Translations under genes and position numbers: made by a program | The notes under the pieces: model-generated | Seen by the model: only the letters and a program-made list of their open reading frames with translations | Told to the model about the DNA's origin: nothing | Databases searched by the model: none | Shown: positions 1 through 64,000 of the stretch, in pieces | How the letters are laid out: each line of letters begins with the position of its first letter | How positions within the stretch are numbered: position 1 is the first letter of the stretch | Assembly (NCBI GenBank): GCA_017623435.1 | Contig: JAGAPD010000033.1 | Coordinates: forward strand, 26,587-90,586 | Reading direction: 5' to 3' | DNA from: Clostridia bacterium | GTDB lineage: Bacteria > Bacillota > Clostridia > Christensenellales > Pumilibacteraceae | Length of the DNA: 64,000 nt

Positions 1-1663
1 CGGTGTATTCGTACAAAATTACGTTGTTGCAAACGAACGTAGGGCTTGAGTTTCCTGCTACGAACGCGCCCTCACAGTCGGGAAGCTCGCTTTTCGTAAC
101 GTGGAAAAGCACGTTTTCAATCGTTCCCCAAACTGAAATACCGATAATAGACGAATATTGCTCGCTTGAAATAGTTACGTTAGTGAACGCTACGTTCTTA
201 ATAACGCCCGTTTTCCACAAGTAGCCGAACAATCCACCCTGTCTATAAACGCCACCGTTTATAGTATATCCGCGACCGTCAAAGATTCCGCAAAAGCCTG
301 CGCCTTCTTCAGCGTCTTTCCAAATACGCATATATTTGTGTTCGTTGATATTCTGTACTGCTCTATCGCCAAGGTCTATATTTGCGCCTAACACGAAGTA
401 ACCGTCGTAACTTTCTTCCGTACCCGTGTTGTTCCAAAGCTCCCAAGTGATAGATTTTACGTTAGGCGCGTAGGACTCAAGCGCCAAAAGCTCGTCCGCC
501 GTCGTTATAACCTTTGTCACTACGGTAACGGAAACGGCGTAGGTAATATCGTCAAGCTCAACTCCGATTGCTCTTTCGCCCGTAGCCATTGCGCTCTTTT
601 TGAAAGAAACGGCCGTATTTTGCGCCGTGAAAGCAATATCGATTGCCTCTTCGCCCGTGATATCCGTAATTTTTACTACGTTATCAGCCGTATAAGAAGT
701 GCCCTCGAAAAGCGCGCTTAAATCTACGCTTGCATTCTCTCCGCTTTGGGCGTTGAGGTCGATTAAGTCGTCAAACGCGACGCTGACGGTGGGCTTTTCT
801 ACCACGACGGGAAGATTTACGGTGAAATCCTTGCCGTTAGAGGTATACGTCGCGCTGATTATTACTTCGCCTACGCCCGTAGCCGTGATTACGCCACCGT
901 TTACGGTTGCAATTTCGTCGTCCGCACTTTTCCAAGTGATAGAAGGCGACGATAAAAGCTGACCGTTTTCGTAAATTTCAGCATTTACGGTAGCGCTCTT
1001 TTTATAGTCCGCTACCTCGCTCGTGCCCAGCACTAAGCTCGTTTCGCTAAGCGTAAAGGATACGTTTTCTATTACGGTTACGCTGATATTTTCGTAGGTC
1101 TGATATCCAAGATAAATCGCCGTTACGGTTACGGTCGTACTGCCCGGCTTTAGCGCGGTAATTACGCCGTCCAAAACGCTTACTATCTCGGAATCTTCTA
1201 CTAAATAAGCAAAGGTCGCGTTAAGCGTATTTCCTTTATAATTAAGCGTAGGCGTTACGATAAAGGTGTTACCTGCTTTAATCGTTTCTTCCGTAGAGCC
1301 AAGCGTGAGCACGGGCACTTGACCGCTGGATACGATCGTTATAGTGCAAGTCGCGCTCTTATCCCCTACGCTTGCCGTAACGGTAACTTCTCCCTCCGCA
1401 AGCGAGGTAACGACGCCACCGTTTACGGTAGCTTTGCTCGTGTCCGAGCTCGTCCATACCACTTCGCCCGTCAAATTTTCTTTACTCGCCGTAAGCGTTA
1501 GCGTTTCGTACAAGTCCATTGACGCCACGCTTTTATTAAGCGTTATTTTTTCAACGGGCGGTGGCGTAGGATCGCTTGGCGTAGTAGGCGCACAAGCAAA
1601 TATCATACTCAGCGCCGTTACCGTCAAGACGATAAGCGCCAAAATTTTTGAAAATCTTTTCAT
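1..1663 (-). CDS. Cassette-1 gene C: BIG2 + beta-helix-module surface lipoprotein, 3' end cut by window edge (paralog of 6929..11527)
   Basis: Missing from the ORF track because it runs off the left edge. The reverse complement has AGGAGGG then ATG at 1663..1661. It reads MKRFSKILALIVLTVTALSMIFAC (lipobox) and stays open to nt 1. The N-terminus aligns with the 1532-aa paralog (ETLTLTASKENLTGEVVWTSSD). It ends in the module motifs DGYFVLGANIDLG, FDGRGYTINGG and GGLFGYLWKTGVIKNV. Confidence 0.85.
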   Translation of the reverse strand, partial: MKRFSKILALIVLTVTALSMIFACAPTTPSDPTPPPVEKITLNKSVASMDLYETLTLTASKENLTGEVVWTSSDTSKATVNGGVVTSLAEGEVTVTASVGDKSATCTITIVSSGQVPVLTLGSTEETIKAGNTFIVTPTLNYKGNTLNATFAYLVEDSEIVSVLDGVITALKPGSTTVTVTAIYLGYQTYENISVTVIENVSFTLSETSLVLGTSEVADYKKSATVNAEIYENGQLLSSPSITWKSADDEIATVNGGVITATGVGEVIISATYTSNGKDFTVNLPVVVEKPTVSVAFDDLIDLNAQSGENASVDLSALFEGTSYTADNVVKITDITGEEAIDIAFTAQNTAVSFKKSAMATGERAIGVELDDITYAVSVTVVTKVITTADELLALESYAPNVKSITWELWNNTGTEESYDGYFVLGANIDLGDRAVQNINEHKYMRIWKDAEEGAGFCGIFDGRGYTINGGVYRQGGLFGYLWKTGVIKNVAFTNVTISSEQYSSIIGISVWGTIENVLFHVTKSELPDCEGAFVAGNSSPTFVCNNVILYEYT

Positions 1664-1679
1664 CTTTCCCTCCTGATAA

Positions 1680-3641
1680 TTATATACCCCAGTTATCCCA
1701 CAAACTGTCAACGGTGTTAGCCTCTCTTATATGAGAAATACCAAGGCGCGTTACGTCCTCCTTAAAGGATTTCTTCATCTCTTGAAGCTCGTCGTCATTG
1801 TAGTAGGTAAAGTAAAGCGTAATATCAATCAAGCGATACGGCAAAGTTTCCATACAAATACGATCGTAAAGCTTTTCGTACAAAGCGTAATCGCTGTTTT
1901 TGAGTGGCTCGATTGCGTCGTAAGCGTCATCAAAGTGACCAAGCATCGTATTAACTATTCCCTTGGGCCAGTATTCAGTCTTTATAAGGTCGTTTTTGTA
2001 AGGTCCGGGGATATTTTTCTCCGTTTTAAGATACTCAAACCAAGTGTTATAAAGTTTAAGCGCCTCCTTCATCGGTCCTGCGGCGTTTTTGTAGAAGTTG
2101 TTCATAAAATCTTCGATAAGTTTATTTTTATCCGCCAAAACGTTCCATTGAAGCTTTGCTTGTAAATACTCTTTCAAGAACGCCCAGTCAGTCGAATAAG
2201 AGTTATTAAACTGCATTTGGTCAAAAATATAACTTACGTCGTGCGCCTTAAAGAAGATATAGTTGGGTTGCATCTGGTTAAGACTATTGTAGGGATCGAA
2301 ATAATCAGGGAATCTCGTGCTATACACCCACAAATACATATGCGAAGAAAGTACGCACCACTTATCCATCGTTTCCCTATAAGTAAGATTGTCAACGTGA
2401 TAGAAGTCACGAAGGTAATCCGCACGAATAGGCGCATAAAAACAGAACACGTTGTCACGGCAGATTACGCTCTCGTCAATAGGCACCCACTCGCCCTCTG
2501 CGTTTTTAACCACGGGCGCGTTAGTCGTCGTATTATACGCAAAGAAACAGATATTTACTTTGCGGTCAATATTATTTGCGGTAAAATATTCTTCAAGCGC
2601 TATGGATACTTTGTTGCAAAAATGCACGATATCCGCTCCGTCCGTGCCGTACTTTTCAAATTTTCCTTTACAAACGTCGCATCTACACCAAGTATTATAG
2701 TCCTCTTGCGTGATGGATATATTGTCAACGTCGGGGTTTGACTCAATTACGTCGATAAAGGCTTTCATAAACTCGTCAAACATAAGCTTTTGCTCTTCCT
2801 CGTCGCCGTGAGCGTTCAAGCAAAGCTGAGTTAAGTCCGTGCTATACCACTTGGGGTGGCTTTCAAACCACTTACTCGTAGGAAGATATTCTAGCGTGTT
2901 ATGCACGAAACCGTTATTCGGCCCCATCCAAATCTTGCCGGAAGTATTGAACGCGTTGTGTCTTAATCTAAGTCGCGTAGTCTTATCGTTATTGAGCCAA
3001 CCTTGCGCGGCTAAACGGTAAGTAAAGTCAGGCACGTCCACGATATCAAATTCGTGCAATTTCAAATCGCTAGTAACGCTATACACGGTTTCGTTTTGCG
3101 AATACGTTTCCCAGCCGATTTCGTGATAAAGGAACTCGTAAGCCGACCAAAGCGTACCAAAGTCGCCTCCGCCAACGAGGAATACGGAGTTTCCTTTCGT
3201 GATAATCGTATATCCCGAGCGAGTAAGAAGATCTTTATCCACTTCTATTCCCGCCTTTTCAACGAGCGCGGTGTCACCGAAAGAAATATACTTGCTGTTA
3301 TCGTCGTAAGGAAGGTCTTCGTCGCTGATAACGGCTATTTCTGCACCCGTTGCAAGACCTAAAAATAACTGAATTTCACTTGCTCCAAAGGTGGTTTCTT
3401 CGTTAGTAGGATTTTTAGGGATTACGATTTTGTAATCGGACTTGCCGTTCGTTACCAAATCCTTCGTGCCGGGAGTAACGTTTATTTCGTGAATGGTATG
3501 AAGCGTTTCTTTCATTGCCTCGCTTGTCACCGAAAACGATCCTTTGGGCTTTTCACCCGTAGAAGTATCGCACGCAACTGCGCTAAAAGCAGTTACTACG
3601 CTAAATAGAACAAGAAGAATTTTGCTAAATATTTTTTTCAT
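1680..3641 (-). CDS. Cassette-1 gene B: DUF4838-like putative glycoside-hydrolase-type lipoprotein
   Basis: 653-aa ORF with signal peptide and lipobox (FSAVAC), starting 14 nt after gene A stop. The N-terminal segment resembles the GH20b/GH67N-like part of DUF4838 (DYKIVIP, GYTIITKGNSVFLVGGGDFGTLWSAYEFL). It carries an ITQEDYNTWCRCDVC motif. It aligns along its full length with 11544..13526. Confidence 0.8.
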   Translation of the reverse strand: MKKIFSKILLVLFSVVTAFSAVACDTSTGEKPKGSFSVTSEAMKETLHTIHEINVTPGTKDLVTNGKSDYKIVIPKNPTNEETTFGASEIQLFLGLATGAEIAVISDEDLPYDDNSKYISFGDTALVEKAGIEVDKDLLTRSGYTIITKGNSVFLVGGGDFGTLWSAYEFLYHEIGWETYSQNETVYSVTSDLKLHEFDIVDVPDFTYRLAAQGWLNNDKTTRLRLRHNAFNTSGKIWMGPNNGFVHNTLEYLPTSKWFESHPKWYSTDLTQLCLNAHGDEEEQKLMFDEFMKAFIDVIESNPDVDNISITQEDYNTWCRCDVCKGKFEKYGTDGADIVHFCNKVSIALEEYFTANNIDRKVNICFFAYNTTTNAPVVKNAEGEWVPIDESVICRDNVFCFYAPIRADYLRDFYHVDNLTYRETMDKWCVLSSHMYLWVYSTRFPDYFDPYNSLNQMQPNYIFFKAHDVSYIFDQMQFNNSYSTDWAFLKEYLQAKLQWNVLADKNKLIEDFMNNFYKNAAGPMKEALKLYNTWFEYLKTEKNIPGPYKNDLIKTEYWPKGIVNTMLGHFDDAYDAIEPLKNSDYALYEKLYDRICMETLPYRLIDITLYFTYYNDDELQEMKKSFKEDVTRLGISHIREANTVDSLWDNWGI

Positions 3642-3655
3642 TATGCTTATCCTCC

Positions 3656-6600
3656 TTACTCGGTTACCGTCAACTCTTGGTCGACGATGGTTGCATTACC
3701 CGTGCCGTCTACTGCAAAATAGCGTAGGACGTACGTGCCCGTTTCGCTTGCAATAAACGAATTACAGTCTTTCATATTGACCGTATAGATAGTACCCATA
3801 GGACAGATTACGAAACAACATACGGTCATTTCTTCTTCGGGCGTGTTGTCGTCAATCGCGCTGAAGGGGGCGAACACGACAACCGTATTTTTCTTAACGC
3901 TCGTAGCGTTATTGCGTGAAATAACGATTACCGATTTTTCCTTATCAATAACGGTGAAAAGCACGGAAGCATTTACGGCGTTACCTGCGTCGTCTTTCGT
4001 GGAATAAGTGACGCGATACTGTCCGTACATAGAAAGTTTTATTTTATATTCTCTGTCTGCAGAAACGCCACCAAGAAGCAATCCCTCCTCGTCCGTTACG
4101 ACGTTACCAGTAGGATCAAAGACGCGAACGGTAAGGCTAACCTCGGGATCAAGCACATCTGATGCAATCGCCGGGAAAAGGGTTACCACCTCGTTAATCT
4201 CACGCGTACGCGTTCCTTCCGTCGTGGTGCTGATACGGGGCGCAACACGGTCAAGTACCGTCTTTTCTGCAATTTCTTGTCCGTTAATTCTTCTTACTCT
4301 TATTATAGCCGTGTCGCTAACTCCCTCAAAGTCAAAGCAAAGTCTTACTCTACCCGACGCAAATCCGTCAAACGCGCTTCCGTCCTCCCACTTAGTTACG
4401 GATATAAAGTTCGTACCGTCAAGCGCGATTTTTTTACCGTAGGCGTCGTAGGAAACGTTAAACTCGCCGTTAGCGTAATTAATCGCCGTTTCGTAAGGTC
4501 CTGCGCCGTTTATAAGCACGTTGGTGTTATTTAAATTACCTTGACTTAACTTCAAAACGAGCGATTTGTTAGAATCGTTTTCGTCCGTCAATTTTACCGT
4601 TACGCTTTGAGGCGCATCGTTTTCGTTGCCCATAAAGAAGTTGCACGCAAATTTATCAGCAATAAGAGGATTGATAAATTCGACGCTTGCGTTCTCAGTA
4701 GCGCTAATCTCAACGTAATCATTCTGGGTAGTTACGGTTGCGTTTTCAGTAAAGAAATATCTACCCACGTCTAATCTCTGATTTTCGTTAACTAACCTTT
4801 TAACGTTGACTACCGTTACGGGGTATTCCCTTACGGTCGTGCCTGCGCTATTCGTGGACTCGTATCTGATTTTCATCGTTTTGGTAGCGCCCACTTCGTT
4901 TAGCTTAAAGTTTGCAATATTGCCGTCAAGCGTGCGCTCACCGTCGTCGTCAGTTATCTTGATAGTAACGGGCACGTTAACTTCCTGCGCACTAAAATCA
5001 CGCGCTATAATCGTAGGCAAAGTATAATCGTAGCCTGCGATAAAACGTTTAGGAAGTACTACGTCGCGTTCAAACACGGGTTTGTCGGACACGGTAACTG
5101 CCACTTCGTATTCGTAAACGGCTTGCGTAGAAACGTAATCAATTGCGGTAAATCTAACGGTATAAGTATCTGCGCGCATAGGTAAGAACGCGTTATCAAT
5201 AATTTCCACTTCCTTGCCGCTACCATCCGTAACAACGGGCGTGATTGCAATTTTACCGCTACCGCCAGATGCGCTTGCCGTAGGCAAGGTGATAAGTTCG
5301 CCGACGCTTGACGAGGTAACTCTGTTATTCGTTTCAACGTTAAGGGAAACGGGCGTGCTCGTTTTGTCACAAACGATAACGTGCACGATTTCACTCACGT
5401 TACCCGAGTAGTCAGTCGCCTTATAAACGACGTAGTAATTACCGGGCACTTCAGGCGTAAATTTGCCGTCCTTAACGCTTACCGAGCTTTGCGTGGGCGA
5501 TCCGTAGTTTTGATATACCCTAACGCTGGGCGTGAGTTTACCCGAATAAGAATCGATTGCAGTTGCGCTGAACACGGGATAAGGTTGACCTGCTACCGCG
5601 CGAGGAAGATTTTTCGCGTCGTAGCCAAGCGTATCAATATCAATACGGGGCGCGTCGTTATCAGTAATTTTAAGCGCAGTAAGGTCCTCGTTCGCTACGG
5701 AAGTAATCACAAAATTAAAGTTATTCTTGCTTAAATCTTTTGCGGTAATAGACAAGAACACTTCACCCGTAGAAAAGCCTTCCCACGGCTCGCTAAAATG
5801 CTTGGGATTATCAAGGTCAATAATTTCTCTATCGCCGTAGTCTGAACCTTGCGTAAGCACTTTTTTAGTGTCTAAATCAAGAAAAAGCTGGAGTTGTCCC
5901 GAACTGTTCTTTGCCGTTAAGAAATTTTCGTTAGCCTCTCCTTTGGTGTCGCATCCATAGAAAGTGAAAACTTGCGGAAAACCGTAACTGTTATTTTGAT
6001 GCAATTTATTAAACTTCTTTTCGTAGCCCGTCAAAGGTTGGAAGGATGCACCTGCTTGGATATAACTCGTAGCTGCGGCGTATCCGTTACCCGAAATACT
6101 ACTTATAACCCTGATTTTTACGAAGTTTGTGGGATCGTATATATCGGTGAGTTTTATCGTAAACTCCTGTGCCTCGTATTCACGAATAGTTTCGGGCGTT
6201 ACGTACATTGAGATAAAAGGATTTTTATCTCCAAGCCCGTTTAGGTTAATCACCTTATTAAACTTAAACTCGCCGTTAGCGCTTAGTCCAACCATAATAC
6301 CTTGCGTATTGGGCGTAAGAGGATGCGCGCCATAAGAAGCAGAGTTATTCTTACCTACCACGTCGTATAAATTACTATATACGGAAAACTTCTTACTCGT
6401 CGTAAGATACTTTCCGCTATCAGTCATAGCCCAATAGGTAACCGTATATTCCCCCATCGTCGCGAGCGTAATTTTATCAGTAACGTATCTCGTTCCGTCA
6501 GGACAGTTTATATACTTGTTTGCCTTAATTTGCTCGCCCCCGTCCGTAAAGTAAGCGTCGGGCACGGCAATCTCCGTACCTGCTTTGTACTCGCTCTCAA

Positions 6601-6733
6601 ACCCAGCGATTACGTTACTTACGTCCGCAGACGCAAAACCCTTAGTCCCCACGACTAACGCTATTCCGCTAATCGCAAGTACCAAAGCAAAGAAAATGGG
6701 CAAAAATACTTTCGTCCGCACTCTTCTCTTCAT
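3656..6733 (-). CDS. Cassette-1 gene A: N-terminally membrane-anchored multi-Ig-domain surface protein
   Basis: Long ORF. The likely start is ATG at 6733 (MKRRVRTKVFLPIFFALVLAISGIALVV), preceded by AGGAGGA; the track start at 6769 lacks an RBS. A single N-terminal hydrophobic helix is followed by repeated Ig-like segments with DUF5011/HYR-like signatures (ATDYSGNVSEIVHVIV, AVDGTGNAT, KDDAGNAV). Confidence 0.85.
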   Translation of the reverse strand: MKRRVRTKVFLPIFFALVLAISGIALVVGTKGFASADVSNVIAGFESEYKAGTEIAVPDAYFTDGGEQIKANKYINCPDGTRYVTDKITLATMGEYTVTYWAMTDSGKYLTTSKKFSVYSNLYDVVGKNNSASYGAHPLTPNTQGIMVGLSANGEFKFNKVINLNGLGDKNPFISMYVTPETIREYEAQEFTIKLTDIYDPTNFVKIRVISSISGNGYAAATSYIQAGASFQPLTGYEKKFNKLHQNNSYGFPQVFTFYGCDTKGEANENFLTAKNSSGQLQLFLDLDTKKVLTQGSDYGDREIIDLDNPKHFSEPWEGFSTGEVFLSITAKDLSKNNFNFVITSVANEDLTALKITDNDAPRIDIDTLGYDAKNLPRAVAGQPYPVFSATAIDSYSGKLTPSVRVYQNYGSPTQSSVSVKDGKFTPEVPGNYYVVYKATDYSGNVSEIVHVIVCDKTSTPVSLNVETNNRVTSSSVGELITLPTASASGGSGKIAITPVVTDGSGKEVEIIDNAFLPMRADTYTVRFTAIDYVSTQAVYEYEVAVTVSDKPVFERDVVLPKRFIAGYDYTLPTIIARDFSAQEVNVPVTIKITDDDGERTLDGNIANFKLNEVGATKTMKIRYESTNSAGTTVREYPVTVVNVKRLVNENQRLDVGRYFFTENATVTTQNDYVEISATENASVEFINPLIADKFACNFFMGNENDAPQSVTVKLTDENDSNKSLVLKLSQGNLNNTNVLINGAGPYETAINYANGEFNVSYDAYGKKIALDGTNFISVTKWEDGSAFDGFASGRVRLCFDFEGVSDTAIIRVRRINGQEIAEKTVLDRVAPRISTTTEGTRTREINEVVTLFPAIASDVLDPEVSLTVRVFDPTGNVVTDEEGLLLGGVSADREYKIKLSMYGQYRVTYSTKDDAGNAVNASVLFTVIDKEKSVIVISRNNATSVKKNTVVVFAPFSAIDDNTPEEEMTVCCFVICPMGTIYTVNMKDCNSFIASETGTYVLRYFAVDGTGNATIVDQELTVTE

Positions 6734-6795
6734 AAGTCCTCCTATCCGTATTACTATATCCAGTGTCAAAACGCACTTCTCATTATACTACCATT

Positions 6796-6824
6796 ATTAT
6801 ATAGTATAGGTTTTGCAATGTCAA
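6796..6824 (-). promoter_or_regulatory. Sigma-70-type promoter of cassette 1 (TTGACA-N17-TATAAT)
   Basis: Minus strand reads TTGACA (6824..6819), a 17-nt spacer, then TATAAT (6801..6796), about 60 nt upstream of the gene A start. Confidence 0.7.
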
Positions 6825-6864
6825 TTGTAAAATCTATACTTTTTAATTGTAGAAAATGAAATGT

Positions 6865-6907
6865 TTTTTTTAAAAAAATACACTCCGCTGGTTTTAAGCG
6901 GAGTGTA
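6865..6907 (-). terminator. Intrinsic terminator of cassette 2
   Basis: Stem ACACTCCGC / GCGGAGTGT (6881..6889 with 6899..6907). On the minus strand it is followed by a T8 run, 20 nt downstream of the 6929 stop. Confidence 0.75.
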
Positions 6908-6928
6908 TCTCGATAAAATATTTGCTTT

Positions 6929-9900
6929 TTACGCGTTATATGCGCTTACGAGCTCGATTGCAGTTGCCCAGTCGCCAGACGCGGTAGCCGCCCAAGCGGT
7001 ATAGTCCGCCATATTAGCAAAAGTCTTTGCCGTAGCGGTATCGTTAGCGTAAAGGTTTGCGCCCTGATAGTTAGATACGGGATCAATCGCAGGCGTCGTA
7101 CCGCCGTTTACTCTGCCAGTGTGTTTAGCCGCGAAAGGAAGAACTACGTTTCCACTCATTGCGTTGATAGCGATTACGTTGGTAAACGTTGCGCCAGTAT
7201 TCAAATTAGCATTATTATACTTCGTGCTCGTAATAATACCTGCAAGCGAATGGTTAAGCGTTTGACCGAATTCAGTAAGAATACCTACACAGTTGATATA
7301 CTTCGTAGTCGTGGAATTGTTACTGTTAGATGCAAACAATCCTGCACCTACGTTGGGGTTGCCGTCACCACCCGTGATTTTTCCGATTACGATTACGTTT
7401 TCAATCGTTCCGGAATTTGCACAAGTGATTGCGCCCGAACTTCCGTTTACAGTTACGTTCTTAATAACGGTGTTCTTGAACACGCCCTCGGCGTACATCA
7501 TTCTAAACAAGCCTTTGTCCTGACCATCAATTTTGTAGTTAGAAAGGGTATATCCACGTCCGTCGAATACGCCTCTCCAGCCACCAATCCAGCCACTACT
7601 CCATTGTCCCATTGCAGGATTGATTGACCTGTTTTCAAGGTCAATGTTTGCACCCAAAGCAACGTATCCCGTAAATCCTGCAGTCTTATCACCACTTACA
7701 TAGGATGCAGACTCAATGAAGTTAATGAATTCTTGCTTAGTCTTAATAACTTTATTAAGTACTTCAAGCGAATAAATATACTCATTTGCTTCCGTCAAGA
7801 CAATAAGCGTACGATCACCTGCGGTAAGGGTACTCTTATTTACGGTGACCGTTTCGCCACTGGCAGTATACGCAACCTCAACGTCGTTAACGGTTACTTT
7901 CTTGATTTGCTCACTAAGTCCTGCTATCGTTACGGCAAAGGTTGCATTTCCGTCACTAAGCTCTACGTCAACGGGGTTAGCCGTAAAATCGTGTTTCGTT
8001 GTTACGATCGCTTTTACCGTTACGTCTTTCTTAACGTTTGCATTTGCTTCCCAAGTGATAGTTACGGTAAACGTAGTGCTTTGGCTAAGCGTATTTGCAA
8101 TTTTAAGCACCTTACCATCAACCGTTGCAACGGACGAATCCGCGGTAGTGGTTACGTTAAAGCCGTAGCCGTCAATTTCGGGGAATACGTATTCCTTTCC
8201 GACGGTAAGCTCAATCATCTCGATATCGCCAAGCGCGTCAAGCACGGCTTGCTTTTGACTGGCAAAGATTGCTCTATCGCCCGTCATATCCCAAACGTTA
8301 GACCAGCCTTTACCATCAATACCTACGTCATCAAGTGTTTCCGTAATAGCGTTAGGCTCAAGAATACCAGTAAACTCGTTGCTCGTCGCTCTCTGCTGAC
8401 CAACGTAAGAGTCGGTAAATACAAACGTATTTTCGTACGTAGCACCGCTAAGAGATTTATGGTTGATAAATGCACTCAATCTGCCTGCATTAGTTTTATT
8501 CAAGTCGGTGTATTCGTACAATACTACGTTCTTGCAAACAGCAGTAGATCCTACGTTCATTGCAACGAAAGCGCCTTCACACTCGGGCATTTTACTTTCA
8601 ACAACGTGGAACAATACGTTTTCAAGTCTGCCCCAAAGCGAAACACCGATAATATTAGAGAACGCTTCAGCGCTAATTTTTGCATTAACAAAGGCAACGT
8701 TCTTAACTACACCAGTTTTCCAAAGGTATCCGAACAAGCCACCTTGTCCATATACACCCCCGTTAATGGTGTAACCTTGTCCATCAAATACGCCACTAAA
8801 GCCAGCGCTAGCTTCAACGTCATACCAAATACGTACAACGGATTTTACGTTTTTAACTTTACTATCTCCAAGGTCAATATTTGCACCAAGGATAAAGTAG
8901 CCGTCATAGTTTTCTTCAGATGCAGTACCACCCCAAAGTTCCCAAGAGTAAGTTTTCTTATTGGGAGCATAGGATTTAAGATTAAGAAGTTCATCTGCCG
9001 TAGTAATAATTTTGGATACGTTAAGCACGTTGAGTCTGTACGAGAAATCCTCGCCCGAAACGGTGAGCTCTACTACGCCGTGCTGTTTTGTTGCCTTATA
9101 GCCTGCCTGATCGAAGGTAAGCGTCGTACCTGCTTGAGTAAAGTCAAAGCCCACGCCGTTTACCGCGATATCGGTTACTTCCTTGCCGTCGATCTGATCA
9201 AGGTTAAGAACGAACGGCTCGTTACCACCCATATCGTACTGCGCTACCGGCTCGCCACGAAGGTCAACGATAGACATAGGCAAAATTCTTATTTGCTTTT
9301 CGGTTACTTCGTCAATTGAGAAAATGGAATAGGTTTGGAGCGTTACGGTAACGGGCTCAGTTACGGTAGACGCAACGATAAGCTTGCCGTTATCGTAAGA
9401 TACGCCCTCAATGTCTTCCTTAATAGATACGACCGAGAATTTAGCAGGGGTAGTAGCGATAGTATAAGACGCGCTTTCGCCCTTTGCTAAAACGTACTTG
9501 TCGTTTACGCCTACGAACGACGACGCGCCCTTGTCAACGTAGTTAAGGTACGCCTTAAACACGGGAACGCCCGAGGTCGTATCCCAGTATTTCTCGTCCC
9601 ACGCCGAAAGCGTAAACGAATTGCTTTTTGCAAGTGCCGCGTAGTTAGCGAAAACGTCTACGGGGTTAGATTGCGAGGAAAGAGTACGAATGGACGCGCC
9701 CTCGCCTATTGCGTGGCAGTTAGCAAACGTGCCGTTGTTTTCCCAGCCTGCAAAAAGCGCACTCGTGGTGCTATCAGCAGGATTAGTTACGTCGGCGATA
9801 ACGTTTTTATAGACGGGATTTGCGCCCTTGGTGGCAACGATACCGTGAATGCCCCAGCCTGCGTTGGAGGTTACGATACTGCCCTGAACGTAAACGTTTT

Positions 9901-11527
9901 CCATCGTACCGAAGTTAAGCGACGCTACTACCGCCGAGTTTGCGATGGATTTTGCGTTGATGAACGCGATATTTTTGATCACGCCACCCGTTCCCAAAGT
10001 ACCTACGAAGCCACCGTTTGCAACCGACGGGGTAAGTCCGATAATGGCGTGGCCGTTACCGTTTACCGTGCCGTGGAAACCAGCGATATCGCCTTTGTTA
10101 GGACTGATGCTCGTACCGGGTAATTCCTTATCCGTGTTACCGTTGCTCATACGACCGCACCAATCGGGAACTGCCTTGTTATAAGCGATATCGTTTCCAA
10201 GCAAGAAGTAACCGTGGAATTGGTACACCTTACTTACGTTCGCGCTAACGCTTGCCGCCGTTATATCCGCTGCCGAATGCTCGGATCTGTCCCAAACGAC
10301 CTTAGTGTTCTTGTCGGTGAGCGCGTAGGTTTTCATATTGTCAATATGCGACGCGGTCGTGATAATCTTGGTTGCGACGATCATTTCGATATTGTACGAA
10401 ACGACGTTGAATTCAAGGTTAAGCGACTTCTCGCCTGCCGCAAGCTTAGTCTTTTCAATAACGATATTTTCGCCGTTTACCGTGAAGGGAACTTCGTAAT
10501 TATCGTCGGTAAGGTCAACGATTTTTACGATATCGCTTGCCGAAACTCCCGTTCCTTCAAGCGAGGAGGTAAGATCAAGCGAAATGGTAGTACCACTCGT
10601 TCCGTTAAGGTCGATTGCAGGCACGGTGAAGGGTGCGTCCACAACGGGCTTTTTAACGGTTACGGGAAGGTTAATCGTGAAGCTTTCGCCGTCGGTGGCA
10701 TAGGTCGCTGAAATAATCGTCTCGCCCACTCCTACCGCGGTGATTACGCCGTTTTCTACGTTTGCGATATTCGCGTTATCCGTAGCCCAAGCAATCACGG
10801 GCGAAGTAATTTTCTCATTATCCTTTTGCACGTTGGCGGTAACCGTTTTGTTGGTTACCATACCAGCCAAAGCGCTAAGACCAAGGTCAACGGAGGTTTC
10901 GTTGAGATAAAACACTACGTTTGCCGTTACGGTAACGTTAATTACCTTGTACGCGGTAAAGCCCTTATAAGTAGCGGAAACGGTTACTTTCGATTTGCCC
11001 GTTCCTATTGCTTTGATTTTGCCGTTTTCAACGCTTACGACGTCATCCTTTTCAACGATATAATCAAAGGTTGCGTTTACGGGCACGCCCTTATAATTAA
11101 AGGTTGCGCCTATAACGATTTCGTCGCCCTTCCTTACGGTTTCGTCGCCCGTTTCAAGCGAAAGCGTAGGTACTTGACCGCTATTAATTACGGTAACCAC
11201 GCAAGACGCGCTCTTACCGCCTACGCTAGCGGTAACGGTCGTTTTTCCCTCGCTAACGGGAGTTACTACGCCACCGCTTACGGTTGCTTTACTCTCGTCC
11301 GAGCTGGTCCAAACGATTTCGCCCGTAAGATTTTCTTTCGTCGCCGTAAGCGTAAGCGTTTCGTATATATCAACGGATGCTGAAGTACGATCAAGCGTTA
11401 CTCCTACATTCGCTTCGGGCGGAGGCGTTCCACCACCGCCAGGTTGCTCGCTCTGACACGCAACCAGCGTACTAAGCGCCATTACGAAAGCGAGCACAAA
11501 CACAAAAAGCTTTGAAAGTCTTTTCAT
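6929..11527 (-). CDS. Cassette-2 gene C: 1532-aa BIG2 + three beta-helix-module (GLUG-like) surface lipoprotein
   Basis: Signal peptide and lipobox (LSTLVAC) with RBS AGGAGGG. N-terminal BIG2-like repeats are followed by three modules. Each module has G[YH]F.LG..I..., F.G.FDG.G[YH].I and GG(L)F/V G....G.I.N motifs (HGYFLLGNDIAYNK, DGYFILGANIDLGDS, TGYVALGANIDLENR). Confidence 0.9.
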   Translation of the reverse strand: MKRLSKLFVFVLAFVMALSTLVACQSEQPGGGGTPPPEANVGVTLDRTSASVDIYETLTLTATKENLTGEIVWTSSDESKATVSGGVVTPVSEGKTTVTASVGGKSASCVVTVINSGQVPTLSLETGDETVRKGDEIVIGATFNYKGVPVNATFDYIVEKDDVVSVENGKIKAIGTGKSKVTVSATYKGFTAYKVINVTVTANVVFYLNETSVDLGLSALAGMVTNKTVTANVQKDNEKITSPVIAWATDNANIANVENGVITAVGVGETIISATYATDGESFTINLPVTVKKPVVDAPFTVPAIDLNGTSGTTISLDLTSSLEGTGVSASDIVKIVDLTDDNYEVPFTVNGENIVIEKTKLAAGEKSLNLEFNVVSYNIEMIVATKIITTASHIDNMKTYALTDKNTKVVWDRSEHSAADITAASVSANVSKVYQFHGYFLLGNDIAYNKAVPDWCGRMSNGNTDKELPGTSISPNKGDIAGFHGTVNGNGHAIIGLTPSVANGGFVGTLGTGGVIKNIAFINAKSIANSAVVASLNFGTMENVYVQGSIVTSNAGWGIHGIVATKGANPVYKNVIADVTNPADSTTSALFAGWENNGTFANCHAIGEGASIRTLSSQSNPVDVFANYAALAKSNSFTLSAWDEKYWDTTSGVPVFKAYLNYVDKGASSFVGVNDKYVLAKGESASYTIATTPAKFSVVSIKEDIEGVSYDNGKLIVASTVTEPVTVTLQTYSIFSIDEVTEKQIRILPMSIVDLRGEPVAQYDMGGNEPFVLNLDQIDGKEVTDIAVNGVGFDFTQAGTTLTFDQAGYKATKQHGVVELTVSGEDFSYRLNVLNVSKIITTADELLNLKSYAPNKKTYSWELWGGTASEENYDGYFILGANIDLGDSKVKNVKSVVRIWYDVEASAGFSGVFDGQGYTINGGVYGQGGLFGYLWKTGVVKNVAFVNAKISAEAFSNIIGVSLWGRLENVLFHVVESKMPECEGAFVAMNVGSTAVCKNVVLYEYTDLNKTNAGRLSAFINHKSLSGATYENTFVFTDSYVGQQRATSNEFTGILEPNAITETLDDVGIDGKGWSNVWDMTGDRAIFASQKQAVLDALGDIEMIELTVGKEYVFPEIDGYGFNVTTTADSSVATVDGKVLKIANTLSQSTTFTVTITWEANANVKKDVTVKAIVTTKHDFTANPVDVELSDGNATFAVTIAGLSEQIKKVTVNDVEVAYTASGETVTVNKSTLTAGDRTLIVLTEANEYIYSLEVLNKVIKTKQEFINFIESASYVSGDKTAGFTGYVALGANIDLENRSINPAMGQWSSGWIGGWRGVFDGRGYTLSNYKIDGQDKGLFRMMYAEGVFKNTVIKNVTVNGSSGAITCANSGTIENVIVIGKITGGDGNPNVGAGLFASNSNNSTTTKYINCVGILTEFGQTLNHSLAGIITSTKYNNANLNTGATFTNVIAINAMSGNVVLPFAAKHTGRVNGGTTPAIDPVSNYQGANLYANDTATAKTFANMADYTAWAATASGDWATAIELVSAYNA

Positions 11528-11543
11528 TTTTCCCTCCTAAATC

Positions 11544-13526
11544 CTATTCTATTCCCCACGTTTTCCAGAGCTCGTCGATAGTAAGCTGTTCGTTATATCT
11601 CGAAATACCGATACGGTTTACGTCTTGCTTAAACGACATTTTAAGGTCAAGCAATTCACTATCGCTGTACTGCGTGAAGTAAAGCGTGATATCTATCTTA
11701 CGATATACTAAAGTTTCGATACAAATTCTGTCGTAAAGTCTGGCGTAAAGAGTAGGATCGGTCTGTTTAAGGGGCTCGATTGCCTTATACGCCTCGTCGA
11801 AAAATCCAAGCATAGTATCAACTACTCCCTTGGGCCAGTACTGCGTGGTAATAATGTTATTGCCGTAAGGTCCGGGAAGATTTTTCTCCGTTTTGAGGTA
11901 CTCAAACCAAGTGTTGTAAAGGTTAAGCGCCTTCTTCATAGGCTCGGCAGCGTCCTTATAGAAGTTGTTCATAAAGTTTTCGATAAGCTGTTCTCTATCA
12001 GCCAAAACGTCCCACTGAAGTTTTACCTGCAAATACTGCTTCAAGAAGCCCCAGTCAGTCGAATACGCGTTATTCCATTGCGTTTGGTCGAAGATATAGC
12101 TTACGTTATGCGCCTTAGACAAAATGTAGTTGGGTTGCATTTGATTGAGGTTGTTATAGGGTGCAAAGTAATCGGGGAATCTGGTGCTGTATACCCACAA
12201 GTACATTTCAGGAGCAAGCACACACCACTTATCCATCGTTTGCTTGTACGCCAAATTTGCGGAATCGTAGAAGTCACGAAGGTAGTCTGCACGGATAGGC
12301 GCGTAGAAGCAATAAACGTTAGGACGGCAGATTACGCTACTATCAATAGGCTCCCACTCGCCCGTGGTTTCGTTTTTAACGACGGGGGCTTCGGTCGTTC
12401 TGTGATAAGCAAAGAAACAAATATTAATCTTGCGATCGATATTGTTTGCCTCGAAGTATTCCTCGAGCGCTACGGACACCTTGTTACAGAAGTGAACGAT
12501 ATCCGCGCCGTCCGTGCCGTACTTTTGAAGTTTAGCACTACAAGTCTCGCAAGAGCACCATACGTTAACGTCCTCTTGAGTAATCGTAATATTCTCAATG
12601 CCGGGGTTAGCGTTAATTACGCCGATAAAGCTATCCATAAACGCCTGGAACATCAACTTAAATTCTTCTTCATCGCCTTGAGCGTTAAAGCAAAGTTGCT
12701 TTCCATCGGTACTGTACCACTTCGGGTGAGCTGCTTTCCACTTTTCGGGGGGAAGATACTCTAAAGTATTATGCCACGCGGGACCGGGGCCCATCCAAAC
12801 CTTACCGCCGCTGCTTTCGTCGTTGTGTCTCATGCGTTGGCAGGTTTCCTTGTCAGCGCGCACCCAGCCAAAGGTACTCATTCTGTAAGTAAAGTCGGGC
12901 ACGTCGATAAGATCAAATTCGTGAAGCTTTAAATTTGCAGTCGTATCGTAAACGATTTCGTTTTGAGAATAGATTTCCCAGTTGATTTCGTGCTTTAAGA
13001 ATTCGTAGCAACCCCAAAGCGTACCAAAGTCGCCACCGCCGATAATGAAGACCGAACTACCCTTCGTCAAAATGGTGTAGCCTGAGCGAGTGAGCATTTT
13101 TCTGTCCACGACGATATCTGCTTTTTCAATAAGCGCAGTTTCGCCGATAGAGATATACTTACTGTTAGCGTCGTAAGAAAGATTTTCGTCGTTGACGATT
13201 TCAAAGTACGCGCCCGTTGACTGACCTAAGAAAAGTTGAAGCTCGTTTGCGCCCGTATTAGTCTCATCGTAATCGGAGATTTTGGGGATTACGATTTTGT
13301 ATTCGGTTTTTCCGTCCACGACCAAATCTTTCGTACCAGTCGTTACGTTAATCTGGTGCAAAGTTTTAAGTTCTTCTTCCCAAGGGGACTGCGAAGGAGT
13401 AATAGTGCCTTTTAAATTGGTATTCATATTGTTTCCTCCCGTGGTGGTTTGGTCACACGCAACCGCGCTAACCGCCATCATTAAACTAAATATTATAAGG
13501 ATTATTCTCGTAAATATCTTTTTCAT
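11544..13526 (-). CDS. Cassette-2 gene B: DUF4838-like putative glycoside-hydrolase-type lipoprotein
   Basis: 660-aa ORF with lipobox (VSAVAC) and the same motif set as 1680..3641 (ITQEDVNVWCSCETC, GYTILTKGSSVFIIGGGDFGTLWGCYEFL). It starts 14 nt after the gene A stop. Confidence 0.8.
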   Translation of the reverse strand: MKKIFTRIILIIFSLMMAVSAVACDQTTTGGNNMNTNLKGTITPSQSPWEEELKTLHQINVTTGTKDLVVDGKTEYKIVIPKISDYDETNTGANELQLFLGQSTGAYFEIVNDENLSYDANSKYISIGETALIEKADIVVDRKMLTRSGYTILTKGSSVFIIGGGDFGTLWGCYEFLKHEINWEIYSQNEIVYDTTANLKLHEFDLIDVPDFTYRMSTFGWVRADKETCQRMRHNDESSGGKVWMGPGPAWHNTLEYLPPEKWKAAHPKWYSTDGKQLCFNAQGDEEEFKLMFQAFMDSFIGVINANPGIENITITQEDVNVWCSCETCSAKLQKYGTDGADIVHFCNKVSVALEEYFEANNIDRKINICFFAYHRTTEAPVVKNETTGEWEPIDSSVICRPNVYCFYAPIRADYLRDFYDSANLAYKQTMDKWCVLAPEMYLWVYSTRFPDYFAPYNNLNQMQPNYILSKAHNVSYIFDQTQWNNAYSTDWGFLKQYLQVKLQWDVLADREQLIENFMNNFYKDAAEPMKKALNLYNTWFEYLKTEKNLPGPYGNNIITTQYWPKGVVDTMLGFFDEAYKAIEPLKQTDPTLYARLYDRICIETLVYRKIDITLYFTQYSDSELLDLKMSFKQDVNRIGISRYNEQLTIDELWKTWGIE

Positions 13527-13540
13527 TTTCGTTTACCTCC

Positions 13541-16500
13541 TTATTCCGTTACCGTCAATTCGTAGTCGACGAAAGTCGCGTTTCCTCTCTCGTCACACGC
13601 AAAATAACGGAGTACGTAGGTGCCCGTTTCGTTCGCAACGAAGGAATTGCTATCCTTCATATTCACGGTGAAGATAAGACCGCAAGGACGAACTACGAAA
13701 CAGCAAAGCGTAAGCTCTTTTTCACTCGTGGAGTTGTCAACGGCAATGAAGTTTGCAAGTCCTACCTTCGTACCCTTCTTAACCGAAGTGGGATTGTTTT
13801 GCGTAAGCGTGATGACGGGCGCTTCGGGATCGACTACGTTCAAAAGAACGGGCGTACCTGATTTGTTTCCGTTATCGTCCTCGGTGCTGTAATTGATACG
13901 GTACTCGCCGTATTTATTAAGAACGAATTGATATTCTCTATCAGCAGGAACGTTGTTCAGCGCTATTCCGTCAACGCTGGTTATTACGTTACCTCCCTTG
14001 TCCGTTACGCGCACCGTAAGGGACACGTTGGGATCAAGCACGTCACACGCTACTGCGGAACGAACGGTAACGATTTCGTTGATCTTTCTCATACGCGTGC
14101 CGTCGCTTGGTGCGTAAATACGGGGATTTACACGGTCGAAAAGCACTCCGGAATTAAGCTCCTGCGTATTAAGTCTTCTTACCTTTACCGTTGCTTTTCC
14201 CGTTACGTCTTCAAACTCGATATACATACGCACCTTGTTAGATGCAAATCCGTCGAATTCGCTTCCGTCAGCCCAAGTATTAACGGTAAGATAGTTAGTA
14301 CCGTCAATAGTAATTTTTTTCGTAAGAATATCGTAGCCCAAGTTAAACTCGCCGTTGTTGTAATTTACCGCGATTTCGTACGGACCTACGCCGTTAATAA
14401 GCGTGTTCGTTGCGCCCGAATTATTCTTGAAAAGTCCCACGACTAATTTCTTATCCGCGTTTTCGCCGTCTTCAAGAACGACGTTTAATTTTCCAAGCGA
14501 GTTGCCTGCGTTTACAGTAAAGAAGTTGAGTGCAAAACCAAAAGCGCTAAGCGGATTAATAAACTCAACCGTACCGTTTTGGTTGGAAATAAGCTCTACG
14601 TCCGTTTCGGTCGCGCTTACGGTAACGTCCTCGCTATAGAAATACTTGCTGGTGTCCAGTATTGCTCGACCGCTTTCAGCAATCTTTTTAACGTTAATAA
14701 CCTTTACGGTGTACGACTTTTCGGTCGTGCCGTTAGCGTTAGAAGAAACGTACTTGATCGTCATATCTTTAGTAGCGCCCGCTTCGTTCACTTTAAACGT
14801 AACCTTGCGGTCCGCGCCAAGCGTTCTTTCGCCGTCGTCGTCCGTTACTTCAATAGAAACGTTCTGCTCCAATTTTCCGTTGTAGAAGTCGTACGCTTTA
14901 AGCTCGGGAATGACGTACTCGGTATCGGCGATAAAATATTTAGGAATTGACGCTCCCGTTTCAAACACGGGCTTTTTGGAAAGCGTTACTACGTGCTCGT
15001 ACGAATAAGTCTTTTTCGTACCTGCGTAGTCGGTCGCAACGAATTCTACCGTATAACTACCGTTCGAAAGGGGCTGGTAAGTTCCGTTAGTGATTTCAAC
15101 GGCTTTACCGCTTGCGTCGGTTACGAAGGGGGTTACGGTCACGAAACCACTACCGCCCGTCGTAGTTGCGTCAGGGAGAGTGATAATTTCGCCCACGTTA
15201 GAGGCTACTACTCTGTTTTCCGTGTCAACGTTGATGGAAATGTCTACGCCCGTTTCGTCACAGCTAACGACGTGTACCACTTCGCCTACGTTGCCCGAAT
15301 AGTCGGTTGCGCTGTAAACGACGTAATAATTACCGGGAGCGTTGGGGGTAAACTTTCCGTCAACTACGCTTACGGTGCTTTGTGCAGGCGAGCCGTAGTT
15401 CTGATAAACCTTCACTTTTGCTTCATTCTCGCCAGAATAGGGATCGACTGCGGTTGCGCTGAACACGGGATAAGGCTGACCTACTACTGCACGAGGAAGA
15501 TCGTTTTCGTCGTAGCCAAGCGTATCTATCGAAACGTAAGGCGCGCTACTGTCAACGAGCTTCGTTTCGGTGAGGTCTATTCCGCCAATATCCGTGATTA
15601 CGAAGTTAAGATGCGATTTCTTTAAGCCTTTGGTGGTAATTGAAAGGAAAACCTCGCCCGTGGTAAAACCGTCCCAAAGCTCGGAAAAGTGCGCGGGATT
15701 GTCAAGGTCGATAATTTCTCTGTCGCCCGTGCTAGAGCCCTGCGTCATAACCTTCTTGCTGTCGTGATCGAGGAAAAGCTGGAGTTGACCGTACGCGTTT
15801 TTCGCGGTGAGGAATTGCTCGCTCGTTTCGCCCGTGCCGTCACAGCCAAAGAAAGAGAAGTTTTGACCAAAGCCGTAAATATTGTTTTGGTGAAGTCTGT
15901 TCCACGCCTTTTCGTAGCCCGTGGTGGGTTGGAAAGCTGCGCCTGCCTGAATGTAAGCAACGTTGTGGCCGTACTTTCTACCGTCCTGCGTGCACGTTAC
16001 TTTAATTCTAACGTAGTTGCTATCGTCGTAGATATCGGTAAGCTTTATCGTGAACTCTTGAGCGTCCATTTCTTGCACCGTTTCGGGCGTCATATACATC
16101 GAAATGAAGGGGGACGTACCGTTCAGTTTCTCCAAATCAATTACTTGGTTGAACTTAAATTCACCAGTCGCGTTAATCGCTACCATAATGCCGTTCGTGT
16201 TGGGCGTGAGGGGGTGCGCTCCGTAGGACGCTCTGTTGGCTTTGCCCACTACTTCGTACAAATTGTTGTACACGTAGAAGTTAGCAGTTTCGGAAAGATA
16301 CTCTCCGCCCTCCGTCATCAAGAAGTACTCGACGGCGTATTTGCCCATTACCGTGGGCGTGAACTTGTTTACCGAATAGGAAGTGCCGTCGGGGCTATAA
16401 ACGACTTTGGTCGCTTTTACCTGACTGCCACCTACAGTAAAGTAAGCGTCGGGTACGTCGATTTCCGTTCCTACCGCGTACTCGCTTTCAAAGGATGCTA

Positions 16501-16624
16501 TCGCGTCGGTTACGGACGCGGACGCGTTACCTTTCGTAGCAAACAGCATAGTTAGTCCGCTGATTACCAGCACAAAAGCAAGCACGATTGGAACCAGAAT
16601 TCTAGTCAATTGCTTTGTCTTCAT
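13541..16624 (-). CDS. Cassette-2 gene A: N-terminally membrane-anchored multi-Ig-domain surface protein
   Basis: Likely start is ATG at 16624 (MKTKQLTRILVPIVLAFVLVISGLTMLF), preceded by AGGAGGA; the 27-codon extension in the track has no RBS. It is collinear with 3656..6733 along the whole length. Confidence 0.85.
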   Translation of the reverse strand: MKTKQLTRILVPIVLAFVLVISGLTMLFATKGNASASVTDAIASFESEYAVGTEIDVPDAYFTVGGSQVKATKVVYSPDGTSYSVNKFTPTVMGKYAVEYFLMTEGGEYLSETANFYVYNNLYEVVGKANRASYGAHPLTPNTNGIMVAINATGEFKFNQVIDLEKLNGTSPFISMYMTPETVQEMDAQEFTIKLTDIYDDSNYVRIKVTCTQDGRKYGHNVAYIQAGAAFQPTTGYEKAWNRLHQNNIYGFGQNFSFFGCDGTGETSEQFLTAKNAYGQLQLFLDHDSKKVMTQGSSTGDREIIDLDNPAHFSELWDGFTTGEVFLSITTKGLKKSHLNFVITDIGGIDLTETKLVDSSAPYVSIDTLGYDENDLPRAVVGQPYPVFSATAVDPYSGENEAKVKVYQNYGSPAQSTVSVVDGKFTPNAPGNYYVVYSATDYSGNVGEVVHVVSCDETGVDISINVDTENRVVASNVGEIITLPDATTTGGSGFVTVTPFVTDASGKAVEITNGTYQPLSNGSYTVEFVATDYAGTKKTYSYEHVVTLSKKPVFETGASIPKYFIADTEYVIPELKAYDFYNGKLEQNVSIEVTDDDGERTLGADRKVTFKVNEAGATKDMTIKYVSSNANGTTEKSYTVKVINVKKIAESGRAILDTSKYFYSEDVTVSATETDVELISNQNGTVEFINPLSAFGFALNFFTVNAGNSLGKLNVVLEDGENADKKLVVGLFKNNSGATNTLINGVGPYEIAVNYNNGEFNLGYDILTKKITIDGTNYLTVNTWADGSEFDGFASNKVRMYIEFEDVTGKATVKVRRLNTQELNSGVLFDRVNPRIYAPSDGTRMRKINEIVTVRSAVACDVLDPNVSLTVRVTDKGGNVITSVDGIALNNVPADREYQFVLNKYGEYRINYSTEDDNGNKSGTPVLLNVVDPEAPVITLTQNNPTSVKKGTKVGLANFIAVDNSTSEKELTLCCFVVRPCGLIFTVNMKDSNSFVANETGTYVLRYFACDERGNATFVDYELTVTE

Positions 16625-16696
16625 ATAATCCTCCTGTTTATTTGTTACACACCGAGCGATTTTTACGCTAAAACGCTCGACAATATATACACTCTT

Positions 16697-16725
16697 ATTA
16701 TACAAGATTTAGTACGAGTTGTCAA
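16697..16725 (-). promoter_or_regulatory. Sigma-70-type promoter of cassette 2 (TTGACA-N17-TATAAT)
   Basis: Minus strand reads TTGACA (16725..16720), a 17-nt spacer, then TATAAT (16702..16697), about 70 nt upstream of the gene A start. Confidence 0.7.
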
Positions 16726-16828
16726 TACTAAACGCAATATTTTTTTATATTCGCTATTATACAAACTGGCCGTGCATGCGCGCGAGATTCTTCGCTTCGC
16801 TCGAGAATGACAGCGCGCGCAAAATTAC

Positions 16829-16848
16829 GACCACACCGCTCGGTCAAA
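16829..16848. repeat. Direct repeat copy 1: GACCACACCGCTCGGTCAAA
   Basis: Identical 20-mer recurs 88 bp downstream. It contains the inverted half-sites GACC-N9-GGTC. Confidence 0.9.
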
Positions 16849-16916
16849 CCTGTTGGTACGGTCGTAAAGTTGTAAAACGTATTCCGTGCCTACCGTCAAC
16901 GACGGTTTAGTAGTAT

Positions 16917-16936
16917 GACCACACCGCTCGGTCAAA
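16917..16936. repeat. Direct repeat copy 2: GACCACACCGCTCGGTCAAA
   Basis: Identical to 16829..16848. In this copy the half-sites extend to TGACC-N9-GGTCA. Confidence 0.9.
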
Positions 16937-17108
16937 AGGCTACGCGTAGGTCTACAACCCGTGTACTTTATTCCAAGCCTACGAAACCACCTTTGGTGGC
17001 TCTCCCTCCGTCACGCTGACTCGTGCCACCTCCCTCGACAGATGGAGGCTACTACGCTATCTGCCGTTCCCATAACCCCGTAGGGAGGGGGCTTGATTTT
17101 GTAGTTAT

Positions 17109-17147
17109 AAAAAAACGCCCTCGCTATATCAGCGAGAGCATTTTTTT
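17109..17147 (-). terminator. Intrinsic terminator of the giant lipoprotein gene
   Basis: Hairpin CTCGCT-ATATC-AGCGAG, flanked by an A-run and a T7 run, 40 nt downstream of the stop at 17187. Confidence 0.7.
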
Positions 17148-17186
17148 AAGGAAGTTATTAATTTACGTTTTTACAAACGTTTTTAA

Positions 17187-20100
17187 CTATTGAGCGTTCT
17201 TAACGCTTTTTGCAATGGGAAGTCCGTCAGCATCCGTCGTCCAGAAGTTAGTATCCCACGTAGCAAACTCTGCTTTCCAGTCAGTAGCCGCCTTCATAGT
17301 GTCTCTGTCTGCGTACGAACCGCCAATGAAATCGTTAGCATTCGTAGTAGAAAGTGAACGGAATCCAGCAGCATTACCTACAACGTAAACGCCTTGAATG
17401 CTTTGATATCCATTGTGATACGAACCAACAGCAACACCGTTATTATCAGTCATATTACCAGTAAATACGGTATCAATGAAAGAATCGATAAACTTCGTCG
17501 TACCAAACGAATCAGCAGCACAGAAGAAACCAGTCTTGTCATTATTAGTGTTACCATTTTGCTGTTCAACAATTTTAGCGTAAACGTTTTGAAGCGTACC
17601 AGCACCTTTAGCAGAAATGAAACCACTGTTTCCTTTAAGTCTTGCATCAATGAAAGCAATATTTTTAATAGTACCAGGGGTAGCCATCTTTCCAACGAAA
17701 CCACCAGCTGCGCCTACAATCGTAAGACCTTTAATATAGTGTCCACGACCGTCAATCGTTCCAACGAAACCAGAAACTTGATCGCTCCAAGCAGCCGAAC
17801 CACCGTTAGCCGTTAAAGTGCTGTAATTGATGAACGTCGTCCAGTTCTTGTTATAATCAATATTTGCGCCAAGCAAGAAGTATCCACCCCATTTAGCACC
17901 AGTTTCAGCCGCTTTAGAAAGCGTACCAAGCTGATCCAAATCACTTGCGTTGTAGAATACCTTGGTTGCAACGGTAACGGGAGCATCTACGTAAATAGAT
18001 TTCATAATCTTATCGCCCGATTTTACGTCGTAACGGAAGGAAACAACGTTTTCGCCAAGCGCAAGATCACTTGCAAGAACGGTAACTTTATTGCCGTCAG
18101 CAGTATAAGTTACGGTTGCACCCTTGCTCGTTACAGAAACAAGCGTTCCTTCCACTTCAGGAAGAGTGAAAGAAGCAGACGTTTCTTCCTTGCTCAAGTC
18201 AACGATTACTTCGTCAAGCTTAATAACGTTAGAAGACTTAAATCTTGCTCTGTCACCACTCATATTCCAATAAGTGTTAAATCCAACAAAGCTAATGGAA
18301 TCAATCGTTTCGTTGTATGCTCTCTTTTTTACACCAGCGTTCAACCAGTTTGCTTGATAGTCGGTAATGGTAGGTACTTTAATAGCGTTTCCTTCAGCGT
18401 CTTTTCCATCCACAAACTTATGGAAGCGCTGACCTACGTTGTTATTAGTAAATACGTACGAGTTAGTAACAGCAGGATATGCGCCAGAGCTGTGGTTAAT
18501 GAAGGAGGAAATCTGAACGTTACCCGTGCGAATTGCGTCGTTATCGTAAAGAATAACGTTTTTAATTTTAGCAGTAGCACCACTTTGAGTAGCGATAACG
18601 CCAGACTCTCCGCCCGTTGTCGTTCTACTTGCTACGTTAAAGAGCACGTTATCAAGCGTTCCCCAAAGCGAAAGACCGATTACGGCAGCATAATTTTCAG
18701 AAAGGTTAACATTATCAAACGCTACGTTCTTAATTACGCCGTTTTTCCAAAGATAACCAAACAAGCCACCCGTCTTATACACACCACCGCTGATGGTATA
18801 GCCACGGCCGTCAAACGTTCCGTTAAAACCAGCCTCGGAATATGCAGCAGCATTAGTCGCAGTTTTCGTCTCGTGCCAAACACGCGTCAATTTGTCCTTC
18901 GTATCAATATTGTTAACTTCACTTGTACCAAGATCAATATTGTTACCAAGAACGAAGTATCCATCATATTGATCTTCAGTAGCGGTTTGACCCCACAACG
19001 TCCAAGTATAAGAAGTTTTATTAGGTGCATAAGACTTAATCGCAAGAAGCTCTTCAGCGGTATAAATTACCTTGTCTGCCTTGACAATACATACGTTAAC
19101 GAACGTCGTCGCAACGATTTTTTCGTTTGAAACGTTATCAAAACGAAGTACTACGTTATTGTCACCCATTGCAAGGTTTTCAGCAGACATAGTGTATTCG
19201 TTACCACTTGCGGTGTAAACGGCATTAGCACCGTTGTTGGTTGCGGAAACGAGCGTTCCCTCTACCGCAGGAACGGTAAACGTTGCGCTGGTTTCGGACT
19301 TAGAAAGGTCAACGAGCACGTCGTTAAGCGTTATATTCTTATAAGAACTAAATCTTGCCCTGTAGTCGGTCATATCCCAGTAAGCATTAAAAGCAGATAC
19401 GTTAACGTTTGCCTCAACAAGAGACTCGCAAAGAGGAATAGCCTTTACGGGAACAACAGTAGAATATTTTGATGCCATTGCATTAAAGTTAGTAAATACG
19501 TACACGTTAGTATGCGCACCATAACCTGCCGCACTTGCATTATCGTTAGAGTGATTTACGTACGAACTACCATCAGATACTTGCGTAGTCGAATTATCAT
19601 AAACGATAACGTTTTTCGCAACAAAAGAAGGAGCAATCTGTCTAATTACAGTACCATTTTCACTATTAGGAATATTACTTTGCTTGATATCAACTAAAAC
19701 GTTTTCAATAGTACCATACGCAGAGTTAGCAAAAACACTGGCTCCAATTTGAGATCCAACGGTTGCATCAACGATTGCTACGTTCTTAATAACAGATTGC
19801 TTGTAAAGGAATCCAAATAATCCGCCTTGTCCGTAAGCACCACCAACGATGGTATAGCCACGGCCGTCAAACGTTCCGTTAAAACCAACTTCTTTTTCAT
19901 ACCAGTTTCTCGAGGGGTTATTTCCAGCAGTCTTTATTCCTCTTATAGTACTATCACCAAGGTCAATATTGTTACCAAGTACGAAATATCCCGTCCAGAA
20001 ATCTTCTTTCATTGCGTCGCCCCAAACCGTAAACTCAACGTCTGCAGTAATAATCGTACCGTAAGATTTCATTGCAAGAAGATCTTCTGCAGTGTAAATT

Positions 20101-23100
20101 ACTTTGGTAATAAGGAACATTTCTGCGGTAACGGTGATATTTTCAACTACCGATCCGCCAACCGATTTTTCAGCAATTACGGTAAGCGTCTGGTTACCGT
20201 ACAAGGACTTAATGCCCTCTTTCGTGATTACAAGGTTTCCACCGTTATATTCCCAAGTGGGAACGGCAGTCGATCCGATCTTAACGGAAGTGGGTTCAAG
20301 AGTATCATAGTAGTTACCAAGATCCACCGTGAAGGTTGCGTTGCCGTCGTTAAGGTCAAATTCACCAAGGTTACCAAGTTCACCTACAACCATATTAACA
20401 ACGGTAAGCTCAATAGTACGGGTAGTTCCGTCAATTACCGTTGCGGTAACGGTAACCTTCGTACCAGCTTCTACGTTATTAGATGCAGTTACTACGCCGT
20501 TAGTTACGGTAACCTCAGCGTTATCCGATTCCCAAGCGGTAATAGTACCAGCAATATTGGGCGTAACGGTAACGGACTTACCCTTACCTACGACGTTTTG
20601 CGATACACTAATAGTAACGGAAGGTCCGATAAATTTTGCAATAACGTCCTTGTGCATAGTTGCCCAAGTTGCAGTTGCACCTTCGCCGTTAAGCCAGGTT
20701 ACGTATTCAGCAATAGTTGAGAAAGTTTTAACGTTTTCCGTGTCGTTCAATTGAGGATTATCCTGGAAATTAGAAAGTGCCTTTGCTGTATTTACTACGG
20801 GAATCTTTACCTCGCCACCAAACTGAATACCAATAAGGTTAGAGTAAGTTGCACCAATAAGATTACCAGCAATCATACCAGCAAAATTGGATACAGAGTT
20901 ATTATTGATTACAGCAGCAACACAGTTTCTAATAACGGCACCAGCTCTAGTGTTCGCGCAAATTAAACCGTTACACATATTCGCGTTGTTTGCATTAGCA
21001 AGCGTACCATATACCGCTACGTTTTCAATAGTACCATATAAGCACATTACGATAGCACTTGCGTTAGTAGTAACGTTTGCGTTATAAATGATAGTGTTTT
21101 TAAATACACCACTAGGCATAATAACACGGAAGAAACCATTATTACCGCTAGTCACGTTGTAGTTAGAAATGGTGTAGCCACGTCCGTCGAACGTGCCTTT
21201 CCATCCACCTACCCAGCCACTACCCCAATATCCCATAACGGGTACGAGAGTTTCATTTTGAAGGTCGATGTCAGCACCAAGAACGATATAACCAGTATAA
21301 CCCGTTTCACTATCGCCACCTACGTAATGTGTTGCAGCAATGAAATTAAGGAATTCTGCCTTGGTCGTAATAATTTTAGATGCAAGAGTTACGTTAGTGT
21401 TAAGCGTAATACTTTCAATAATTACGCTACCAACGTAAGTTTCAAAAGTAACAGAAATCTTGCCTTCGCCGATAAGCGACTTAATCTTATCTTTAGTGAT
21501 TACGACTTTACCGCCTTCCACTTTCCATGCGTCAGCAGCGAGCGAAGTGCTGTTAAACTTAACGTCAGCAACTTCTTTTTCTGCATATTCTCCAAGAGCG
21601 ATTTCAACGGTTGCACTGCCACCGTTAAGGTCTACGTCACCAAGAGCGGCAATATCTACGGAAGATACTTTACTTGCAACGAGCTCCATTGAGCGCGTAG
21701 TTCCGTCAACACCCGTTACGACAACCGTGAAGGTCGTACCAGCCACAACGGTGTTTGCTACGCTTATAACGCCTGCGTTAGAAACGCTTACGCCTTCAAC
21801 CGCGGGAGAGATTGCATAACCAACTACCCAAGTGGGCTGTGCGCAAGTTACGTTGAGCGTTCCACCTACGTTAACGACTTTATCGTTAGTGGGTTGAATA
21901 TTGATACCTACGAACTTGGAGATTGCGTTCTTGTGGAACGTGTTCCAAGTAGCAGTTGCGCCGTCGCTAGCGAGCCAAGCCGCATAAGCCTCAAAGCCCT
22001 TAAACGATTTTAAGGTGTCGGAGTCAAAGTTGCCTTGATTAGCAATGGTTTTTTGGCTTTCGCCAACAGCTTTCATGTTGTTTTCACCGAGATTGATAGA
22101 AATACCGTTGGTTACAGTAGTTTTGCTCCAACCTGCAACCGCACCACCGTACTGCGTATCAGCCGCAGCAGTTTGGGTAACTACAGCCAAAACGTTGTTC
22201 ATCGTACCGTTGTTTTTGGATATGATAAGCGAGCCTGGCGCCCAGTTTGCGCCACCAGTAACCGAGCCGTAAACTGCTACGTTTTCAACGGTACCTTCGC
22301 TATCAGTAGAAACTACTCCACCATGACCAGAGTTAGTTACGTTGAAAAGGTTAAGGTTCTTAACTACACCAGTTTTTGCGATACGCGAGAATAATCCGTG
22401 ATTACTACTAGTATCTCCGTTGCAGTTCGCAATAGTAAAGTTAGAAACAGTGTGTCCACGTCCATCAAACGTACCGTAGAATCGATGCGTCCATTGTGCG
22501 TAGTCTTTATTTGCGGTTATGTTTTTATACCAAGTAACCCACTTGCCAACACCTTTTTGAGTAGCACCCTTAAGATCAATATCGGCCCCAAGAACTACGT
22601 AGCCGTGCAATTCATAAATTTTTACACCGTCTACCCAAGCGTATTCATCCTTAATGCTTGCTTTCTCAATATCAGTAATATCTTTTACGACAAATTGATT
22701 AACAAGATCTGCAAATTCTTCTGCGGTCATAATTACCTTAGTAATAATAACGACTTTTACGGTATAGATATGGGTATCGGTCCAAAGGTCGATTTCGTGT
22801 TCGCCATAGCCAAGAGAAAGAAGAACTTCTTTAGCAAGCGTTACGTTACTTCCTTCGATTGCGGTATATGCGGTAATGTTGTTACCATCAGCATCGTAAA
22901 TTCTCTCGATAGTGCCGTCAATGTCCTCGTGCGTAAGAACGTATGTAGCGTTTCCGTTGCCGAGGTTTACGTCGATGGGCGTTTCGGTGAGGTCAACGAG
23001 CTCGTAGTTGAGCGAAGTGGTTACCACTACCGCGTTGGTAAGAGTTGCCGTGAAGGAGTAAATGCCTTCGTTTGCGGTAAGCTCTACGCCGTTTGCGGTT

Positions 23101-26100
23101 ACTTTGTCAATCTTGTAATCAGCGTTAGCCGCTACCGTGAAGGTTACGGTGTCGCCGTAGCGGTAGCCGTCAGCGCCGTAAGTTACTACGGACTGATTTG
23201 CCGTGGTTTCAACGGTTACTTCCACGGGCGCGAACTGTGCGCTTACGGTTACGTTAGCCGTAGTTGCCGTGTAAGTGTACTTGCCGTCAACTACGGACGC
23301 GGTTACGTCTACTCCGTCAACGGTGAGTGTTTTGAGCGCGTAGCCCTCGTTAGCCGTTACGGTGATAACGCCCGTCTCGCCTACCTTTGCGTAGGAGTCA
23401 ACGGTAATTTCACCGCCCTCTGTCTCCTCTACGCTAACGCTAGCGTAGAGTGCAGGGGTACAAATAATTTCGGAAATGTAGATTGCGTTGAATGCTTTAC
23501 CCTGATCAATCATAAGAGCATTGCCACCAACAGCGAACTGATGATAAAGCTGTGCAATATGAGATACAGGCATTACCACGTCAACCCATTGATTTACGGG
23601 AGCAGCAGCGCCACCGTTCCAGAAGGTAACTCTTTGAGCACCACCGCTGTTGACGTATACCAAATCCTGCGTATATAAAGGCATATCTATTGCGCCATCA
23701 ATATACATTCTAACAACGACGTTCTCATATTGCATAAGTTCGCTGAACGTTTTACCGGGTTGTACAAAAATGTTAACCCAAGTATCAGTGCTTACGATCT
23801 TAGCAACGTCTTTACCGTCAAACGTCGTAAGCGTTACGGTACCGCTATTAACAGTAATGCTGGAAAGTTTAGCGTACTTATCGCCAAGCGTCAAGTCGCG
23901 CGTATCGTTAGTAAGTCTAATATCAGTAATGTAAGCGGTAGTCGCTACACCATTTCCGTTATCAAATACTTTAATAAGTTGCAAACCATTAACGAGTGCA
24001 TCATACCATTCCTTTAAGGTCTTATATTCTGCACTGTTAGGATAAGCGTCCATATTGTTAAACCACATCATCGGGATACAAACGTTAGTCCACTCACCTG
24101 CGTTTGCGGTAACAATAGTCTTGTTGTTGGTCATAATTCTACGAGTACCTTCGCCAGTAACGTAATACATAAATTCTACGTAGTCCGCCGTCTTGAAGGT
24201 GTCGTAAGTTGCCATAACTTTCGTAAATACGTTGATTACGCCGTATTCGTCCGCAGTAGAAGTACCAGCGATTTTTGCATATTCGGTGTAACCAGCAGGA
24301 AGTGCGGGAAGTGCACCGTTAGCTGCGTCGATATCTGCTTGATCGATATATTCAGTAGTACCGTTATTAACGTAAATGTTGGAAGCGATTGCAGTTTGTT
24401 CGTTTACGTCAAAGAGTTCGTCCGAATCACAAGCCTTAATTTCGTGAATGAGAACTTTTTGAATCGTGTTAGCACTTATATTCGTGAACCAGAACCAACT
24501 ATATTCACCAGAAACAAGTTGATCGTAACAAGCAATCATATTACTTGCTTTTACCAATACGGTGATCCATTTGTTCGTGGGAACGTGTAAGTTTTCAGTA
24601 TTATTAAAGAAATAGGGATTTACTGTAGTATCTGCACCTACGAATTTAACCGTAACAGCAACCATAGCGCAGTTTTCATAAGCACTCTTTGCTTGACGAG
24701 GTGCAAAGTACAAATTGGGCCAGTTGTTACCGTCAGAACCACCTACTTGGCTGATATCAAACGATACGGAGCCGTGCGTTGCACCAGCAGGAGCGTCGCT
24801 AACGTAAGATTTACCAGTTACGTGGTTCATCGTCACGTCGTCAAGAGACGCGATATCGCTGAAGATATAAATTTCGTCTTTTGCTACGGAAGCGCGTTCA
24901 ATCGTGTAGGACTTCGCGTAATTGTAAGTCTTTCCGTTGTAAACGACTACGTAGTTTACGGTATAAGTACCACCGCCAAGACCGGAAATATTGATCGTTC
25001 CGTCGTCTTCAATGGTAAGTGCTTGACCGTGAGCAACTGCCGTCTTGGTGATAGTAGCCTGATCGGTTACGTCTTCTTCGTCAAGGGTAATCGTTACGTC
25101 GCCTGCGGTAAGAACGCCGTTAGCGTAAGTAAGCTCGCCTACTTCAATGTTTGCGGATGCTTCTACGCTGAATTCCTTGATTGCAACGCCGTAATATCCG
25201 TCAGCGGTAAACTCTACGGTGTAAGTACCAAACACGCCGGTGATAGCGCTGGGATCAGCAACTACGTTACCAGCAGGATCTTTTACCGTCATCGTTACGT
25301 TCGTAAGAGCGTCGGGGTTGTTATAAGATACGGAGAATACTTCGCCTTCGCGGAGCGTTCCTTCCGTCTTAACGGTAAGATTTGCCTTGCTAGCAACCTT
25401 AATTGCGGAGATATCAGCGATATAATACGTACCTTTCTCGGAGCTAACGGAATTAAACCAAAGTCTATATTTGCCAATATCAATATCGTTAAGGTTGTTG
25501 CTCCAACCGATCTTGAATACTTCGATATCAAAGATATAATCAATCCACTGGTCGTACGCTACGGTACCGTCGTATCCGATAGGTTTAGTGTCTTTTTCAG
25601 AGTTATTACCAAGTACCATATACTTGAGTTTTCCACCCGTGCTACTGATATACATTCTGAATACGACGTAATCGTAATCTTCGTATGCACTCATTTCCTG
25701 AACGGATGCAAAACCAAGCCAAGGCCACGTTTCGCTACTATGCTCGAACTTCGCAACGCCACTCTCGCCCTCAAATTCAGAAAGCCAAGTAATGTTGTTT
25801 ACGGTATTCGTGCCCATCATTACCTTTTCAAGGTCACAGGGAGCAACAAAGGAGTTAACTTCGCCTGCCTCTGCCGTAGGACGAGCGATAGAAACGGTTT
25901 TCTCGTACGCGTAATCCTTATCATTATAAGATACGGTGTAAATTACCTTATAGGTTGCGCCGTAATAAGGAGCGGTAAACTTGCCGTCCGTTACGGTGAT
26001 ATCCTGTTCGCCGTACTTAGCAGTTACGGTTACGGTTGCACCCTCAAGTGCGCCACCCGTAGCAGGATCGGTAAGCGTGATTGCGCCCGTCGTTACGGTA

Positions 26101-29100
26101 AGACCACTTACGGTAGCGTCAGCAATAGCTGCGTTGAATACGGGATATACGGTGAACGTTTCGCTAACCGAAACATATCCGTCAGCCGAGAACGTTACGG
26201 TATATTCACCAGCGGTTGCGGTAAACGCGTTGTTAGTAAGTTCAACTGCCTGACCGTTAGCGTTAGTTACGGAAAGCGTAATGCCTTCGATATTGTTAGT
26301 ATTGGTGTAGTTAAGAGTTACTTCGCCTTCACGGAGAACTTCGTCCGTAAGTGCAACGCCCGTCATATCGTCTGCAAGTTTAACGCTTTCAACGTAGATA
26401 GCGTTGAATGCTTTATTTCGAACGATAAACAAAGCGTTAATGTTAAGGTAATATTCGGGATAAAGGGTAATAACTCTTTCGGTAGGAATAAGTACTTCTA
26501 CCCACTTATTAGGCTGATAAGTACCGTAAGAAACGAAGTCGTTACCACTTGCACCCGAAAGCGTGGATTGCGAATAGAATTCAATTGCATTCGATCCGTC
26601 AATATAAAGTTTTACTACTACGTACTTATATTCAGCAAGTTCAGCAGGAGTCTTTACGGGTTTTGCATAGATATTGCACCATACGCCGCCAGTAATTTTT
26701 ACAACGTTCTTGCCGTCGTAAGTAGTCGTTTCTTGAGTTCCATTAGAATAAACGTTCGTGGAATCTACTGCTTTTACGTAGCTATAACCAACGGTTGCGT
26801 CCTGTTCGAACTTGCCGTAACGTACGGACGTCAAATAGTAAGATTCGTCTTCGGTTGCGTTACCCCATCTGATACGGAAGAATTCGCCACCGTTTACCAT
26901 ATCGTTATACCAGTCTTCTGCCTTGGTAAAAGGTTTAGCGGTGGACGCCGTGTGAGCAAACAATCCGATAGGAAGACGAACGGTATTCCAACCTGCATTA
27001 AGCGTTATAAGGTTCTTATTATAAAGGTAAAGCTGTCTGCTGGGTTGCGTTAAATAAATCTGGAATTCAACGTAATCAGCGTTTACGAACTCTTCTACTC
27101 CGCTCATGGGTTTAGCGTAGAACATAAAGAAGCTGTATCCGTCGTTTGCTTTGCCAGTTACTTTAACGTATGCGTTCTCTCCAGCAGGAAGTGCGGGAAG
27201 AGTGTCGTCTGCTAAGATTGCATCAGCGTCAACGTAGGTTACGGTGCCGTTGCCACCCTTCAACGAACGAACTGCTCTTTCGTCCTTAATATCAAAGAAT
27301 TCGTTGCTTTCGATATAATAGGTTCTCGTCGCAACTGCGATTTCAAACGCAGTATCGTTTGCCGTGAAGGTGTATTCGTCTACTTCTTCGCCGTTTACCG
27401 TTACGCTCGTTACTTCGTAGCCTTCGTTAGCGGTTACTTCGAAGTTAACGGTATCGCCCCACTTGTAAGCGTCCTTTTCAAGCGTTACGGTTGCGTTAGT
27501 TGCGGTATAAGTCACGGTTACGTCTTTCTTAACTGCGTATATGGAAATAACGATTTCGTCACTTCTATATTCTATTCTATAATAGCCGTCAACAAACTTA
27601 TCAATTACGCTTTCGCCATTTACCTTAATATCAGCAACTTCATAGCCATCAGGAACAGGAACACCGTTAATAGGCATATCAGTGTATCCAAACCACTTGC
27701 CTACTACTTCGCTTTGCTTATTTGCAAACTCGCCGTCGAGGTACATTTCAATAGTACCAGTTACGTCCTTAAGCTCAGTCGTTACTACGATTTCAAAATC
27801 TTTGCCGTTTGCCGTGAAGGTGTATTCATCTACTTCTTTGCCGTTTACGGTTACGCCCGTTACGTTGTAGCCCTCGTCAGCGGCTACCGTGAAGGAAACG
27901 GTGTCACCCCACTTGTAAATTTCTTTATCAAGATCTACGGTTGCGTTAAGAGCGTCAACGGTTAAGATTACGTCTTTCTTTTCAGTCGTTACTACGATTT
28001 CAAACGCAGTACCGTTTGCCGTGAAGGTATATTCGGTAACTTCTTCTCCGTTTACGGTTACGCCCGTTACGTTGTAGCCTTCGTCAGCGGTTACTTCAAA
28101 GTTAACGGTGTCGCCCCACTTGTAAGCCTCTTTGTCAAGCGTTACGGTTGCGTTAGCAGCGTTAACGGTTACGGTCGCGGTTTTGCTTACGTACTCACCT
28201 ACGATTTCGTAAACGTCAGCCTCAACCACAAAGCTATAATCCATATCTTTGTCAAGTTTGTCTATAATGTTTTCGCCATTGATAGTCAACTTAACAAGAT
28301 CGTATCCTTCCATACTGAATCTGAAGTTTTGCGAAGTAAACCATTCAGCCATATCAGGTACGGTTTGACTTTCAGTTACTCCGTCAAGCGTAACGGACAT
28401 AACGAACGTTGCTTTCTTAAGCTCGGTCGCAACTACTACGCTTGCAGTTTCACCAGCCATCGTGAAGGTGTAAGTGCCTTCGGTTGCGGTTACCACTACT
28501 CCGTCAGCCTTAACCTCGGTTACTTTGTAGCCCGTCGCTGCCGTTACGGTAAAGGAAACGGTGTCGCCGTACTTGTACGCGTCTTTATCAAAATTAACGG
28601 TCGCGTTAGGAGCGGTTACGCTTACGCTTGCGTTCTTCTTTTCAGCAATTACTACGATTTCGTACTTCTCGCCAGCCGTAGTAAAGGTGTATTTGCCGTC
28701 GGTGAATACGAAAGCCTCGCCGTTTACGGTTGCGGTCTTGATTTCGTAGCCTTCTTCTAATTCTACGCTAACGGTTACTTCGTCGCCCCACTTGTAAGCC
28801 TCTTCGTCAAGCGTTACGGTTGCGTTAGTAGCGTTAACGGTTACTATCGTTTCTTTGCGTTCAATTTCAGCGTAAACGGTATGAGTATCTGCGCTTACCT
28901 GGAATACGAAGAATCCGTCTACGATTTTGTCAAACGCGTCTTCGCCGTCAAAAGTAAGTTTTACCCACTTATAGTCTTCGGGAATATCCATAGCCCAAGA
29001 TTTATATTCAAACCATTTAGCAAGCTCTAATTCCTCGCTGGAAAGACCGTCCATAACGGATATCTTCTTGATTACGGCGTCTCTAACGGCGGTAGTTACT

Positions 29101-30587
29101 TCTACCGTGTAGTTAAGGGGCGAAGTATAATCGGATGCCGTGAAGGTGTAGGTGTTGCCGTCAACGGTAAGATCTCTACCCGGTACGGTTACGCCCGTTA
29201 CGTTGTAGCCCGTCGCTGCCGTTACGGTGAAGGTAACTTCGTCGCCGTACTTGTAAGCGTCCTTATCAAACTTAACGGTTGCGTTATCCGCTTTAACGTT
29301 TACGGTGATGGGCGCGTAAGTTACGTAAACTCTTACGTCGTAAGTATCGTTTTCAGCCGTGAACTTAACGAGACCGTCTTCGCCGATCATTCCGGTTGCG
29401 TCCTTGCCGTTGATAGTGAATTCAACGAGGTTAAAGAATACGGGGAACTTATCAAAATCCATTTCGGTAAGCTCTACTTCGTCAAACCACTTATATTCTT
29501 TAACGAGGGGTTCTTGCATTGCTTCGCCGTCAAGGTACATATTCATCGTTACGGTTACGTCTTTGATTTCGTAAGTAGCCGTTACGTCGTATACGGTGGA
29601 GGTAAGCGTGGTGGTGTACGAGCTGGTCGTTACTACTTCGCCGTTTACGGTAGCAGAAACGAACTTGTAGCCTCTGCCAGCCACGAAGTTGAAGGTCACC
29701 TTTTCATTATATATAAGGTCGCCGTCAATCTCGATTGCGCCGTTCTCAACCGTTTTGTTTACCTTAACGTCAACGCCCTTGATAAGAACTTGTACGTCAA
29801 AATTGGTGGAAACGTAATCAGTGGTCTTTACCGTGAACGTGCCGTCGGTTACGATAGCTTTGCCGTTTACGGTAGCGCCGTACACGCGGTAATTCTCTAC
29901 TGCGCTTGCGCTGAATACGATTTCATCACCGTAGCGATATTCTTTTTCTTCAAAACTTACATTGCCAAGGTTTGCGTCGCAAGTAGCAGATACTTTAAGT
30001 ACCTGACCGCGGAAGCTTGCCTCGATTACGTAGTTTTCTTCCATTGCCTCGAACGAGAATACTCCGTCAACGGGCGTAAATACTTCGCCGTTTACTTTTA
30101 CGGAGCCTTCGATAAGTTCGTAGCAAGCGTCGGGCGTAATGGTTACGGTAGCAACGTCGCCAAGCTCGTATCCGCCCTTTACGGTGATACTGCCGTTGCC
30201 CGTTACTTGCTTGTCGTAGCTTACGCTACCTTCGGGAACTTCGCCCGTTACCGTTACTAAACAGGTGTCGGATGCCGAGCCTGCCATTGCGGTAATGGTT
30301 ACTACGCCGGGGTATTTACCCTCTACGCGTCCCGTCGCAGATACGGTCGCGATTCTGTCGTCGCTGGAAAACCATACCGTTGCGTCGGTGTTGTTTTGTT
30401 TCTGTGCAACAAGCTGAATGGCTTTGCCTACTTCAACCTCTGCCGTCTCTCTCGTAATGTTTACGTGCGACGCGCCGGGCGGTGTAGGCTCGGTGCTTTC
30501 GTCGAACAAACGGTCACAGCCAACGAGCGTGAACGCCGTCACGAATGCAAGCAAAACAGACAAGATTGTCAATTTGACTTTTTTCAT
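17187..30587 (-). CDS. Giant 4,466-aa mosaic surface lipoprotein (BIG2, 13 InlB-B-repeat-like modules, CBM-like/Ig block, 5 GLUG-type beta-helix modules)
   Basis: Single uninterrupted ORF. The likely start is ATG at 30587 (MKKVKLTILSVLLAFVTAFTLVGC, lipobox), preceded by GAGGAGGA; the 29 upstream codons in the track lack an RBS. Domain calls come from repeat motifs read in the translation. Confidence 0.9.
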   Translation of the reverse strand: MKKVKLTILSVLLAFVTAFTLVGCDRLFDESTEPTPPGASHVNITRETAEVEVGKAIQLVAQKQNNTDATVWFSSDDRIATVSATGRVEGKYPGVVTITAMAGSASDTCLVTVTGEVPEGSVSYDKQVTGNGSITVKGGYELGDVATVTITPDACYELIEGSVKVNGEVFTPVDGVFSFEAMEENYVIEASFRGQVLKVSATCDANLGNVSFEEKEYRYGDEIVFSASAVENYRVYGATVNGKAIVTDGTFTVKTTDYVSTNFDVQVLIKGVDVKVNKTVENGAIEIDGDLIYNEKVTFNFVAGRGYKFVSATVNGEVVTTSSYTTTLTSTVYDVTATYEIKDVTVTMNMYLDGEAMQEPLVKEYKWFDEVELTEMDFDKFPVFFNLVEFTINGKDATGMIGEDGLVKFTAENDTYDVRVYVTYAPITVNVKADNATVKFDKDAYKYGDEVTFTVTAATGYNVTGVTVPGRDLTVDGNTYTFTASDYTSPLNYTVEVTTAVRDAVIKKISVMDGLSSEELELAKWFEYKSWAMDIPEDYKWVKLTFDGEDAFDKIVDGFFVFQVSADTHTVYAEIERKETIVTVNATNATVTLDEEAYKWGDEVTVSVELEEGYEIKTATVNGEAFVFTDGKYTFTTAGEKYEIVVIAEKKNASVSVTAPNATVNFDKDAYKYGDTVSFTVTAATGYKVTEVKADGVVVTATEGTYTFTMAGETASVVVATELKKATFVMSVTLDGVTESQTVPDMAEWFTSQNFRFSMEGYDLVKLTINGENIIDKLDKDMDYSFVVEADVYEIVGEYVSKTATVTVNAANATVTLDKEAYKWGDTVNFEVTADEGYNVTGVTVNGEEVTEYTFTANGTAFEIVVTTEKKDVILTVDALNATVDLDKEIYKWGDTVSFTVAADEGYNVTGVTVNGKEVDEYTFTANGKDFEIVVTTELKDVTGTIEMYLDGEFANKQSEVVGKWFGYTDMPINGVPVPDGYEVADIKVNGESVIDKFVDGYYRIEYRSDEIVISIYAVKKDVTVTYTATNATVTLEKDAYKWGDTVNFEVTANEGYEVTSVTVNGEEVDEYTFTANDTAFEIAVATRTYYIESNEFFDIKDERAVRSLKGGNGTVTYVDADAILADDTLPALPAGENAYVKVTGKANDGYSFFMFYAKPMSGVEEFVNADYVEFQIYLTQPSRQLYLYNKNLITLNAGWNTVRLPIGLFAHTASTAKPFTKAEDWYNDMVNGGEFFRIRWGNATEDESYYLTSVRYGKFEQDATVGYSYVKAVDSTNVYSNGTQETTTYDGKNVVKITGGVWCNIYAKPVKTPAELAEYKYVVVKLYIDGSNAIEFYSQSTLSGASGNDFVSYGTYQPNKWVEVLIPTERVITLYPEYYLNINALFIVRNKAFNAIYVESVKLADDMTGVALTDEVLREGEVTLNYTNTNNIEGITLSVTNANGQAVELTNNAFTATAGEYTVTFSADGYVSVSETFTVYPVFNAAIADATVSGLTVTTGAITLTDPATGGALEGATVTVTAKYGEQDITVTDGKFTAPYYGATYKVIYTVSYNDKDYAYEKTVSIARPTAEAGEVNSFVAPCDLEKVMMGTNTVNNITWLSEFEGESGVAKFEHSSETWPWLGFASVQEMSAYEDYDYVVFRMYISSTGGKLKYMVLGNNSEKDTKPIGYDGTVAYDQWIDYIFDIEVFKIGWSNNLNDIDIGKYRLWFNSVSSEKGTYYIADISAIKVASKANLTVKTEGTLREGEVFSVSYNNPDALTNVTMTVKDPAGNVVADPSAITGVFGTYTVEFTADGYYGVAIKEFSVEASANIEVGELTYANGVLTAGDVTITLDEEDVTDQATITKTAVAHGQALTIEDDGTINISGLGGGTYTVNYVVVYNGKTYNYAKSYTIERASVAKDEIYIFSDIASLDDVTMNHVTGKSYVSDAPAGATHGSVSFDISQVGGSDGNNWPNLYFAPRQAKSAYENCAMVAVTVKFVGADTTVNPYFFNNTENLHVPTNKWITVLVKASNMIACYDQLVSGEYSWFWFTNISANTIQKVLIHEIKACDSDELFDVNEQTAIASNIYVNNGTTEYIDQADIDAANGALPALPAGYTEYAKIAGTSTADEYGVINVFTKVMATYDTFKTADYVEFMYYVTGEGTRRIMTNNKTIVTANAGEWTNVCIPMMWFNNMDAYPNSAEYKTLKEWYDALVNGLQLIKVFDNGNGVATTAYITDIRLTNDTRDLTLGDKYAKLSSITVNSGTVTLTTFDGKDVAKIVSTDTWVNIFVQPGKTFSELMQYENVVVRMYIDGAIDMPLYTQDLVYVNSGGAQRVTFWNGGAAAPVNQWVDVVMPVSHIAQLYHQFAVGGNALMIDQGKAFNAIYISEIICTPALYASVSVEETEGGEITVDSYAKVGETGVITVTANEGYALKTLTVDGVDVTASVVDGKYTYTATTANVTVSAQFAPVEVTVETTANQSVVTYGADGYRYGDTVTFTVAANADYKIDKVTANGVELTANEGIYSFTATLTNAVVVTTSLNYELVDLTETPIDVNLGNGNATYVLTHEDIDGTIERIYDADGNNITAYTAIEGSNVTLAKEVLLSLGYGEHEIDLWTDTHIYTVKVVIITKVIMTAEEFADLVNQFVVKDITDIEKASIKDEYAWVDGVKIYELHGYVVLGADIDLKGATQKGVGKWVTWYKNITANKDYAQWTHRFYGTFDGRGHTVSNFTIANCNGDTSSNHGLFSRIAKTGVVKNLNLFNVTNSGHGGVVSTDSEGTVENVAVYGSVTGGANWAPGSLIISKNNGTMNNVLAVVTQTAAADTQYGGAVAGWSKTTVTNGISINLGENNMKAVGESQKTIANQGNFDSDTLKSFKGFEAYAAWLASDGATATWNTFHKNAISKFVGINIQPTNDKVVNVGGTLNVTCAQPTWVVGYAISPAVEGVSVSNAGVISVANTVVAGTTFTVVVTGVDGTTRSMELVASKVSSVDIAALGDVDLNGGSATVEIALGEYAEKEVADVKFNSTSLAADAWKVEGGKVVITKDKIKSLIGEGKISVTFETYVGSVIIESITLNTNVTLASKIITTKAEFLNFIAATHYVGGDSETGYTGYIVLGADIDLQNETLVPVMGYWGSGWVGGWKGTFDGRGYTISNYNVTSGNNGFFRVIMPSGVFKNTIIYNANVTTNASAIVMCLYGTIENVAVYGTLANANNANMCNGLICANTRAGAVIRNCVAAVINNNSVSNFAGMIAGNLIGATYSNLIGIQFGGEVKIPVVNTAKALSNFQDNPQLNDTENVKTFSTIAEYVTWLNGEGATATWATMHKDVIAKFIGPSVTISVSQNVVGKGKSVTVTPNIAGTITAWESDNAEVTVTNGVVTASNNVEAGTKVTVTATVIDGTTRTIELTVVNMVVGELGNLGEFDLNDGNATFTVDLGNYYDTLEPTSVKIGSTAVPTWEYNGGNLVITKEGIKSLYGNQTLTVIAEKSVGGSVVENITVTAEMFLITKVIYTAEDLLAMKSYGTIITADVEFTVWGDAMKEDFWTGYFVLGNNIDLGDSTIRGIKTAGNNPSRNWYEKEVGFNGTFDGRGYTIVGGAYGQGGLFGFLYKQSVIKNVAIVDATVGSQIGASVFANSAYGTIENVLVDIKQSNIPNSENGTVIRQIAPSFVAKNVIVYDNSTTQVSDGSSYVNHSNDNASAAGYGAHTNVYVFTNFNAMASKYSTVVPVKAIPLCESLVEANVNVSAFNAYWDMTDYRARFSSYKNITLNDVLVDLSKSETSATFTVPAVEGTLVSATNNGANAVYTASGNEYTMSAENLAMGDNNVVLRFDNVSNEKIVATTFVNVCIVKADKVIYTAEELLAIKSYAPNKTSYTWTLWGQTATEDQYDGYFVLGNNIDLGTSEVNNIDTKDKLTRVWHETKTATNAAAYSEAGFNGTFDGRGYTISGGVYKTGGLFGYLWKNGVIKNVAFDNVNLSENYAAVIGLSLWGTLDNVLFNVASRTTTGGESGVIATQSGATAKIKNVILYDNDAIRTGNVQISSFINHSSGAYPAVTNSYVFTNNNVGQRFHKFVDGKDAEGNAIKVPTITDYQANWLNAGVKKRAYNETIDSISFVGFNTYWNMSGDRARFKSSNVIKLDEVIVDLSKEETSASFTLPEVEGTLVSVTSKGATVTYTADGNKVTVLASDLALGENVVSFRYDVKSGDKIMKSIYVDAPVTVATKVFYNASDLDQLGTLSKAAETGAKWGGYFLLGANIDYNKNWTTFINYSTLTANGGSAAWSDQVSGFVGTIDGRGHYIKGLTIVGAAGGFVGKMATPGTIKNIAFIDARLKGNSGFISAKGAGTLQNVYAKIVEQQNGNTNNDKTGFFCAADSFGTTKFIDSFIDTVFTGNMTDNNGVAVGSYHNGYQSIQGVYVVGNAAGFRSLSTTNANDFIGGSYADRDTMKAATDWKAEFATWDTNFWTTDADGLPIAKSVKNAQ
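17190..23006 (-). repeat. C-terminal region of giant protein: five Ig-stalk + beta-helix (GLUG-like) modules, two with intervening BIG2 domains
   Basis: Hallmark motifs occur five times: HGYVVLGADIDLKG, TGYIVLGADIDLQN, TGYFVLGNNIDLGDS, DGYFVLGNNIDLGTS, GGYFLLGANIDYNKN. Each is followed by F.GT.DGRG[YH] and GLFG/GFVG....G.IKN. Boundaries come from my residue count and are approximate. Confidence 0.7.
23454..27320 (-). repeat. Central block of giant protein: nested duplication A-B-[Ig-Ig-C]-[Ig-Ig-C]-A'-B' of CBM-like beta-sandwich and Ig-like modules
   Basis: ORF-track residues ~1119-1436 are paralogous to ~2086-2407 (LPALPAG.., ADYVEF.IY, AGW/EWTNV, KAFNAIY.E). Residues ~1437-1764 are paralogous to ~1765-2085 (LREGEV..., YTVTF/EFTADGY...). 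Coordinates are derived by counting residues. Confidence 0.6.
27321..30227 (-). repeat. Array of 13 InlB-B-repeat-like (Listeria-Bacteroides-repeat-like) modules of 67-83 aa
   Basis: The recurring pattern is NATV.(L/F)DK.AYK(W/Y)GD.V.F.V.A..GY.VT.V.VNG.. ..YTFT. Four variant modules are interleaved (MYLDGE..KWF..). Three copies (27972..28181, 27765..27971, 27321..27521) are nearly identical at the protein level. Confidence 0.7.
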
Positions 30588-30664
30588 TTCATCCTCCTCA
30601 AGATGTAATTGTCCACAATATTTCCTCGTGCGTATGCACGCGAAAATATAATTCGTCACAAAAA

Positions 30665-30696
30665 AGTATAGCATACTACCCCCCCCCCATTGTCAA
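30665..30696 (-). promoter_or_regulatory. Candidate promoter of the giant gene with a homopolymer in the spacer
   Basis: Minus strand reads TTGACA (30696..30691), then AT-G10-TAG-TATGCT (15-nt spacer) or on to TATACT (30670..30665, 20-nt spacer). It sits about 80-105 nt upstream of the ATG at 30587. Confidence 0.55.
30679..30688 (-). repeat. Homopolymeric G10 tract (C10 on plus strand)
   Basis: Direct count: cc at 30679..30680 plus cccccccc at 30681..30688. This is the only homopolymer of this length I saw in the window. Confidence 0.95.
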
Positions 30697-30874
30697 GGGG
30701 TTAGACTAATCTTTTCGTGTTTTTTTGGCTTTTATTTTTTACTTTCGAGTATATTTTTATAAAATTTTATCGCGTTGTTACAAAATCTTATCCACAATGG
30801 CTATCAGTTCTTGATATTTTTCGTATGCTTGGAAATCATAAATTGATACGGTAGAATTTTGGGGAACAAAATAA

Positions 30875-30909
30875 CAAAGGCTTGCCGATATACTTTTGGC
30901 AAGCCTTTG
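30875..30909 (-). terminator. Intrinsic terminator after uvrA
   Basis: Stem CAAAGGCTTGCC / GGCAAGCCTTTG with an 11-nt loop, followed by a T-rich stretch on the minus strand. Confidence 0.7.
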
Positions 30910-30993
30910 TTTTAGGTGTAAATTTCGTTTTTTGAGAGTATCGTTTTTATACTTTTCGTGAATGATCGCGAGTATCGGAACACCCTTTGGATG

Positions 30994-33804
30994 TTAGGGA
31001 AGGACTTTTTTGAGGAAACGGCCGGTGTGGCTTTCTTCGACGAGGGAGACCTCTTCGGGCGTGCCCTGCGCGATAACCTGACCGCCTGCGTCTCCGCCCT
31101 CGTAGCCCATATCGATAACGTAGTCGGCAACCTTAATCACGTCGAGGTTATGCTCGATTACGATAACGGTGTTACCACCACTCGTGAGGCGTTGCAAAAT
31201 TTCCAAAAGCTTAGCAACGTCGGCAATATGCAAGCCCGTAGTAGGCTCGTCCAGAATATACAAGGTCTGACTAGTCGAATGCTTACTGAGCTCGGTCGCA
31301 AGCTTAACTCTTTGCGCCTCGCCACCCGAAAGCGTGGTTGCAGGCTGACCAAGCTTGATATAACCTAAGCCCACCTCTCGTAGCGTTTTTATCTTGTTGA
31401 AAATGGTGGGGATATTCTCGAAGAAGTCGCACGCCTCCTCTACCGTCATTTCCAGCACCTCGTAAATATTCTTGCCCTTGTAACGCACCTGTAGCGTTTC
31501 GCGGTTGTATCTCTTACCTCCACAAACTTCGCAGGGCACGTAAACGTCGGGAAGGAAGTTCATTTCCACCTTGAGTATACCGTCGCCCTGACAGTTTTCG
31601 CATCGACCGCCCTTGACGTTGAAGGAAAATCTTCCTGCGTCGTAACCGCGCTCTTGCGCGTCCGCAGTCTTTGCAAACAGTTCGCGGATTGCGGTGAAAA
31701 CGCCCGTGTAGGTCGCAGGGTTGGATCGGGGCGTTCTGCCGATAGGAGTCTGGTCAATGCAGATGACCTTGTCGATATATTCCGCGCCCGTTATCCCGTC
31801 GCAATCCCCTTCCGTTTGGCGAGTGCGCATAATCCTGTTGGAAAGGTACGGATACAGGATTTGGTTGACCAAGCTTGACTTACCGCTACCCGAAACTCCC
31901 GTCACGCAAGTGAACACTCCGACGGGGAATTTGACGGTAATATTTTTGAGGTTATTTTGCCTTGCTCCCGTCACCGTAATATAGCGGTCAGACACCAAAC
32001 GACGGGTAACGGGTACGTCGATTTTCTTTTTTCCGCTTAAATATTCGCCCGTGATAGAGAGCGGATTTTTGATGATTTCCTCGCACGATCCAACGGCTAC
32101 GATTTGACCGCCGTGGATGCCTGCGCCCGGGCCTACGTCCACTATACAGTCCGCCCTACGCATAGTTTCCTCGTCGTGCTCAACCACGATAAGCGTGTTA
32201 CCTAAATCACGAAGACGCTCGAGCGTAGAAATAAGCTTTTCGTTGTCGCGCTGATGAAGTCCGATTGACGGCTCGTCCAAGATATAAAGCACGCCCGTAA
32301 GCCCAGAGCCTATCTGCGTTGCAAGACGGATTCGTTGCGCCTCGCCACCCGAAAGCGTTGCCGCTCCACGCGAAAGCGTAAGGTATCCAAGACCTACGTC
32401 GATAAGGAAATTAAGTCTTGCTTTAATCTCGCGCATTATGGGCTTTGCGATAATTTCGTTAGAAACGGAAAGCTGAAGTCCGTCGATAAACTGCTTGATT
32501 TTAACGATAGGAAGGTCGGAAAGCTGAGCGATATTAAGTCCGCCTACGGTAACTGCGAGCGCCTCTTTTTTCAATCTTTTGCCGTGGCACTCGGGACAGG
32601 GAGTTTCGCGCATATACTTGGAAATTACGCCCTTAACGTAGTCGCTACTCGTTTCTTTAAAACGGCGTTCAAGGTTGTTCACTACGCCCTCGAAGGACTT
32701 AGTGTAGCTACCCGTAAAGTTGGTCGTCTGGTACGTTAAATCAAGTTTTTCGTCGTTGCCATACAATAAAATGTGCTGAATTTCTTTGGGTAGATCGCGG
32801 AAAGGCGTGTCAAGTGAGAATCCGTAGCGCTTACTGAGCGCCTTAAAGTACATCTGACCTATCTGGCTGGTGTCAAAATTCCACGCCGCCACGTTAAGCG
32901 CGCCTTCGTTCAAGCTTTTACTGCCGTCGCCGTAGATAAGCACGGGATCAAGCGTTTGCTTAAATCCTAGTCCGCTACACTCGGGACACGCGCCAAAGGG
33001 CGAGTTGAACGAGAAAAGTCGAGGCTCGACTTCACTAATGGAAATTTCACAGTCGGGGCAAGCGTATTTAGTGGAAAAAAGCTGCTCGACTTCGCCGTTA
33101 TCTACGGTAACTATGCCGTCGGCAAGCTTGAGCGCCGTTTCTAAGCTGTCGGTAAGGCGTTTTTCAATGCCGGGCTTTACCACGAGTCTATCCACCACTA
33201 CGCTGATATTATGCTTAATTTGCTTGTCCAGTACGATTTCCTCGTCAAGCGAGCGCACCTGTCCGTCTACTTTTACACGCGGATAGCCTGCCTTTCTGAA
33301 CGAGTCAAGCTCCTTCTTGAATTCTCCCTTTTTACCGCGAGCAAAGGGTGCGTTAACGAGGATTTTGCTACCCTCGGGATACGCCATAACCTTGTCCACG
33401 ATTTGGTCAATCGTCTGCTGTTCAATCTCTTTTCCGCAGTTAGGACAATGCACCACTCCGGTGCGTGCGTATAGCAAACGGAGGTAGTCGTGTATCTCCG
33501 TTACCGTTCCTACCGTCGAACGAGGGTTGCGCGCGGTCGTCTTTTGGTCAATAGAAATTGCCGGGCTTAATCCCTCGATACTCTCCACGTCAGGCTTTTG
33601 CATTTGCCCTAAAAATAAGCGTGCGTAGGAAGATAGCGACTCAACGTATCTGCGCTGGCCTTCTGCAAAAATGGTGTCGAAGGCAAGGCTGGTTTTACCC
33701 GAGCCAGATAGTCCCGTGAACACGATAAGTTTATTGCGCGGAAGAGTAAGGTTTACGTCCTTGAGGTTATTTTCTTTTGCGCCTTTTATGATAATTTCGT
33801 CCAT
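30994..33804 (-). CDS. uvrA: Excinuclease ABC subunit A
   Basis: 936 aa. The N-terminus is [58 protein letters not shown]. It has two ABC ATPase modules ([18 protein letters not shown] twice) and zinc-finger CxxC pairs. Confidence 0.97.
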
Positions 33805-33814
33805 AATTTCTCCG

Positions 33815-35797
33815 TTAAATAATGTTTCCGCCCTTCTTTCCCGAATACTTCGACTGAATCTTTTTAAGCTCGGCTATTCTATCGCGCATCTTGATTGCCG
33901 TTTCAAAGTCAAGCGACTTCGCGGCGATACTCATCAGCCCTTTAAGCTTTTCAATTTCATCGGGAATTTCGTTTAGGTCTACGCGCTCCGTAGCGCTCTT
34001 CGTGATCTCAATCGTATTAGTGATTTTTTTAATAATGGTACGGGGCGTTATGCCGTGTTTTTCATTATACGCCTTTTGTTTGGCACGTCTGCGCTCCGTT
34101 TCGTCAATGGCTCTGCGCATTGATCCCGTGATTGTATCGGCGTACATAACGACGTAGCTATCCGCGTTTCTTGCGGCGCGTCCGACGGTCTGAATAAGCG
34201 AAGTTTCGCTCCTCAAAAAGCCCTCTTTATCCGCGTCGAGAATGGCTACGAGCATAACTTCGGGAATGTCCAAGCCCTCGCGAAGAAGGTTAATTCCCAC
34301 CACCACATCAAATTCGCCAGCGCGTAAATCGTTGACTATGCTGATTCTCTCCATCGTGTCGATATCGGAGTGAAGATAGCGCACCTTTACGCCGTTCTCG
34401 GCAAGGTAGTTAGTTAAACTTTCGCTCATTTTTTTGGTAAGCGTGGTCACCAAAACTCTGCCGTTTTTAGCGACGGTTGCGCGGATTCGGCTGATTAAAT
34501 CGTCCACCTGTCCTTTCGTGGGAAGGACGGTAATGGGCGGATCAATAAGTCCCGTAGGTCTGATTATTTGCTCGGCCACCGCGCCGTTTGCAAGCCCTAA
34601 TTCGTAGGGGGCTGGCGTTGCGGAAACGTAAATGACCTGACCTATACGGTCGTTAAATTCCTCAAAGTTAAGGGGGCGGTTATCGTAGGCGGCTGGAAGA
34701 CGGAATCCGTAGTCAACCAGTGATTTTTTTCGCGATAAATCCCCGTGGTACATCGCGCGAAGTTGAGGTACGGTCATGTGACTTTCGTCAATGAACATTA
34801 TAAAGTCGCGTGGGAAGTAATCAAGTAGCGTAAAAGGTGGCTCGCCCGGGCTTCTGCCGTCAAAATAGCGCGAATAGTTCTCAATTCCGCTACAATATCC
34901 TATCTCGCGCATCATTTCAACGTCGTAGCTTACCCTCTGCCCTATTCTTTGCGCCTCGATAAGCTTGCCTTCGTCGTTGAAGTATTTTACTTGGTCGTCG
35001 CGGTCGCGAAGTATGGCTACGATAGCGTTTTTCATCGTTTCCTGCGCTACGGCGTAGTGGGACGCTGGGAAAATCGCGACGTGCGAAAGGGTGGAAGTCA
35101 CTCTGCCCGATACCACGTCAAACTCGCTAATAGCGTCGATTTCGTCGCCGAAAAACTCCACTCTTATTCCCTTATCCGACGAGGACGCGATAAATACGTC
35201 CACCGTATCCCCTTTTACGCGGAAATTCGTTCTCTCCACCTCGGTATCGTTGCGCTTGTAGTTGATTGCAACTAATTTTCTTATAAGCTCGTCACGAGAA
35301 ATCTCCTGACCGGGGCGAAGCGATACGGACAAGCGGTAATACTCTTCGGGTGCGCCCAGTCCGTAAATGCACGAAACGGACGCAACTACTATCGTATCAC
35401 GGCGCTCGTGAAGTGAGCAGGTCGCTGAATGGCGAAGCTTATCAATCTCGTCATTGACCTGAAGGTCCTTTTCGATATAAGTATCCGTACTGGCGATATA
35501 CGCCTCGGGCTGATAGTAGTCGTAGTAAGACACGAAAAATTCTACGCGGTTATTAGGGAAAAACTCGCGCATCTCGTTGCAAAGCTGGGCGGCAAGCGTT
35601 TTATTGTGCGCCAGAATGAGCGCAGGTCGGTTGACGGCGGCGATTACGTTTGCCATCGTGAAAGTTTTACCCGAGCCAGTAACGCCCAAAAGGACTTGCG
35701 AAAGCAAGCCGTCCTCTATGCCCTCAACCAGCGCTTTTATTGCTTCCGGCCGGTCGCCCGTGGGCGCGTATGAAGATACTAAATCAAACTTTTTCAT
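33815..35797 (-). CDS. uvrB: Excinuclease ABC subunit B
   Basis: The homologous N-terminus starts at [26 protein letters not shown] (ATG 35797), with [10 protein letters not shown] helicase motifs and a C-terminal UVR domain. The 13-codon extension in the track is probably not translated. Confidence 0.95.
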
Positions 35798-35806
35798 ATC
35801 ACAAAG

Positions 35807-35836
35807 ATTATAACACATTTTTGCTAATATATGCAA
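35807..35836 (-). promoter_or_regulatory. Candidate uvrBA promoter placed 9 nt from the start codon
   Basis: Minus strand reads TTGCAT (35836..35831), an 18-nt spacer ending in TGT, then TATAAT (35812..35807). Only CTTTGTGAT separates the -10 hexamer from the ATG. No Shine-Dalgarno sequence is present. Confidence 0.45.
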
Positions 35837-35876
35837 GTACCTTAGAGGTAATATTTTTCACAATATTTTTTTAATA

Positions 35877-35893
35877 GTGACTTATATTGTCAC
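35877..35893. promoter_or_regulatory. Palindrome GTGAC-N7-GTCAC overlapping the putative -35 of dinB
   Basis: GTGACTTATATTGTCAC. The dinB -10 TATAAT is at 35905..35910 with TTATAT 17 nt upstream. Confidence 0.35.
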
Positions 35894-35943
35894 CTTTTTT
35901 GTGGTATAATGAGCATTGATTAATCAAAGGGAGCAAAATCGGG

Positions 35944-37173
35944 ATGGATAGGCTAATTCTCCACAGCGATCTGAATAATTTTTACGCGTCGGTAGAGTGT
36001 CTGCTTAACCCCACTTTGCGCGACGTTCCGCTTGCCGTGGCAGGAAATCCGGAGCGACGTCACGGCGTAATCCTTGCCAAAAACGCTATCGCTAAAAAGG
36101 CAGGCGTTAAGACGGGCGACGTTATTTGGGAGGCGGAATTAAAGTGCCCGGGGCTAATTACCGTACCCCCTCATTTCGATCTATACTCAAAATTTTCCAA
36201 GCAGGTTTTTGATATTTACACGCATTACACTCCCCTCGTCGAGCCGTTTGGTCCGGACGAATGTTGGCTGGATCTTACGGGATGCGAAAGGCTTTTCGGC
36301 ACGGGCGAAGAAATCGCGCAAAAGATTTTGGCGGACGTCAAAAAGCAGACGGGGCTTACCGTGTCGGTGGGCGTTTCCTTTTCCAAATATTTAGCAAAAT
36401 TATGTAGCGATTTGGCTGAGCCTAACGATTTTTTCGTAGCAAAGAAAAATAATTTCAAGCAAAAATTGTGGAGCTTGCCCGTGGGAAAGCTTATGATGGT
36501 GGGCAAAAGCACTAACGCTAAGCTTAACACGCTGAATATTCACACGCTTGGCGACCTTGCGCTTGCGGACGAAAAGGCGCTACGCTCCGCGCTCGGTATT
36601 AACGGCGTTAAGCTTAAAAACGCGGCGCTCGGTCAGGACGGTGAAAGCGTGCGTCAGTACGACAAAAGTCGCGCTATCGAGAGCGTCGGTCACGGTATGA
36701 CGGCAATAAAAGATATCGTTGATCGCGAAGAGTTGCAAGCGCTGATTTGTTATCTTAGCGACAAAATTTCTACTCGTATGATAAAGTACGGCGTTAAAGG
36801 TAGTGGCGTGCACGTAGACCTTCGCAGTAGCGAGCTTAAACATACCAGTAAGCAGAAAAAACTGCTCCGCCCCACTTACTCGGGCATTGATATCGCGGAA
36901 AACGCTTTTGAACTTGCGCAAACCATTCTTGGCGACGCGCGCGTCCCCCTTCGCACGATCACCGTTAGCGTTTACGACCTGTGCGAGGCGACGGACGGAG
37001 TTCAGCTTTCCTTTTTTGATAAAAAGGACGTAAAGCGCGAAAACCTTGATTTGACGCTTGACAAAATTCGCACGAAATACGGCAAAGAAACGATAAAACG
37101 CGCCAACCTTATTGCACGGGATTTTATCTACGACAAAGACGACGCGGAGGACTTTTTGCCATTTAAAAGATAA
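35944..37173 (+). CDS. dinB: Y-family DNA polymerase IV
   Basis: 409 aa. LILHSDLNNFYASVECLLNPTLRDVPLAVAG and GVILAKNAIAKKAGVKTGD are typical of the ImpB/MucB/SamB family. RBS is AAGGGAG. Confidence 0.9.
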   Translation: MDRLILHSDLNNFYASVECLLNPTLRDVPLAVAGNPERRHGVILAKNAIAKKAGVKTGDVIWEAELKCPGLITVPPHFDLYSKFSKQVFDIYTHYTPLVEPFGPDECWLDLTGCERLFGTGEEIAQKILADVKKQTGLTVSVGVSFSKYLAKLCSDLAEPNDFFVAKKNNFKQKLWSLPVGKLMMVGKSTNAKLNTLNIHTLGDLALADEKALRSALGINGVKLKNAALGQDGESVRQYDKSRAIESVGHGMTAIKDIVDREELQALICYLSDKISTRMIKYGVKGSGVHVDLRSSELKHTSKQKKLLRPTYSGIDIAENAFELAQTILGDARVPLRTITVSVYDLCEATDGVQLSFFDKKDVKRENLDLTLDKIRTKYGKETIKRANLIARDFIYDKDDAEDFLPFKR

Positions 37174-37176
37174 AAA

Positions 37177-37198
37177 CTGCGAGGTACGTACCTTGCAG
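37177..37198. terminator. Palindromic bidirectional terminator with ACGT apex (CTGCGAGGT-ACGT-ACCTTGCAG)
   Basis: 9-bp stem with A-run and T-run flanks, between convergent dinB and mazF. Confidence 0.75.
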
Positions 37199-37203
37199 TT
37201 TCG

Positions 37204-37551
37204 TTATTTTATGAATCCAAGCGATATAAGTAAAGCCTTATCTATACTCTTCATAAGCTCCTCTCCAACTTCACCTACTCGCGACTTTAACCTGCGCTTA
37301 TCTATGGTGCGGACTTGTTCTAAAAGTGCGACTGAATCGCGCGCGAGTCCACATACTCCGCTTTTAATTTCCACGTGGGTGGGTAGTTTTGCCTTACAAA
37401 GCTGACTGGTAACCGCGCTAACGATTACGGTGGGAGAAAACTTATTACCGATATCGTTTTGCACGACTAAAACGGGGCGTACTCCACCCTGCTCGCTCCC
37501 AACGACGGGGCTTAAATCGGCATAATAAATTTCTCCGCGTTTTACTTCCAT
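37204..37551 (-). CDS. mazF: MazF/PemK (EndoA-like) endoribonuclease toxin
   Basis: 115 aa. [50 protein letters not shown] is a classic MazF signature. Confidence 0.9.
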
Positions 37552-37552
37552 T

Positions 37553-37753
37553 TTACTCCGATAGCTTAAGGTTCAGCTCACCACACTGCTCGTACCCCTT
37601 TGCCATTTCCTCCTGCTCCATATTATGCGGTCGGACAAGCATAAGGTTCAATATTTCTACGACGTATTCTTCCGGCTTTAAACTTGCTACGCTCGCACGT
37701 CTTTCCAGTTCAAGCGCCGTTTGCTCCTCAAGCGTGATTAAGTATTTACGCAT
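37553..37753 (-). CDS. Ribbon-helix-helix-type antitoxin paired with MazF
   Basis: 66-aa ORF ending 1 nt before the mazF start. N-terminus [20 protein letters not shown] and the acidic C-terminus are typical of MazE-like antitoxins. Confidence 0.7.
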
Positions 37754-37865
37754 TAACTATTGTCTCCTTTTTCATCTTTCATACCTCTTTTTTTGTTTTT
37801 TTACAAAATTATTATGCGTCACTTTGCCTTTTTATATGTAATTTTTATAGGCAAAAATATAAAAA

Positions 37866-37887
37866 CGGAGCGGTACGTACCACTCCG
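37866..37887 (-). terminator. Palindromic terminator with ACGT apex (CGGAGCGGT-ACGT-ACCACTCCG)
   Basis: Fully paired, with one G-U pair, when read on the minus strand. A T-run follows on the minus strand. It is downstream of 37924..39297. Confidence 0.75.
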
Positions 37888-37923
37888 TTTTGTTGTTTTA
37901 TGCGTTTATATAGTGTTTATTGA

Positions 37924-39297
37924 TTACCAGTAATAGTCACTTATGGGATAGGGCGTACCTTCGTCTACGATCCAAAAATCGCTATCCCAGTCTTCTTGCT
38001 TTTCGTTAAGCGCGTACTTACTACCAGTAAAAGGAAGTTCCTCGTAATACTTGTCGTCGCCTTTAGTGGGCATAGTGTAAAGACCGTGAATATCTACGCC
38101 TAAAAAGTCCCTTCCGCAGACGAAAGCACAGTTAATCGCACGGCATCTGCTCGTATCGTTTACGTTGCGGTTTTGCCACTTAATCGTTCCCATCGAGAAA
38201 ACGGCTAAGCCTGCGTTAGTGCCGTCAACCAGCTCGTCCACGACCACCATAACGTTGCGCATACTCTTGCTCGTGCCGTGGTTTTCGTGCTGAATTATCG
38301 CGGTATCTTGCGAACAAACTACCTGTTTCATATGGATATAAACGTTTTCCCAAGCGCTATCGCGGTAAGCGCACATAAAAGTTCCGCCACCCCTTTTAAC
38401 GCAGTTGGTAAACAAAATGTCCTTAAGCCCAACGCCGTCACCCAAATACGCGTAGAAAAGCGAAGTACTGTCGTGCATCGTCAGTCCGTCAATGCGGTAG
38501 CCTCTGCCGTCAAGCGTTCCTCTGAATCCACCATCCCAGTCCTTTGACTTGTACTTCATTTCGTAAACGTAGTTATTAGGCACGAGCACGTCGTTTCCAA
38601 GCACGAAATAGCCTTCGAGCGTGGGAGCGTTTTCATTATGGTCGCCAAGCTCGTACGCCACGTCCTGCATAACGAACAACTCGTCCGCGTCGTTGATAAC
38701 CATTGCAACGTACTCCGCATCCGCCTGATAGTCGGCAGTTTCCGTCTTTATAATAAGTTTCTTTTCAAGTTTGCCCTGCGCAAAGCTTTCCATATTGAGC
38801 GCAATTCCAGCTTCGTCAACCGAAGTAAATATGCTTGCCCCGTCGTAAAGCACGTCCGTTACCTCGCCCTCTACTTCGTTAGGAAGTACGAAAGCGTTAC
38901 CAAGCGCATACTCGATAAAAACTGACTTTTCAAGCGCAACGCTACCTCTGCAAACTACGGTAATTTCCTTTTGGTAGGTTTTATTTTCTGCCGTCGCGGT
39001 GCAAACGATTTTTACGCTACCTGCTTTTTCGTACGAAACGGTCGCGCTTTCCTGCTCGACGGTCATAGTGACAACGTCCGTTTCGCTTTCTTCACTCAAA
39101 GTAAAGTCGACCACGCACGGAATTTCCTGTCCCTCTTTTGTGAGCGTAGCAAACACCATTTTGCTTTCGCCTGCGCTTAAAACGACCTGCTCTTGCGACA
39201 AGGTCAGCGTAACGGCGGGCTCGGACGGAGCACAAGCGGACAAAACGCCCACGCAAAGACCAAGCACTATCATCATCAAAGACAAAACTTTTCTCAT
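37924..39297 (-). CDS. Minimal single-module member of the BIG2 + beta-helix-module lipoprotein family
   Basis: 457 aa with lipobox GVLSAC. A BIG2-like domain and an Ig-like stalk are followed by EGYFVLGNDVLVPNN and FRGTLDGRGYRIDG motifs. Confidence 0.8.
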   Translation of the reverse strand: MRKVLSLMMIVLGLCVGVLSACAPSEPAVTLTLSQEQVVLSAGESKMVFATLTKEGQEIPCVVDFTLSEESETDVVTMTVEQESATVSYEKAGSVKIVCTATAENKTYQKEITVVCRGSVALEKSVFIEYALGNAFVLPNEVEGEVTDVLYDGASIFTSVDEAGIALNMESFAQGKLEKKLIIKTETADYQADAEYVAMVINDADELFVMQDVAYELGDHNENAPTLEGYFVLGNDVLVPNNYVYEMKYKSKDWDGGFRGTLDGRGYRIDGLTMHDSTSLFYAYLGDGVGLKDILFTNCVKRGGGTFMCAYRDSAWENVYIHMKQVVCSQDTAIIQHENHGTSKSMRNVMVVVDELVDGTNAGLAVFSMGTIKWQNRNVNDTSRCRAINCAFVCGRDFLGVDIHGLYTMPTKGDDKYYEELPFTGSKYALNEKQEDWDSDFWIVDEGTPYPISDYYW

Positions 39298-39381
39298 TTC
39301 CCTCTCTCCGTTGTATCGTTTTTATCATTATAACATAAATCGTTCGTAAATGCAATATTTTCGTAGACATTTTATTTTCTC

Positions 39382-39410
39382 TTGCATTATTTAATTTTTG
39401 GTGTTATAAT
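39382..39410 (+). promoter_or_regulatory. Sigma-70-type promoter (TTGCAT-N17-TATAAT)
   Basis: TTGCAT at 39382..39387 and TATAAT at 39405..39410, upstream of 39438. Confidence 0.6.
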
Positions 39411-39437
39411 TGTCTTATCAATTTCAAGGAGAAAACT

Positions 39438-40685
39438 ATGAACGAATGCGCTTGGGTTTACGTTGCGTCAAATGATGGCGAGCAAGCAAAAAAGGATAAC
39501 GCTGATTTCGTTTGCACGGGCGCGCACGACGAGCTCACTATCCAAAAGGCGATAGATAAGTGCGCCGAAGAAAACAAAAACCTTTTTCTATACAACGGCA
39601 AGTATTTTATCGAGGGATTTTACGATTTTGGCGACGGCGGTCCAAAAACCGCGTTGCGCTTTCCTAACCTTAGACGCGAAATCAGAGTTTGCGGCGAGAC
39701 TTCGCGCTATTCTCGAAACGACGGCGTCAGACTTTTCGTGACCAAGGAAACGCTTGACGCGCTCCCAGGCGCAGTTATTGACGCTAACTCAAACGACGTG
39801 GCAAAAAATCCCGTGGACGTTATGCGCACGGGTTGGTCGGAGTACGGACTGGGTAACGGCTCGTCACTTCGTCTTGAAAATTTTTCGGTGCTTTTATCGT
39901 ACAATCAAAAGCCCATTCGTTGCATTGACTTGCGTCGTTGCGACAGAATCGACGCGAAAAATATTACCGTGCTTGGTTACGCAGAAATGAATGCGGGACT
40001 GGGCAATCCCCCTGCCGTGCCCGTGGAGGGCTGTATAGGCGTAACGCTTACGGACGGCAGTAATCATTCGTACAGTAATTTTACGAACGTGGGTGCGAGC
40101 GGTTTTTACGAGGGCATTCAGGTCAGCGGTGAGCACGTAGTCCTTATCAACTGCAACGCCATTATGAATTACTACGGATACACTTTTGGAAACTACGCCA
40201 TAAACTGTGGCGCAAACCATCCCATCACGCTTATTAACTGCATGGACGAGCGCAACGTGTGCTTACCCCTGTTCAACTGCTGTGGCGACTCCGACAAGCA
40301 AGGTAACCGTTTGCAAGGCATGCAAGAAGTTAGTATGATAAGCTTTAATATCGAACGATTTGCTGCGCAAACGCCCGGTCAAAAGCTAAAAGACTGCATG
40401 CGCGAGGTTCACCCCGGCACTTGGCGTGGCAATATTGATTTTACCGCTCAGCCCGGCTGGAATCATATCAACGAAGTGGATTTTCAGTTATGGGAAAACG
40501 ACGGATCAGGCTCGGGCTTTAAGACGAGAAACGTCGCACACAAAATCGTTTGCGACAGCGGGGAAAGACTGTCCTACTATCCCACTCTCGGTCAGCAAAT
40601 ATTCGACACGACGCTTAATAAAATGGTCGTTTGCGTAGATCCTAAAAATAGAAAATGGGTAGACTTTTTAGGTAACGAAGTATAA
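39438..40685 (+). CDS. Right-handed beta-helix (pectate-lyase-superfamily-like) protein without signal peptide
   Basis: 415 aa with RBS AAGGAG. The N-terminal CTGAHDELTIQKAIDKCAEENKNLFLYNGKYFIEG resembles the start of pectate_lyase_3/tailspike-like beta-helix proteins. No hydrophobic leader is present. Confidence 0.55.
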   Translation: MNECAWVYVASNDGEQAKKDNADFVCTGAHDELTIQKAIDKCAEENKNLFLYNGKYFIEGFYDFGDGGPKTALRFPNLRREIRVCGETSRYSRNDGVRLFVTKETLDALPGAVIDANSNDVAKNPVDVMRTGWSEYGLGNGSSLRLENFSVLLSYNQKPIRCIDLRRCDRIDAKNITVLGYAEMNAGLGNPPAVPVEGCIGVTLTDGSNHSYSNFTNVGASGFYEGIQVSGEHVVLINCNAIMNYYGYTFGNYAINCGANHPITLINCMDERNVCLPLFNCCGDSDKQGNRLQGMQEVSMISFNIERFAAQTPGQKLKDCMREVHPGTWRGNIDFTAQPGWNHINEVDFQLWENDGSGSGFKTRNVAHKIVCDSGERLSYYPTLGQQIFDTTLNKMVVCVDPKNRKWVDFLGNEV

Positions 40686-40710
40686 AAAGAAAATTAGTTA
40701 AATACAAAAA

Positions 40711-40732
40711 CCCGATAGGACGTCCTATCGGG
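40711..40732. terminator. Perfect 22-nt palindromic bidirectional terminator with ACGT apex (CCCGATAGG-ACGT-CCTATCGGG)
   Basis: Flanked by A5 and T-rich runs, between convergent genes. Confidence 0.8.
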
Positions 40733-40743
40733 TTTTGATTTTT

Positions 40744-41334
40744 TTAAATTTTCCATTCGGTCTTTTTGACCACTTTGCATAACGGGGCAAAGCCCACTAA
40801 CATAAACACGATATTACCCACGAGTTGAATCGCGTAAAACACGAGTCCGCTGACGTACATCGGGAAAAAGGGAGCGCCGTACATGATACAGTAAACGCCC
40901 GTCGTGATAAATCCGAACGACGCCGTTCCTGCGATTGCTAAAATTAGGTACGCGTACGTGCTTTTTATCCCAAATTTTTGCATCGTTGCGCCTATAAACG
41001 CAAGCGCGTTCCAGTAGATAAAATAAGATATCGCGACGTCAATCGAGAACGAATACAAAAACATATCTAAAATGCAAAATACGACCGTAGCCCCAAGCAC
41101 GCGATAGCCAAAGCAGCAAGCAAAGACCATCACGAGCGTGGTCACGACCTCTACGTTAGGGATAAAGGAAAGAGCAAGCTTTCCAAGCACAAGCATTCCG
41201 CTCATAATAGCGACGTACGTAATTTCCCTTGCGCTTTTCAGCGCGATTTTTTTGCCCTTATTTTGCTCTTTTTTGTCAAAATCGGCATATACGTCCCCGT
41301 CAATTTTATTAACTTTTTCCTTTTCGTCAAGCAT
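40744..41334 (-). CDS. ECF-transporter S-component-like integral membrane protein
   Basis: About 5-6 hydrophobic helices (LSFIPNVEVVTTLVMVFACCFGY...). It overlaps the upstream DUF4430-like gene by 8 nt, suggesting coupled translation. The start is ATG at 41334; the track start at 41373 is a GTG inside the upstream gene. Confidence 0.5.
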   Translation of the reverse strand: MLDEKEKVNKIDGDVYADFDKKEQNKGKKIALKSAREITYVAIMSGMLVLGKLALSFIPNVEVVTTLVMVFACCFGYRVLGATVVFCILDMFLYSFSIDVAISYFIYWNALAFIGATMQKFGIKSTYAYLILAIAGTASFGFITTGVYCIMYGAPFFPMYVSGLVFYAIQLVGNIVFMLVGFAPLCKVVKKTEWKI

Positions 41335-41932
41335 TTTTCTTTCTTTTTGCGATAATAAAATAAACCATTTCACCGACCGCTACGACGAGCAAAATTCCTG
41401 CGATAATATAGAAAACCGTAGCGTTGGGATTAGCAGGCGTTTGCGTTATCGAGCCGTCACCACCGTTTGCGAGCGTGGTCGAGAGCGTTGCCCAGTTACT
41501 GTCGTAAACCTGAACGCCGTACTCAAAGGTGATTTTACTATAATAACTGCCGTCGTCTTTGGTTAAGCTTTGCGTGCTTACGCCGTAGTTAGCGTAAACG
41601 CCGTCCATCTTAAAGGTGTAATAATAGCCGTTAGCGTCGTCCTGAGCCGTGCCTTTCAACGCGGTAAGGTACTCCCCGTACGCTCCATTTTCCGTAACTA
41701 AACTAAGCTCGAGAAGGTCGTCGTACTCTTTCAGTAGTTCAAGCACCGTGCCTTTATTCGTCGTTAAATCCTCGTAGGTGTATGTGACGTTAGCGTATTT
41801 GATTTCAAGCGTGAGTTTCTTTTCGCCGTTGTCCGTTTTGGGTAAGCACAAGCCGTAAACAAGTAGCATTACGCCCACGAGCAAAAAGCCGATAAAACTA
41901 ATTAAAATTGTCTTTTTAACGTTGGAATTCAT
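41327..41932 (-). CDS. DUF4430-like (transcobalamin-like fold) membrane-anchored binding protein
   Basis: 201 aa with an N-terminal TM/lipobox-like LVYGLC. The middle region GAYGEYLTALKGTAQDDANGYYYTFKMDGVYANYGVS fits the DUF4430 pattern. A C-terminal TM helix is present. Confidence 0.5.
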   Translation of the reverse strand: MNSNVKKTILISFIGFLLVGVMLLVYGLCLPKTDNGEKKLTLEIKYANVTYTYEDLTTNKGTVLELLKEYDDLLELSLVTENGAYGEYLTALKGTAQDDANGYYYTFKMDGVYANYGVSTQSLTKDDGSYYSKITFEYGVQVYDSNWATLSTTLANGGDGSITQTPANPNATVFYIIAGILLVVAVGEMVYFIIAKRKKNA

Positions 41933-41960
41933 ATCTTTTCTCCTCTTTTTCGTTTGCTTA

Positions 41961-41989
41961 ATTATAGCAACTTTTACTTTTTAAGTAAA
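41961..41989 (-). promoter_or_regulatory. Sigma-70-type promoter (TTTACT-N17-TATAAT)
   Basis: Minus strand TTTACT (41989..41984) and TATAAT (41966..41961), upstream of 41932. Confidence 0.5.
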
Positions 41990-42044
41990 CGAAAAGGGAA
42001 TAGTGTACTTTTTCTTTTTTTGAGCTAAAACGGGAAAATATAGC

Positions 42045-43508
42045 CTATAATTTTATGATGATGTCGCTGGCAAGTACGCTCACGGACGAGCCTTTTTCCC
42101 TTTCAACCTGCTCGCCCACTTTTCCAAAGTGATAGCAAGCGCACTTCGTCGCTAAATAAGCGTCAGTCACGCACGAAAACGCGCCTACGATTCCGCACAA
42201 AACGTCGCCACTTCCGCCCTTTGCCATAGCAGGCGTGCCCGTAACGTTAAACGCTACGCTATCGCCGTCCGTAATAATAGTCGTTGCCGACTTTACCGCT
42301 AAAACGCAAGCGTACTTTTTAGCAAACGCTTTTGCTTGCTCGATATAACAGCGCTCAATTCCACCGCTTAAACGGTTAAACTCGCCTACGTGCGGAGTCA
42401 AAATAAGCGTGCATTTATGGTTTTCAATAGCAGATAAATCACGAGAAATTACGTTAAGCGCGTCCGCGTCAAGCACCACGATTCCGTCAAAACGGGACAC
42501 CACGTACCTAACCGTTTGTAAAATTTCGTCCGATTTTCCTACTCCCGGACCTATGACGATAGCGTTAGCACCCGTCATAATCTCGTCCAAATTATTTGGC
42601 GAAAATCGAATTCCGCCTTTGCCGTCGTCGGGCAAAAAGTAAAGCATAGTTTCCTTTACCCTTGACTGATAAGCACACTTTTCGGACTCAGGCACGCACA
42701 AGGTCACGAGCCCTGCTCCGCCCCTTGACGCGCTTACTGCCGACTCAAAACTCATAAGCGGTGCACCCGGCATAACCGCACTACCACCTATAACCTTTAC
42801 CCTACCGTAATCACCCTTATGCGAAACGGGTTTTCGGGGTGGCAAAATTGCGTTTTCTATCACCTCGCCAACGCTCTCGCACTCAATACCGATATCGCAA
42901 ACGGTCACTTTGCCCGTGTAATTTCTGCCCTCGTTCATTATAAGTCCGCTTTTTGCGTAAGAAAAAGTGAGCGTTTCGTTTGCCACGACGCATTCACCGT
43001 AAGCAAAACCGCTACGAGCGCACAAGCCTGACGGAATATCGGCGGAAATTATATAAGCACCACTCTCATTTATCTCTTTGATTGCTTTACTATAATCACC
43101 TTCGGGCGCACGGGTAAGTCCTATACCGAAAACGCCGTCCAAAATTATATCGTAACTATCCGTTACGCCGTCAACGAATTTAACGCTCTTGTCCTTTAAG
43201 CGCTTTACTCGCGCTCCATTCCCCTCGTTTCTTTTTTCTCCAACGAGATAAACGCTTACGTCGTAGCCGTCCAGCGCAAGCGCGCATTCAAGCACGTCAC
43301 AGCCGTTATTGCCTGCGCCCGCGACCGCTAAAATTTTTGCGTTTTCTTTTGCAAGTGAAATAACCTTTTCTTTTAAAAAGGTAGACGCGCGTGAAATAAG
43401 CTCATCCTCACTCACGCCCCTATTCATTAGCGTTATTTCAGCCTCTTTTAACTTTTCAGGATAAACGATTTTCATTATTTTACCTAATTTTGTCACGATT
43501 TGGGGCAT
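42045..43508 (-). CDS. nnr: Bifunctional NAD(P)H-hydrate repair enzyme (epimerase + ADP-dependent dehydratase)
   Basis: YjeF N-terminal motif AGAGNNGCDV and C-terminal carbohydrate-kinase-like HKGDYGRVKVIGGSAVMPGAPLMS...GGSGDVLCG. ATG at 43508 has RBS GAGGG; an alternative start is at 43475. Confidence 0.85.
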   Translation of the reverse strand: MPQIVTKLGKIMKIVYPEKLKEAEITLMNRGVSEDELISRASTFLKEKVISLAKENAKILAVAGAGNNGCDVLECALALDGYDVSVYLVGEKRNEGNGARVKRLKDKSVKFVDGVTDSYDIILDGVFGIGLTRAPEGDYSKAIKEINESGAYIISADIPSGLCARSGFAYGECVVANETLTFSYAKSGLIMNEGRNYTGKVTVCDIGIECESVGEVIENAILPPRKPVSHKGDYGRVKVIGGSAVMPGAPLMSFESAVSASRGGAGLVTLCVPESEKCAYQSRVKETMLYFLPDDGKGGIRFSPNNLDEIMTGANAIVIGPGVGKSDEILQTVRYVVSRFDGIVVLDADALNVISRDLSAIENHKCTLILTPHVGEFNRLSGGIERCYIEQAKAFAKKYACVLAVKSATTIITDGDSVAFNVTGTPAMAKGGSGDVLCGIVGAFSCVTDAYLATKCACYHFGKVGEQVEREKGSSVSVLASDIIIKL

Positions 43509-43519
43509 ACGTACCCTCG

Positions 43520-44152
43520 TTATTCATAATCGTCGTCACTATCTTCACCTATTTCGTCGCATATTCTTTGAGTGGCGGAACTAATATCGTCACCGTTAAA
43601 TCCACGCGAATAAAGGTACGCTTTCAGTTTCATTGCGTTAAAGTTTTTATGGGTGCGGACGTACTTTTGCGCCGTTTTATAAGCGGCGTCTTCTTGCTCT
43701 TCAATAGCGTTAAGCGCCTCGTCAATCGCGTTTTTGTCCGCGCCAAGTCGCATCATATCCATACGCATTTTCTTAACGCCCACACGGCTGGCGTAAACAG
43801 CGACGTACTCACGGCAAAAACGGTAGTCGTCGAGATAGCCGTACTCGCAAAGCTTGTCAACTGCGTAGTCAACGGACTGCGGAAGATAACCCTTTTCGCG
43901 AAGATGCGTTCTTACTTCCTTTTTCGTGCGCTGACGGTAGGCAATATATTTTACCGCTTTATCAAACGCGATGCGCTTTTCGCTTTCTTTGCAAATTTCC
44001 ATCAGTTCGTCGATCTCGATTTCGTCACCGATAGCGATACGCGACTGAGCGAACGTGAGCTCGTCAAGTCCACAAACGAATTCGCCGTCCACGAAAATGC
44101 TAACGCGCGTTTCCTTTTTCTTTTGTCTTGTTACGTCCGTAATCTTTCCCAT
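43520..44152 (-). CDS. recX: RecA regulator RecX
   Basis: 210 aa. The pattern TRVSIFVDGEFVCGLDELTFAQSRIAIGDEIE... KAVKYIAYRQRTKKEVRTHLREKGY is typical of RecX three-helix repeats. Confidence 0.85.
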   Translation of the reverse strand: MGKITDVTRQKKKETRVSIFVDGEFVCGLDELTFAQSRIAIGDEIEIDELMEICKESEKRIAFDKAVKYIAYRQRTKKEVRTHLREKGYLPQSVDYAVDKLCEYGYLDDYRFCREYVAVYASRVGVKKMRMDMMRLGADKNAIDEALNAIEEQEDAAYKTAQKYVRTHKNFNAMKLKAYLYSRGFNGDDISSATQRICDEIGEDSDDDYE

Positions 44153-44293
44153 ACCTAAATTATACCACTATTTGCAAAAAATCACAATAATTTTTGCGCC
44201 AAGTAGCAAGTAATTAAAAGTTTTTTAACTTTTCGCGTTTATTTTTGAGTAAATTTGCACAAGATAAGGTTATAAACGACAGGAGGATTTTTT

Positions 44294-44491
44294 ATGGCAA
44301 CTAAAATGACCACGAAAACTTTGCAGGAACTTAACGAACTGCTCGGTAGTGAACAGCTTTGCTACAAGAAGTGCTGTAACTACGTGAGCGAGTGTACCGA
44401 CCCTACTCTTAAAACCAAGCTGGGCGTGTACGCAGACAACTGTAAGTCGCGTTTTGAAACGCTACTTGGCTATTTGAACAAGCATCAATAA
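44294..44491 (+). CDS. Small Cys-rich helical protein, possibly CotF-associated
   Basis: 65-aa ORF with strong RBS AGGAGGA, immediately upstream of a CotF-like gene. It has the same helical pattern (LQELNELLGSEQLCYKKC...DPTLKTKL). Confidence 0.55.
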   Translation: MATKMTTKTLQELNELLGSEQLCYKKCCNYVSECTDPTLKTKLGVYADNCKSRFETLLGYLNKHQ

Positions 44492-44501
44492 GGAGGAATT
44501 T

Positions 44502-44894
44502 ATGGCTACTACTAAGAAAAACACCACTACCAAAGGTAAAACCACCAAAACTTCGGTTAAGAGCAAGACGGCAACCAAGCCCACCCAAAAGTGTAACTGC
44601 TGGACGGAGCAAGCACAAGACGCGTGCAAGCTTACCGATTACGACATTATTTCGGACGTACTTGGCTCGCACAAAAATCTTATCAAGCTTTACGGCACGG
44701 CGCTTTGCGAAATCGGATGCGAGGACCTTCGCTCTATCGTAGAAAGTAAGATGAGCGAATGCGCGGAAGATCAGTACGACGCGTTCTTGTATATGAACCA
44801 GCGCGGTATGTATAAGACCGAGCCTGCTACCGAAAAGAAGGTAAAAGAGGCACGCCAAAAGTACGCCGGCGCTATCAAGAATCTTAAGAAATAA
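44502..44894 (+). CDS. Coat F domain (spore coat protein F-like) protein
   Basis: 130 aa with RBS AAGGAGGA. LTDYDIISDVLGSHKNLIKLYGTALCEIGCEDLRSIVESKMSECAEDQYDAFLYMNQRGMYK matches the Coat_F pattern. The N-terminus is K/T-rich. Confidence 0.65.
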   Translation: MATTKKNTTTKGKTTKTSVKSKTATKPTQKCNCWTEQAQDACKLTDYDIISDVLGSHKNLIKLYGTALCEIGCEDLRSIVESKMSECAEDQYDAFLYMNQRGMYKTEPATEKKVKEARQKYAGAIKNLKK

Positions 44895-44933
44895 GAAACA
44901 AAGGAGCTGGATATTGTAACAGCGACTAAAAAA

Positions 44934-44957
44934 ACGGGCTACCACGTGGTAGTCCGT
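44934..44957. terminator. Palindromic bidirectional terminator with ACGT apex (ACGGGCTACC-ACGT-GGTAGTCCGT)
   Basis: 10-bp stem (one G-U pair on the plus strand) with A8 upstream and T-runs downstream, between convergent genes. Confidence 0.8.
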
Positions 44958-44965
44958 TTTACTTT

Positions 44966-46576
44966 TTATTCGGTTTTTTGTTCGGGATTGTTTTCTACTT
45001 TTTGCTCGAGATTTTCTTGACTTTTTCGCTTGAAAATTTTACCTAAAAGCCTGCCAGCAAGCGAAACGTAATAGCGGAAAGCGTCCATTTTGAAAGTAAA
45101 CACCACAAAGATTATGGTACTTATCGCCATACAGATTATTGCTTTTACGACGAACCACATAAGTCCATTTCCAAGGAGCGAACAAACGTAAGCTGCCGTT
45201 AATCCCGACAAGGCTGATAAAACAATAACTGCCACTATTCGCAAAAATTGCAATACGGTTTTACTCTTCTTTTCAACAAATCCGTACTTATACAATACGA
45301 TATTTTCGACGGGCACGGCAAACAAAAGCGACGAAAGCGTATATCCTGCGATTACGCCTAACGTACCGTACCAAAAGCTGAGCGTTATTCCAAGCACGAC
45401 ACCCAAAACCGCCTCAACGATAGGCTTGTACCAGTCTTTCGTGAAAAGTCCTTGCGCGTTTTTGAAAGTGTTAACTGACGAACGCATCAGCGTTACCATA
45501 GCACTTACCGCCAAAGCAACCACTACCGCGAAATCGAAAGTCATATCCGCTCCTACCCAAAGCGTAACGAACGGATTGAATAGTCCCACGTAACAGGTAA
45601 AGCAGAACACCGCAAAGAAGTTGGATACGTAGGAAACGCGACGGAACACGCGATATTGATACTCCTTGCTTTCCGTCGTACAAAGATTACCCACCGACGC
45701 CGTTATTGCGTTGAAGATTATATTGACGAACGTATTAACGGCGTTAACGATTAAAATATAGTTTGTATACTTGCTTGCATCAACTAAGCTTACGAACGCG
45801 GAGATAATGATAGTAGTCGTGCTGTAAATAACTACCCCACCGATTTTGTGGAAGAACATTGCGCTTACGTTTTTCATAATCGCCTTGCGATCTTCCTCAT
45901 CCAGCTTCAGCTTGCGGTTTTGGTTAAGGTAGGGGTACTTTTTGTTTGCGATCAGCGTCAAAATAACGTTAGCAATTAGCGTTTTTGCCGCCATAACTCC
46001 CAAATACAGGTAATAATTTCTCCATACGAACAAAAGCGCTATCTGCACGCCGTAAAGCAAAACGTTGCTTAAATTATCAACGTTAGAAATCAGATACGAA
46101 TTTTGGTCAGCCGTAATTATCGTGCGCTTGTACGAAAAGACGTAGCTGAGCACGGTGTTAAGCAGGTAAACGATAAAGAACAATCTAATTTCGTTCAGCG
46201 AAAAGGGCAAAAGCGAAAGATCTTCTTTAATAAGGTATTGCAAAAAGGGCACGCAGGCAAGTCCTGCCACGGTAATTACGAGCGCGATTACTCGGTAAAT
46301 ATTACGCAAGTAATTCATTATTGCGCTTATTCGTTGCTTATTCTCGTCCTGAAGTGGACCGTAAAGCGCGTACGCTATGGAAAAAGCAAAACCAAGCTCG
46401 GCGAGGTTGAGCACCTGCAAGATGTTAGTAAACAGCCCGTTTATGCCGTTGTACTCCACGCCCAAAAGGTATATAAACACCGTGCGTGACGCAAACTGCA
46501 CGATCATACTGACTGCCATACCTATCAGCCCGAATCCCGTGTTTTTTATTGATTTTGTTACTCGTGACTGCATCAA
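44966..46576 (-). CDS. Polysaccharide flippase (MOP/Wzx family)
   Basis: 536 aa and polytopic. N-terminus SIKNTGFGLIGMAVSMIVQFASRTVFIYLLGVEYNGINGLFTNILQVLNLAELGF is typical of Wzx-like exporters. Confidence 0.8.
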   Translation of the reverse strand: MMQSRVTKSIKNTGFGLIGMAVSMIVQFASRTVFIYLLGVEYNGINGLFTNILQVLNLAELGFAFSIAYALYGPLQDENKQRISAIMNYLRNIYRVIALVITVAGLACVPFLQYLIKEDLSLLPFSLNEIRLFFIVYLLNTVLSYVFSYKRTIITADQNSYLISNVDNLSNVLLYGVQIALLFVWRNYYLYLGVMAAKTLIANVILTLIANKKYPYLNQNRKLKLDEEDRKAIMKNVSAMFFHKIGGVVIYSTTTIIISAFVSLVDASKYTNYILIVNAVNTFVNIIFNAITASVGNLCTTESKEYQYRVFRRVSYVSNFFAVFCFTCYVGLFNPFVTLWVGADMTFDFAVVVALAVSAMVTLMRSSVNTFKNAQGLFTKDWYKPIVEAVLGVVLGITLSFWYGTLGVIAGYTLSSLLFAVPVENIVLYKYGFVEKKSKTVLQFLRIVAVIVLSALSGLTAAYVCSLLGNGLMWFVVKAIICMAISTIIFVVFTFKMDAFRYYVSLAGRLLGKIFKRKSQENLEQKVENNPEQKTE

Positions 46577-47463
46577 TTTTTTCTCAAAATCCTCTTAATA
46601 AATCTTCCCGTTTTTACTGCAAAAATTGCAAGGTTAAGCTTGAGCGCCGATACGCCCAAATCTTGGCGTATTTGTTTTTTCGTCTTAGTCTGCTTCGTTG
46701 CAATATAGTAACGATAAATTGCCGAATACACTCGTTTTTTATTGCTTTTGAAAAACGACGTTTGTTGCTTTGCCCAGTATAACACGCCACGAGGGTTATT
46801 GATATACTTTGCGTCGCCACTTTTCGTCAATCCGTCTTCGATATATTCGCAAACGTAGATTATGTCCTTAAACCAACGAATTTGATATCCGTCGTATGCA
46901 ATTTTATTCCACACAACCTCTTCGGTCAAAAACTTTTCATTTTCAAATTCAGGGAACGGGTACTTGCGTAAAACGTCGGTAAAATAAACCTCTGCTTTAT
47001 CGCCTAACAGTTTCTTTTTTTCACGCTCAAGGTTGGTTGCATCAACGTATTCACCCTCGCATTCCATCTGTCCGATAACCCTTCCGTTTGCGTATCCACG
47101 AGCGCCTGATACGCCTGCCCATTTGCAATCGGCAGGTAACGTACCCTTCCATTTCTTAATTTTCTCAATAGCGTCAGCCGTTAAATAATCGTCGGAGTCA
47201 ACGATAAAAAACATCTCGCCTTTCGCTAACGTCACGCCTTTATTTATAGCGCGATGCTTTCCACCGTTTGGTACGGACACGAAAGTCACGTTAAACCCGT
47301 TGTCGTTTTTAAGCACCTTTTCAAAATATTTTGCCGTGTCGTCAGTCGATCCGTCGTCCACCACTACCCATTCAAAGTCTTTGTCCGTTTGGGATAAAAG
47401 CGAGCGATATAAATTGTCAATAATATATGCCCTGTTATACGTGGGCGTAAATACCGTTATCAT
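46573..47463 (-). CDS. Family 2 glycosyltransferase
   Basis: MITVFTPTYNRAYIIDNLYRSLLSQTDKDFEWVVVDDGSTDDT. It overlaps its neighbours by 4 nt. Confidence 0.85.
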   Translation of the reverse strand: MITVFTPTYNRAYIIDNLYRSLLSQTDKDFEWVVVDDGSTDDTAKYFEKVLKNDNGFNVTFVSVPNGGKHRAINKGVTLAKGEMFFIVDSDDYLTADAIEKIKKWKGTLPADCKWAGVSGARGYANGRVIGQMECEGEYVDATNLEREKKKLLGDKAEVYFTDVLRKYPFPEFENEKFLTEEVVWNKIAYDGYQIRWFKDIIYVCEYIEDGLTKSGDAKYINNPRGVLYWAKQQTSFFKSNKKRVYSAIYRYYIATKQTKTKKQIRQDLGVSALKLNLAIFAVKTGRFIKRILRKN

Positions 47464-48176
47464 TTTTTCTCCCTCAATTTCCTAAACGCTAAAATAGGAT
47501 GGCGCAAAACAAACAAAAGCTTGCCTTTTTTAACTCCGTATTTAACCTTGTACTCCATCAGCAGTCTATCAATAGGCGGTTTCCACGTTGCAAGATAGTG
47601 ATGCACGGAATAGGTGTTTTCCGTAATAACCTCCTTACCGTAATCTCCACCTTTAGGATTAAAATATTCGGTCGGATATATTTCAAAGCCTGCTACGCTT
47701 TGTTTCTCGTCGCCCTCGCCTAATCCGTGTTCTCTTAAAATTTCAGTCGTGATAGTAACTACCGTTTTATCAAGATTAAAGCTTTCTTGCTTTTCATAAT
47801 AGTCCATAACTTGGCGCAAAAGTTTTTCTCCGCCCAAAGCGTTCATAATAAGCCCGGGGTTAACTTCACCCGCTCGTTCAAGCGCCATAAAGGGCTTGTC
47901 CGTCAACGGCGTTATATCTTTTAAAAGTTCTACGTCGGTATCCAAGTACACTCCACCCTCACGGTGCAGTACGTCAAAACGCATATAGTCGGAAACGAAC
48001 GCGTACTTTTTTTGCTCGTAGGCTTGCTTTGTATAGGCAATAGCGTTCACGTCGTAATTATCCTCGTTCCACTCTTTTATTTGAGCGTTAGGACAAATTT
48101 TTTTCCAACTCTCTATACAGTATTTGACTTTTTCAGGCTTTTCCCCTCTACCGAGCCAGCAATAGTGTATTACCAT
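47460..48176 (-). CDS. GT32-like glycosyltransferase (DXD sugar-binding region)
   Basis: IHYCWLGRGEKPEKVKYCIESWKK and VSDYMRFDVLHREGGVYLDTDVELL. Confidence 0.75.
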   Translation of the reverse strand: MVIHYCWLGRGEKPEKVKYCIESWKKICPNAQIKEWNEDNYDVNAIAYTKQAYEQKKYAFVSDYMRFDVLHREGGVYLDTDVELLKDITPLTDKPFMALERAGEVNPGLIMNALGGEKLLRQVMDYYEKQESFNLDKTVVTITTEILREHGLGEGDEKQSVAGFEIYPTEYFNPKGGDYGKEVITENTYSVHHYLATWKPPIDRLLMEYKVKYGVKKGKLLFVLRHPILAFRKLREKK

Positions 48177-48214
48177 AAATTACATCTCCTTTCGCCCAAA
48201 TTTTGCGAAAACGG

Positions 48215-49399
48215 TTACAAGCTTTTTATCGCCTCGTAAATTCTTTGACTGTTGTTTTTATCCCACAGCGGAAAGAAACTGCGTACCACGTCCCCCTCCA
48301 TTAAGGGATTGCCGTTACTTAAACTCTCGTCGATCAGCTCGTATAATTTTTCCTTTTCGTCCGTCCATTTTCCAAGAACGGTGTTCTTGTAATCAAAAAA
48401 TCCTTCGCCGTACTGCTTTTCGCGGTACTCTTTTTCGTCAAACTGATAGAACAAAACGGGCTTGCGCATATACGAAAAATCGAAGAACACGCTGGAGTAA
48501 TCCGTCACGAGCAAGGACGCGCGTTTGAGTACTTCCTGAATGTCGTATTTCTTCCAGTCGGCAATTTCTATTCTGTCACTTTTTACACTAAAATATTGCA
48601 AGAATTTTTGCATATTGCGGTGCGGATAGAACAGCAATTTTTTGTCGTACTTTTCAAGCATTTCGCCCAGTTTTTCGTCGCAAAGAAAGTCGTTCCACTT
48701 GTTAAAATACTCGGTTTTGGTAAAGTCAAGATTTTTGTTTTCACTCGACGCTCTGCCCAGCCAGTTTCGCCAAGTGGGCATTACCAAAATAAGATTTTCG
48801 TCGCGTGTAGCGTCGTGGAGCGCGTCAAAACGCGAAAAGCCAAGCAAGGCTACGTTTTTTTCGGGATAGCCAAACTCACGCAAAATAAAATCGTGCTCTT
48901 CCTTAGCAGCCGTTATAAACAAGCGCATTTTGGTATTAGGATAGAAAAGCCAGTCGCCCTTATTGATAGTAACGCCGTGTTGAAGAAATACGCGGTTGTT
49001 TTTTCTAAAACCAAGCACCACTTCGAGCATATAACAAACGGCTGCGTTGGGCTTGCCACCCTTTTGCGCGCTGATATTTTTGTCGGCCACAATATACCAA
49101 AACCAATGCGAAAGCGTACCATAACTGATAACCTTGCCAAGCCCTTTGACCTTTTGATAATCGGGCGATTTTTTGTTGATGGCGTAGGCGATTTTTTGCT
49201 TTGGTCTATTTTCTCTCACCCACTTATAAAAGTGGTAGCCGTTGTCACGCGCCTCGTTTCTATCCTCGCACACGAGCCAGAAGTTTCGGATAAAAATTTT
49301 GGCGATAAGCGCGAAGGGAAGAACGAGCGCAAACAAAAAACAATGCCCCACGTCCCCTGCCGTTATGTATTTTAACGAGTTTTTCAGTTTATTGCTCAT
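48215..49399 (-). CDS. CDP-glycerol glycerophosphotransferase (TagB/TagF family)
   Basis: The C-terminal LVTDYSSVFFDFSYMRKPVLFYQFDEKEYR motif is typical of the Glyphos_transf family. Confidence 0.75.
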   Translation of the reverse strand: MSNKLKNSLKYITAGDVGHCFLFALVLPFALIAKIFIRNFWLVCEDRNEARDNGYHFYKWVRENRPKQKIAYAINKKSPDYQKVKGLGKVISYGTLSHWFWYIVADKNISAQKGGKPNAAVCYMLEVVLGFRKNNRVFLQHGVTINKGDWLFYPNTKMRLFITAAKEEHDFILREFGYPEKNVALLGFSRFDALHDATRDENLILVMPTWRNWLGRASSENKNLDFTKTEYFNKWNDFLCDEKLGEMLEKYDKKLLFYPHRNMQKFLQYFSVKSDRIEIADWKKYDIQEVLKRASLLVTDYSSVFFDFSYMRKPVLFYQFDEKEYREKQYGEGFFDYKNTVLGKWTDEKEKLYELIDESLSNGNPLMEGDVVRSFFPLWDKNNSQRIYEAIKSL

Positions 49400-50229
49400 T
49401 GCTTATTCCTTGCAAATTTTTTAAAGAACCATTGTCTTACGCCGTTGGGCATAAGTACCTGCACTACGAAACGAATAAACTTCGCTTTCGTGTACTCCCA
49501 GCCCGTAATAATCTTGTTTTGTTTCATAAACTTGAACAAGTCGCGCTCGCTTTTATAATACTTATATCCACCGCGACGCTTAAAGGTGTTTTGATTGATA
49601 CGCGCAAAAACGAGGTCTTCTTCGAGGTTGAGGAATTTGCATCCAGCGAGATACATTCTCACCCACAAATAGCTGTCCTCGTTGTAAAACCAATGCTGAT
49701 AACCACCTGCTTTAAGCACTTCGCTTTTCTTGAAAACTACGGTCATGTGATTGAGAGGACAACGCTTTTTAAGATACTCGCAAATATCCTCGTGGCTTTG
49801 GGGCACGATACGGCGACTAACGACGTTATCTACGCTGTCGCAAAACTCGGAGATATTCGAGCCGACGATAGACAAATTTTCGTCCTTTTCAAAGCAAGCA
49901 AGCTGTTTCTCTACCCTGTCCGCTACCGCGATATCGTCGCTATCCATTCTAACTACGATTTCGTTACGACACGCGTCAAGTCCAAGTGCAAGCGCCCGTC
50001 CAAGCCCCACGTTTTTCTCACTCACTACGATATTAAAAAGTGACGAATGACGGGATACGTACCCCTCAATTACTTCATCAAGCTCGGGCGTGAGCGGTCC
50101 GTCCTTTACCAAAACTATCTCGTCGGCAGGTACGGTTTGGGCAAGCATACTGTCTAAGCTTTGCGCTAAAAACTGAGCGTTTTCACGCACGTAAACGGAC
50201 ATAAGAACGCTGTATTTAATTTCACTCAT
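49396..50229 (-). CDS. Family 2 glycosyltransferase
   Basis: YSVLMSVYVRENAQFLAQSLDSMLAQTVPADEIVLVKDGP and RMDSDD motif. Confidence 0.8.
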   Translation of the reverse strand: MSEIKYSVLMSVYVRENAQFLAQSLDSMLAQTVPADEIVLVKDGPLTPELDEVIEGYVSRHSSLFNIVVSEKNVGLGRALALGLDACRNEIVVRMDSDDIAVADRVEKQLACFEKDENLSIVGSNISEFCDSVDNVVSRRIVPQSHEDICEYLKKRCPLNHMTVVFKKSEVLKAGGYQHWFYNEDSYLWVRMYLAGCKFLNLEEDLVFARINQNTFKRRGGYKYYKSERDLFKFMKQNKIITGWEYTKAKFIRFVVQVLMPNGVRQWFFKKFARNKQ

Positions 50230-50998
50230 TGTCCTTCTCCTGTTTGTCTACTGCGACCTCTTCAACCTCTTCTACCTCTACGACGCTTGGATCGTAATCG
50301 CCCTTATAGTCCTTGCCAAGCACGGCAAAAACGGTCTTGAACATTACGCCTATATCGCGGAAAAATCCAAAGTTTTTAATGGATTTGAGGTTGTAATACA
50401 TCTTCGCCGGCAAAACCTCGTTAACGTAAGTTTCGTCGGGATCGGCGCTTGCGTCCAAAAGCTTTGCCTCGTCCTTATAGTAAATGCTTGCGTTGCTCGT
50501 AATGCCTGCTGGAAGCAAAAGCGTTGCGAGCATTTCGGGCGTGTAGCGGTCAACGTACTTGGTTACTTCGGGGCGAGTGCCTACGAAGGTCATCGTTCCG
50601 CGAAGTACGTCAATAAGCTGGCTTACCTCGTCAAGACGGCATTTTCTTATAAATTTGCCCACTCTCGTTACGCGCGAATCGTTATTTACGGTGACGGCTG
50701 AGCCGATTTTATCGGCGTTACTTACCATAGAACGAAACTTGAAGATACGGAATTTTTTGCCGTACTGCGTTACGCGCTCCTGTCGGTAAAACACAGGACC
50801 GGGGCTATCGATCTTTATCGCGATCGCCAAAATCAAGAAAAAGGGCGAAAGAATTATAAGCATAACGAGGGACACGACTATATCGAAAATGCGTTTAAGA
50901 AGTAGCGAAAACCACTTACGGCGCAAAATTTCGTAGTACGGGCGCACCTGCTCGGTCTGAAATTCCTTGGGTAATTTTTTCCAACTTTTTACAAGCAT
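50222..50998 (-). CDS. Initiating phosphoglycosyl transferase (bacterial sugar transferase family, small PglC/EpsL-like)
   Basis: LLKRIFDIVVSLVMLIILSPFFLILAIAIKIDSPGPVFYRQERV...FKFRSM...DEVSQLIDVLRGTMTFVGTRPE. Confidence 0.85.
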   Translation of the reverse strand: MLVKSWKKLPKEFQTEQVRPYYEILRRKWFSLLLKRIFDIVVSLVMLIILSPFFLILAIAIKIDSPGPVFYRQERVTQYGKKFRIFKFRSMVSNADKIGSAVTVNNDSRVTRVGKFIRKCRLDEVSQLIDVLRGTMTFVGTRPEVTKYVDRYTPEMLATLLLPAGITSNASIYYKDEAKLLDASADPDETYVNEVLPAKMYYNLKSIKNFGFFRDIGVMFKTVFAVLGKDYKGDYDPSVVEVEEVEEVAVDKQEKDNE

Positions 50999-52200
50999 TA
51001 TAAATACTCTCCCACTACCGATTTAAAGCACTCGATAACGAATTCCACCTGCTCGTCCGTGAGCGTGGTGTTGAGGGGCAAAGTGATTTCGTTTTCGTAA
51101 TTAGCGAGCGCGTTGGGATAATCTTTGATATCAAAGCCCAAGTTTTTGTAAGCCGTATGTAAGGGCAAAGGCTTATAGTGCACGTTGCACGCAACGCCCC
51201 TTTCCGCCATTTTGGTGATGATCTCGTTTCTTTGCTCCGCCGTGATACCGGGCACTCTCGTAATATATAAATGACCGCTACCGCTTTTTCGTTCGTCGTA
51301 GTGATTAAGCGTTTTTACGCCAAGCGGACGGAAAGCGCCGTCGTAACGGGAAATTATTCTCTTTCTTTTTGCAAGCATTTCGGGGTATCTACGAAGCTGC
51401 ACTACGCCAAGCGCCGCCATTATATCCGTCATATTGCACTTGTACCACGTACCCACTATATCGTATTCCCACGCGCCCGGCTTATTCTTGGACAAAGCGT
51501 CCTTATTTTGACCGTGGAGCGAAAGAAGTTGGATTTGACGGTAAATTTCCTCGTCGTCAATTCCCTCGATACTTCTCCAAGTGAGCGCACCGCCCTCCGC
51601 CGTGGTGAGATTTTTTACCGCGTGGAAGGAAAACGCCGAAAAATCGGCTACGCTACCTGCTGTTTTACCCTTGTAGACCGCGCCAAACGAATGCGCGCTA
51701 TCAGAGCAAACCGCAATTCTGCCCAAAGCGGACTGAATTTTATTAGAGGGAGTAAAAATGCCTTTTTTCTTCTCAACGATATCGAAAATTCGGTCGTAGT
51801 CGCAAGGAATTCCTGCAATATCTACGGGGATAATTGCCTTGGTGTTAAGCGTGATTGCACGCTCAAGCGCGCCGTAATCCATTTCCAAACCGTCTTTTTG
51901 CGTATCGACGAGCACGATTTTTGCGCCCACGTGCGCTATGATTGACGCCGACGCCGTGTAAGTGTAAGCGGAAGTAATTACTTCGTCGCCCTCCCCTACG
52001 CCCAAAACGCGCAACGCCATTTCAGCGCACGCCGTTTGCGAATTAAGACACACCGCACGGTTCACGCCACAGTAACTGGCGATTCGTCTTTCAAACTCCT
52101 TGGTTTCTGGGCCCGTCGTTATCCAACCCGATTTTAATACCTTGCTAACCTCTTCAATCTCTTCGTCCGTGATGTCGGGGGGAGAAAATGCTACTCTCAT
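50998..52200 (-). CDS. DegT/DnrJ/EryC1/StrS-family PLP-dependent sugar aminotransferase
   Basis: 400 aa. N-terminus is FSPPDITDEEIEEVSKVLKSGWITTGPETKEFERRIASYCG, and FSFHAVKNLT contains the PLP lysine. Confidence 0.85.
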   Translation of the reverse strand: MRVAFSPPDITDEEIEEVSKVLKSGWITTGPETKEFERRIASYCGVNRAVCLNSQTACAEMALRVLGVGEGDEVITSAYTYTASASIIAHVGAKIVLVDTQKDGLEMDYGALERAITLNTKAIIPVDIAGIPCDYDRIFDIVEKKKGIFTPSNKIQSALGRIAVCSDSAHSFGAVYKGKTAGSVADFSAFSFHAVKNLTTAEGGALTWRSIEGIDDEEIYRQIQLLSLHGQNKDALSKNKPGAWEYDIVGTWYKCNMTDIMAALGVVQLRRYPEMLAKRKRIISRYDGAFRPLGVKTLNHYDERKSGSGHLYITRVPGITAEQRNEIITKMAERGVACNVHYKPLPLHTAYKNLGFDIKDYPNALANYENEITLPLNTTLTDEQVEFVIECFKSVVGEYL

Positions 52201-52253
52201 ATTACTTCGTCCTTTGATTCGTTATAAGTGCACACTTACACCTATACTTATAT

Positions 52254-52282
52254 ATTATAATATATAAAAAGTTTACTGTCAA
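52254..52282 (-). promoter_or_regulatory. Promoter of the polysaccharide operon (TTGACA-N17-TATAAT)
   Basis: Minus strand TTGACA (52282..52277) and TATAAT (52259..52254). Confidence 0.65.
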
Positions 52283-52372
52283 TAGTTTTGATAAAATTTG
52301 CCGTTCCGCTACCCTTACAAAAAGCCAACGGCTTTGCGCGTATAAACTTTTTAGGCATTTGCCGTAATATCG

Positions 52373-52401
52373 TTGCTTTTTTTTAGCAAAAACTGTATAA
52401 T
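52373..52401 (+). promoter_or_regulatory. Promoter (TTGCTT-N17 with TG-TATAAT)
   Basis: TTGCTT at 52373..52378 and TGTATAAT ending at 52401, upstream of 52434. Confidence 0.6.
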
Positions 52402-52433
52402 CGATATATAAATTTTTTTGCGTAGGGAAATTT

Positions 52434-53228
52434 ATGGAAAAACAATTTTATCAACAAATACTTGACGATATGATTCGCATTGCAAAGGAAAGCGGTGAGC
52501 TTTTTAAGAACGCTCACGCGGAGAATATCGATAAAAAATTAAACGCGCGCGACCTCGTGACTGAATACGACAAATCGGTACAAGAGTTCATTTTCTCGTC
52601 GCTGTCCGCTCTTTACCCCAGCGCCACGCTCGTGGGCGAAGAAAGTGGCGATTTAGCAAGCTACGACGTGGAAAATACCGTCGCTTTTATCATAGATCCT
52701 ATCGACGGCACTACTAATTTTATCAACGGTCTTGCGCACAGTTGCGTTTGCATTGCGTACGCTGAGTACGGCACGGTTATGGCAGGCGTGGTTTACAATC
52801 CTTACAAAGACCATTTATACTCCGCGATACGAGGAAAGGGCGCTTACTTTAACGGCGTTAAAATGCAAGTTAACGATACGAGTATAAAAGAAGGTCTGGT
52901 GGGCTTTGGCACGGCTGTTTATTACGACGAGCTTATTGAGCAAACCAAGCGTATTTTTGGCGAGGCTTTAGTTAAGTGCAACGACCTACGCCGTATGGGT
53001 AGCGCAGGAATTGATATTGCACTCACCGCATCGGGTACTTTTGCAGGATTTTTTGAAACGAGGCTATGCCCGTGGGATTTCGCTTGCGGAATTCTGTTTA
53101 TGGAAGAATCGGGCGGAATTATTACCGATTTTGAGGGCAACAAACTGCAGTTAAATAAAAAAAGCTCCGTTCTTGCAGGAAACGAAAGGGCGTACGCAGA
53201 GCTATTTAAGATAATTAACGGCAACTAA
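52434..53228 (+). CDS. Inositol monophosphatase family protein
   Basis: 264 aa. Motifs are LVGEESG, IIDPIDGTTNFINGLAHSCV and WDFACGILFMEESGG. Confidence 0.85.
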   Translation: MEKQFYQQILDDMIRIAKESGELFKNAHAENIDKKLNARDLVTEYDKSVQEFIFSSLSALYPSATLVGEESGDLASYDVENTVAFIIDPIDGTTNFINGLAHSCVCIAYAEYGTVMAGVVYNPYKDHLYSAIRGKGAYFNGVKMQVNDTSIKEGLVGFGTAVYYDELIEQTKRIFGEALVKCNDLRRMGSAGIDIALTASGTFAGFFETRLCPWDFACGILFMEESGGIITDFEGNKLQLNKKSSVLAGNERAYAELFKIINGN

Positions 53229-53234
53229 TAAATT

Positions 53235-53270
53235 AAAAAGAGTAAGCACAAAATCGTGCCTACTCTTTTT
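53235..53270. terminator. Terminator element copy 1 (AGAGTAAGCAC-loop-GTGCCTACTCT)
   Basis: 11-bp stem, fully paired (one G-U pair) on the minus strand. A and T runs flank it. It lies between convergent genes. Confidence 0.75.
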
Positions 53271-53275
53271 GTTTG

Positions 53276-55432
53276 CTATTCAATTAAGAAAAATGCAGAC
53301 TGACGTCCTTTGTACGAGCACGGGAGCGCGTCGGTATCGACAAATCTTTCGCCCGTAAAAAGATTAACGGCAGTTACTTTTTTGGGCATTTTTAGAGTGC
53401 CGTCAAAGTCGCAGGGAGAAGTTACGAAAATAAATCTACTGTCGGCATTAATGCTAAATTTTTCATCCGCATAGATATGCACGCCTGCGCTTTTCATTAT
53501 CGTGCGAAGGTCGGCTAAATCCAAAATTTCAGGGAGCGCACAGTAAATTTCGTTACCCCTTCTTACAGTCATAGCCTCGCCAGAAGAATAACGCTTAATC
53601 ACTTCTACTCCGTCGCTACGAACGAAGATAAGGGGGATATTATTCTTAGGAAATTCGGGAAGGGGTTGGACGTTATCAAGTAAGCCAAGCGAAAGACCGA
53701 TAAAATCTTCGATATTTTGCAATTCCGCCTTCTTGCCGTCAAAAACAGCAGGCGCAAAGTCGAACATCACGGTAGCGCCAGGGCTTATTTTGTCCTTTAT
53801 TTTTGCATAAGTATCACGCGTTTCGACAAACGGGTTCATAAATATAATGAGTTTATATCCACTTAAATCGATAGTGTCAAGGTCGCACCTACGGAACGTG
53901 TCAACAGGCGCTCCACATTCCTTAATCTTCGTTCCAAGGTCGTAAACGCTCAAAGAATTAAAGGTGTGATAGGGGCGCATTTGGTGCATTACTTCGTCGT
54001 CAAGCACGAGAAGAATTTCCGTTACTGATTTTTGCTCGCGCTTTGATAGAAGTTTTGCCGTGTCACCAATAAAGGTCATTTCCGCTAAAATTTCTTCGTC
54101 GTCGTACCAGCCACCCATAAGGTCCATAAACCAGTAACCTTGGTTGGCGGAAAGATTTTTAGTGAATTCTCGCCAAAGCGCCGAACGAGTTTCACTCATA
54201 TTCCTGGCGATATTGCAGTCAGCGTTAGTCGCTGCGTGAGTACGGTTATCCACTTCGTCAAGCCATAATTTTTTAAGGTTTATCGACTGAGTTATTGCTT
54301 GTGGAAACCCGGGATCGCCACTATCTACTCGCCAATAACCTTTTGGCCCTGATACAAAATCAACGTTTTTAGAGGACAAAAGTTTATCGATAGCAAGGTG
54401 TCCACTATCGCAAGAATTATGTATTGCTATGATGTAGCCGTAAAAAGCGCCTGCGAGTTTATCAGCAGTTTCTTCTTTTATAATCGAACAAAAATGATCG
54501 ATAGCGTCAGCGTTATTTTCGGATATAAAGCGTGAGTAAAGTTCGCTAGGTTTTTCTCCTGCCGTCTCGTAAAAAATAGCGGAAAAAGTTTTGTCCTTTA
54601 CCGCCGTTAAAATGGTCGGTACGTCACAAACAACGGTGTCTTTATCTTTTATTACTTCACGTTCAATGGGAGTAGGCACACGATCCACTTCTACGCCACG
54701 CTCACGCGCATACTCAATGAATTTTTTGGTAGTGTTTATGCCATAATCGCCGTGAAATTCAAGTTCGTTTTCCCACGCACCCCACATTGAAGTTTCTCCG
54801 CACATTCCGTAAGTTACGTGGTAACCGATAATGCGGTCAGCGTATGGCAAACTTTCTATATGGCGAACGAGTTTTCTTATCGCCTCGCCTGCATCCTTTC
54901 TCCAACGGTCAGAGCAAAAACTTTGCATACAAATTTTTACTAATGGCGCACCGTTTTCCCTTACTCCTCTGTTTTCGCTATTGGGAAAGCCCAGTTTGTC
55001 GTGATATTTAGTGTCCACTAATGCTCTGATTTCTTCAGCCGTTTTAGGTCCGTGTGAGTACACGTGTACGTCTTCGGGGTACTTTTTACACCAGTCGATA
55101 GGCGCGTTAAAACGGATACGCGGAATTAAATAAGCATTAGGTACAGTCTCAAAAAAGCGATTAATTTGAAAATCCACGCAAGAATAGTCAAAGTCGTCTA
55201 CACCCATCCAACCGTTGTGAATTATAACCGAAAACACTTCGATCCCACTATCGTATATATTTTTTACCGTCGTAGCGTACTTGTCCGAATCTTTTTGCGC
55301 ATCAAAGAGAGCATCCTCAATGGAGTAATAATTTGTTGAATCACCACCATCACACCATTTCGCCCAAAAGATAGGGTTTTTACGAAGGTAATCAATTTTT
55401 TGCTCTTTAGTTAATTCATTTAATTTAGCCAT
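53276..55432 (-). CDS. Cytoplasmic TIM-barrel glycoside-hydrolase-like protein (GH42-like organisation), function uncertain
   Basis: 718-aa ORF without a signal peptide. The N-terminal half (NGWMGVDDFDYSCVDFQINRFFETVPNAYLIPRIRFNAPIDWCKKYPED) resembles GH42-type barrels. The later YKLIIFMNPFV region resembles the amidotransferase-like trimerisation domain. Similarity was judged by eye only. Confidence 0.35.
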   Translation of the reverse strand: MAKLNELTKEQKIDYLRKNPIFWAKWCDGGDSTNYYSIEDALFDAQKDSDKYATTVKNIYDSGIEVFSVIIHNGWMGVDDFDYSCVDFQINRFFETVPNAYLIPRIRFNAPIDWCKKYPEDVHVYSHGPKTAEEIRALVDTKYHDKLGFPNSENRGVRENGAPLVKICMQSFCSDRWRKDAGEAIRKLVRHIESLPYADRIIGYHVTYGMCGETSMWGAWENELEFHGDYGINTTKKFIEYARERGVEVDRVPTPIEREVIKDKDTVVCDVPTILTAVKDKTFSAIFYETAGEKPSELYSRFISENNADAIDHFCSIIKEETADKLAGAFYGYIIAIHNSCDSGHLAIDKLLSSKNVDFVSGPKGYWRVDSGDPGFPQAITQSINLKKLWLDEVDNRTHAATNADCNIARNMSETRSALWREFTKNLSANQGYWFMDLMGGWYDDEEILAEMTFIGDTAKLLSKREQKSVTEILLVLDDEVMHQMRPYHTFNSLSVYDLGTKIKECGAPVDTFRRCDLDTIDLSGYKLIIFMNPFVETRDTYAKIKDKISPGATVMFDFAPAVFDGKKAELQNIEDFIGLSLGLLDNVQPLPEFPKNNIPLIFVRSDGVEVIKRYSSGEAMTVRRGNEIYCALPEILDLADLRTIMKSAGVHIYADEKFSINADSRFIFVTSPCDFDGTLKMPKKVTAVNLFTGERFVDTDALPCSYKGRQSAFFLIE

Positions 55433-55469
55433 AATCGTTTTCCCTTAAAAGTATAATTCACTCAAAAGA

Positions 55470-55498
55470 ATTATAACACAACTAAATACAAAATTCAA
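55470..55498 (-). promoter_or_regulatory. Promoter (TTGAAT-N17-TATAAT)
   Basis: Minus strand TTGAAT (55498..55493) and TATAAT (55475..55470). Confidence 0.6.
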
Positions 55499-55544
55499 TA
55501 ACAAATCGGGCTTTTATTGAAAAAAATCAGTCGCATCACAAAAA

Positions 55545-55580
55545 CAAAAAGAGTAAGCACGAAAAGTACCTACTCTTTTT
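55545..55580 (-). terminator. Terminator element copy 2 (AGAGTAGGTAC-TTTTC-GTGCTTACTCT on minus strand)
   Basis: Begins directly after the TAA stop of 55580..56044. All 11 pairs form on the minus strand (two G-U pairs), followed by a T-run. Confidence 0.8.
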
Positions 55581-56044
55581 TAATACCATAAATTGACGAC
55601 TGTTTTTTCTTTTTGCCTTTTTGCGTAATTATATGCTTTATACGCCCCACTATTTTCGCGATTTTCAGCGTAAAAAATAACGTAGTCACTTTCGCTTATC
55701 ATTGCACAATTTCTATAATATATGCTTTTATACCACCCCGAAAAAGCAGGAACTATATATTTTACTTCGTCATAATCGGCGCGGTTAAAATATCTAACGT
55801 TTTTATATAAGTATCGTTCTTGCGAAACACAATAAACTCGCTTTATTTCACAAAAATTATTTCTTTTTATTTGGGTAACGATATCGTAACAAAGCCTGTC
55901 AAAATCCCCGTATCCGCCAAAATAGAACGTACCGCAACCAAACTCGATTGTCTTTTCTATTTCCTCGGTAATTCTTTCTTTTAGTGCGTCCGTTACTCGT
56001 ATATCTCTATGTCCAAAAAAAGAACAAACTTTATCTCTTCCCAT
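55580..56044 (-). CDS. SLOG-superfamily (DUF1273-like) protein
   Basis: 154 aa. VCSFFGHRDI, FYFGGYGDFDRLC and YYRNCAMISESDYVIFYAENRENSGAYKAYNYAKRQ fit the DUF1273/SLOG pattern. No clear Shine-Dalgarno sequence lies close to the ATG. Confidence 0.6.
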   Translation of the reverse strand: MGRDKVCSFFGHRDIRVTDALKERITEEIEKTIEFGCGTFYFGGYGDFDRLCYDIVTQIKRNNFCEIKRVYCVSQERYLYKNVRYFNRADYDEVKYIVPAFSGWYKSIYYRNCAMISESDYVIFYAENRENSGAYKAYNYAKRQKEKTVVNLWY

Positions 56045-56233
56045 AAAAAATAAGGTGCCACCCCTTGCGAGATGACACCGTAGTACACCTCTCGCATAGT
56101 TGTCACACTATCAGAACATCCGTTTAAAAGAGATATCTTGCGATACAGTATAGCTACCAAAAAATATGGTATCCCTTTTAAATGGGTATAATACACCCAT
56201 ACGGATGCTTTTTAATATTCTGTTAGTGTGACG
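56045..56233 (-). promoter_or_regulatory. About 190-nt structured 5' leader of the SLOG gene (candidate cis-regulatory RNA)
   Basis: A long-range stem pairs 56102..56122 with 56202..56207 plus 56218..56232. It encloses hairpins ATGGGT-N7-ACCCAT and a 13-bp helix TTTAAAAGGGATA / TATCTCTTTTAAA. A further hairpin GCGAGA-N17-TCTCGC and a GGGGTGG/CACC element lie next to the ATG. Confidence 0.45.
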
Positions 56234-56238
56234 ATAAT

Positions 56239-56267
56239 ATTATAGCACCTCTTTTTCTTTTTTTCAA
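56239..56267 (-). promoter_or_regulatory. Promoter of the SLOG gene (TTGAAA-N17-TATAAT)
   Basis: Minus strand TTGAAA (56267..56262) and TATAAT (56244..56239). Confidence 0.6.
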
Positions 56268-56300
56268 CAAAATACAACGAAAAATAGAATTTTTTTTAGC

Positions 56301-56338
56301 AAAAAAGAGCAAGTACGAAAAGTACCTACTCTTTTTTT
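56301..56338 (-). terminator. Terminator element copy 3 (AGAGTAGGTAC-TTTTC-GTACTTGCTCT on minus strand)
   Basis: 11-bp stem, fully paired on the minus strand (two G-U pairs), followed by a T6-7 run. It is downstream of 56499..58218. Confidence 0.8.
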
Positions 56339-56498
56339 GTTTAATAAAGTATTGCGACGTATATTATACGCCAAGGCGCTATGAGATACAAGCAAGACGA
56401 AGAACGTGCGGATTTCCGAAGGGCGCGTACTATTTCGTATGTAACCGAACGGAAAACGTAAACGTTCTAAAGTATTTCGACGCATATCACACGCCGAC

Positions 56499-57503
56499 TT
56501 ACTTGTTGAAAGCCTCTTCTACCGCTACCGCACAAGCTACGGATGCGCCAACCATGGGGTTGTTACCCATACCGATAAGTCCCATCATTTCTACGTGAGC
56601 AGGAACGGAGGACGAGCCTGCGAACTGTGCGTCGGAGTGCATTCTGCCCATCGTGTCGGTCATACCGTAGGATGCAGGACCTGCAGCCATGTTATCGGGA
56701 TGGAGCGTACGACCAGTACCGCCACCACTTGCTACGGAGAAGTACTTAACGCCGTTTTCAACGCATTCCTTTTTGTACGTACCAGCAACGGGGTGTTGGA
56801 AACGCGTGGGGTTGGTGGAGTTACCCGTGATGGAAACGCCTACCTTTTCCTGCCACATAATCTTAACGCCTTCGCGAACGTCGTCAGCGCCGTAGCAACG
56901 AACCTTTGCTCTCTCGCCGTCGGAGTAAGCGGTTTCGTTTACGATTTCGAGCTTGTCGTTGAAGTAATCCATCTTGGTCTGAACGTAGGTAAAGCCGTTG
57001 ATTCTGGAAATAATCATACCGGCGTCCTTACCAAGACCGTTCAAGATAACGCGAAGGGGAGTTTTACGAACCTTGTTCGCGCTCTTTGCGATACCGATTG
57101 CGCCCTCTGCAGCCGCGAAAGATTCGTGACCAGCAAGGAAGCAGAAGCATTCGGTTTCTTCTTCAAGAAGCATTGCAGCGAGGTTACCGTGACCAAGACC
57201 TACTTTTCTCTGCTCAGCAACCGAGCCGGGAATACAGAAAGCCTGAAGTCCTTCACCAATAGCGCGAGCAGCGTCAGCAGCCTTGGTGCAACCTTTCTTT
57301 ACTGCGATAGCGCATCCAAGAACGTAAGCCCACTTTGCGTTTTCAAAGCAGATGTTCTGAATGCCCTGAGTGATTTCATAGGGGTTAAAGCCCATATCGG
57401 TACAAATTTTGAGCGCGTCGTCAAAATCCTTGATACCGTATTGTGCCATAATAGCAGAGGTTTTTGCCTCTCTTCTTTCATATCCTTCAAAACTTACAGC
57501 CAT
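56499..57503 (-). CDS. GGGtGRT family protein (uncharacterised conserved family)
   Basis: 334 aa containing the eponymous motif in FSVASGGGTGRTLHPDN. The length matches the family. Confidence 0.8.
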   Translation of the reverse strand: MAVSFEGYERREAKTSAIMAQYGIKDFDDALKICTDMGFNPYEITQGIQNICFENAKWAYVLGCAIAVKKGCTKAADAARAIGEGLQAFCIPGSVAEQRKVGLGHGNLAAMLLEEETECFCFLAGHESFAAAEGAIGIAKSANKVRKTPLRVILNGLGKDAGMIISRINGFTYVQTKMDYFNDKLEIVNETAYSDGERAKVRCYGADDVREGVKIMWQEKVGVSITGNSTNPTRFQHPVAGTYKKECVENGVKYFSVASGGGTGRTLHPDNMAAGPASYGMTDTMGRMHSDAQFAGSSSVPAHVEMMGLIGMGNNPMVGASVACAVAVEEAFNK

Positions 57504-57516
57504 TGTCGTTACCTCC

Positions 57517-58218
57517 TTATTCCTTGCGGGGGTCGATAAACTTCACAACGCCTTCTTCAGCGGTGAATCTACCATAGTGACCCGTTGCGGCTTTGAGCGC
57601 GTCGTCAGCGGAAACGCCTGCTTTAATCTTGTCAAGCATTACGCCGAGCTTGATGTACTCGTAACCTACTACCTGATTGTTCTTATCAAGAGCAAGCTTG
57701 GTGATATATCCTTCGGTAAGTTCAAGATAGCGTACGCCCTTCTCTTCCGTTCCGTAAATCGTACCCGTCATAGAACGCTCGCCTTTGCCGAGGTCTTCAA
57801 GACCTGCGCCGATTACGAGACCGCCTTCAGAGAAAGCAGATTGCGTTCTGCCGTAAACGATCTGAAGGAAAAGCTCACGCATTGCGGTGTTGATTGCGTC
57901 GCAAACGAGGTCGGTGTTGAGCGCTTCTAAAAGCGTCTTGCCGGGGAGAATTTCGCCTGCCATTGCAGCCGAGTGAGTCATACCCGAGCAACCGATAGTC
58001 TCAACGAGGGCTTCGCGAATAATTCCGCCCTTAACGTTAAGGCTGAGTTTGCACGCGCCTTGTTGGGGAGCACACCAACCGATACCGTGCGTGTAACCGT
58101 TAATGTCCGAAATCTGGTAAGCTTGTACCCATTGTCCTTCTTCAGGAATAGGAGCGGGACCGTGCTTGGGGCCCTTGGCTACGCAGACCATTCTTTCTAC
58201 TTCTTTAGAAAACTGCAT
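57517..58218 (-). CDS. NifU/IscU-like Fe-S scaffold-domain protein
   Basis: GWCAPQQGACKLSLNVKGGIIREALVETIGCSGMTHSAAMAGEILPGKTLLEAL follows the IscU three-cysteine pattern. The start is taken as ATG at 58218, because GGAGGA sits 4 nt upstream within the longer ORF. Confidence 0.65.
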   Translation of the reverse strand: MQFSKEVERMVCVAKGPKHGPAPIPEEGQWVQAYQISDINGYTHGIGWCAPQQGACKLSLNVKGGIIREALVETIGCSGMTHSAAMAGEILPGKTLLEALNTDLVCDAINTAMRELFLQIVYGRTQSAFSEGGLVIGAGLEDLGKGERSMTGTIYGTEEKGVRYLELTEGYITKLALDKNNQVVGYEYIKLGVMLDKIKAGVSADDALKAATGHYGRFTAEEGVVKFIDPRKE

Positions 58219-58256
58219 AATATCCTCCATTGATGAGATTTTTTTCTACCATTGAT

Positions 58257-58285
58257 TATTATAGCATACCAAAAAAATTTATTCA
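58257..58285 (-). promoter_or_regulatory. Promoter (TTGAAT-N17-TATAAT)
   Basis: Minus strand TTGAAT (58285..58280) and TATAAT (58262..58257). Confidence 0.6.
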
Positions 58286-58328
58286 ACTGTTTTTAGGGCA
58301 ATATTCTTGATTTTTCGCCCCGAAAAAA

Positions 58329-58357
58329 TTGCTTTTTTTCTTAATCCGTTGTATAAT
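58329..58357 (+). promoter_or_regulatory. Promoter of galE (TTGCTT-N17-TATAAT)
   Basis: TTGCTT at 58329..58334 and TATAAT at 58352..58357. Confidence 0.6.
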
Positions 58358-58385
58358 ATAGACGAAACACTACTTGGAGGACATT

Positions 58386-59405
58386 ATGGATAAGAAAATT
58401 TTAGTTACCGGTGGCGCTGGCTACATTGCGTCTCATACCGAAGTCGAACTTCTTAACCGCGGTTACGAAGTTATTGCTTTTGACAACATGGTCAATTCGT
58501 GCGACGAGTCTATTAAGCGCGTTGAGCAAATCACGGGAAAGAAAATTAAATTCTACAACGCTGATATGCGCGACCGCGACGCTATGGAAAAAATCTTTTC
58601 CGAAAACGAAATCGACAGCGTTATTTACTTTGCCGGCTTAAAAGCGGTCGGCGAAAGCGTCAGCAAGCCCCTTGAATATTACGATAACAATATTTACGGC
58701 ACTCTCGTTCTTCTCGACGTTATGAGAAAGCACGGCGTTAAGAAAATCGTCTTCTCTTCTTCCGCTACCGTTTACGGCACGCCCGAAAGACTTCCTCTTG
58801 ACGAAACCTGCTCGCTTTCGACCACTAACCCTTACGGCTCGACCAAGCTTATGCTTGAAAACATTTTGCAGGATCTTTACGTTTCTGATAAAGAATGGAA
58901 TATCGTTCTTCTCCGCTACTTCAACCCCGTTGGCGCACACGAAAGCGGTCTCATCGGCGAAGATCCCAAAGGTATTCCTAACAACCTCGCGCCCTTTATT
59001 GCAAAGGTTGCAGGCGGAAAGCTTCCTTGCGTAAACGTTTTCGGTAACGACTACGACACCCCCGACGGAACGGGCGTTAGAGACTACATTCACGTGGTTG
59101 ACCTTGCTCTCGGTCACGTTAAGGCGATTGAGAACGTTAGCGAAAAGGGCGTTCATATCTTTAACCTTGGTACGGGCAACGGCTACTCCGTATTACAGAT
59201 GATCAAGGCGTTTGAAAAGGCGTGCGGTCACGAAATCCCCTACAAGATTTGCCCCCGTCGCCCCGGCGATATTGCTGCTTGCTACGCGAGCGTTGACAAG
59301 GCGAAAAACGAGCTTGGTTGGGAAGCAACGCTTGGCGTAGACGAGATGTGTGCGTCTATGTGGAAATGGCAAACTCAAAACCCCGACGGCTACAACAAAC
59401 AGTAA
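58386..59405 (+). CDS. galE: UDP-glucose 4-epimerase
   Basis: MDKKILVTGGAGYIASHT, SSSATVYG and YGSTKLMLE (YxxxK). The start is set at ATG 58386, because TTGGAGGACATT upstream supplies the RBS. Confidence 0.93.
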   Translation: MDKKILVTGGAGYIASHTEVELLNRGYEVIAFDNMVNSCDESIKRVEQITGKKIKFYNADMRDRDAMEKIFSENEIDSVIYFAGLKAVGESVSKPLEYYDNNIYGTLVLLDVMRKHGVKKIVFSSSATVYGTPERLPLDETCSLSTTNPYGSTKLMLENILQDLYVSDKEWNIVLLRYFNPVGAHESGLIGEDPKGIPNNLAPFIAKVAGGKLPCVNVFGNDYDTPDGTGVRDYIHVVDLALGHVKAIENVSEKGVHIFNLGTGNGYSVLQMIKAFEKACGHEIPYKICPRRPGDIAACYASVDKAKNELGWEATLGVDEMCASMWKWQTQNPDGYNKQ

Positions 59406-59428
59406 AAAATACCGCAGAATATAGCAAA

Positions 59429-59450
59429 ACGGCAAGGTACGTACCCTGCC
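59429..59450. terminator. Palindromic bidirectional terminator with ACGT apex (CGGCAAGGT-ACGT-ACCCTGCCG)
   Basis: Between convergent galE and the PRTase gene. A T6 run follows on the plus strand. It is fully paired (G-U) on the minus strand. Confidence 0.8.
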
Positions 59451-59476
59451 GTTTTTTGTTTTTCATTCTTATTCGA

Positions 59477-60013
59477 TTATAAAAGAGGAATCGTTTCGAG
59501 GAAGATGATATCACTTCTCTTCGCAGCCTCGCCCTCGGCTAAAACCATTGCCTTTTGAGTGATAATACCGCCCGCTTTTTCAACGAGCATTTCCATTCCC
59601 TTAAGCGATCCGCCGAGCGAAATTACGTCGTCCACGATACCTACCTTTTTGCCCTTAAGGAGCGCGGCGTCGTGAGCGGAAAGGTAAAGCGTTTGTTCTC
59701 CGCCCGTCGTAATGGAATTAACGGTAACGGAAATGCCGTCCTGCATATAAAGCTTTTTAACCTTTCTTGCAACGGCGTATTTTTCGTGACCAAGCTCGCG
59801 CGCTACTACGTGGGTAAGCTGAAGTCCTTTACTCTCCGCCGTGATAAGAACGTCCACTCCGCTTATTCTTTTTGCAAGCTCTTTGCCACAGTATTCGGTA
59901 AGGTCCTGATTGCCGTGAAGATTAAAAAACGCAATCTTTACGCCCGAGGGAAGCTCAAGCACGGGAAGATCTTCTTTTCTTCCGCATATATTGATAGTGT
60001 AATATTCTGCCAT
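59477..60013 (-). CDS. Type I phosphoribosyltransferase family protein
   Basis: 178 aa. The PRPP-binding loop is KKVGIVDDVISLGGSL. Confidence 0.7.
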   Translation of the reverse strand: MAEYYTINICGRKEDLPVLELPSGVKIAFFNLHGNQDLTEYCGKELAKRISGVDVLITAESKGLQLTHVVARELGHEKYAVARKVKKLYMQDGISVTVNSITTGGEQTLYLSAHDAALLKGKKVGIVDDVISLGGSLKGMEMLVEKAGGIITQKAMVLAEGEAAKRSDIIFLETIPLL

Positions 60014-60144
60014 CTTTTTTCTCCTTTTCTTTTGTCACTTATATTATAGACCTTTTATTTTGATAAGTCAATTTTTATGGGGCAATTTTTTTAAGTTTTA
60101 CTTTTTTCTATCGCGAGATAACGGCAAAATTACGCTCATTTGCG

Positions 60145-60173
60145 TTGACATATCCAGTTAAAATGGTTATAAT
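60145..60173 (+). promoter_or_regulatory. Promoter of marR-cysE-cysS (TTGACA-N17-TATAAT)
   Basis: TTGACA at 60145..60150 and TATAAT at 60168..60173. Confidence 0.7.
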
Positions 60174-60183
60174 ATAATAAGTA

Positions 60184-60200
60184 ATGTACTTTTAGTACAT
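60184..60200. promoter_or_regulatory. Palindromic operator candidate ATGTACT-TTT-AGTACAT
   Basis: 7-bp perfect inverted arms, placed 11-27 nt after the -10 hexamer and directly upstream of the MarR-family gene. Confidence 0.5.
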
Positions 60201-60229
60201 CCACCTAAGAAAATCCCTTGGAGGTTAGC

Positions 60230-60652
60230 GTGTACGAACTTTCTGACAGTTTGATAGAACTTCGCCTTGCGACGCGTCGTGCGTGTATGTGCGAAAGCGA
60301 TAACGGAGCAAAAAAGAACACTTTGTCGCTCAAAACGAAGGTGCTTTTTTTGATAGCGAAAAACTATAATTCGCGTGAAATCCTGTCTACCCTGCTTATC
60401 GCTAAAACTAACCTTGCCTTGCTCACTCGCGAAATGGCTAACGAGGGACTTATCGAAAAGACCAAGGGCGAAATCGACCGTCGTGAGGTCTGTTACGCGC
60501 TGACGGCAAAGGGCGCGCAGTACCTTAACGAGCGCAAAAAAAGTATTGAGGACAGTTTGCCCACTATTTCGGCAAACGACGAGGGCTATAAAAAGGCGGT
60601 TGCGCTGATTGAGAAAGCAATACTGCTTATGGACGGAAAAATTCCCGACTGA
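60230..60652 (+). CDS. MarR-family transcriptional regulator
   Basis: About 140 aa with a winged-HTH pattern (LLIAKTNLALLTREMANEGLIEKTKGEIDRREVCYALTAKG). The start is probably GTG at 60230, after GGAGG. Confidence 0.7.
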   Translation: MYELSDSLIELRLATRRACMCESDNGAKKNTLSLKTKVLFLIAKNYNSREILSTLLIAKTNLALLTREMANEGLIEKTKGEIDRREVCYALTAKGAQYLNERKKSIEDSLPTISANDEGYKKAVALIEKAILLMDGKIPD

Positions 60653-60664
60653 TCGAGAGGATAT

Positions 60665-61294
60665 ATGTTTTCAAAAATCCACAAAGATTTAGCGTCAATA
60701 TTCAAGCATGACCCCGCGGCGAGAAACAAGTTCGAAGTTATTCTGACTTACAGCGGTTTTCACGCGCTCGTTATGTACCGTTTTGCACACTTTATGCATA
60801 TTCACGGCTACAAGCTTATCGCGCGTATCGTTTCGCAGCTCGCAAAGTTTTTGACGGGCATTGAAATTCACCCCGGCGCAAAGATAGGCTACGGCGTATT
60901 TATCGACCACGGCGAGGGTGTCGTTATCGGCGAGACGGCGGTAGTTGGTAACAACGTCGTTATGTACCAAGGCGTTACGCTGGGCGGTACGGGTAAAGAC
61001 AAGGGCAAGCGTCACCCCACCATTGAGGACGGCGTTATGATTAGCGCAGGCGCAAAGATTTTAGGACCTTTTACCGTAGGTAAAAACGCTAAGATCGGCG
61101 CAGGCAGTATCGTGCTTAAAGAAGTGCCTGCAAACGCGACGGTAGTAGGCGTGCCCGGGCGCGTAGTTAAAATCAACGGCGTGAGACTGGACGATCTTGA
61201 CCAAAGCCTTCCAGATCCTATTATGGACGAACTGGGTAAAATCAACAAGCGAATTGACGAACTAAAAAAATTGATTGAAAAGAACAACGACTAA
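60665..61294 (+). CDS. cysE: Serine O-acetyltransferase
   Basis: Hexapeptide repeats are GIEIHPGAKIGYGVFIDHGEGVVIGETAVVGNNVVMYQGVTLGGTG. The N-terminal SATase helix region is present. Confidence 0.9.
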   Translation: MFSKIHKDLASIFKHDPAARNKFEVILTYSGFHALVMYRFAHFMHIHGYKLIARIVSQLAKFLTGIEIHPGAKIGYGVFIDHGEGVVIGETAVVGNNVVMYQGVTLGGTGKDKGKRHPTIEDGVMISAGAKILGPFTVGKNAKIGAGSIVLKEVPANATVVGVPGRVVKINGVRLDDLDQSLPDPIMDELGKINKRIDELKKLIEKNND

Positions 61295-61312
61295 ATAAAG
61301 AGGTATCCACTT

Positions 61313-62698
61313 ATGCTTAAACTTTACAATACTCTTTCCCGTGAAAAAGAAGACTTTCAGCCCGTGGGCAAGGTCGTAACTATGTATTCGTGCGGTCCTA
61401 CCGTTTACAACTACGCGCATATCGGTAACTTGCGCACCTACGTATTTATGGACCTCGTGCGCAGAGTTTTGCGCTACGACGGATACAAGCTTAAGGGCGT
61501 TATGAACATTACCGACGTAGGTCACCTACTCTCTGACGGTGACGACGGCGAGGATAAAATGGCTATCGCCGCTAAAAAACAGCAAAAATCCCCTTACGAG
61601 ATTGCGGAGTACTACACTTCCGTTTTCTTTAAGGATATCGAGGCGCTTAATATCGGCAAGCCCGAAATTATCGCGAAGGCTACCGACCACATCAACGAGA
61701 TGATCGCTTACGTTGAAGCGCTCGTAGAAAAGGGCTACGGCTACGAAACGAGCGACGGCATTTACTTTGATATCGGCAAGTTTGAGGGGTACGGAAAGCT
61801 TTCGCGCCTTAACCTTGACGATCAGATCGCAGGCGCGCGCGTGGAAGTAAACAGCGAAAAGCGTCATCCTGCCGACTTTGCTTTGTGGAAAAAAGCGCCC
61901 AAGGAGCACATTATGCAATGGCCTTCTCCGTGGGGTATGGGTTATCCCGGCTGGCATATTGAATGCTCGACGATGAGCAGAAAGTATCTTGGCTCGCTTA
62001 TCGACATTCACTCGGGTGGCGTGGACCATATTCCCGTGCACCACGAAAACGAGATTGCTCAGTCAGAGGCGCTTGAGGGAAGTAAGACGGTTAACACCTG
62101 GATGCACGGCGAATTTATGCTCGTAGACGGGGGCAAGATGAGTAAGTCGCTTGGAAACACTTACACCATTGCCCAGCTTGAGGAAATGGGATACTCTCCC
62201 CTCGCTTTCAGATATTTCTGCCTTAACACGCACTACCGCAAAAAGCTCAACTTCACCTTTGAAGGACTCAAAGCGGCGCAAGTAGCGTACACGAGAATGC
62301 TTAACGCGCTTTACGAGCACAAGATTTCCACGGCAGCAACTGCTCCTGAAATTCTTGACAAGTACCGCAAGGATTTTACGGACGCGGTAAACGACGATAT
62401 CAATATTCCACTCTCGCTTGGCGTTATCTGGACGATGCTCAAAGAGAATCCGTCCAAGGATATTTACGCGCTCGCGCTTGAATTCGATAAAGTTTTGGGA
62501 CTTTCGCTCAACAAGGCAAAGCCTGCTGAAAAGGAAAAGATTGAAGTGCCCGACGATATCAAGGCGATTGCGGACGAAAGATGGCAAGCAAGACTGGCTA
62601 AAAACTGGGCGGAAAGCGACAGACTACGCGATATCCTCGCTGAAAAAGGCTATCTCGTAAAGGACTCGAAAGAAGGCTATTCGCTTGAAAAGAAGTAA
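61313..62698 (+). CDS. cysS: Cysteine--tRNA ligase
   Basis: 461 aa with MYSCGPTVYNYAHIGNLRTY (HIGH-type) and KMSKSLGN (KMSKS). Confidence 0.95.
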   Translation: MLKLYNTLSREKEDFQPVGKVVTMYSCGPTVYNYAHIGNLRTYVFMDLVRRVLRYDGYKLKGVMNITDVGHLLSDGDDGEDKMAIAAKKQQKSPYEIAEYYTSVFFKDIEALNIGKPEIIAKATDHINEMIAYVEALVEKGYGYETSDGIYFDIGKFEGYGKLSRLNLDDQIAGARVEVNSEKRHPADFALWKKAPKEHIMQWPSPWGMGYPGWHIECSTMSRKYLGSLIDIHSGGVDHIPVHHENEIAQSEALEGSKTVNTWMHGEFMLVDGGKMSKSLGNTYTIAQLEEMGYSPLAFRYFCLNTHYRKKLNFTFEGLKAAQVAYTRMLNALYEHKISTAATAPEILDKYRKDFTDAVNDDINIPLSLGVIWTMLKENPSKDIYALALEFDKVLGLSLNKAKPAEKEKIEVPDDIKAIADERWQARLAKNWAESDRLRDILAEKGYLVKDSKEGYSLEKK

Positions 62699-62706
62699 AA
62701 ACAAAG

Positions 62707-62745
62707 GGGTACGTGGTTGAGCGTTTCAATTCCGTACCCTTTTTT
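62707..62745 (+). terminator. cysS terminator (GGGTACG-N19-CGTACCC then T6)
   Basis: 7-bp stem with a 19-nt loop and a T-run. The ORF-track start at 62713 reads through it. Confidence 0.6.
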
Positions 62746-62760
62746 CAAAGGAAAATTATT

Positions 62761-63447
62761 ATGCTTAAAAATCAAATTAAAGCGGTATTTTTTGATCTGG
62801 ACGACACGCTACTCGACTTTAACCTTTGCGCGCGCGAGGCTATAATTGATTCGTGCAAGGATATGGGCATACCGTTTAGCGAAAAGCTGTACGAAAATTT
62901 TACGCGCATAAATCCGGCATTATGGAAAATGGTAGAAACGGGCGTTATTACGAGAGCAACGCTCCACAAACTTCGCTTTTTGTCCATTTTAAGCGAGACG
63001 GGTATTGACGCGGACGATCAGGAATTAGAACGACTACTGAAAGTTCATATCAAAAAGTGCGCGGTGCGTCTTCCGTACGCTGAGGAAATACTAAAATATC
63101 TTCACGGAAAGTACGAGCTTTACGTCACGAGCAACGCCTCGCAAGAGCAACAAATAATGAGGCTGGAAAAGGCAGGACTTCTCCCCTATTTGACGGACGT
63201 GTTCACTTCGGGGCGCATAGGCGTGGAAAAGCCCAAGCGTGAGTTTTTCGAGGGCGTGTTTAAGTTACTTCCGCACCTTTCGCCCGAGCAAACGATTATC
63301 GTGGGCGATTCACTTCGCGCGGATATCGTAGGCGGAAAATCGTACGGAATAAAAACTTGTTGGCTGGATAGATTCGGAAACGACTTCCCCGGCGTTACTC
63401 CCGATTACACGATCACTAACTTAAAAGAATTAGAAAATTTATTGTAA
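62761..63447 (+). CDS. HAD-superfamily hydrolase (YjjG-like subfamily IA)
   Basis: MLKNQIKAVFFDLDDTLLDF (DxDxT motif), TSNAS and IIVGDSLRADIVGG. The start is moved to ATG 62761, downstream of the cysS terminator. Confidence 0.8.
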   Translation: MLKNQIKAVFFDLDDTLLDFNLCAREAIIDSCKDMGIPFSEKLYENFTRINPALWKMVETGVITRATLHKLRFLSILSETGIDADDQELERLLKVHIKKCAVRLPYAEEILKYLHGKYELYVTSNASQEQQIMRLEKAGLLPYLTDVFTSGRIGVEKPKREFFEGVFKLLPHLSPEQTIIVGDSLRADIVGGKSYGIKTCWLDRFGNDFPGVTPDYTITNLKELENLL

Positions 63448-63645
63448 AAAGAGATTTGAGCCGAAAATCAACGAGATATTACAAGGGCGATTGAGAAATA
63501 GATCGTTGATTAGCGTAGCGATTTGGCAACGAAATCACAAGAAAGACACTTATTCTTTCGAGGGCGCATACTCGGAGAGTCTGTAACCGAGAAAAATAAG
63601 TTGGATTTCGTAGCGATTTTGAGCCAAAAATCAACGAGATATTTC
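63446..63645. repeat. Three diverged ~30-nt direct repeats in a non-coding stretch
   Basis: GAGATTTGAGCCGAAAATCAACGAGATATT (63451..63480), GCGATTTGGCAACGAAATCACAAGAAAGAC (63518..63547) and GCGATTTTGAGCCAAAAATCAACGAGATATTT (63613..63644). Internal inverted repeats are also present (AATCAACGA / TCGTTGATT). Confidence 0.7.
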
Positions 63646-63664
63646 GAAAGAGACCAACTAAAAA

Positions 63665-63686
63665 CCGAGCGGTACGTACCACTCGG
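63665..63686. terminator. Palindromic bidirectional terminator with ACGT apex (CCGAGCGGT-ACGT-ACCACTCGG)
   Basis: Between convergent genes. It is fully paired (G-U) on the minus strand. It differs from the 37866..37887 element only by a compensatory G/C swap in the stem. Confidence 0.8.
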
Positions 63687-63696
63687 TTTTATTTTT

Positions 63697-64000
63697 TTAT
63701 TCGGTTTTAGAGGTTGGCTGTTCTTCGTTTTTGTTTTCTTTTTTCTCGTCCTTTTTCTTGGGTTTTACGGGACGGGTTAAGCACGACCACAGGATAATTA
63801 CTACCTGAACTGGCGCACCTATTACGAAGATTAAGTACAAATTATATTGAAGTAGCGACAAGTAGATTGAGGCAATCAGCGACCAAACGAGCACGGAGAT
63901 AATCAGGTAGTTTAGTTTCTTTCTACCCCAAATGCTGTTAAAGATAAGCAAAAGCACGCACGAGCAGGGAATTGCCCATATAAATAGCGTCCAGTCGTTT
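63697..64000 (-). CDS. Small membrane protein, 5' end beyond window edge
   Basis: The reading frame stays open from the window edge (..NDWTLFIWAIPCSCVLLLIFNSIWG..) through hydrophobic helices to a K/E-rich tail and the stop at 63697. Confidence 0.5.
   Translation of the reverse strand, partial: NDWTLFIWAIPCSCVLLLIFNSIWGRKKLNYLIISVLVWSLIASIYLSLLQYNLYLIFVIGAPVQVVIILWSCLTRPVKPKKKDEKKENKNEEQPTSKTE

Follow-up and report, generated by a model that had tools for sequence, protein, structure and literature searches.

Gram-positive polysaccharide-utilisation loci (gpPULs) combine a regulator, an SBP-dependent ABC importer and surface glycosidases. In bifidobacteria, a membrane-tethered GH20-type enzyme, lacto-N-biosidase, releases a HexNAc-containing disaccharide, which is taken up by the SBP-dependent GNB/LNB ABC importer and degraded intracellularly. 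The staphylococcal adhesins Aap, Pls and SraP are LPXTG-anchored surface proteins with an L-type lectin domain followed by Ig-like or cadherin-like modules, and have no link to an importer. The DUF4838 domain (PF16126) covers the CAZy families GH163 and GH185, both GH20-related and beta-GlcNAc-cleaving (PMC10570127). BT1035 (GH163), encoded in a complex N-glycan PUL of Bacteroides thetaiotaomicron, is an endo-beta-N-acetylglucosaminidase acting on complex N-glycans, and Sp_0475 (GH185) of Streptococcus pneumoniae is a 6-sulfo-beta-GlcNAcase (PMC10570127). DUF4838 is no longer a domain of unknown function, and the first-pass annotation of the locus described here, which left the function of the cassette unknown, is out of date on this point.

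Two A-B-C cassettes and their surroundings

ORF analysis of the window (the whole stretch of DNA analysed, 64 kb in length) placed two consecutive operons, A1-B1-C1 and A2-B2-C2, on the minus strand. Cassette 1 consisted of A1 (13541..16624, 1027 aa), B1 (11544..13526, 660 aa) and C1 (6929..11527, 1532 aa). Cassette 2 consisted of A2 (3656..6733, 1025 aa), B2 (1680..3641, 653 aa) and C2, a lipoprotein with its start at position 1663, which is cut by the window start; the first 554 of its 1511 aa are encoded at 1..1663. The complete C2 was taken from locus L087, whose sequence does not differ from that of the window, and no transporter was found 3' of C2 in that locus. A2 was identical to NCBI MBO5215667.1 (locus tag J6B79_05715), from a MAG annotated as Clostridia bacterium. 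The A-B and B-C gaps were 14 and 16 nt, and every start codon was preceded by GGAGG.

Each operon had its own TTGACA-N17-TATAAT promoter on the minus strand, at 16697..16725 for cassette 1 and at 6796..6824 for cassette 2. Both were 12/12 matches, and the 17.5 kb scanned held only these two (16725..16697 and 6824..6796, as read on the minus strand). Judged from the sequence, they are perfect sigma-70 consensus promoters of a strong, constitutive-looking kind. The -35 hexamer of cassette 1 was flanked on both sides by the 7-bp arms of an inverted repeat (16732..16726 / 16714..16708), and the promoter of cassette 2 inside an inverted repeat with 17-bp arms (6803..6840). A predicted intrinsic terminator was found between the cassettes at 6865..6907 on the minus strand, with a 15-bp stem (hairpin ~6906..6880) followed by U7 and a folding energy of -22 kcal/mol. 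The first-pass annotation had described this layout, with paired operons, short gaps, strong RBSs, separate perfect promoters and an intervening terminator, and it was borne out at each of these points.

Profiles of the module-type binding protein and permeases, defined below, gave no match in the 64-kb window even at E<=10. Pfam scans of the remaining ORFs detected no transporter or regulator in the window, and no transcriptional regulator was adjacent to either cassette. A giant lipoprotein, about 4466 aa long when counted from the MKKVKL start, was encoded outside both cassettes on the minus strand, at 17187..30587. A Big_2 domain was present at its N-terminus, C-type modules with 27-40% identity to C1 were numerous, and its C-terminal motif matched that of C2. 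No LPXTG-like motif was present in the last 60 residues of A1, A2, B1, B2, C1, C2 or the giant protein. A wall-polysaccharide synthesis cluster was observed at 44.9-52.2 kb of the window.

Proteins B, A and C

B1 and B2 were 67% identical. At a gathering cut-off of 26.6 bits, PF16126 matched B1 with 126.1 bits (E 2.1e-36) and B2 with 133.5 bits (E 1.2e-38), in agreement with the DUF4838 assignment that the first-pass annotation had put forward for an HMM check. Orthologs of B in four related loci (L001, L002, L004 and L007) likewise matched PF16126. In B1 a weakly GH67N-like N-terminal domain is followed by the DUF4838 domain, which by sequence belongs to the GH163/GH185 superfamily and is predicted to form a GH20-related TIM barrel. 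Both copies had the expected lipobox, AVAC with Cys24, and the cysteine was kept in 45/46 orthologs. D319, N348, Y374, W434 and Y446 were invariant in all 46 orthologs, and H252, H267 and Q277 were conserved in 85-89% of them; B1 and B2 both retained all family-invariant residues. A sequence search of the PDB with B gave no detectable relative.

The active-site residues of Sp_0475, which shares the DUF4838 TIM barrel, are Q174, H227, D309 and Y436, and the enzyme also has a sulfate-binding Arg. The distance from D319 to Y446 in B is 127 residues, the same as from D309 to Y436 in Sp_0475, a comparison made by spacing and not by alignment. By analogy with Sp_0475, a substrate-assisted retaining mechanism is expected for B, and the bond cleaved would be of the beta-linked HexNAc type. 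Unlike the lipoprotein B, Sp_0475 is cytoplasmic and belongs to a cluster lacking signal peptides. B shares PF16126 and surface exposure with BT1035, and the BT1035 locus resembles the A-B loci in combining uptake machinery with glycosidases of the cytoplasm or periplasm; some A-B loci repeatedly have GH130 and beta-mannosidase-like neighbours. However, BT1035 partners SusC/D in a diderm and carries an F5/8 type C domain at its C-terminus. B has neither; it is a lipoprotein of a monoderm, with A and an ABC importer as its partners, and the likeness is at the level of the Pfam domain.

A1 and A2 were 57% identical over their full length, and A1 had no significant family in Pfam or NCBIfam. The family of protein A comprised at least 4240 cluster representatives at E<=1e-30. 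Protein A is uncharacterised and, according to the AlphaFold2 model of A1 (pLDDT 88.5), is predicted to be an all-beta protein of ~1000 aa with an N-terminal membrane helix and Ig-like domains. The modelled order in A1 is a membrane helix (residues 10-24), an Ig-like domain, a lectin-like beta-sandwich (~123-350), three Ig-like domains, a second beta-sandwich (~646-820) and two Ig-like domains. The N-terminal helix of the first-pass annotation was recovered as an uncharged stretch of 22 residues, which is also the median across 49 family members. AXA-like sites follow the helix in some family members, and it may either be retained as an anchor or be cleaved; if it were cleaved, A would be secreted and not anchored.

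Residues 118-352 of A1 (15569..16273, minus strand; domain model pLDDT 95.6) were compared with known folds using Foldseek. The best matches were the lectin domains of Aap and Pls and legume lectins (TM 0.43-0.47), with 7sie and 8g1l (Aap lectin domain), 7elv, 2gmp and 7sjk among the top hits; E values of the top matches ranged from 1.6e-4 to 5e-3 and TM scores from 0.36 to 0.47. GH16 and PL7 enzymes share this fold and scored similarly to the lectins. The modelled domain thus resembles a ConA-like beta-sandwich and is closest to L-type lectin domains, a moderate match with TM ~0.45. As in Aap, Pls and SraP, a lectin-like domain precedes Ig-like modules in a surface protein, but sequence identity to their lectin domains was ~10% at a TM of only ~0.45, and A has an N-terminal helix and no LPXTG. 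T196, D197, G319, F320 and G323 of the domain were invariant in the family, all of them retained in A1 and A2, and Y199, D200, D306, D308 and W317 were near-invariant. D197, D200, D306 and D308 are candidate metal ligands.

C1 and C2 were both lipoproteins with a lipobox, as first annotated. C1 consisted of three Big_2-type Ig domains (residues ~40-300) and three modules (~300-770, 773-1100 and 1190-1532), each an Ig-like domain with a glycine-rich GLUG-like unit. Pfam matches were HL_N-beta (E 3.4e-9) and Big-like (E 3.9e-4) in C1 and Big_2 (E 8.4e-11) in C2, and PF02368 was present in full-length C homologs. PF07581 (GLUG) had no match in C1 or C2 at E<=0.01 and was found only in the distant C homologs P0196 and P0198, and faintly in the C protein of locus L004. 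Of the suggested BIG2 and GLUG composition, the Big_2 part was recovered in C2, whereas the GLUG resemblance is a motif, G-F-x-G-x-F-D-G-x-G-x-x-I, judged by eye only. Global identity of C1 and C2 was 30%, with ~52% in shared blocks; the modules are shuffled and the pair is not collinear. The first ~300 aa were ~51% identical, and residues 329-1079 of C2 aligned to 773-1530 of C1 with 53.5% identity. From these block offsets an extra module therefore lies near the N-terminus of C1 and another at the C-terminus of C2. C appears from its sequence to be a modular, fast-evolving lipoprotein. The earlier estimate that the gene pairs are about two thirds identical over their full lengths was accurate in identity for B and too high for A, and full-length alignment held for A but not for C.

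An importer-linked family

Related loci were selected only by similarity to A (22-59% identity), which gave 78 distinct loci. Their gene order was almost invariable: binding protein, permease, permease, A and B, often with a C-like lipoprotein next. Two permeases were located directly upstream of A in 42/44 assessable loci; in the exceptions (L068 and L072) a split or offset A ORF was found just 3' of the permeases, which makes the count effectively 44/44. A binding protein was upstream of A in 35/35 assessable loci. B was directly downstream of A or fused to it in 49/50, and a C-like lipoprotein followed 3' of B in most loci, a positive outcome of the co-occurrence check proposed earlier. In the fusion protein P0106 (1631 aa), A corresponds to residues 6-1025 and B, without a lipid signal, to residues 1049-1631; a second A+B fusion was present in L062. 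The canonical operon encodes a binding lipoprotein (~560-600 aa), two CUT1-type permeases, A, B and usually C. The absence of a transporter, regulator and sortase, claimed in the first-pass annotation, held for the window; for the transporter it did not hold across the family, in which effectively all assessable loci have an importer upstream. In a neighbour-joining tree A1 grouped with the transporter-linked clade P0002/P0003/P0004 and not with A2, which agrees with the earlier proposal and supports an old duplication of a functional A-B-C unit.

Regulators near the related loci were AraC (nine), DeoR (four) and ROK (three), and HTH_20 was also seen. GH20/GH20C was the commonest enzyme (5-6 occurrences), together with GH2 beta-mannosidase-like (4-5), Melibiase-family (GH27/36) alpha-galactosidase-like (five), GH130 (three), GH78 (three) and GH38 (two) enzymes. 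In the closest clade GH20C followed the module in 3/3 fully visible loci. The enzymes vary among subfamilies and some loci carry rhamnose genes, and the context therefore does not fix the substrate of the cassettes.

Scaffold L094 belongs to the same assembly (ERZ28654753), and the locus tag of its NCBI twin, J6B79_01005, begins with the same prefix as that of A2. The scaffold carried two tandem module-type binding-protein genes between minDE and mreB/maf, each with its own TTGACA-N17 promoter and no permease beside them. The two encoded proteins shared 71% identity, and with the binding protein of the closest transporter-linked relative they shared 54% and 60%. Module binding proteins were weakly similar to binding proteins for carbohydrates and of the NgcE type. 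Neither a permease nor an ATPase or regulator of the module was located for this genome, so coupling of the cassettes to an importer in trans is a link that we infer.

The canonical module has the make-up of a gpPUL, with a regulator, a binding protein, two permeases, an extracellular glycosidase, binding proteins and cytoplasmic glycosidases. B1 and B2, with lipoprotein signals and DUF4838 domains, supply the exported or surface-tethered enzyme; unlike in gpPULs, the window has no importer beside the enzyme and no adjacent regulator. To our knowledge a fixed component of ~1000 aa encoded directly after the permeases, as A is, has not been described for gpPULs. The cassettes are best read as a new variant of these loci. 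The logic of the module would also be that of the bifidobacterial lacto-N-biosidase and GNB/LNB transporter, although the enzyme families differ and we know of no A-like or C-like partner there.

Possible function of the cassettes

The cassettes probably act as a front end that captures and cleaves a glycan and supplies the products to an ABC importer in trans. C and A would hold the glycan at the cell surface, A being a membrane-anchored Ig-like chain bearing two lectin-like beta-sandwiches. B, beside or bound to A, would cut a beta-linked bond of the HexNAc type, with the same substrate-assisted retaining mechanism as its relatives. The released oligosaccharide would be taken by the module binding protein and imported by the permeases, with the importer ATPase encoded elsewhere, as is usual for CUT1 systems, and cytoplasmic glycosidases, typically GH20C, would complete the breakdown. 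In this genome the operon would have been taken apart and its pieces duplicated, leaving two A-B-C cassettes and, on another scaffold, two binding-protein genes; with the operon split in this way, the cassettes would therefore have to act in trans with an importer encoded elsewhere. The glycan-binding or glycan-processing role suggested in the first-pass annotation fits all of the findings. The analysis shows the anatomy, homology, synteny, A+B fusions and fold similarity; what we infer is glycan binding by A and C, the bond cleaved by B and the substrate.

The strong, constitutive-looking promoters, without the sugar regulators seen beside the relatives, speak against uptake, and the giant adhesin-like lipoprotein adjoining the cassettes would also fit an adhesion role freed from it. 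The cassettes would then form an island for adhesion or colonisation, with A, C and the giant neighbour as surface adhesins for glycans of the host or of dietary particles, which B would trim. The multi-Ig architecture with its closest folds in Aap, Pls and SraP, the module shuffling in C next to a 4495-aa C-like paralog, the consensus promoters and the absence of a transporter and regulator in 64 kb are in line with this. We nevertheless consider it unlikely: in effectively all other loci A and B go together with an ABC importer amid catabolic enzymes and sugar regulators, the active-site-like residues of B are intact in both copies, and two module-type binding proteins are kept in the same assembly, which argues that uptake has been retained.

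A might instead be the enzyme that makes the first cut, a glycanase or lyase on a ConA-like jelly roll as in GH16 and PL7, with B only trimming the products. This seems quite improbable, since lectin domains rank first among the fold matches and neither a GH16/PL7 sequence signature nor a Pfam enzyme family was detected in A. It would account for the presence of GH16 (VvEG16), a beta-1,3-glucanase and PL7 lyases among the fold matches with TM scores like those of lectins, and for A being the most strictly conserved non-transporter component; the invariant acidic residues D197, D200, D306 and D308 are equally compatible with a lectin-type metal site. That the cassettes serve to turn over or remodel the organism's own envelope, for instance by recycling a HexNAc-containing wall polysaccharide, in place of foraging, is a very improbable explanation. 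The beta-GlcNAc linkages cleaved by relatives of B, the wall-polysaccharide cluster within the window and the position of the tandem binding-protein genes between minDE and mreB/maf would suit it, but the wall genes are transcribed separately, at a distance of more than 28 kb, and the genes next to the module in relatives encode catabolic glycosidases acting on Man, Gal, Rha and HexNAc, along with AraC, DeoR and ROK regulators, as in typical foraging loci.

Within the preferred reading, a capture-and-cleave front end, A-B-C would be the outer half of a sugar-uptake module that is common among gut Clostridia but as yet unstudied. A further step, which we put forward tentatively, is that A is an unrecognised obligate extracytoplasmic partner of one CUT1 importer lineage, a stalk of lectin and Ig domains, anchored in the membrane, on which the DUF4838 glycosidase docks (in some species as a fusion) and from which the cleaved oligosaccharide passes to the binding protein. 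If A were such a partner, the system would correspond, in a monoderm, to the SusCDEFG 'utilisome' of Bacteroidota. In this organism the parts of the complex, two binding proteins and two sets of A-B-C, would come from separate, duplicated loci, and two specificities may be served by one shared permease pair.

Two tandem operons in an ordinary chromosomal setting

Two consecutive operons, both on the minus strand, occupy the window's first 16.7 kb. Cassette 1 consists of A1 (13541..16624, 1027 aa, counted from an ATG preceded by AGGAGG), B1 (11544..13526, 660 aa) and C1 (6929..11527, 1532 aa). Cassette 2 consists of A2 (3656..6733, 1025 aa), B2 (1680..3641, 653 aa) and C2. From its start at 1663, C2 continues past the window edge, and the identical but longer metagenome locus L087 gives it a full length of 1511 aa. 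The intergenic gaps were 14 nt from A to B and 16 nt from B to C, with GGAGG at each. Only two perfect 12/12 matches to the sigma-70 consensus were present in 17.5 kb, at 16725..16697 and 6824..6796, and a terminator at about 6906..6865 (a 15-bp hairpin of -22 kcal/mol followed by U7) was located between C1 and the second promoter. The arrangement proposed in the first-pass annotation, two A-B-C operons with perfect promoters, short gaps with strong ribosome-binding sites and a separating terminator, was borne out throughout. Its description of all pairs as aligning over their full lengths at about two-thirds identity was only partly correct. The A pair (57% identity) and the B pair (67%) aligned end to end, but the modules of the C pair were shuffled and its global identity was 30%.

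In both cassette promoters the -35 hexamer is covered by an inverted repeat. The repeat at the A2 promoter (6803..6840) has 17-bp arms, 15/17 complementary, and that at the A1 promoter (16708..16732) reads TTTAGTA-N11-TACTAAA. These are possible candidate operator sites, with no regulator gene nearby. The A1 promoter is preceded by a non-coding, relatively G+C-rich spacer of about 390 nt (16730..17120). Within the spacer a 20-nt sequence, TTTGACCGAGCGGTGTGGTC, occurs twice in direct orientation and without mismatch (16829..16848 and 16917..16936), where no such repeat is expected by chance. A structured RNA in 16760..17100 was considered and dropped, since the predicted folding was not more stable than that of shuffled sequences (z = -0.96). 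An Rfam scan of the window gave no RNA family; the matches near 17.1 kb corresponded to the terminator of the preceding gene only, and the spacer was without a match.

This preceding gene, directly upstream of cassette 1, is a giant ORF (17187..30674, minus strand) of 4495 aa, with a likely true start at about 30587 at an MKKVKL lipoprotein signal. In the product a Big_2 domain at the N-terminus is accompanied by Flg_new_2 repeats and numerous C-type modules (27-40% identity to C1), and the C-terminal motif ATWDTNFWTTD.DGLPI.KSV is common to it and C2. Its modules and C2-like end identify it as a third, giant C-like paralog. Its immediate upstream neighbours are uvrA, uvrB and a divergent dinB-type polymerase gene (30994..37173), with no mobile-element genes seen around them. 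These housekeeping genes place the surface-protein block in an ordinary chromosomal setting. Downstream of C2 an Eda-type aldolase gene, gerA/B/C and ispDF were found. Further along, a cell-envelope polysaccharide synthesis cluster was observed at 44966..52200 (minus strand), encoding a DegT-type aminotransferase, an initiating transferase of the Bac_transf family, two GT2 enzymes, a DXD sugar transferase and a CDP-glycerol glycerophosphotransferase. It also includes a 536-aa ORF without a Pfam family. Pfam searches at E<=1e-3 or 1e-4 gave no family for the ORFs at 37924..39297 (minus strand, 457 aa), 39438..40685 (plus strand, 415 aa) and 53276..55432 (minus strand, 718 aa).

Proteins of the cassettes

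B is a lipoprotein whose lipobox cysteine is kept in 45 of 46 orthologs. As the first-pass annotation had suggested, B belongs to the DUF4838 superfamily (PF16126, E 2e-36 and 1e-38); its N-terminal domain is weakly GH67N-like. According to PMC10570127, DUF4838 can no longer be called a domain without known function, and the superfamily includes GH163 and GH185, both distant relatives of GH20. In the same account, the GH163 member BT1035 is a surface enzyme that cuts GlcNAc-beta1,2-Man in complex N-glycans, and the GH185 member Sp_0475 is a 6-sulfo-beta-GlcNAcase for which a substrate-assisted retaining mechanism was demonstrated (PMC10570127). D319, N348, Y374, W434 and Y446 were invariant in 46 B orthologs. 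The spacing from D319 to Y446 equals that from D309 to Y436 in Sp_0475, which suggests a correspondence by spacing, not by alignment. A four-cysteine cluster, C279 and C324-x-C326-x-x-C329 in B1 (11544..13526), follows soon after the invariant D319. It was kept in 38-40 of 46 orthologs (83-87%) and possibly binds a structural metal; the account of the DUF4838 domain and the Sp_0475 active site in PMC10570127 makes no mention of such a cluster.

No significant family was found for A in Pfam or NCBIfam. The AlphaFold2 model of A, built with 49 homologs, was confident and all-beta (pLDDT 88.5). The predicted chain begins with a helix (residues 10-24) and an Ig-like domain. A beta-sandwich of about 230 residues comes next, separated by three Ig-like domains from a second one (about residues 646-820), and two further Ig-like domains close the chain. 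A fold search with the complete model returned nothing more specific than multi-Ig proteins, e.g. titin, complement and S-layer proteins, and the first beta-sandwich (residues 118-352) was therefore modelled by itself (pLDDT 95.6). This domain came closest in fold to the L-type lectin domains of Aap and Pls, both staphylococcal adhesins, and also to a legume-lectin domain from an archaeon and to legume lectins. With TM values of 0.36-0.47 overall, the resemblance of the predicted domain to lectins is no more than moderate. The family-invariant residues T196, D197, G319, F320 and G323 are all located within it. The proposed anchoring of A by its N-terminal helix remains plausible in part: the uncharged N-terminal stretch spans 22 residues, which is also the median of 49 family members, and would fit a membrane anchor, but AXA-like sites behind it in some family members make signal cleavage possible.

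C, likewise a lipoprotein, carries Big_2-type domains and behind them a repeated module of about 400 aa with the motif G-F-x-G-x-F-D-G-x-G. The first 300 or so residues of C1 and C2, comprising three Big_2-type domains, were about 51% identical, and residues 329-1079 of C2 aligned to 773-1530 of C1 with 53.5% identity. It follows from these blocks that C1 and C2 each have one module missing from the other at that position. The Big_2 assignment was confirmed and the GLUG assignment was not: neither C1 nor C2 matched Pfam GLUG, which is carried by distant C homologs. PDB sequence searches with A, B and C gave nothing useful past Ig-like modules, and an LPXTG signal was found in none of the proteins.

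A conserved module and its layout in this genome

The closest species-level genome match was a Pumilibacteraceae MAG with an A 59% identical to A1. There, genes for a 580-aa binding lipoprotein and two permeases precede A and B; a terminator follows, with no C. A homologs of 31-49% identity in the loci looked up showed the same order, plus a C-like lipoprotein behind B. A set of 78 metagenome loci was then fetched by the A profile alone (22-47% identity), and their ORFs were scored with a profile for each component. Two permeases were directly upstream of A in 42 of 44 assessable loci; in the two exceptions, L068 and L072, the A ORF was split or offset, just behind the permeases. The binding protein was upstream of the permeases wherever this could be assessed (35/35). 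B immediately followed A, or formed one protein with it, in 49 of 50 assessable loci, in agreement with the expected co-occurrence of A and B in other genomes. Two A+B fusion proteins were found. In one, P0106, residues 6-1025 match A1 and residues 1049-1631 match B1 67-659, so that the lipid signal of B has been lost. In about 22 of 36 cases the gene behind B encoded a lipoprotein similar to C1, with lengths between 227 and 2434 aa, and a cytoplasmic enzyme took its place in the most distant subfamilies. These counts define a fixed core of binding protein, permease, permease, A and B, with C as a frequent, variable addition. A second A paralog was found immediately upstream of the binding-protein gene at four loci (L045, L046, L048 and L054; also L084), so that these modules read A, binding protein, permease, permease, A, B.

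The A family comprises at least 4240 representatives (50% clustering, E<=1e-30), the best 150 of which are all full-length at about 1000 aa. Sources of A-B sequences were metagenome records with the label human gut or fermentation, and MAGs of Clostridia and Izemoplasmatales.

Neither ABC-transporter genes nor relics of them were detected in the 64-kb window by Pfam scans and a search for transporter relics. The statement that no transporter accompanies the cassettes is therefore true of the window, but not of the related loci, where an importer is the rule. In a neighbour-joining tree A1 grouped with the transporter-linked clade P0002/P0003/P0004 and A2 fell outside. The Pumilibacteraceae B likewise shared a little more identity with B1 (70%) than with B2 (67%). 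The duplication, rightly described as old, therefore predates the split from this clade, and cassette 1 is the ortholog of the transporter-linked module. A search with the module's binding protein retrieved a 60%-identical protein, J6B79_01005, from the MAG to which A2 belongs (A2, J6B79_05715, has the same locus-tag prefix, and J6B79 tags are carried by the proteins MBO5215667.1 and MBO5214752.1). Its ENA twin is on another scaffold, L094, which belongs with the window to assembly ERZ28654753. At 8121..11752 this scaffold holds a tandem pair of module-type binding-protein genes of 587 and 583 aa, 71% identical to each other and each under a TTGACA-N17 promoter of its own. The pair lies between minDE and mreB/maf, and permeases are absent beside it. 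The occurrence of both binding protein and A-B-C as tandem pairs at separate loci indicates that the ancestral operon has been taken apart in this genome. The upstream motif TTTTTTACAAAAyTATTGACAAGrCGTATA is common to both L094 genes, and the first copy is without a canonical lipobox.

Substrate, proposed function and alternatives

Regulators flanking the module in relatives were of the AraC (9), DeoR (4) and ROK (3) types. The flanking glycosidases were GH20/GH20C (5-6), GH2 beta-mannosidase-like (4-5), Melibiase-family (GH27/36) alpha-galactosidase-like (5), GH130 (3), GH78 (3) and GH38 (2), together with rhamnose catabolism genes (2) and single GH35, GH3, GH1 and GH94 genes. Glycosidase or regulator neighbours of this kind were absent from the window. 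Module specificity clearly differs between subfamilies. In the clade nearest A1/A2, GH20C was present behind the module in 3/3 loci with enough downstream sequence, plus GH42, GH13 or GH43. The module binding proteins weakly resembled binding proteins for carbohydrates and those of the NgcE type (GlcNAc/chitobiose). Judged from sequence, flanking genes and binding proteins would fit import of HexNAc-containing oligosaccharides freed by B.

The best-supported reading, which we consider probable, is that the cassettes are a capture-and-cleave front end feeding a module-type ABC import system encoded elsewhere. A and C would bind a glycan at the cell surface and B, kept beside A, would cut a linkage, putatively of beta-HexNAc type. 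The product would be taken up in trans by the importer, and cytoplasmic glycosidases would complete the breakdown. By analogy, the module fits the Gram-positive PUL concept in function, but the window cassettes have neither the adjacent transporter nor the adjacent regulator of the gpPUL criteria. An adhesion island released from uptake is an unlikely reading of them. That A is itself the primary glycanase or lyase seems less likely again; GH16 and PL7 enzymes share the ConA-like fold, but ranked below the lectins as matches to residues 118-352. Turnover of the cell's own wall polymers was regarded as the least probable of these alternatives, and a very unlikely one.

The capture-and-cleave reading has parallels. 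The Bacteroides N-glycan PUL with GH163 and the bifidobacterial lacto-N-biosidase with its ABC importer appear to follow a similar logic. Importer-linked surface glycan degradation is already known as a kind of system; what is new is that A is a fixed partner, that A and B occur fused, and that this genome has the layout dismantled and duplicated. No description of the A family or of the six-gene module was found in the literature searched.

The A-B pair marks a large unstudied family, and the module ties the under-explored DUF4838 glycosidase superfamily (GH163, GH185) to a defined importer. GH163 and GH185 enzymes are useful for N-glycan and sulfated-glycan work, and through the tie to an importer gene context could guide the finding of new specificities. 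Current views are not overturned by the finding, but it presents a candidate organised complex of surface enzyme and transporter in Gram-positive gut bacteria. The dismantled, duplicated arrangement is in addition a natural experiment on whether the parts of such a system must be co-encoded to cooperate.

Follow-up and report, generated by a model that had tools for sequence, protein, structure and literature searches.

How Gram-positive bacteria of the gut and rumen hold glycans and glycoproteins at their surface is far less understood than the Sus-like systems of Bacteroides. A Clostridia genome from the ruminant gut contains an open reading frame of 13.4 kb with an N-terminal lipobox, here called the giant. 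We asked whether this is a genuine gene, from which modules its product is built and what the product may do. The analysed window is a stretch of 64,000 nucleotides (GCA_017623435.1, JAGAPD010000033.1:26587-90586), and the giant is encoded on its minus strand. Judged from the sequence, the giant is a real, intact, putatively lipid-anchored surface protein of 4,466 residues. By the same kind of evidence it is assigned, as an oversized member, to a large uncharacterised beta-helix family which travels with DUF4838 enzymes and is sometimes fused to them.

Counted from the first in-frame ATG, the reading frame spans 17187-30674 (minus strand) and encodes 4,495 residues. The ATG at 30587 yields the protein of 4,466 residues, and it is preferred because the Shine-Dalgarno sequence GAGGAGG lies 5 nt upstream of it. 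Translation of 17187-30587 revealed neither stop codons nor frameshifts. The N-terminus, MKKVKLTILSVLLAFVTAFTLVGC, begins with positive charge, followed by a hydrophobic stretch and the lipobox LVGC, whose cysteine is Cys24. The signals of bacterial lipoproteins were recognised by positive charge at the start, then a hydrophobic core and a lipobox [LVI][ASTVI][GAS]C whose cysteine falls at about residue 15-35; the giant shows MKKVK, LTILSVLLAFVTAFT and LVGC with Cys24, at a mean hydropathy of 2.35. In a scan of the whole protein this signal peptide was the sole hydrophobic 19-mer. LPXTG and a second hydrophobic segment are absent from the entire protein, and Pfam reported no SLH or choline-binding domains in it. 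The uninterrupted frame with its lipobox and the missing C-terminal wall anchor, both described in an earlier note on this DNA, are thereby confirmed. The giant is recorded in the protein cluster table as MBO5215671.1. An NCBIfam scan of it gave nothing meaningful, a PDB sequence search no match, and an Rfam scan of the 64-kb window no family. The start region and the modules, in protein order, are as follows.

30516-30605, minus strand: Shine-Dalgarno GAGGAGG, ATG at 30587 and signal peptide with LVGC (Cys24), read from the sequence.
30252-30476, minus strand: Big_2 Ig-like domain, aa 38-112 (Pfam PF02368, E 6.7e-11).
27327-30221, minus strand: 13 InlB-B-repeat-like (Flg_new_2) modules, aa 123-1087 (Pfam PF18998; 13 jackhmmer envelopes).
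26382-27311, minus strand: block A, jelly-roll (CBM-like) type 1 (aa 1093-1252) and type 2 (aa 1252-1402) (self-similarity, AF2, Foldseek).
25875-26381, minus strand: block B part 1, two Ig-like modules, aa 1403-1571, paralogous to aa 1733-1899 (Pfam).
25392-25874, minus strand: block B part 2, jelly-roll type 2, aa 1572-1732 (jackhmmer).
24891-25391, minus strand: block B' part 1, two Ig-like modules, aa 1733-1899 (self-similarity, Pfam).
24429-24890, minus strand: block B' part 2, jelly-roll type 2, aa 1900-2053 (jackhmmer).
23463-24428, minus strand: block A', jelly-roll types 1 and 2, aa 2054-2375 (self-similarity, jackhmmer).
23013-23441, minus strand: two further B-repeats, aa 2383-2525 (jackhmmer; best Pfam Flg_new_2 stretch aa 2383-2455).
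21660-22997, minus strand: unit 1, Ig stalk 2531-2615, beta-helix H1 2616-2905, Ig-like segment 2906-2976 (hmmsearch).
20388-21659, minus strand: unit 2, Ig stalk 2977-3068, beta-helix H2 3069-3335, Ig-like segment 3336-3400 (hmmsearch, AF2, Foldseek).
19317-20387, minus strand: unit 3, Ig stalk 3401-3492, beta-helix H3 3493-3757 (hmmsearch).
18225-19316, minus strand: unit 4, Ig stalk 3758-3836, beta-helix H4 3837-4121 (hmmsearch).
17187-18224, minus strand: unit 5, Ig stalk 4122-4205, beta-helix H5 4206-4466, stop codon, no C-terminal anchor (hmmsearch).

Pfam, jackhmmer, hmmsearch and self-similarity thus support the module order read earlier, that is Big_2, 13 B-repeats, a nested duplication, two B-repeats and five stalk plus beta-helix units. 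Both Big_2 (42.4 bits versus 22.8, aa 41-108) and Flg_new_2, a divergent InlB B-repeat (65.5 bits versus 23.6), pass their gathering cut-offs. jackhmmer counts 15 B-repeats (iE 1e-12 to 1e-30), 13 in the first array and two in the second. A divergent subtype at every third B-repeat gives supra-repeats of about 220 aa, and the DNA of the array repeats at spacings of 450/207/453/219/459 nt with 70-85% identity. In the nested duplication, A (1090-1400) corresponds to A' (2054-2375) with 37% identity and B (1400-1640) to B' (1726-1975), so that the block holds six jelly-roll and four Ig modules. The Ig modules at aa 1403-1571 match Phage_tube_C (27.7 bits, cut-off 24.1) and Big_3 at its cut-off of 21.2; matches to CarboxypepD_reg and Transthyretin are weaker and below cut-off. 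Each of the five helix modules (about 270 aa) is preceded by a stalk of about 85 aa. The repetition of modules is, on sequence comparison, far beyond chance. As to the BIG2 domains said to be interspersed among the units, two Ig-like segments of about 70 aa do follow H1 and H2, but there is only one marginal match to the Big_2 profile (iE 0.022).

The jelly-rolls stand apart. An AF2 model of aa 1090-1402, built from a 4-sequence alignment, shows two beta-sandwich domains with moderate confidence (pLDDT 73.6). Foldseek places it near the CelK CBM4 3p6b (probability 1.0, TMt 0.41), Cry1Ac/Vip3, Xyn30D and GH2 N-terminal domains, and near cupins and arrestins too. With TM-scores of at most 0.41, the modelled likeness to CBMs would be one of fold only. 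A Pfam search with the six modules at E <=5 gave no match and no CBM family model, and a word-indexed homologue search with the block gave none at E <=1e-3; scanning GTDB genomes (performed twice) and JGI metagenomes for patterns yielded no confirmed relatives. Orphan here means not found by these searches and scans, which is no proof of absence. Six modules devoid of detectable homologues are a pointer to new binding modules.

The helix modules could be placed. AF2 predicts H2 to be a beta-helix, with moderate confidence (pLDDT 74.7, pTM 0.79). Its best Foldseek match is 3n6z, annotated as putative IgA1 protease (E 3.8e-4, probability 1.0, TMq only 0.46), followed by the Streptococcus pneumoniae IgA1 protease entries 7jgj, 7uvl and 6xja with probabilities of 0.57-0.96. 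The Pfam models GLUG (PF07581) and Peptidase_M26_N (PF05342) match neither in the whole giant (E <=0.01) nor in H2 alone (E <=5). Word-indexed searches with H2 alone and with an alignment of eight modules gave 1 and 6 matches, and it was an exhaustive profile search that revealed the family, with matches in 25,937 clusters. Close relatives lack Pfam coverage. Among distant ones, the module profile (A1) matches P0079, P0099, P0147 and P0048 with E-values of 1e-60 to 1e-95, and in these the segments that include the matched stretch carry PF07581 or PF05342; the two Pfam families are likewise represented in P0017, P0022 and P0023. The giant's helix modules are therefore classified, at the level of sequence profiles, as a branch of the GLUG/IgA1-protease N-terminal-domain superfamily that Pfam does not cover. 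A literature search for GLUG together with beta-helix found nothing.

The helix of the S. pneumoniae IgA1 metalloprotease (M26) and BACOVA_03286 (3n6z) are small right-handed beta-helices of about 260-290 aa, as the giant's modules probably are; the entry motif F-x-G-x-F-D-G-x-G-x-x-I and repeated G..I.N rungs are shared. In the IgA1 protease, the beta-helix of about 270 aa has no catalytic role; it binds the Fab of IgA1 and acts as a gate to the active site (PMC7695701). Unlike that enzyme, the giant has no M26 protease domain and no Pfam GLUG/M26_N match, its helix module occurs in five copies that each follow an Ig stalk, and its family is partnered in the genome by a DUF4838 glycosidase instead of a metalloprotease. 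Across 416 modules, the glycine turns, an Asn ladder and an N-terminal cap (GY..L..DID, F.G.FDG.G) are conserved and the C-terminal half is variable; such a pattern would suit a scaffold for variable binding surfaces.

Concerning the neighbourhood, the giant follows uvrA and precedes two cassettes of an A gene, a DUF4838 B gene and a C gene.

16725-16697, minus strand: promoter of A gene G13541, perfect TTGACA-17-TATAAT.
13541-16725, minus strand: A gene G13541, about 1,030 aa, N-terminal membrane anchor, no Pfam family, with promoter.
11544-13526, minus strand: B gene G11544, DUF4838 lipoprotein with lipobox AVAC (Pfam PF16126, E 2.1e-36).
6929-11527, minus strand: C gene G6929, 1,532 aa, lipobox LVAC, three Big_2-like domains (Pfam, hmmsearch).
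3656-6769, minus strand: A' gene G3656 of the second cassette, which lies within 1-6769.
1680-3641, minus strand: B' gene G1680, DUF4838.
1 to about 1663, minus strand: C', running off the window; 1,511 aa in locus L001.

Between the giant and the first cassette lie a hairpin resembling a terminator and a consensus promoter, and the giant appears to be a separate transcription unit upstream of this cassette. PDB sequence searches with the A and the B gene gave no match. Stalk and helix modules are shared with the C genes, as had been proposed for the helices: hmmsearch with a profile from the giant's own five modules finds the three modules of G6929 (aa 384-672, 837-1095, 1256-1530) at E-values of 1e-32 to 1e-58, and pairwise comparison agrees. 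The two motifs quoted as an example are present as written, at about aa 3131 of the giant and about aa 1319 of G6929. The N-terminal Big_2 of the giant is also homologous to those of G6929 and C'. The larger claim, that the giant is a mosaic of every module type of its neighbours, is not supported, as extensive homology is confined to G6929 and C'. With the A genes only one Ig segment of about 55 aa is common, with the DUF4838 B genes only the signal peptide; the bodies of the DUF4838 and A proteins are absent from the giant, and profile search did not find its jelly-rolls and B-repeats in the neighbours. A lone BLAST match of giant aa 224-456 to G13541 aa 414-699 (E 1.4e-06) is unconfirmed.

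The link to DUF4838 enzymes became apparent in relatives from elsewhere. A DUF4838 gene lies directly upstream of the helix protein in five of six informative loci (L004, L005, L006, L007, L010). Among these five, an A-type gene precedes the pair in four (homologues in L004, L006 and L007; in L010 an unaligned protein that agrees in size and position), and two have ABC sugar-type permeases upstream. The sixth protein, P0033 (L009), has no separate DUF4838 gene adjacent but a fused DUF4838. Fusion to a DUF4838-like domain occurs in 10 of the 150 top relatives, including a 2,233-aa protein encoded in L007. In GH163 (BT1035, a surface endo-enzyme for complex N-glycans) and in GH185 (Sp_0475, a 6-sulfo-GlcNAcase), catalysis resides in the DUF4838 domain (PMC10570127). 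For a family of about 26,000 clusters, conserved gene order and fusions thus provide a concrete and testable partner, and suggest accessory proteins for GH163/GH185-type enzymes acting on N-glycans and sulfated glycans.

By a loose pattern, 82 of the 150 relatives have a lipobox, and none has LPXTG. The statement that lipoproteins of this size are unusual stands in general but not within the family, which includes P0050 with 4,612 aa (non-canonical STGC) and P0061 with 3,594 aa (FFAC). The giant shares with the C-gene family (G6929; P0024, 1,758 aa; P0061; P0050) the lipobox signal, the N-terminal Big_2 and the stalk plus helix modules. It differs in that it adds 15 B-repeats and the jelly-roll/Ig block, not detected in any of the 150 top relatives, and in that it is not directly downstream of a DUF4838 gene.

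The giant may have a switch of its own. A standard promoter scan of its strand with 16-18-nt spacing found no promoter for it. Reading of the sequence revealed the following candidate.

30679-30696, minus strand: candidate promoter with slipped-strand switch, -35 TTGACA (30696-30691), AT, G10 (30688-30679).

The -10-like hexamers TATGCT and TATACT lie at 15- and 20-nt spacing from this -35 hexamer. The G10 tract is the sole G/C homopolymer of at least 8 nt in the window, and an independent Logan contig (L003) ends inside it. Its position in the promoter spacer suggests phase variation of giant expression. Phase variation by spacer homopolymers occurs at the Neisseria porA poly-G and the Mycoplasma hyorhinis vlp poly-A tracts. 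Like these, the G10 tract separates a consensus -35 hexamer from -10-like ones, here in front of a gene for a surface lipoprotein; unlike there, length variation has not been observed, the material being one assembly and one contig that breaks at the tract. This candidate expression switch is easily checked in read data.

Since the helix family travels with DUF4838 enzymes, the giant's most probable role is the capture of glycans or glycoproteins on the cell surface. The fuller proposal, a fibre-like, multivalent, non-catalytic substrate-capture protein that works together with surface glycosidases, has in our estimation an even chance of being right. Lipidation of Cys24 would anchor the protein, and the array of B-repeats and Ig modules would reach through the wall and hold the distal modules beyond it. 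The jelly-rolls may bind glycans. The beta-helices may bind a glycoconjugate or glycoprotein substrate, as the IgA1-protease helix binds the IgA1 Fab, or may dock DUF4838 enzymes. Substrate would thereby be held beside the GH163/GH185-type lipoprotein enzymes encoded just downstream of the giant, and changes in the length of the G10 tract may switch its expression. More tentatively, and on balance doubtfully, the giant and the C family could be the capture or docking subunits, themselves non-catalytic, of an undescribed three-gene surface system of gut Clostridia (A membrane, B DUF4838, C helix), a monoderm counterpart of the Bacteroides pairing of SGBP and enzyme; the giant would then be an extra, phase-variable version whose orphan jelly-rolls extend reach and specificity.

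Known systems offer partial parallels. SusE/F-type SGBPs of Bacteroides with the GH163 enzyme BT1035 resemble the giant by functional analogy, which we infer: like them, the giant would be a multi-domain beta-sandwich protein with a lipid anchor and no catalytic activity, its gene a neighbour of those for a surface glycosidase of the DUF4838 superfamily and for sugar transporters. In contrast to the SGBPs, the host of the giant appears to be monoderm, sugar transport falls to ABC permeases in place of SusC/D, and the giant is ten-fold larger and shows no sequence relationship. Listeria InlB B-repeat/Flg_new proteins likewise use repeated spacer or binding units of about 70 aa in a Gram-positive surface protein, of which the giant has 15; unlike InlB, the giant lacks LRR and GW domains, has a predicted N-terminal lipid anchor instead of GW/LPXTG, and its array has the three-module periodicity described above.

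Long arrays of B-repeats and Ig-like domains are also typical of Gram-positive adhesins, and homopolymeric promoter tracts are typical of variable surface antigens and adhesins. Together with the giant's own promoter region and the hairpin and promoter that separate it from the cassette, this favours a general adhesin or aggregation fibre for host mucosa, feed particles or cells, which would be uncoupled from the glycosidases and adjacent to them through shared ancestry of C-type modules. We consider such a fibre unlikely, though a serious candidate; the family-wide DUF4838 adjacency and the fusions argue that the helix module works with an enzyme. If the giant is merely another large adhesin, the gain is limited to better annotation.

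Pectate lyases and polygalacturonases are right-handed beta-helices, and the genomic context is one of glycan degradation; in addition there is a weak Foldseek match to pectate lyase A (E 0.012, TMq 0.27). A five-headed surface enzyme with catalytic helices (polysaccharide lyase or GH28-like depolymerase) is nevertheless quite improbable, as the best structural matches are the non-catalytic IgA1 protease helix and 3n6z, no PL or GH Pfam model matches, and a helix of about 270 aa is short with few rungs. The conserved columns are Gly, Asn, hydrophobic residues and the N-cap motif, and not a groove-lining acidic or basic set.

The wall-polymer biosynthesis cluster close by at 46573-52200 and the very long, repetitive build would fit an S-layer-like or wall-spanning scaffold that binds no ligand. 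This role is highly improbable, given that SLH or other wall-binding domains are lacking, that the architecture varies between strains, which is unusual for an essential structural layer, and that the family is linked to glycosidases.

That the 13.4-kb frame is in part a chimera joining at least two real genes through similar repeats is a very slim prospect: the sequence comes from a metagenome assembled from short reads, an orthologue of 93% identity in a second MAG leaves the giant's architecture after residue 939 (about 27770, inside the B-repeats), and no independent full-length copy is on record in the contig index (exact look-up) or the cluster table, but the frame stays open with coherent domain boundaries throughout, relatives of similar build on the scale of 3.6-4.6 thousand residues lie on long contigs, and the best internal repeats are at most 85% identical over 200 nt. 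The longest exact internal repeat is 40 nt, and collapse of the assembly is therefore unlikely.

The module exchange within the island, which the earlier note had suggested, was overstated as far as the cross-gene pairs are concerned, for these are old. Amino acid identity is 40% for H2 and the C-terminal module of G6929 (C_c), 43% for H4 and module b of G6929 (C_b), and 54% for H4 and the first module of C' (C'1). The nucleotides of cross-gene pairs agree at about 56% of positions, and an unchanged amino acid is encoded by the same codon in only about 50% of cases. With a paralogy of 40-55% at the amino acid level and saturated synonymous sites, there was no recent exchange. What still speaks for rearrangement is that the architecture of the orthologue differs and that the modules stand in a permuted order, the c-type preceding the b-type in the giant and following it in G6929. 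A 25-codon patch between H2 and G6929 with 83% nucleotide identity (13 of 16 codons the same, against the background of about 50%) was considered as recent gene conversion and rejected, because it falls on the best-conserved motif and lacks significance once 23 windows are allowed for. Three module subtypes common to the giant and G6929 were likewise not upheld; only H2/C_c and H3-H4/C_b-C' are robust groupings. H3, H4 and C_b resemble modules of other metagenomes (44-52%) no less than they resemble one another, and the closer relatives of H1, H5 and C_a lie outside the window.

The giant lipoprotein is encoded by a single open reading frame (ORF), whose coordinates in the ORF scan of the window are 17187-30674, minus strand. 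From the ATG at 30587 it encodes 4,466 aa, with neither stop codons nor frameshifts inside. This start is the credible one, since GAGGAGG lies 5 nt ahead of it and the 29 in-frame codons upstream are not protein-like. The N-terminus, MKKVKLTILSVLLAFVTAFTLVGC, is a textbook lipoprotein signal with Cys24 and is the sole hydrophobic segment of the protein. LPXTG is absent and Pfam detects neither SLH nor choline-binding repeats. The intact ORF, the lipobox and the lack of a C-terminal wall anchor described in the earlier note are borne out. The protein exactly matches public record MBO5215671.1, named 'Ig-like domain-containing protein', from a Clostridia MAG. Its scaffold (157,976 bp) derives from a gut metagenome sample of project XIEF21-1, which we take to be a ruminant-gut MAG survey.

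Pfam recognises only Big_2 (aa 41-108) and Flg_new_2, a divergent InlB B-repeat, in the giant. The complete module map was obtained by self-comparison and iterative profile searches:

17187-30587 (-), gene of the giant lipoprotein
aa 123-1087, 13 B-repeats (iterative profile search)
aa 1090-2375, nested duplication A-B-B'-A' (self-comparison and profiles)
aa 2383-2525, two more B-repeats (profile search)
after aa 2525, five C-terminal units, each an ~85-aa stalk and a 260-290-aa beta-helix module (H1 to H5)

Every third B-repeat is of a divergent subtype, resulting in a supra-repeat of ~220 aa with which the DNA repeat spacings agree. Blocks A and A' consist of two ~155-aa modules apiece, one of type 1 and one of type 2; in each of B and B', two Ig-like modules are combined with one type-2 module. 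An extra Ig-like segment of ~70 aa follows H1, and likewise H2. The evidence for Big_2 at these two places, where BIG2 domains had been noted, is weak; the earlier domain description is accurate on all other points, including both motifs quoted in it.

The AF2 model of H2 (pLDDT 74.7, pTM 0.79) consists of stacked beta rungs with a helical C-terminal cap. Its top PDB match is 3n6z (BACOVA_03286, 'putative IgA1 protease'; E 3.8e-4, prob 1.0), and the IgA1 protease of S. pneumoniae is also among the best matches. In the N-terminal domain of the latter, a non-catalytic beta-helix of ~270 aa binds the substrate Fab and gates the active site (PMC7695701). An exhaustive profile search with the eight modules of the window retrieved 25,937 clusters at E <=1e-3, 872 of them at <=1e-30. 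Many of these proteins have 2-20 modules and lengths reach 7,338 aa. Among relatives of the helix modules, close ones have no Pfam coverage; in distant ones, GLUG or Peptidase_M26_N is present in segments that include the profile-matched stretch. By these sequence matches, the helix modules of the giant are a Pfam-uncovered branch of the GLUG / IgA1-protease N-terminal-domain (Peptidase_M26_N) superfamily.

For the jelly-roll block neither a Pfam match nor a homologue in a word-indexed search was found. No relatives emerged from pattern scans run on GTDB genomes and on JGI metagenomes, and the block is absent from all of the 150 closest helix-family proteins. AF2 predicts two beta-sandwiches (pLDDT 73.6) resembling CBM4, the CBM-like domains of Cry1Ac and Vip3 and the sugar-binding domains of GH2, with low TM-scores. 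'CBM-like' is thus a fair description of the predicted fold, the glycan-binding function being unproven.

A cassette of three genes is present twice, in tandem, downstream of the giant:

1-16725 (-), both cassettes: G13541, G11544 and G6929 (A, B and C genes of the first), G3656, G1680 and C' (the second, C' partial)
A gene (-), ~1,000-1,040 aa, membrane-anchored, without known family
B gene (-), ~655 aa, DUF4838 lipoprotein
C gene (-), ~1,500 aa, lipoprotein with Big_2 domains and three stalk/helix modules

The giant had been called a mosaic of every neighbouring module type. This does not hold, as its extensive homology is to the C genes only; it has one Ig segment of ~55 aa in common with A and only the signal peptide with B. 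The suggested module exchange within the island stands as far as paralogy to the C genes and the permuted order of shared module types in the giant and G6929 are concerned. Recent exchange is not supported: cross-gene modules are 40% (H2 and C_c of G6929), 43% (H4 and C_b of G6929) and 54% identical (H4 and the first module of C'), with ~56% nucleotide identity and saturated synonymous positions. Moreover, H3, H4 and C_b resemble modules from unrelated metagenomes no less than they resemble one another. Judged from these alignments, modules have been rearranged between the giant and the C gene, but not recently. In an ENA metagenome assembly one scaffold ends and the next begins inside the B gene G11544 (window ~11544-13526), whose paralogue G1680 is 67% identical; the window is continuous here and joins what the other assembly left open.

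Genomic loci of seven helix-family relatives were inspected, one contig being too short to tell. In five, a DUF4838 gene lies immediately upstream of the helix relative (L004, L005, L006, L007, L010), preceded by an A-type gene in four of them and by ABC permease genes further upstream in two. Outside the window the cassette is conserved in other gut metagenomes. Another relative lacks a separate DUF4838 neighbour and carries the domain fused at its own C-terminus. Fusions to a DUF4838-like domain occur in 10 of the 150 top relatives, including a 2,233-aa protein encoded in L007. Both GH163 (BT1035, which acts at the surface as an endo-enzyme on complex N-glycans) and GH185 (6-sulfo-GlcNAcase) have DUF4838 as their catalytic domain (PMC10570127). 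The conserved adjacency and the fusions provide strong comparative evidence that helix modules work with DUF4838 glycosidases. Lipid anchors appear to be widespread in the family (a loose lipobox pattern matches 82/150 top relatives; LPXTG occurs in 0/150). One relative, P0050 (4,612 aa, non-canonical STGC motif), sits at the C position of such a cassette. Within its family, which is huge and uncharacterised, the giant is oversized and architecturally unusual. We rate its kind, modular lipid-anchored surface binding proteins, as already known and the giant as a variant; what makes the finding valuable is the link of helix modules to DUF4838, together with the orphan jelly-roll modules and a possible phase switch.

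We give about even credence to the giant being a substrate-binding or enzyme-docking surface lipoprotein which serves the neighbouring DUF4838 enzymes. The lipidated N-terminus would keep it in the membrane and Big_2 and the B-repeat array would form a spacer through the wall. Jelly-roll and beta-helix modules would bind a substrate, either glycan or glycoprotein, or serve as docking sites for the DUF4838 lipoproteins, whereby substrate would be concentrated for the enzymes of the neighbouring genes. Its position speaks against tight coupling: the giant lies upstream of the cassettes, with a terminator-like hairpin and also a perfect TTGACA-17-TATAAT promoter in between. A stand-alone adhesin is the foremost rival and rather unlikely. 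That the helices are themselves catalytic is doubtful: over 416 modules glycine turns, an Asn ladder and an N-terminal cap motif are conserved and the C-terminal half varies, a pattern better suited to a scaffold whose binding faces vary than to an enzyme. A role as envelope scaffold seems more improbable still. An assembly chimera, towards which the lack of an independent full-length copy in our searches and the departure of a second-MAG orthologue at residue 939 would point, is the least credible, since the longest exact repeat within the gene is 40 nt and its closest internal repeats reach <=85% identity over 200 nt; with the final k-mer sizes commonly used, such repeats are too divergent for the collapse considered in the earlier note or for a tangle in the assembly graph.

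This orthologue, P0002 (MBQ7224339.1), is a 1,055-aa fragment ending at a contig edge and is 93% identical over giant residues 1-939. From there a stalk and the beginning of a helix module follow immediately; B-repeats 12-13 are missing, as is the jelly-roll block, at least in its first part. We read this as a probable strain-level gain or loss of modules; the departure point (window ~27,770) is the one place in the giant where a chimera still needs excluding.

Upstream of the giant, a consensus TTGACA is followed by a G10 tract ~92 nt from the ATG (the two together at 30679-30696, minus strand) and then by two -10-like hexamers, spaced 15 and 20 nt from TTGACA. With two G gained or three lost, the spacing of one hexamer or the other would become the optimal 17 nt. 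Homopolymers in promoter spacers are a classic phase-variation layout of surface proteins, e.g. Neisseria porA and Mycoplasma vlp. The tract, the only G/C homopolymer of >=8 nt in the 64 kb window, is possibly a slipped-strand phase-variation switch of the giant. An independent Logan assembly contig (L003) terminates inside it; poly-G is a known trouble spot for two-colour sequencers. The promoter in front of the cassettes (16697-16725, minus strand) overlaps the listed TTG start of G13541. The true start is therefore probably the internal ATG (MKTKQLTRIL...), with the cassette having its own promoter.

Elsewhere in the window, two ORFs matched no Pfam family at E <=1e-5, and two further loci were recognised:

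53276-55432 (-), ORF of 718 aa
44966-46576 (-), ORF of 536 aa
~37204-37753 (-), PemK-family toxin gene (115 aa) and 66-aa upstream partner, upstream of uvrB and adjoining a DinB-type (IMS) polymerase gene (gene calls from locus L002)
46573-52200 (-), glycosyltransferases, CDP-glycerol glycerophosphotransferase, Bac_transf initiating transferase and DegT aminotransferase

The last of these is a biosynthesis locus of wall-polysaccharide or teichoic-acid-like type, which fits a monoderm envelope.

Follow-up and report, generated by a model that had tools for sequence, protein, structure and literature searches.

A length-polymorphic poly-G tract in the promoter spacer of a giant lipoprotein gene is a candidate expression dial in uncultured gut Clostridia

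Organization of the locus

The minus strand of the 64-kb window, by which is meant the whole stretch of DNA that was analyzed, encodes a giant lipoprotein whose gene is separated from uvrA by a promoter region containing an uninterrupted run of ten G's. The uvrA product matches MBO5215672.1 exactly. The coordinates of the features are collected in Table 1. The open reading frame of the giant gene is intact and has no internal stops. Its product carries a lipoprotein signal peptide with a lipobox (…FTLVG|C), together with Big_2, InlB B-repeat and repeat modules. From the signal peptide, the lipobox and these domains, the protein is predicted to be exposed on the cell surface. No record matched the 4,466-aa protein exactly. 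A search for homologues of its N-terminus identified one true relative (P0001), the remaining matches being generic Big_2 proteins. A previous examination of this DNA, referred to here as the sequence-only reading, had placed a giant lipoprotein behind the promoter, and the ribosome-binding site, the start codon and the lipobox bear this out.

A direct reading of the minus strand gives ccccTTGACA-AT-GGGGGGGGGG-TAG-TATGCTATACT-tttttgtgacg. The tract separates the -35 from the -10 as TTGACA-AT-G10-TAGTATGC-TATACT, and with ten G's is a homopolymer of at least about 8 nt. It leaves 15 nt between TTGACA and TATGCT and 20 nt between TTGACA and TATACT, in agreement with the sequence-only reading. 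Absent from that reading is the TG found 1 nt 5' of TATACT, which completes TRTGnTATACT, the Gram-positive "-16" extended -10. The TRTG is positioned at -17 to -14 and abuts a near-consensus -10 (TATGcTATACT in the window); TRTG is also the consensus described for Gram-positive extended -10 promoters (PMC2613000).

Upstream of the promoter, the uvrA gene ends in an intrinsic terminator whose predicted fold was not equalled in stability by any of 200 shuffled sequences (0/200). Since this strong terminator separates the giant gene from uvrA, the giant gene depends on the tract promoter, and read-through from uvrA is ruled out as a source of its transcription. Between the terminator of uvrA and the ATG, the minus strand has no other consensus promoter.

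Table 1. Features of the giant lipoprotein locus. Positions are those of the window unless a contig is named.
Feature	Position	Strand	Basis or remark
uvrA intrinsic terminator, 14-bp stem then UUAUUUUGUU	30862..30911	-	-23 kcal/mol, z = -7.2
ATTGTGGATAA, upstream copy of paired motif, candidate operator	30788..30798	-	about 95 nt upstream of -35
A-rich stretch directly 5' of -35, UP-element-like, aaagtaaaaaataaaagccaaaaaaacacgaaaag	30700..30745	-	direct reading; function predicted
-35 hexamer TTGACA, perfect consensus	30691..30696	-	direct reading
G10 homopolymer in promoter spacer, the variable element (C10 on the + strand)	30679..30688	-	direct reading
Extended -10: TATG (TRTG motif, 30675-30672), C, TATACT (30670-30665)	30665..30675	-	reading and orthologue alignment
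TATGCT, strain-specific second -10 candidate	30675-30670	-	overlaps TATACT (30670-30665)
Predicted transcription start, G/A 6-9 nt past TATACT	30656..30659	-	from position of -10
Leader 5'-end hairpin AUAUUUUCGCGUGC-AUAC-GCACGAGGAAAUAU	30618..30649	-	folding and alignment
ATTGTGGACAA, leader copy of paired motif, candidate operator	30609..30619	-	about +40
Ribosome-binding site GAGGAGG	30593..30599	-	5 nt upstream of ATG
Giant lipoprotein gene, 4,466 aa, 13.4 kb	17187..30587	-	ATG at 30587
GGGAGG-rich element	L020 6850-6970; L029 2520-2675; L023 about 3870-3960; L024 tail; L021 and L025 contig ends		

The tract stands out from the rest of the window (45% G+C), where no other G or C homopolymer exceeds 6 nt. 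On the plus strand there are nine C runs of length 5, none of lengths 6 to 9, and one of length 10. The longest G runs are otherwise 6 and the longest A/T runs 8. Apart from the tract itself, no G or C run of 7 or more was found in the 64-kb window, nor in 76 kb of related loci. The spacing of the promoter is equally unusual. All of the promoters that had been cited as having a spacer of exactly 17 nt were recovered with that spacer (11/11; positions 6824, 16725, 39382, 41989, 52282, 52373, 55498, 56267, 58286, 58329 and 60145), several of them with a TGn before the -10. The tract promoter is the only one in the window that has a perfect TTGACA and a good -10 out of register. The earlier statements that the window has one promoter out of register and one long homopolymer, and that the two coincide, are thus both upheld.

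Tract alleles in related loci

Contigs were gathered through the uvrA cluster (90% identity), dinB, and the N-terminal homologue of the giant protein, yielding eight orthologous copies of the promoter including that of the window. Five orthologous loci make up the promoter alignment, and L026 and L030 were read separately. The loci L021, L024, L025 and L029 were left out of the tract comparison as their contigs end before the promoter. Scans of metagenome contigs with a 24-mer from the leader, AAATATTGTGGACAATTACATCTT, and with an alignment of the N-terminal protein sequence gave 0 matches within a collection that is incomplete, because the JGI contig L030 (Ga0451883_0157365) holds the 24-mer, at 1497-1520, and was missed.

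The window carries G10, giving a spacer to TATACT of 20 nt. L026, a 158-kb ENA scaffold with 99.98% DNA identity to the window, carries G11 (spacer 21 nt), and L023, a Logan contig from ERR15157050 with about 97% identity, carries G9 (19 nt). G9 was again found, with the same spacer of 19 nt, in a sister lineage represented by three separate samples (L019, L022 and L030, from ENA, Logan and JGI). The identity of L019 and L022 to the window is 81-85%, and L030 was placed by its sequence. The 98-kb ENA locus L020 (98% / 94% identity to the window) has an interrupted tract, GGGAGGG, and a spacer of 17 nt. The six pure alleles are therefore all of 9-11 nt (G9 four times, G10 and G11), and none of the assembled alleles is a pure run of 6-8 G. 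Together with the interrupted 7-nt allele, they refute the notion that the tract is invariant among relatives.

Tract length varies among close strains while the flanks are unchanged. Over 21,230 aligned bp, L026 and the window differ by 3 SNPs and a single indel, and that indel is the tract (G11 versus G10, both from short-read metagenome assemblies). We calculate a chance of about 5e-4 that one random indel would fall in an 11-bp target. In the roughly 150 nt that run from the -35 to the ATG, indels among the five aligned loci are confined to the tract. A further contig, L018 (Logan, SRR12529203), matches L026 without a single difference for 7,212 bp and terminates with the tenth G of the tract. 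This contig end is the exact point at which G10 followed by T diverges from G11. It fits a branch in a k-mer graph and also a failure of reads at poly-G; as a sign of mixed tract lengths in one sample, the break is suggestive.

The direction of change can be considered from the relationships of the loci. L020 is placed within the window clade by 98% identity to the window across uvrB-uvrA and by the same flanks, and it is the one lineage with an interrupted tract; the sister lineage, at 81-85% identity, has kept a pure G9. Because L020 nests in the window clade and the sister lineage is pure, the pure tract is most parsimoniously ancestral and GGGAGGG would be a derived, locked allele.

Assignment of the functional -10 element

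With two overlapping -10 candidates in the window, the orthologues are informative. TRTGnTATACT is kept in every one of them, the relatives having TGTGcTATACT or TGTGaTATACT. TATGCT is present in the window/L026 strain only, and the same positions elsewhere read TGTGCT or TGTGAT; being unconserved among orthologues, it was rejected as a general -10. On the evidence of this conservation, the functional -10 is most likely TATACT with its conserved TRTG. At the other end of the promoter, a CCTTGACAAT block that includes TTGACA is invariant in 5/5 aligned promoters, and the same core is present in L026 and L030. In the 17 nt directly upstream of the CCTTGACAAT core, 6 positions vary between lineages.

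The preferred distance between these elements was examined in several ways. The GGGAGGG allele of L020 produces TTGACA-17-TGcTATACT, a spacing of exactly 17 nt. A scan of representative genomes for TTGACAAT-N(4-22)-TAGTATGCTATACT matched 17 unrelated genomes. Although gaps of 4-22 nt were allowed, the gap was 7 nt in 12/17 and 6 nt in 3/17, which places TATACT at 17 and 16 nt from TTGACA, respectively; none of these 17 promoter matches has a G tract. When hypothetical alleles were scored with an ad hoc heuristic, the score peaked at G7, was good at G6 and G8, and collapsed at G9-G11. A secondary peak appeared at G12 by way of TATGCT, in the window-strain sequence only. Other hexamers that would be in register as a -35 for G9-G11 (ACAATG, GACAAT and CAATGG) match the consensus at 0-1/6 positions by inspection, and scoring found no good pairing. 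It had been suggested that either G7 or G12 would restore the 17-nt spacing. The first part stands, since the G7 geometry to TATACT occurs in nature as the GGGAGGG of L020, whereas the G12/TATGCT register is confined to the window strain.

The coding sequence that lies behind the long spacers has been maintained. The dN/dS of orthologous fragments was 0.22 (L023), 0.29 (L022) and 0.56 (L020), the last value being inflated by repeat misalignment. By this measure, purifying selection acts on the gene in lineages whose spacers were assembled at 19-21 nt. The intact reading frame and a dN/dS below 1 led us to reject the view that the gene is a pseudogene in decay, silenced by a defective promoter. 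Because purifying selection persists, the gene must be expressed at some level from long tracts. Either basal transcription from the extended -10 would suffice, or variants with shorter tracts would be selected often enough.

A proposed slipped-strand model for expression of the giant lipoprotein

It is probable, from the comparisons above, that the tract serves as a slipped-strand transcriptional dial on the spacer of a sigma-A promoter, of the type described for porA and tp0126. The position of the tract, its polymorphism among strains, a putative surface-protein target that is kept functional, and the maintenance of the tract are all those of a promoter-spacer homopolymer. Slippage during replication would add or remove G's and thereby shift the -35 and the -10 relative to each other, in distance and in angle. 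A tract of 7 nt would bring the spacer to its optimal length of 17 nt, and the UP-like A tracts, the -35, the TRTG and the -10 would be contacted together, with full expression as the result; with 6 or 8 nt, the level would be lower. At 9-11 nt, with spacers of 19-21 nt, the -35 would be 2-4 bp too distant and rotated and the UP-like region would also be unusable, leaving a low level of -35-independent transcription from the extended -10 alone. Populations would consist mostly of low expressers, and slippage would keep producing variants that make more of this costly, exposed protein. In L020, the high state would have been fixed through the non-slippery GGGAGGG.

The sequence-only reading had proposed a phase-variation switch. 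The strain-to-strain polymorphism in length favors such a switch, but a clean ON/OFF does not follow. Because the TRTG extended -10 is conserved, long tracts probably retain basal transcription, and the tract is thus more likely to act as a volume control. For the dial, we infer the effect on transcription, the reversible switching within a population, its rate and its selective benefit. With TRTGnTATACT so near to consensus, the -35 may be needed only in part (PMC2613000), and the difference in expression would then be smaller. The clustering of alleles at G9-G11 may reflect either a mutational equilibrium without selected switching or a sampled habitat in which low expression was selected. 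A mutational equilibrium has been reported for the G tracts of Campylobacter.

The main alternative, plausible if rather unlikely, is that the spacer is hypermutable and neutral. The promoter would then be a -35-independent extended -10 promoter, G9-G11 would give similar expression, and TTGACA would be a relic of a 17-nt ancestor as seen in L020. The extended -10 kept in all loci is consistent with this explanation, as are the pure alleles, which all fall at 9-11 with G9 in four strains and none at 6-8, and the purifying selection that continues to act on the gene with long tracts. While sigma-70-type promoters depend on a 17-bp spacer, a TGn can offset lost -35 contacts; TGn promoters in general nevertheless still benefit from a -35 (PMC2613000). 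A neutral spacer is also disfavored by the sequence that surrounds it, as TTGACA and the whole of CCTTGACAAT are invariant at 81-85% identity while the adjacent upstream DNA diverges. The tract of the sister lineage is still an uninterrupted run of G, and no other G/C run of at least 7 is tolerated in 64 + 76 kb. Parsimony, moreover, makes the pure tract ancestral and the GGGAGGG of L020, inside the window clade, derived.

It is very improbable that the length differences are Illumina or assembly artefacts at poly-G and that each strain has one fixed length. The concern is a real one, given that all of the data are short-read metagenome assemblies and that L018 and L026, which are otherwise identical, may derive from the same reads. 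Illumina chemistry performs poorly at G tracts (the "G's end" failure), and the tract in the Bifidobacterium breve reference genome was mis-called (PMC9187656). Against an artefact, there are four discrete states (7 interrupted, 9, 10 and 11) in seven independent samples handled by several assemblers (ENA, Logan, JGI and NCBI), and G9 was reproduced in four samples. A miscalled homopolymer cannot account for the GGGAGGG allele. The window and L026 are also 3 SNPs apart, and are separate populations because of this difference.

A third explanation, considered improbable, is that the main control is exerted by a DNA-binding regulator at the paired ATTGTGGAYAA motif (about -130 and +40), acting as a looping repressor or as an activator, and that the tract tunes phasing only. 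Bordetella fim with BvgA and nadA with NadR are examples of a tract that tunes the phasing of regulator sites relative to RNA polymerase. There are two exact matches to ATTGTGGAYAA in the 64-kb window and both flank the tract promoter. Both copies are invariant in 5/5 aligned loci, even amid intergenic DNA that cannot be aligned, and on this pattern the pair may be a candidate paired operator. When one mismatch was permitted, however, 4 motifs were found versus 1.5 expected, and 6/100 shuffles reached 4, which is not significant. No regulator gene is evident beside the locus, and a regulator would supplement the spacer mechanism rather than replace it. In Neisseria meningitidis nadA, the phase-variable TAAA repeat is flanked by NadR operators (PMC2791445), an arrangement that resembles the ATTGTGGAYAA pair. 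Unlike the tract described here, the nadA repeat is a tetranucleotide and lies upstream of the -35, and its regulator is known, while ATTGTGGAYAA is a candidate operator only.

Within the dial model, the window strain presents an additional and doubtful elaboration. A G-to-A change found in the window/L026 strain alone (TGTG to TATG) creates TATGCT, and the same strain has the longest tracts. The distance from TTGACA to TATGCT is 15 nt at G10, 16 nt at G11 and 17 nt at G12. The strain could therefore possess two ON registers, G6-G8 through TATACT and G11/G12 through TATGCT, which would make the tract a multi-state dial, high at both ends, with transcription starts 5 nt apart and possibly with involvement of an ATTGTGGAYAA regulator. 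If this two-register dial is true and heterogeneity is present at the level of reads, it would be the first promoter-spacer homopolymer phase variation in Clostridia, as far as literature searches show. Its target would be among the largest bacterial lipoproteins.

Comparison with known systems

Promoter switches driven by repeats are textbook knowledge for mucosal pathogens, while phase variation in gut commensals is known mostly through the invertible promoters of Bacteroides and Clostridioides. Promoter homopolymers also set the ON/OFF state of surface lipoprotein or fimbrial genes by spacing in Mycoplasma hyorhinis vlp (poly-A) and Bordetella fim (poly-C). The tract bases of vlp and fim differ from those at the present locus, and the Bordetella tract spaces an activator site rather than the -35. 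Literature searches found no promoter-spacer homopolymer switch in Clostridia, and a switch of the porA/tp0126 type is apparently new for this group.

The closest parallel is porA of N. meningitidis, in which a poly-G tract of 9-11 nt separates the -35 and -10 elements in the promoter of a major surface protein. Expression of porA is high with 11G, 2.2-fold lower with 10G and 13-fold lower with 9G (PMC3639595), and the optimum corresponds to a 17-nt spacer (PMC7864442). The common lengths of the porA tract straddle the optimum, whereas the pure tracts described here are 2-4 nt over it. The locus here also has a Gram-positive TRTG extended -10, so that some expression probably remains in the low state. 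The hosts differ as well, one being a proteobacterial pathogen and the other an uncultured commensal gut Clostridia bacterium.

Treponema pallidum provides a second point of comparison, with poly-G tracts of 7-11 nt in or beside sigma-70-type promoters of candidate surface proteins. In tp0126, the poly-G lies between the -35 and -10 and the promoter performs best with a 17-nt spacer (PMC7864442). For tprE/G/J/L, the permissive tracts are those of no more than 8 G's, and the predominant length in vivo is the non-permissive 9 G (PMC7864442), which parallels the G9 mode of the locus here. Unlike the present locus, T. pallidum is a spirochaete pathogen with multiple paralogous loci, and its variation has been demonstrated by fragment-length analysis and GFP reporters. 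A host of more similar habit is B. breve UCC2003, a Gram-positive gut commensal in which G10-G11 heterogeneity controls a surface structure, the pilus (PMC9187656). The tracts of this member of the Actinobacteria differ in that they are intragenic and act by frameshifting and not by promoter geometry; the authors mention G tracts in promoter spacers without studying them (PMC9187656).

The locus suggests that slippage is used in uncultured gut Clostridia, too, to diversify how strongly a very large protein is expressed. This protein is costly and exposed, and phages or host antibodies could target it. There is also a consequence for metagenomics. Because G tracts break assemblies, as in L018, and differ in reported length between pipelines, expression states are silently fixed in the MAG consensus.

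Additional features of the region

The leader of the giant gene has a predicted minimum free energy of -21.1 kcal/mol (z = -3.06 versus shuffles). Within the hairpin at its 5' end, the inner stem CGTGC/GCACG is unchanged across loci, with differing loops (ATAC, TCAC, and TTAC in L030). The hairpin could serve as an mRNA stabilizer or as a regulatory structure. A search of the promoter region against Rfam identified no riboswitch or leader family, and the only hit was a sub-threshold miRNA match to the hairpin of the uvrA terminator.

Downstream of the giant gene, the minus strand of the window (1680-16705) encodes further large proteins of 1,054, 660, 1,532, 1,037 and 653 aa, among them a DUF4838 protein and one with a domain that resembles the N-terminal domain of hyaluronate lyase. 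The promoters at 16725 and 6824 are both perfect TTGACA-17-TATAAT and have no tract. The region may be a glycan-foraging surface cluster with a variable promoter on its first gene only.

The TTGACAAT and TAGTATGCTATACT elements recur 6-7 nt apart in many genomes of Saccharibacteria, Paceibacteria and Chloroflexota, and the pair resembles a strong promoter sequence that is shared widely. Directly downstream of uvrA, several relatives have an extra GGGAGG-rich palindromic element that is absent from the window strain (Table 1). Two Logan contigs end at one and the same point, …CAAGTTTGACCACG. These observations suggest that the element is a dispersed repeat, either REP- or MITE-like.

Between dinB (35944-37173) and the next gene, at about 37204-37753 on the minus strand of the window, there is a pair of genes that encode a 66-aa protein and a 115-aa PemK-family toxin. 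The pair is conserved in L018, L020 and L022 and looks like a toxin-antitoxin module.
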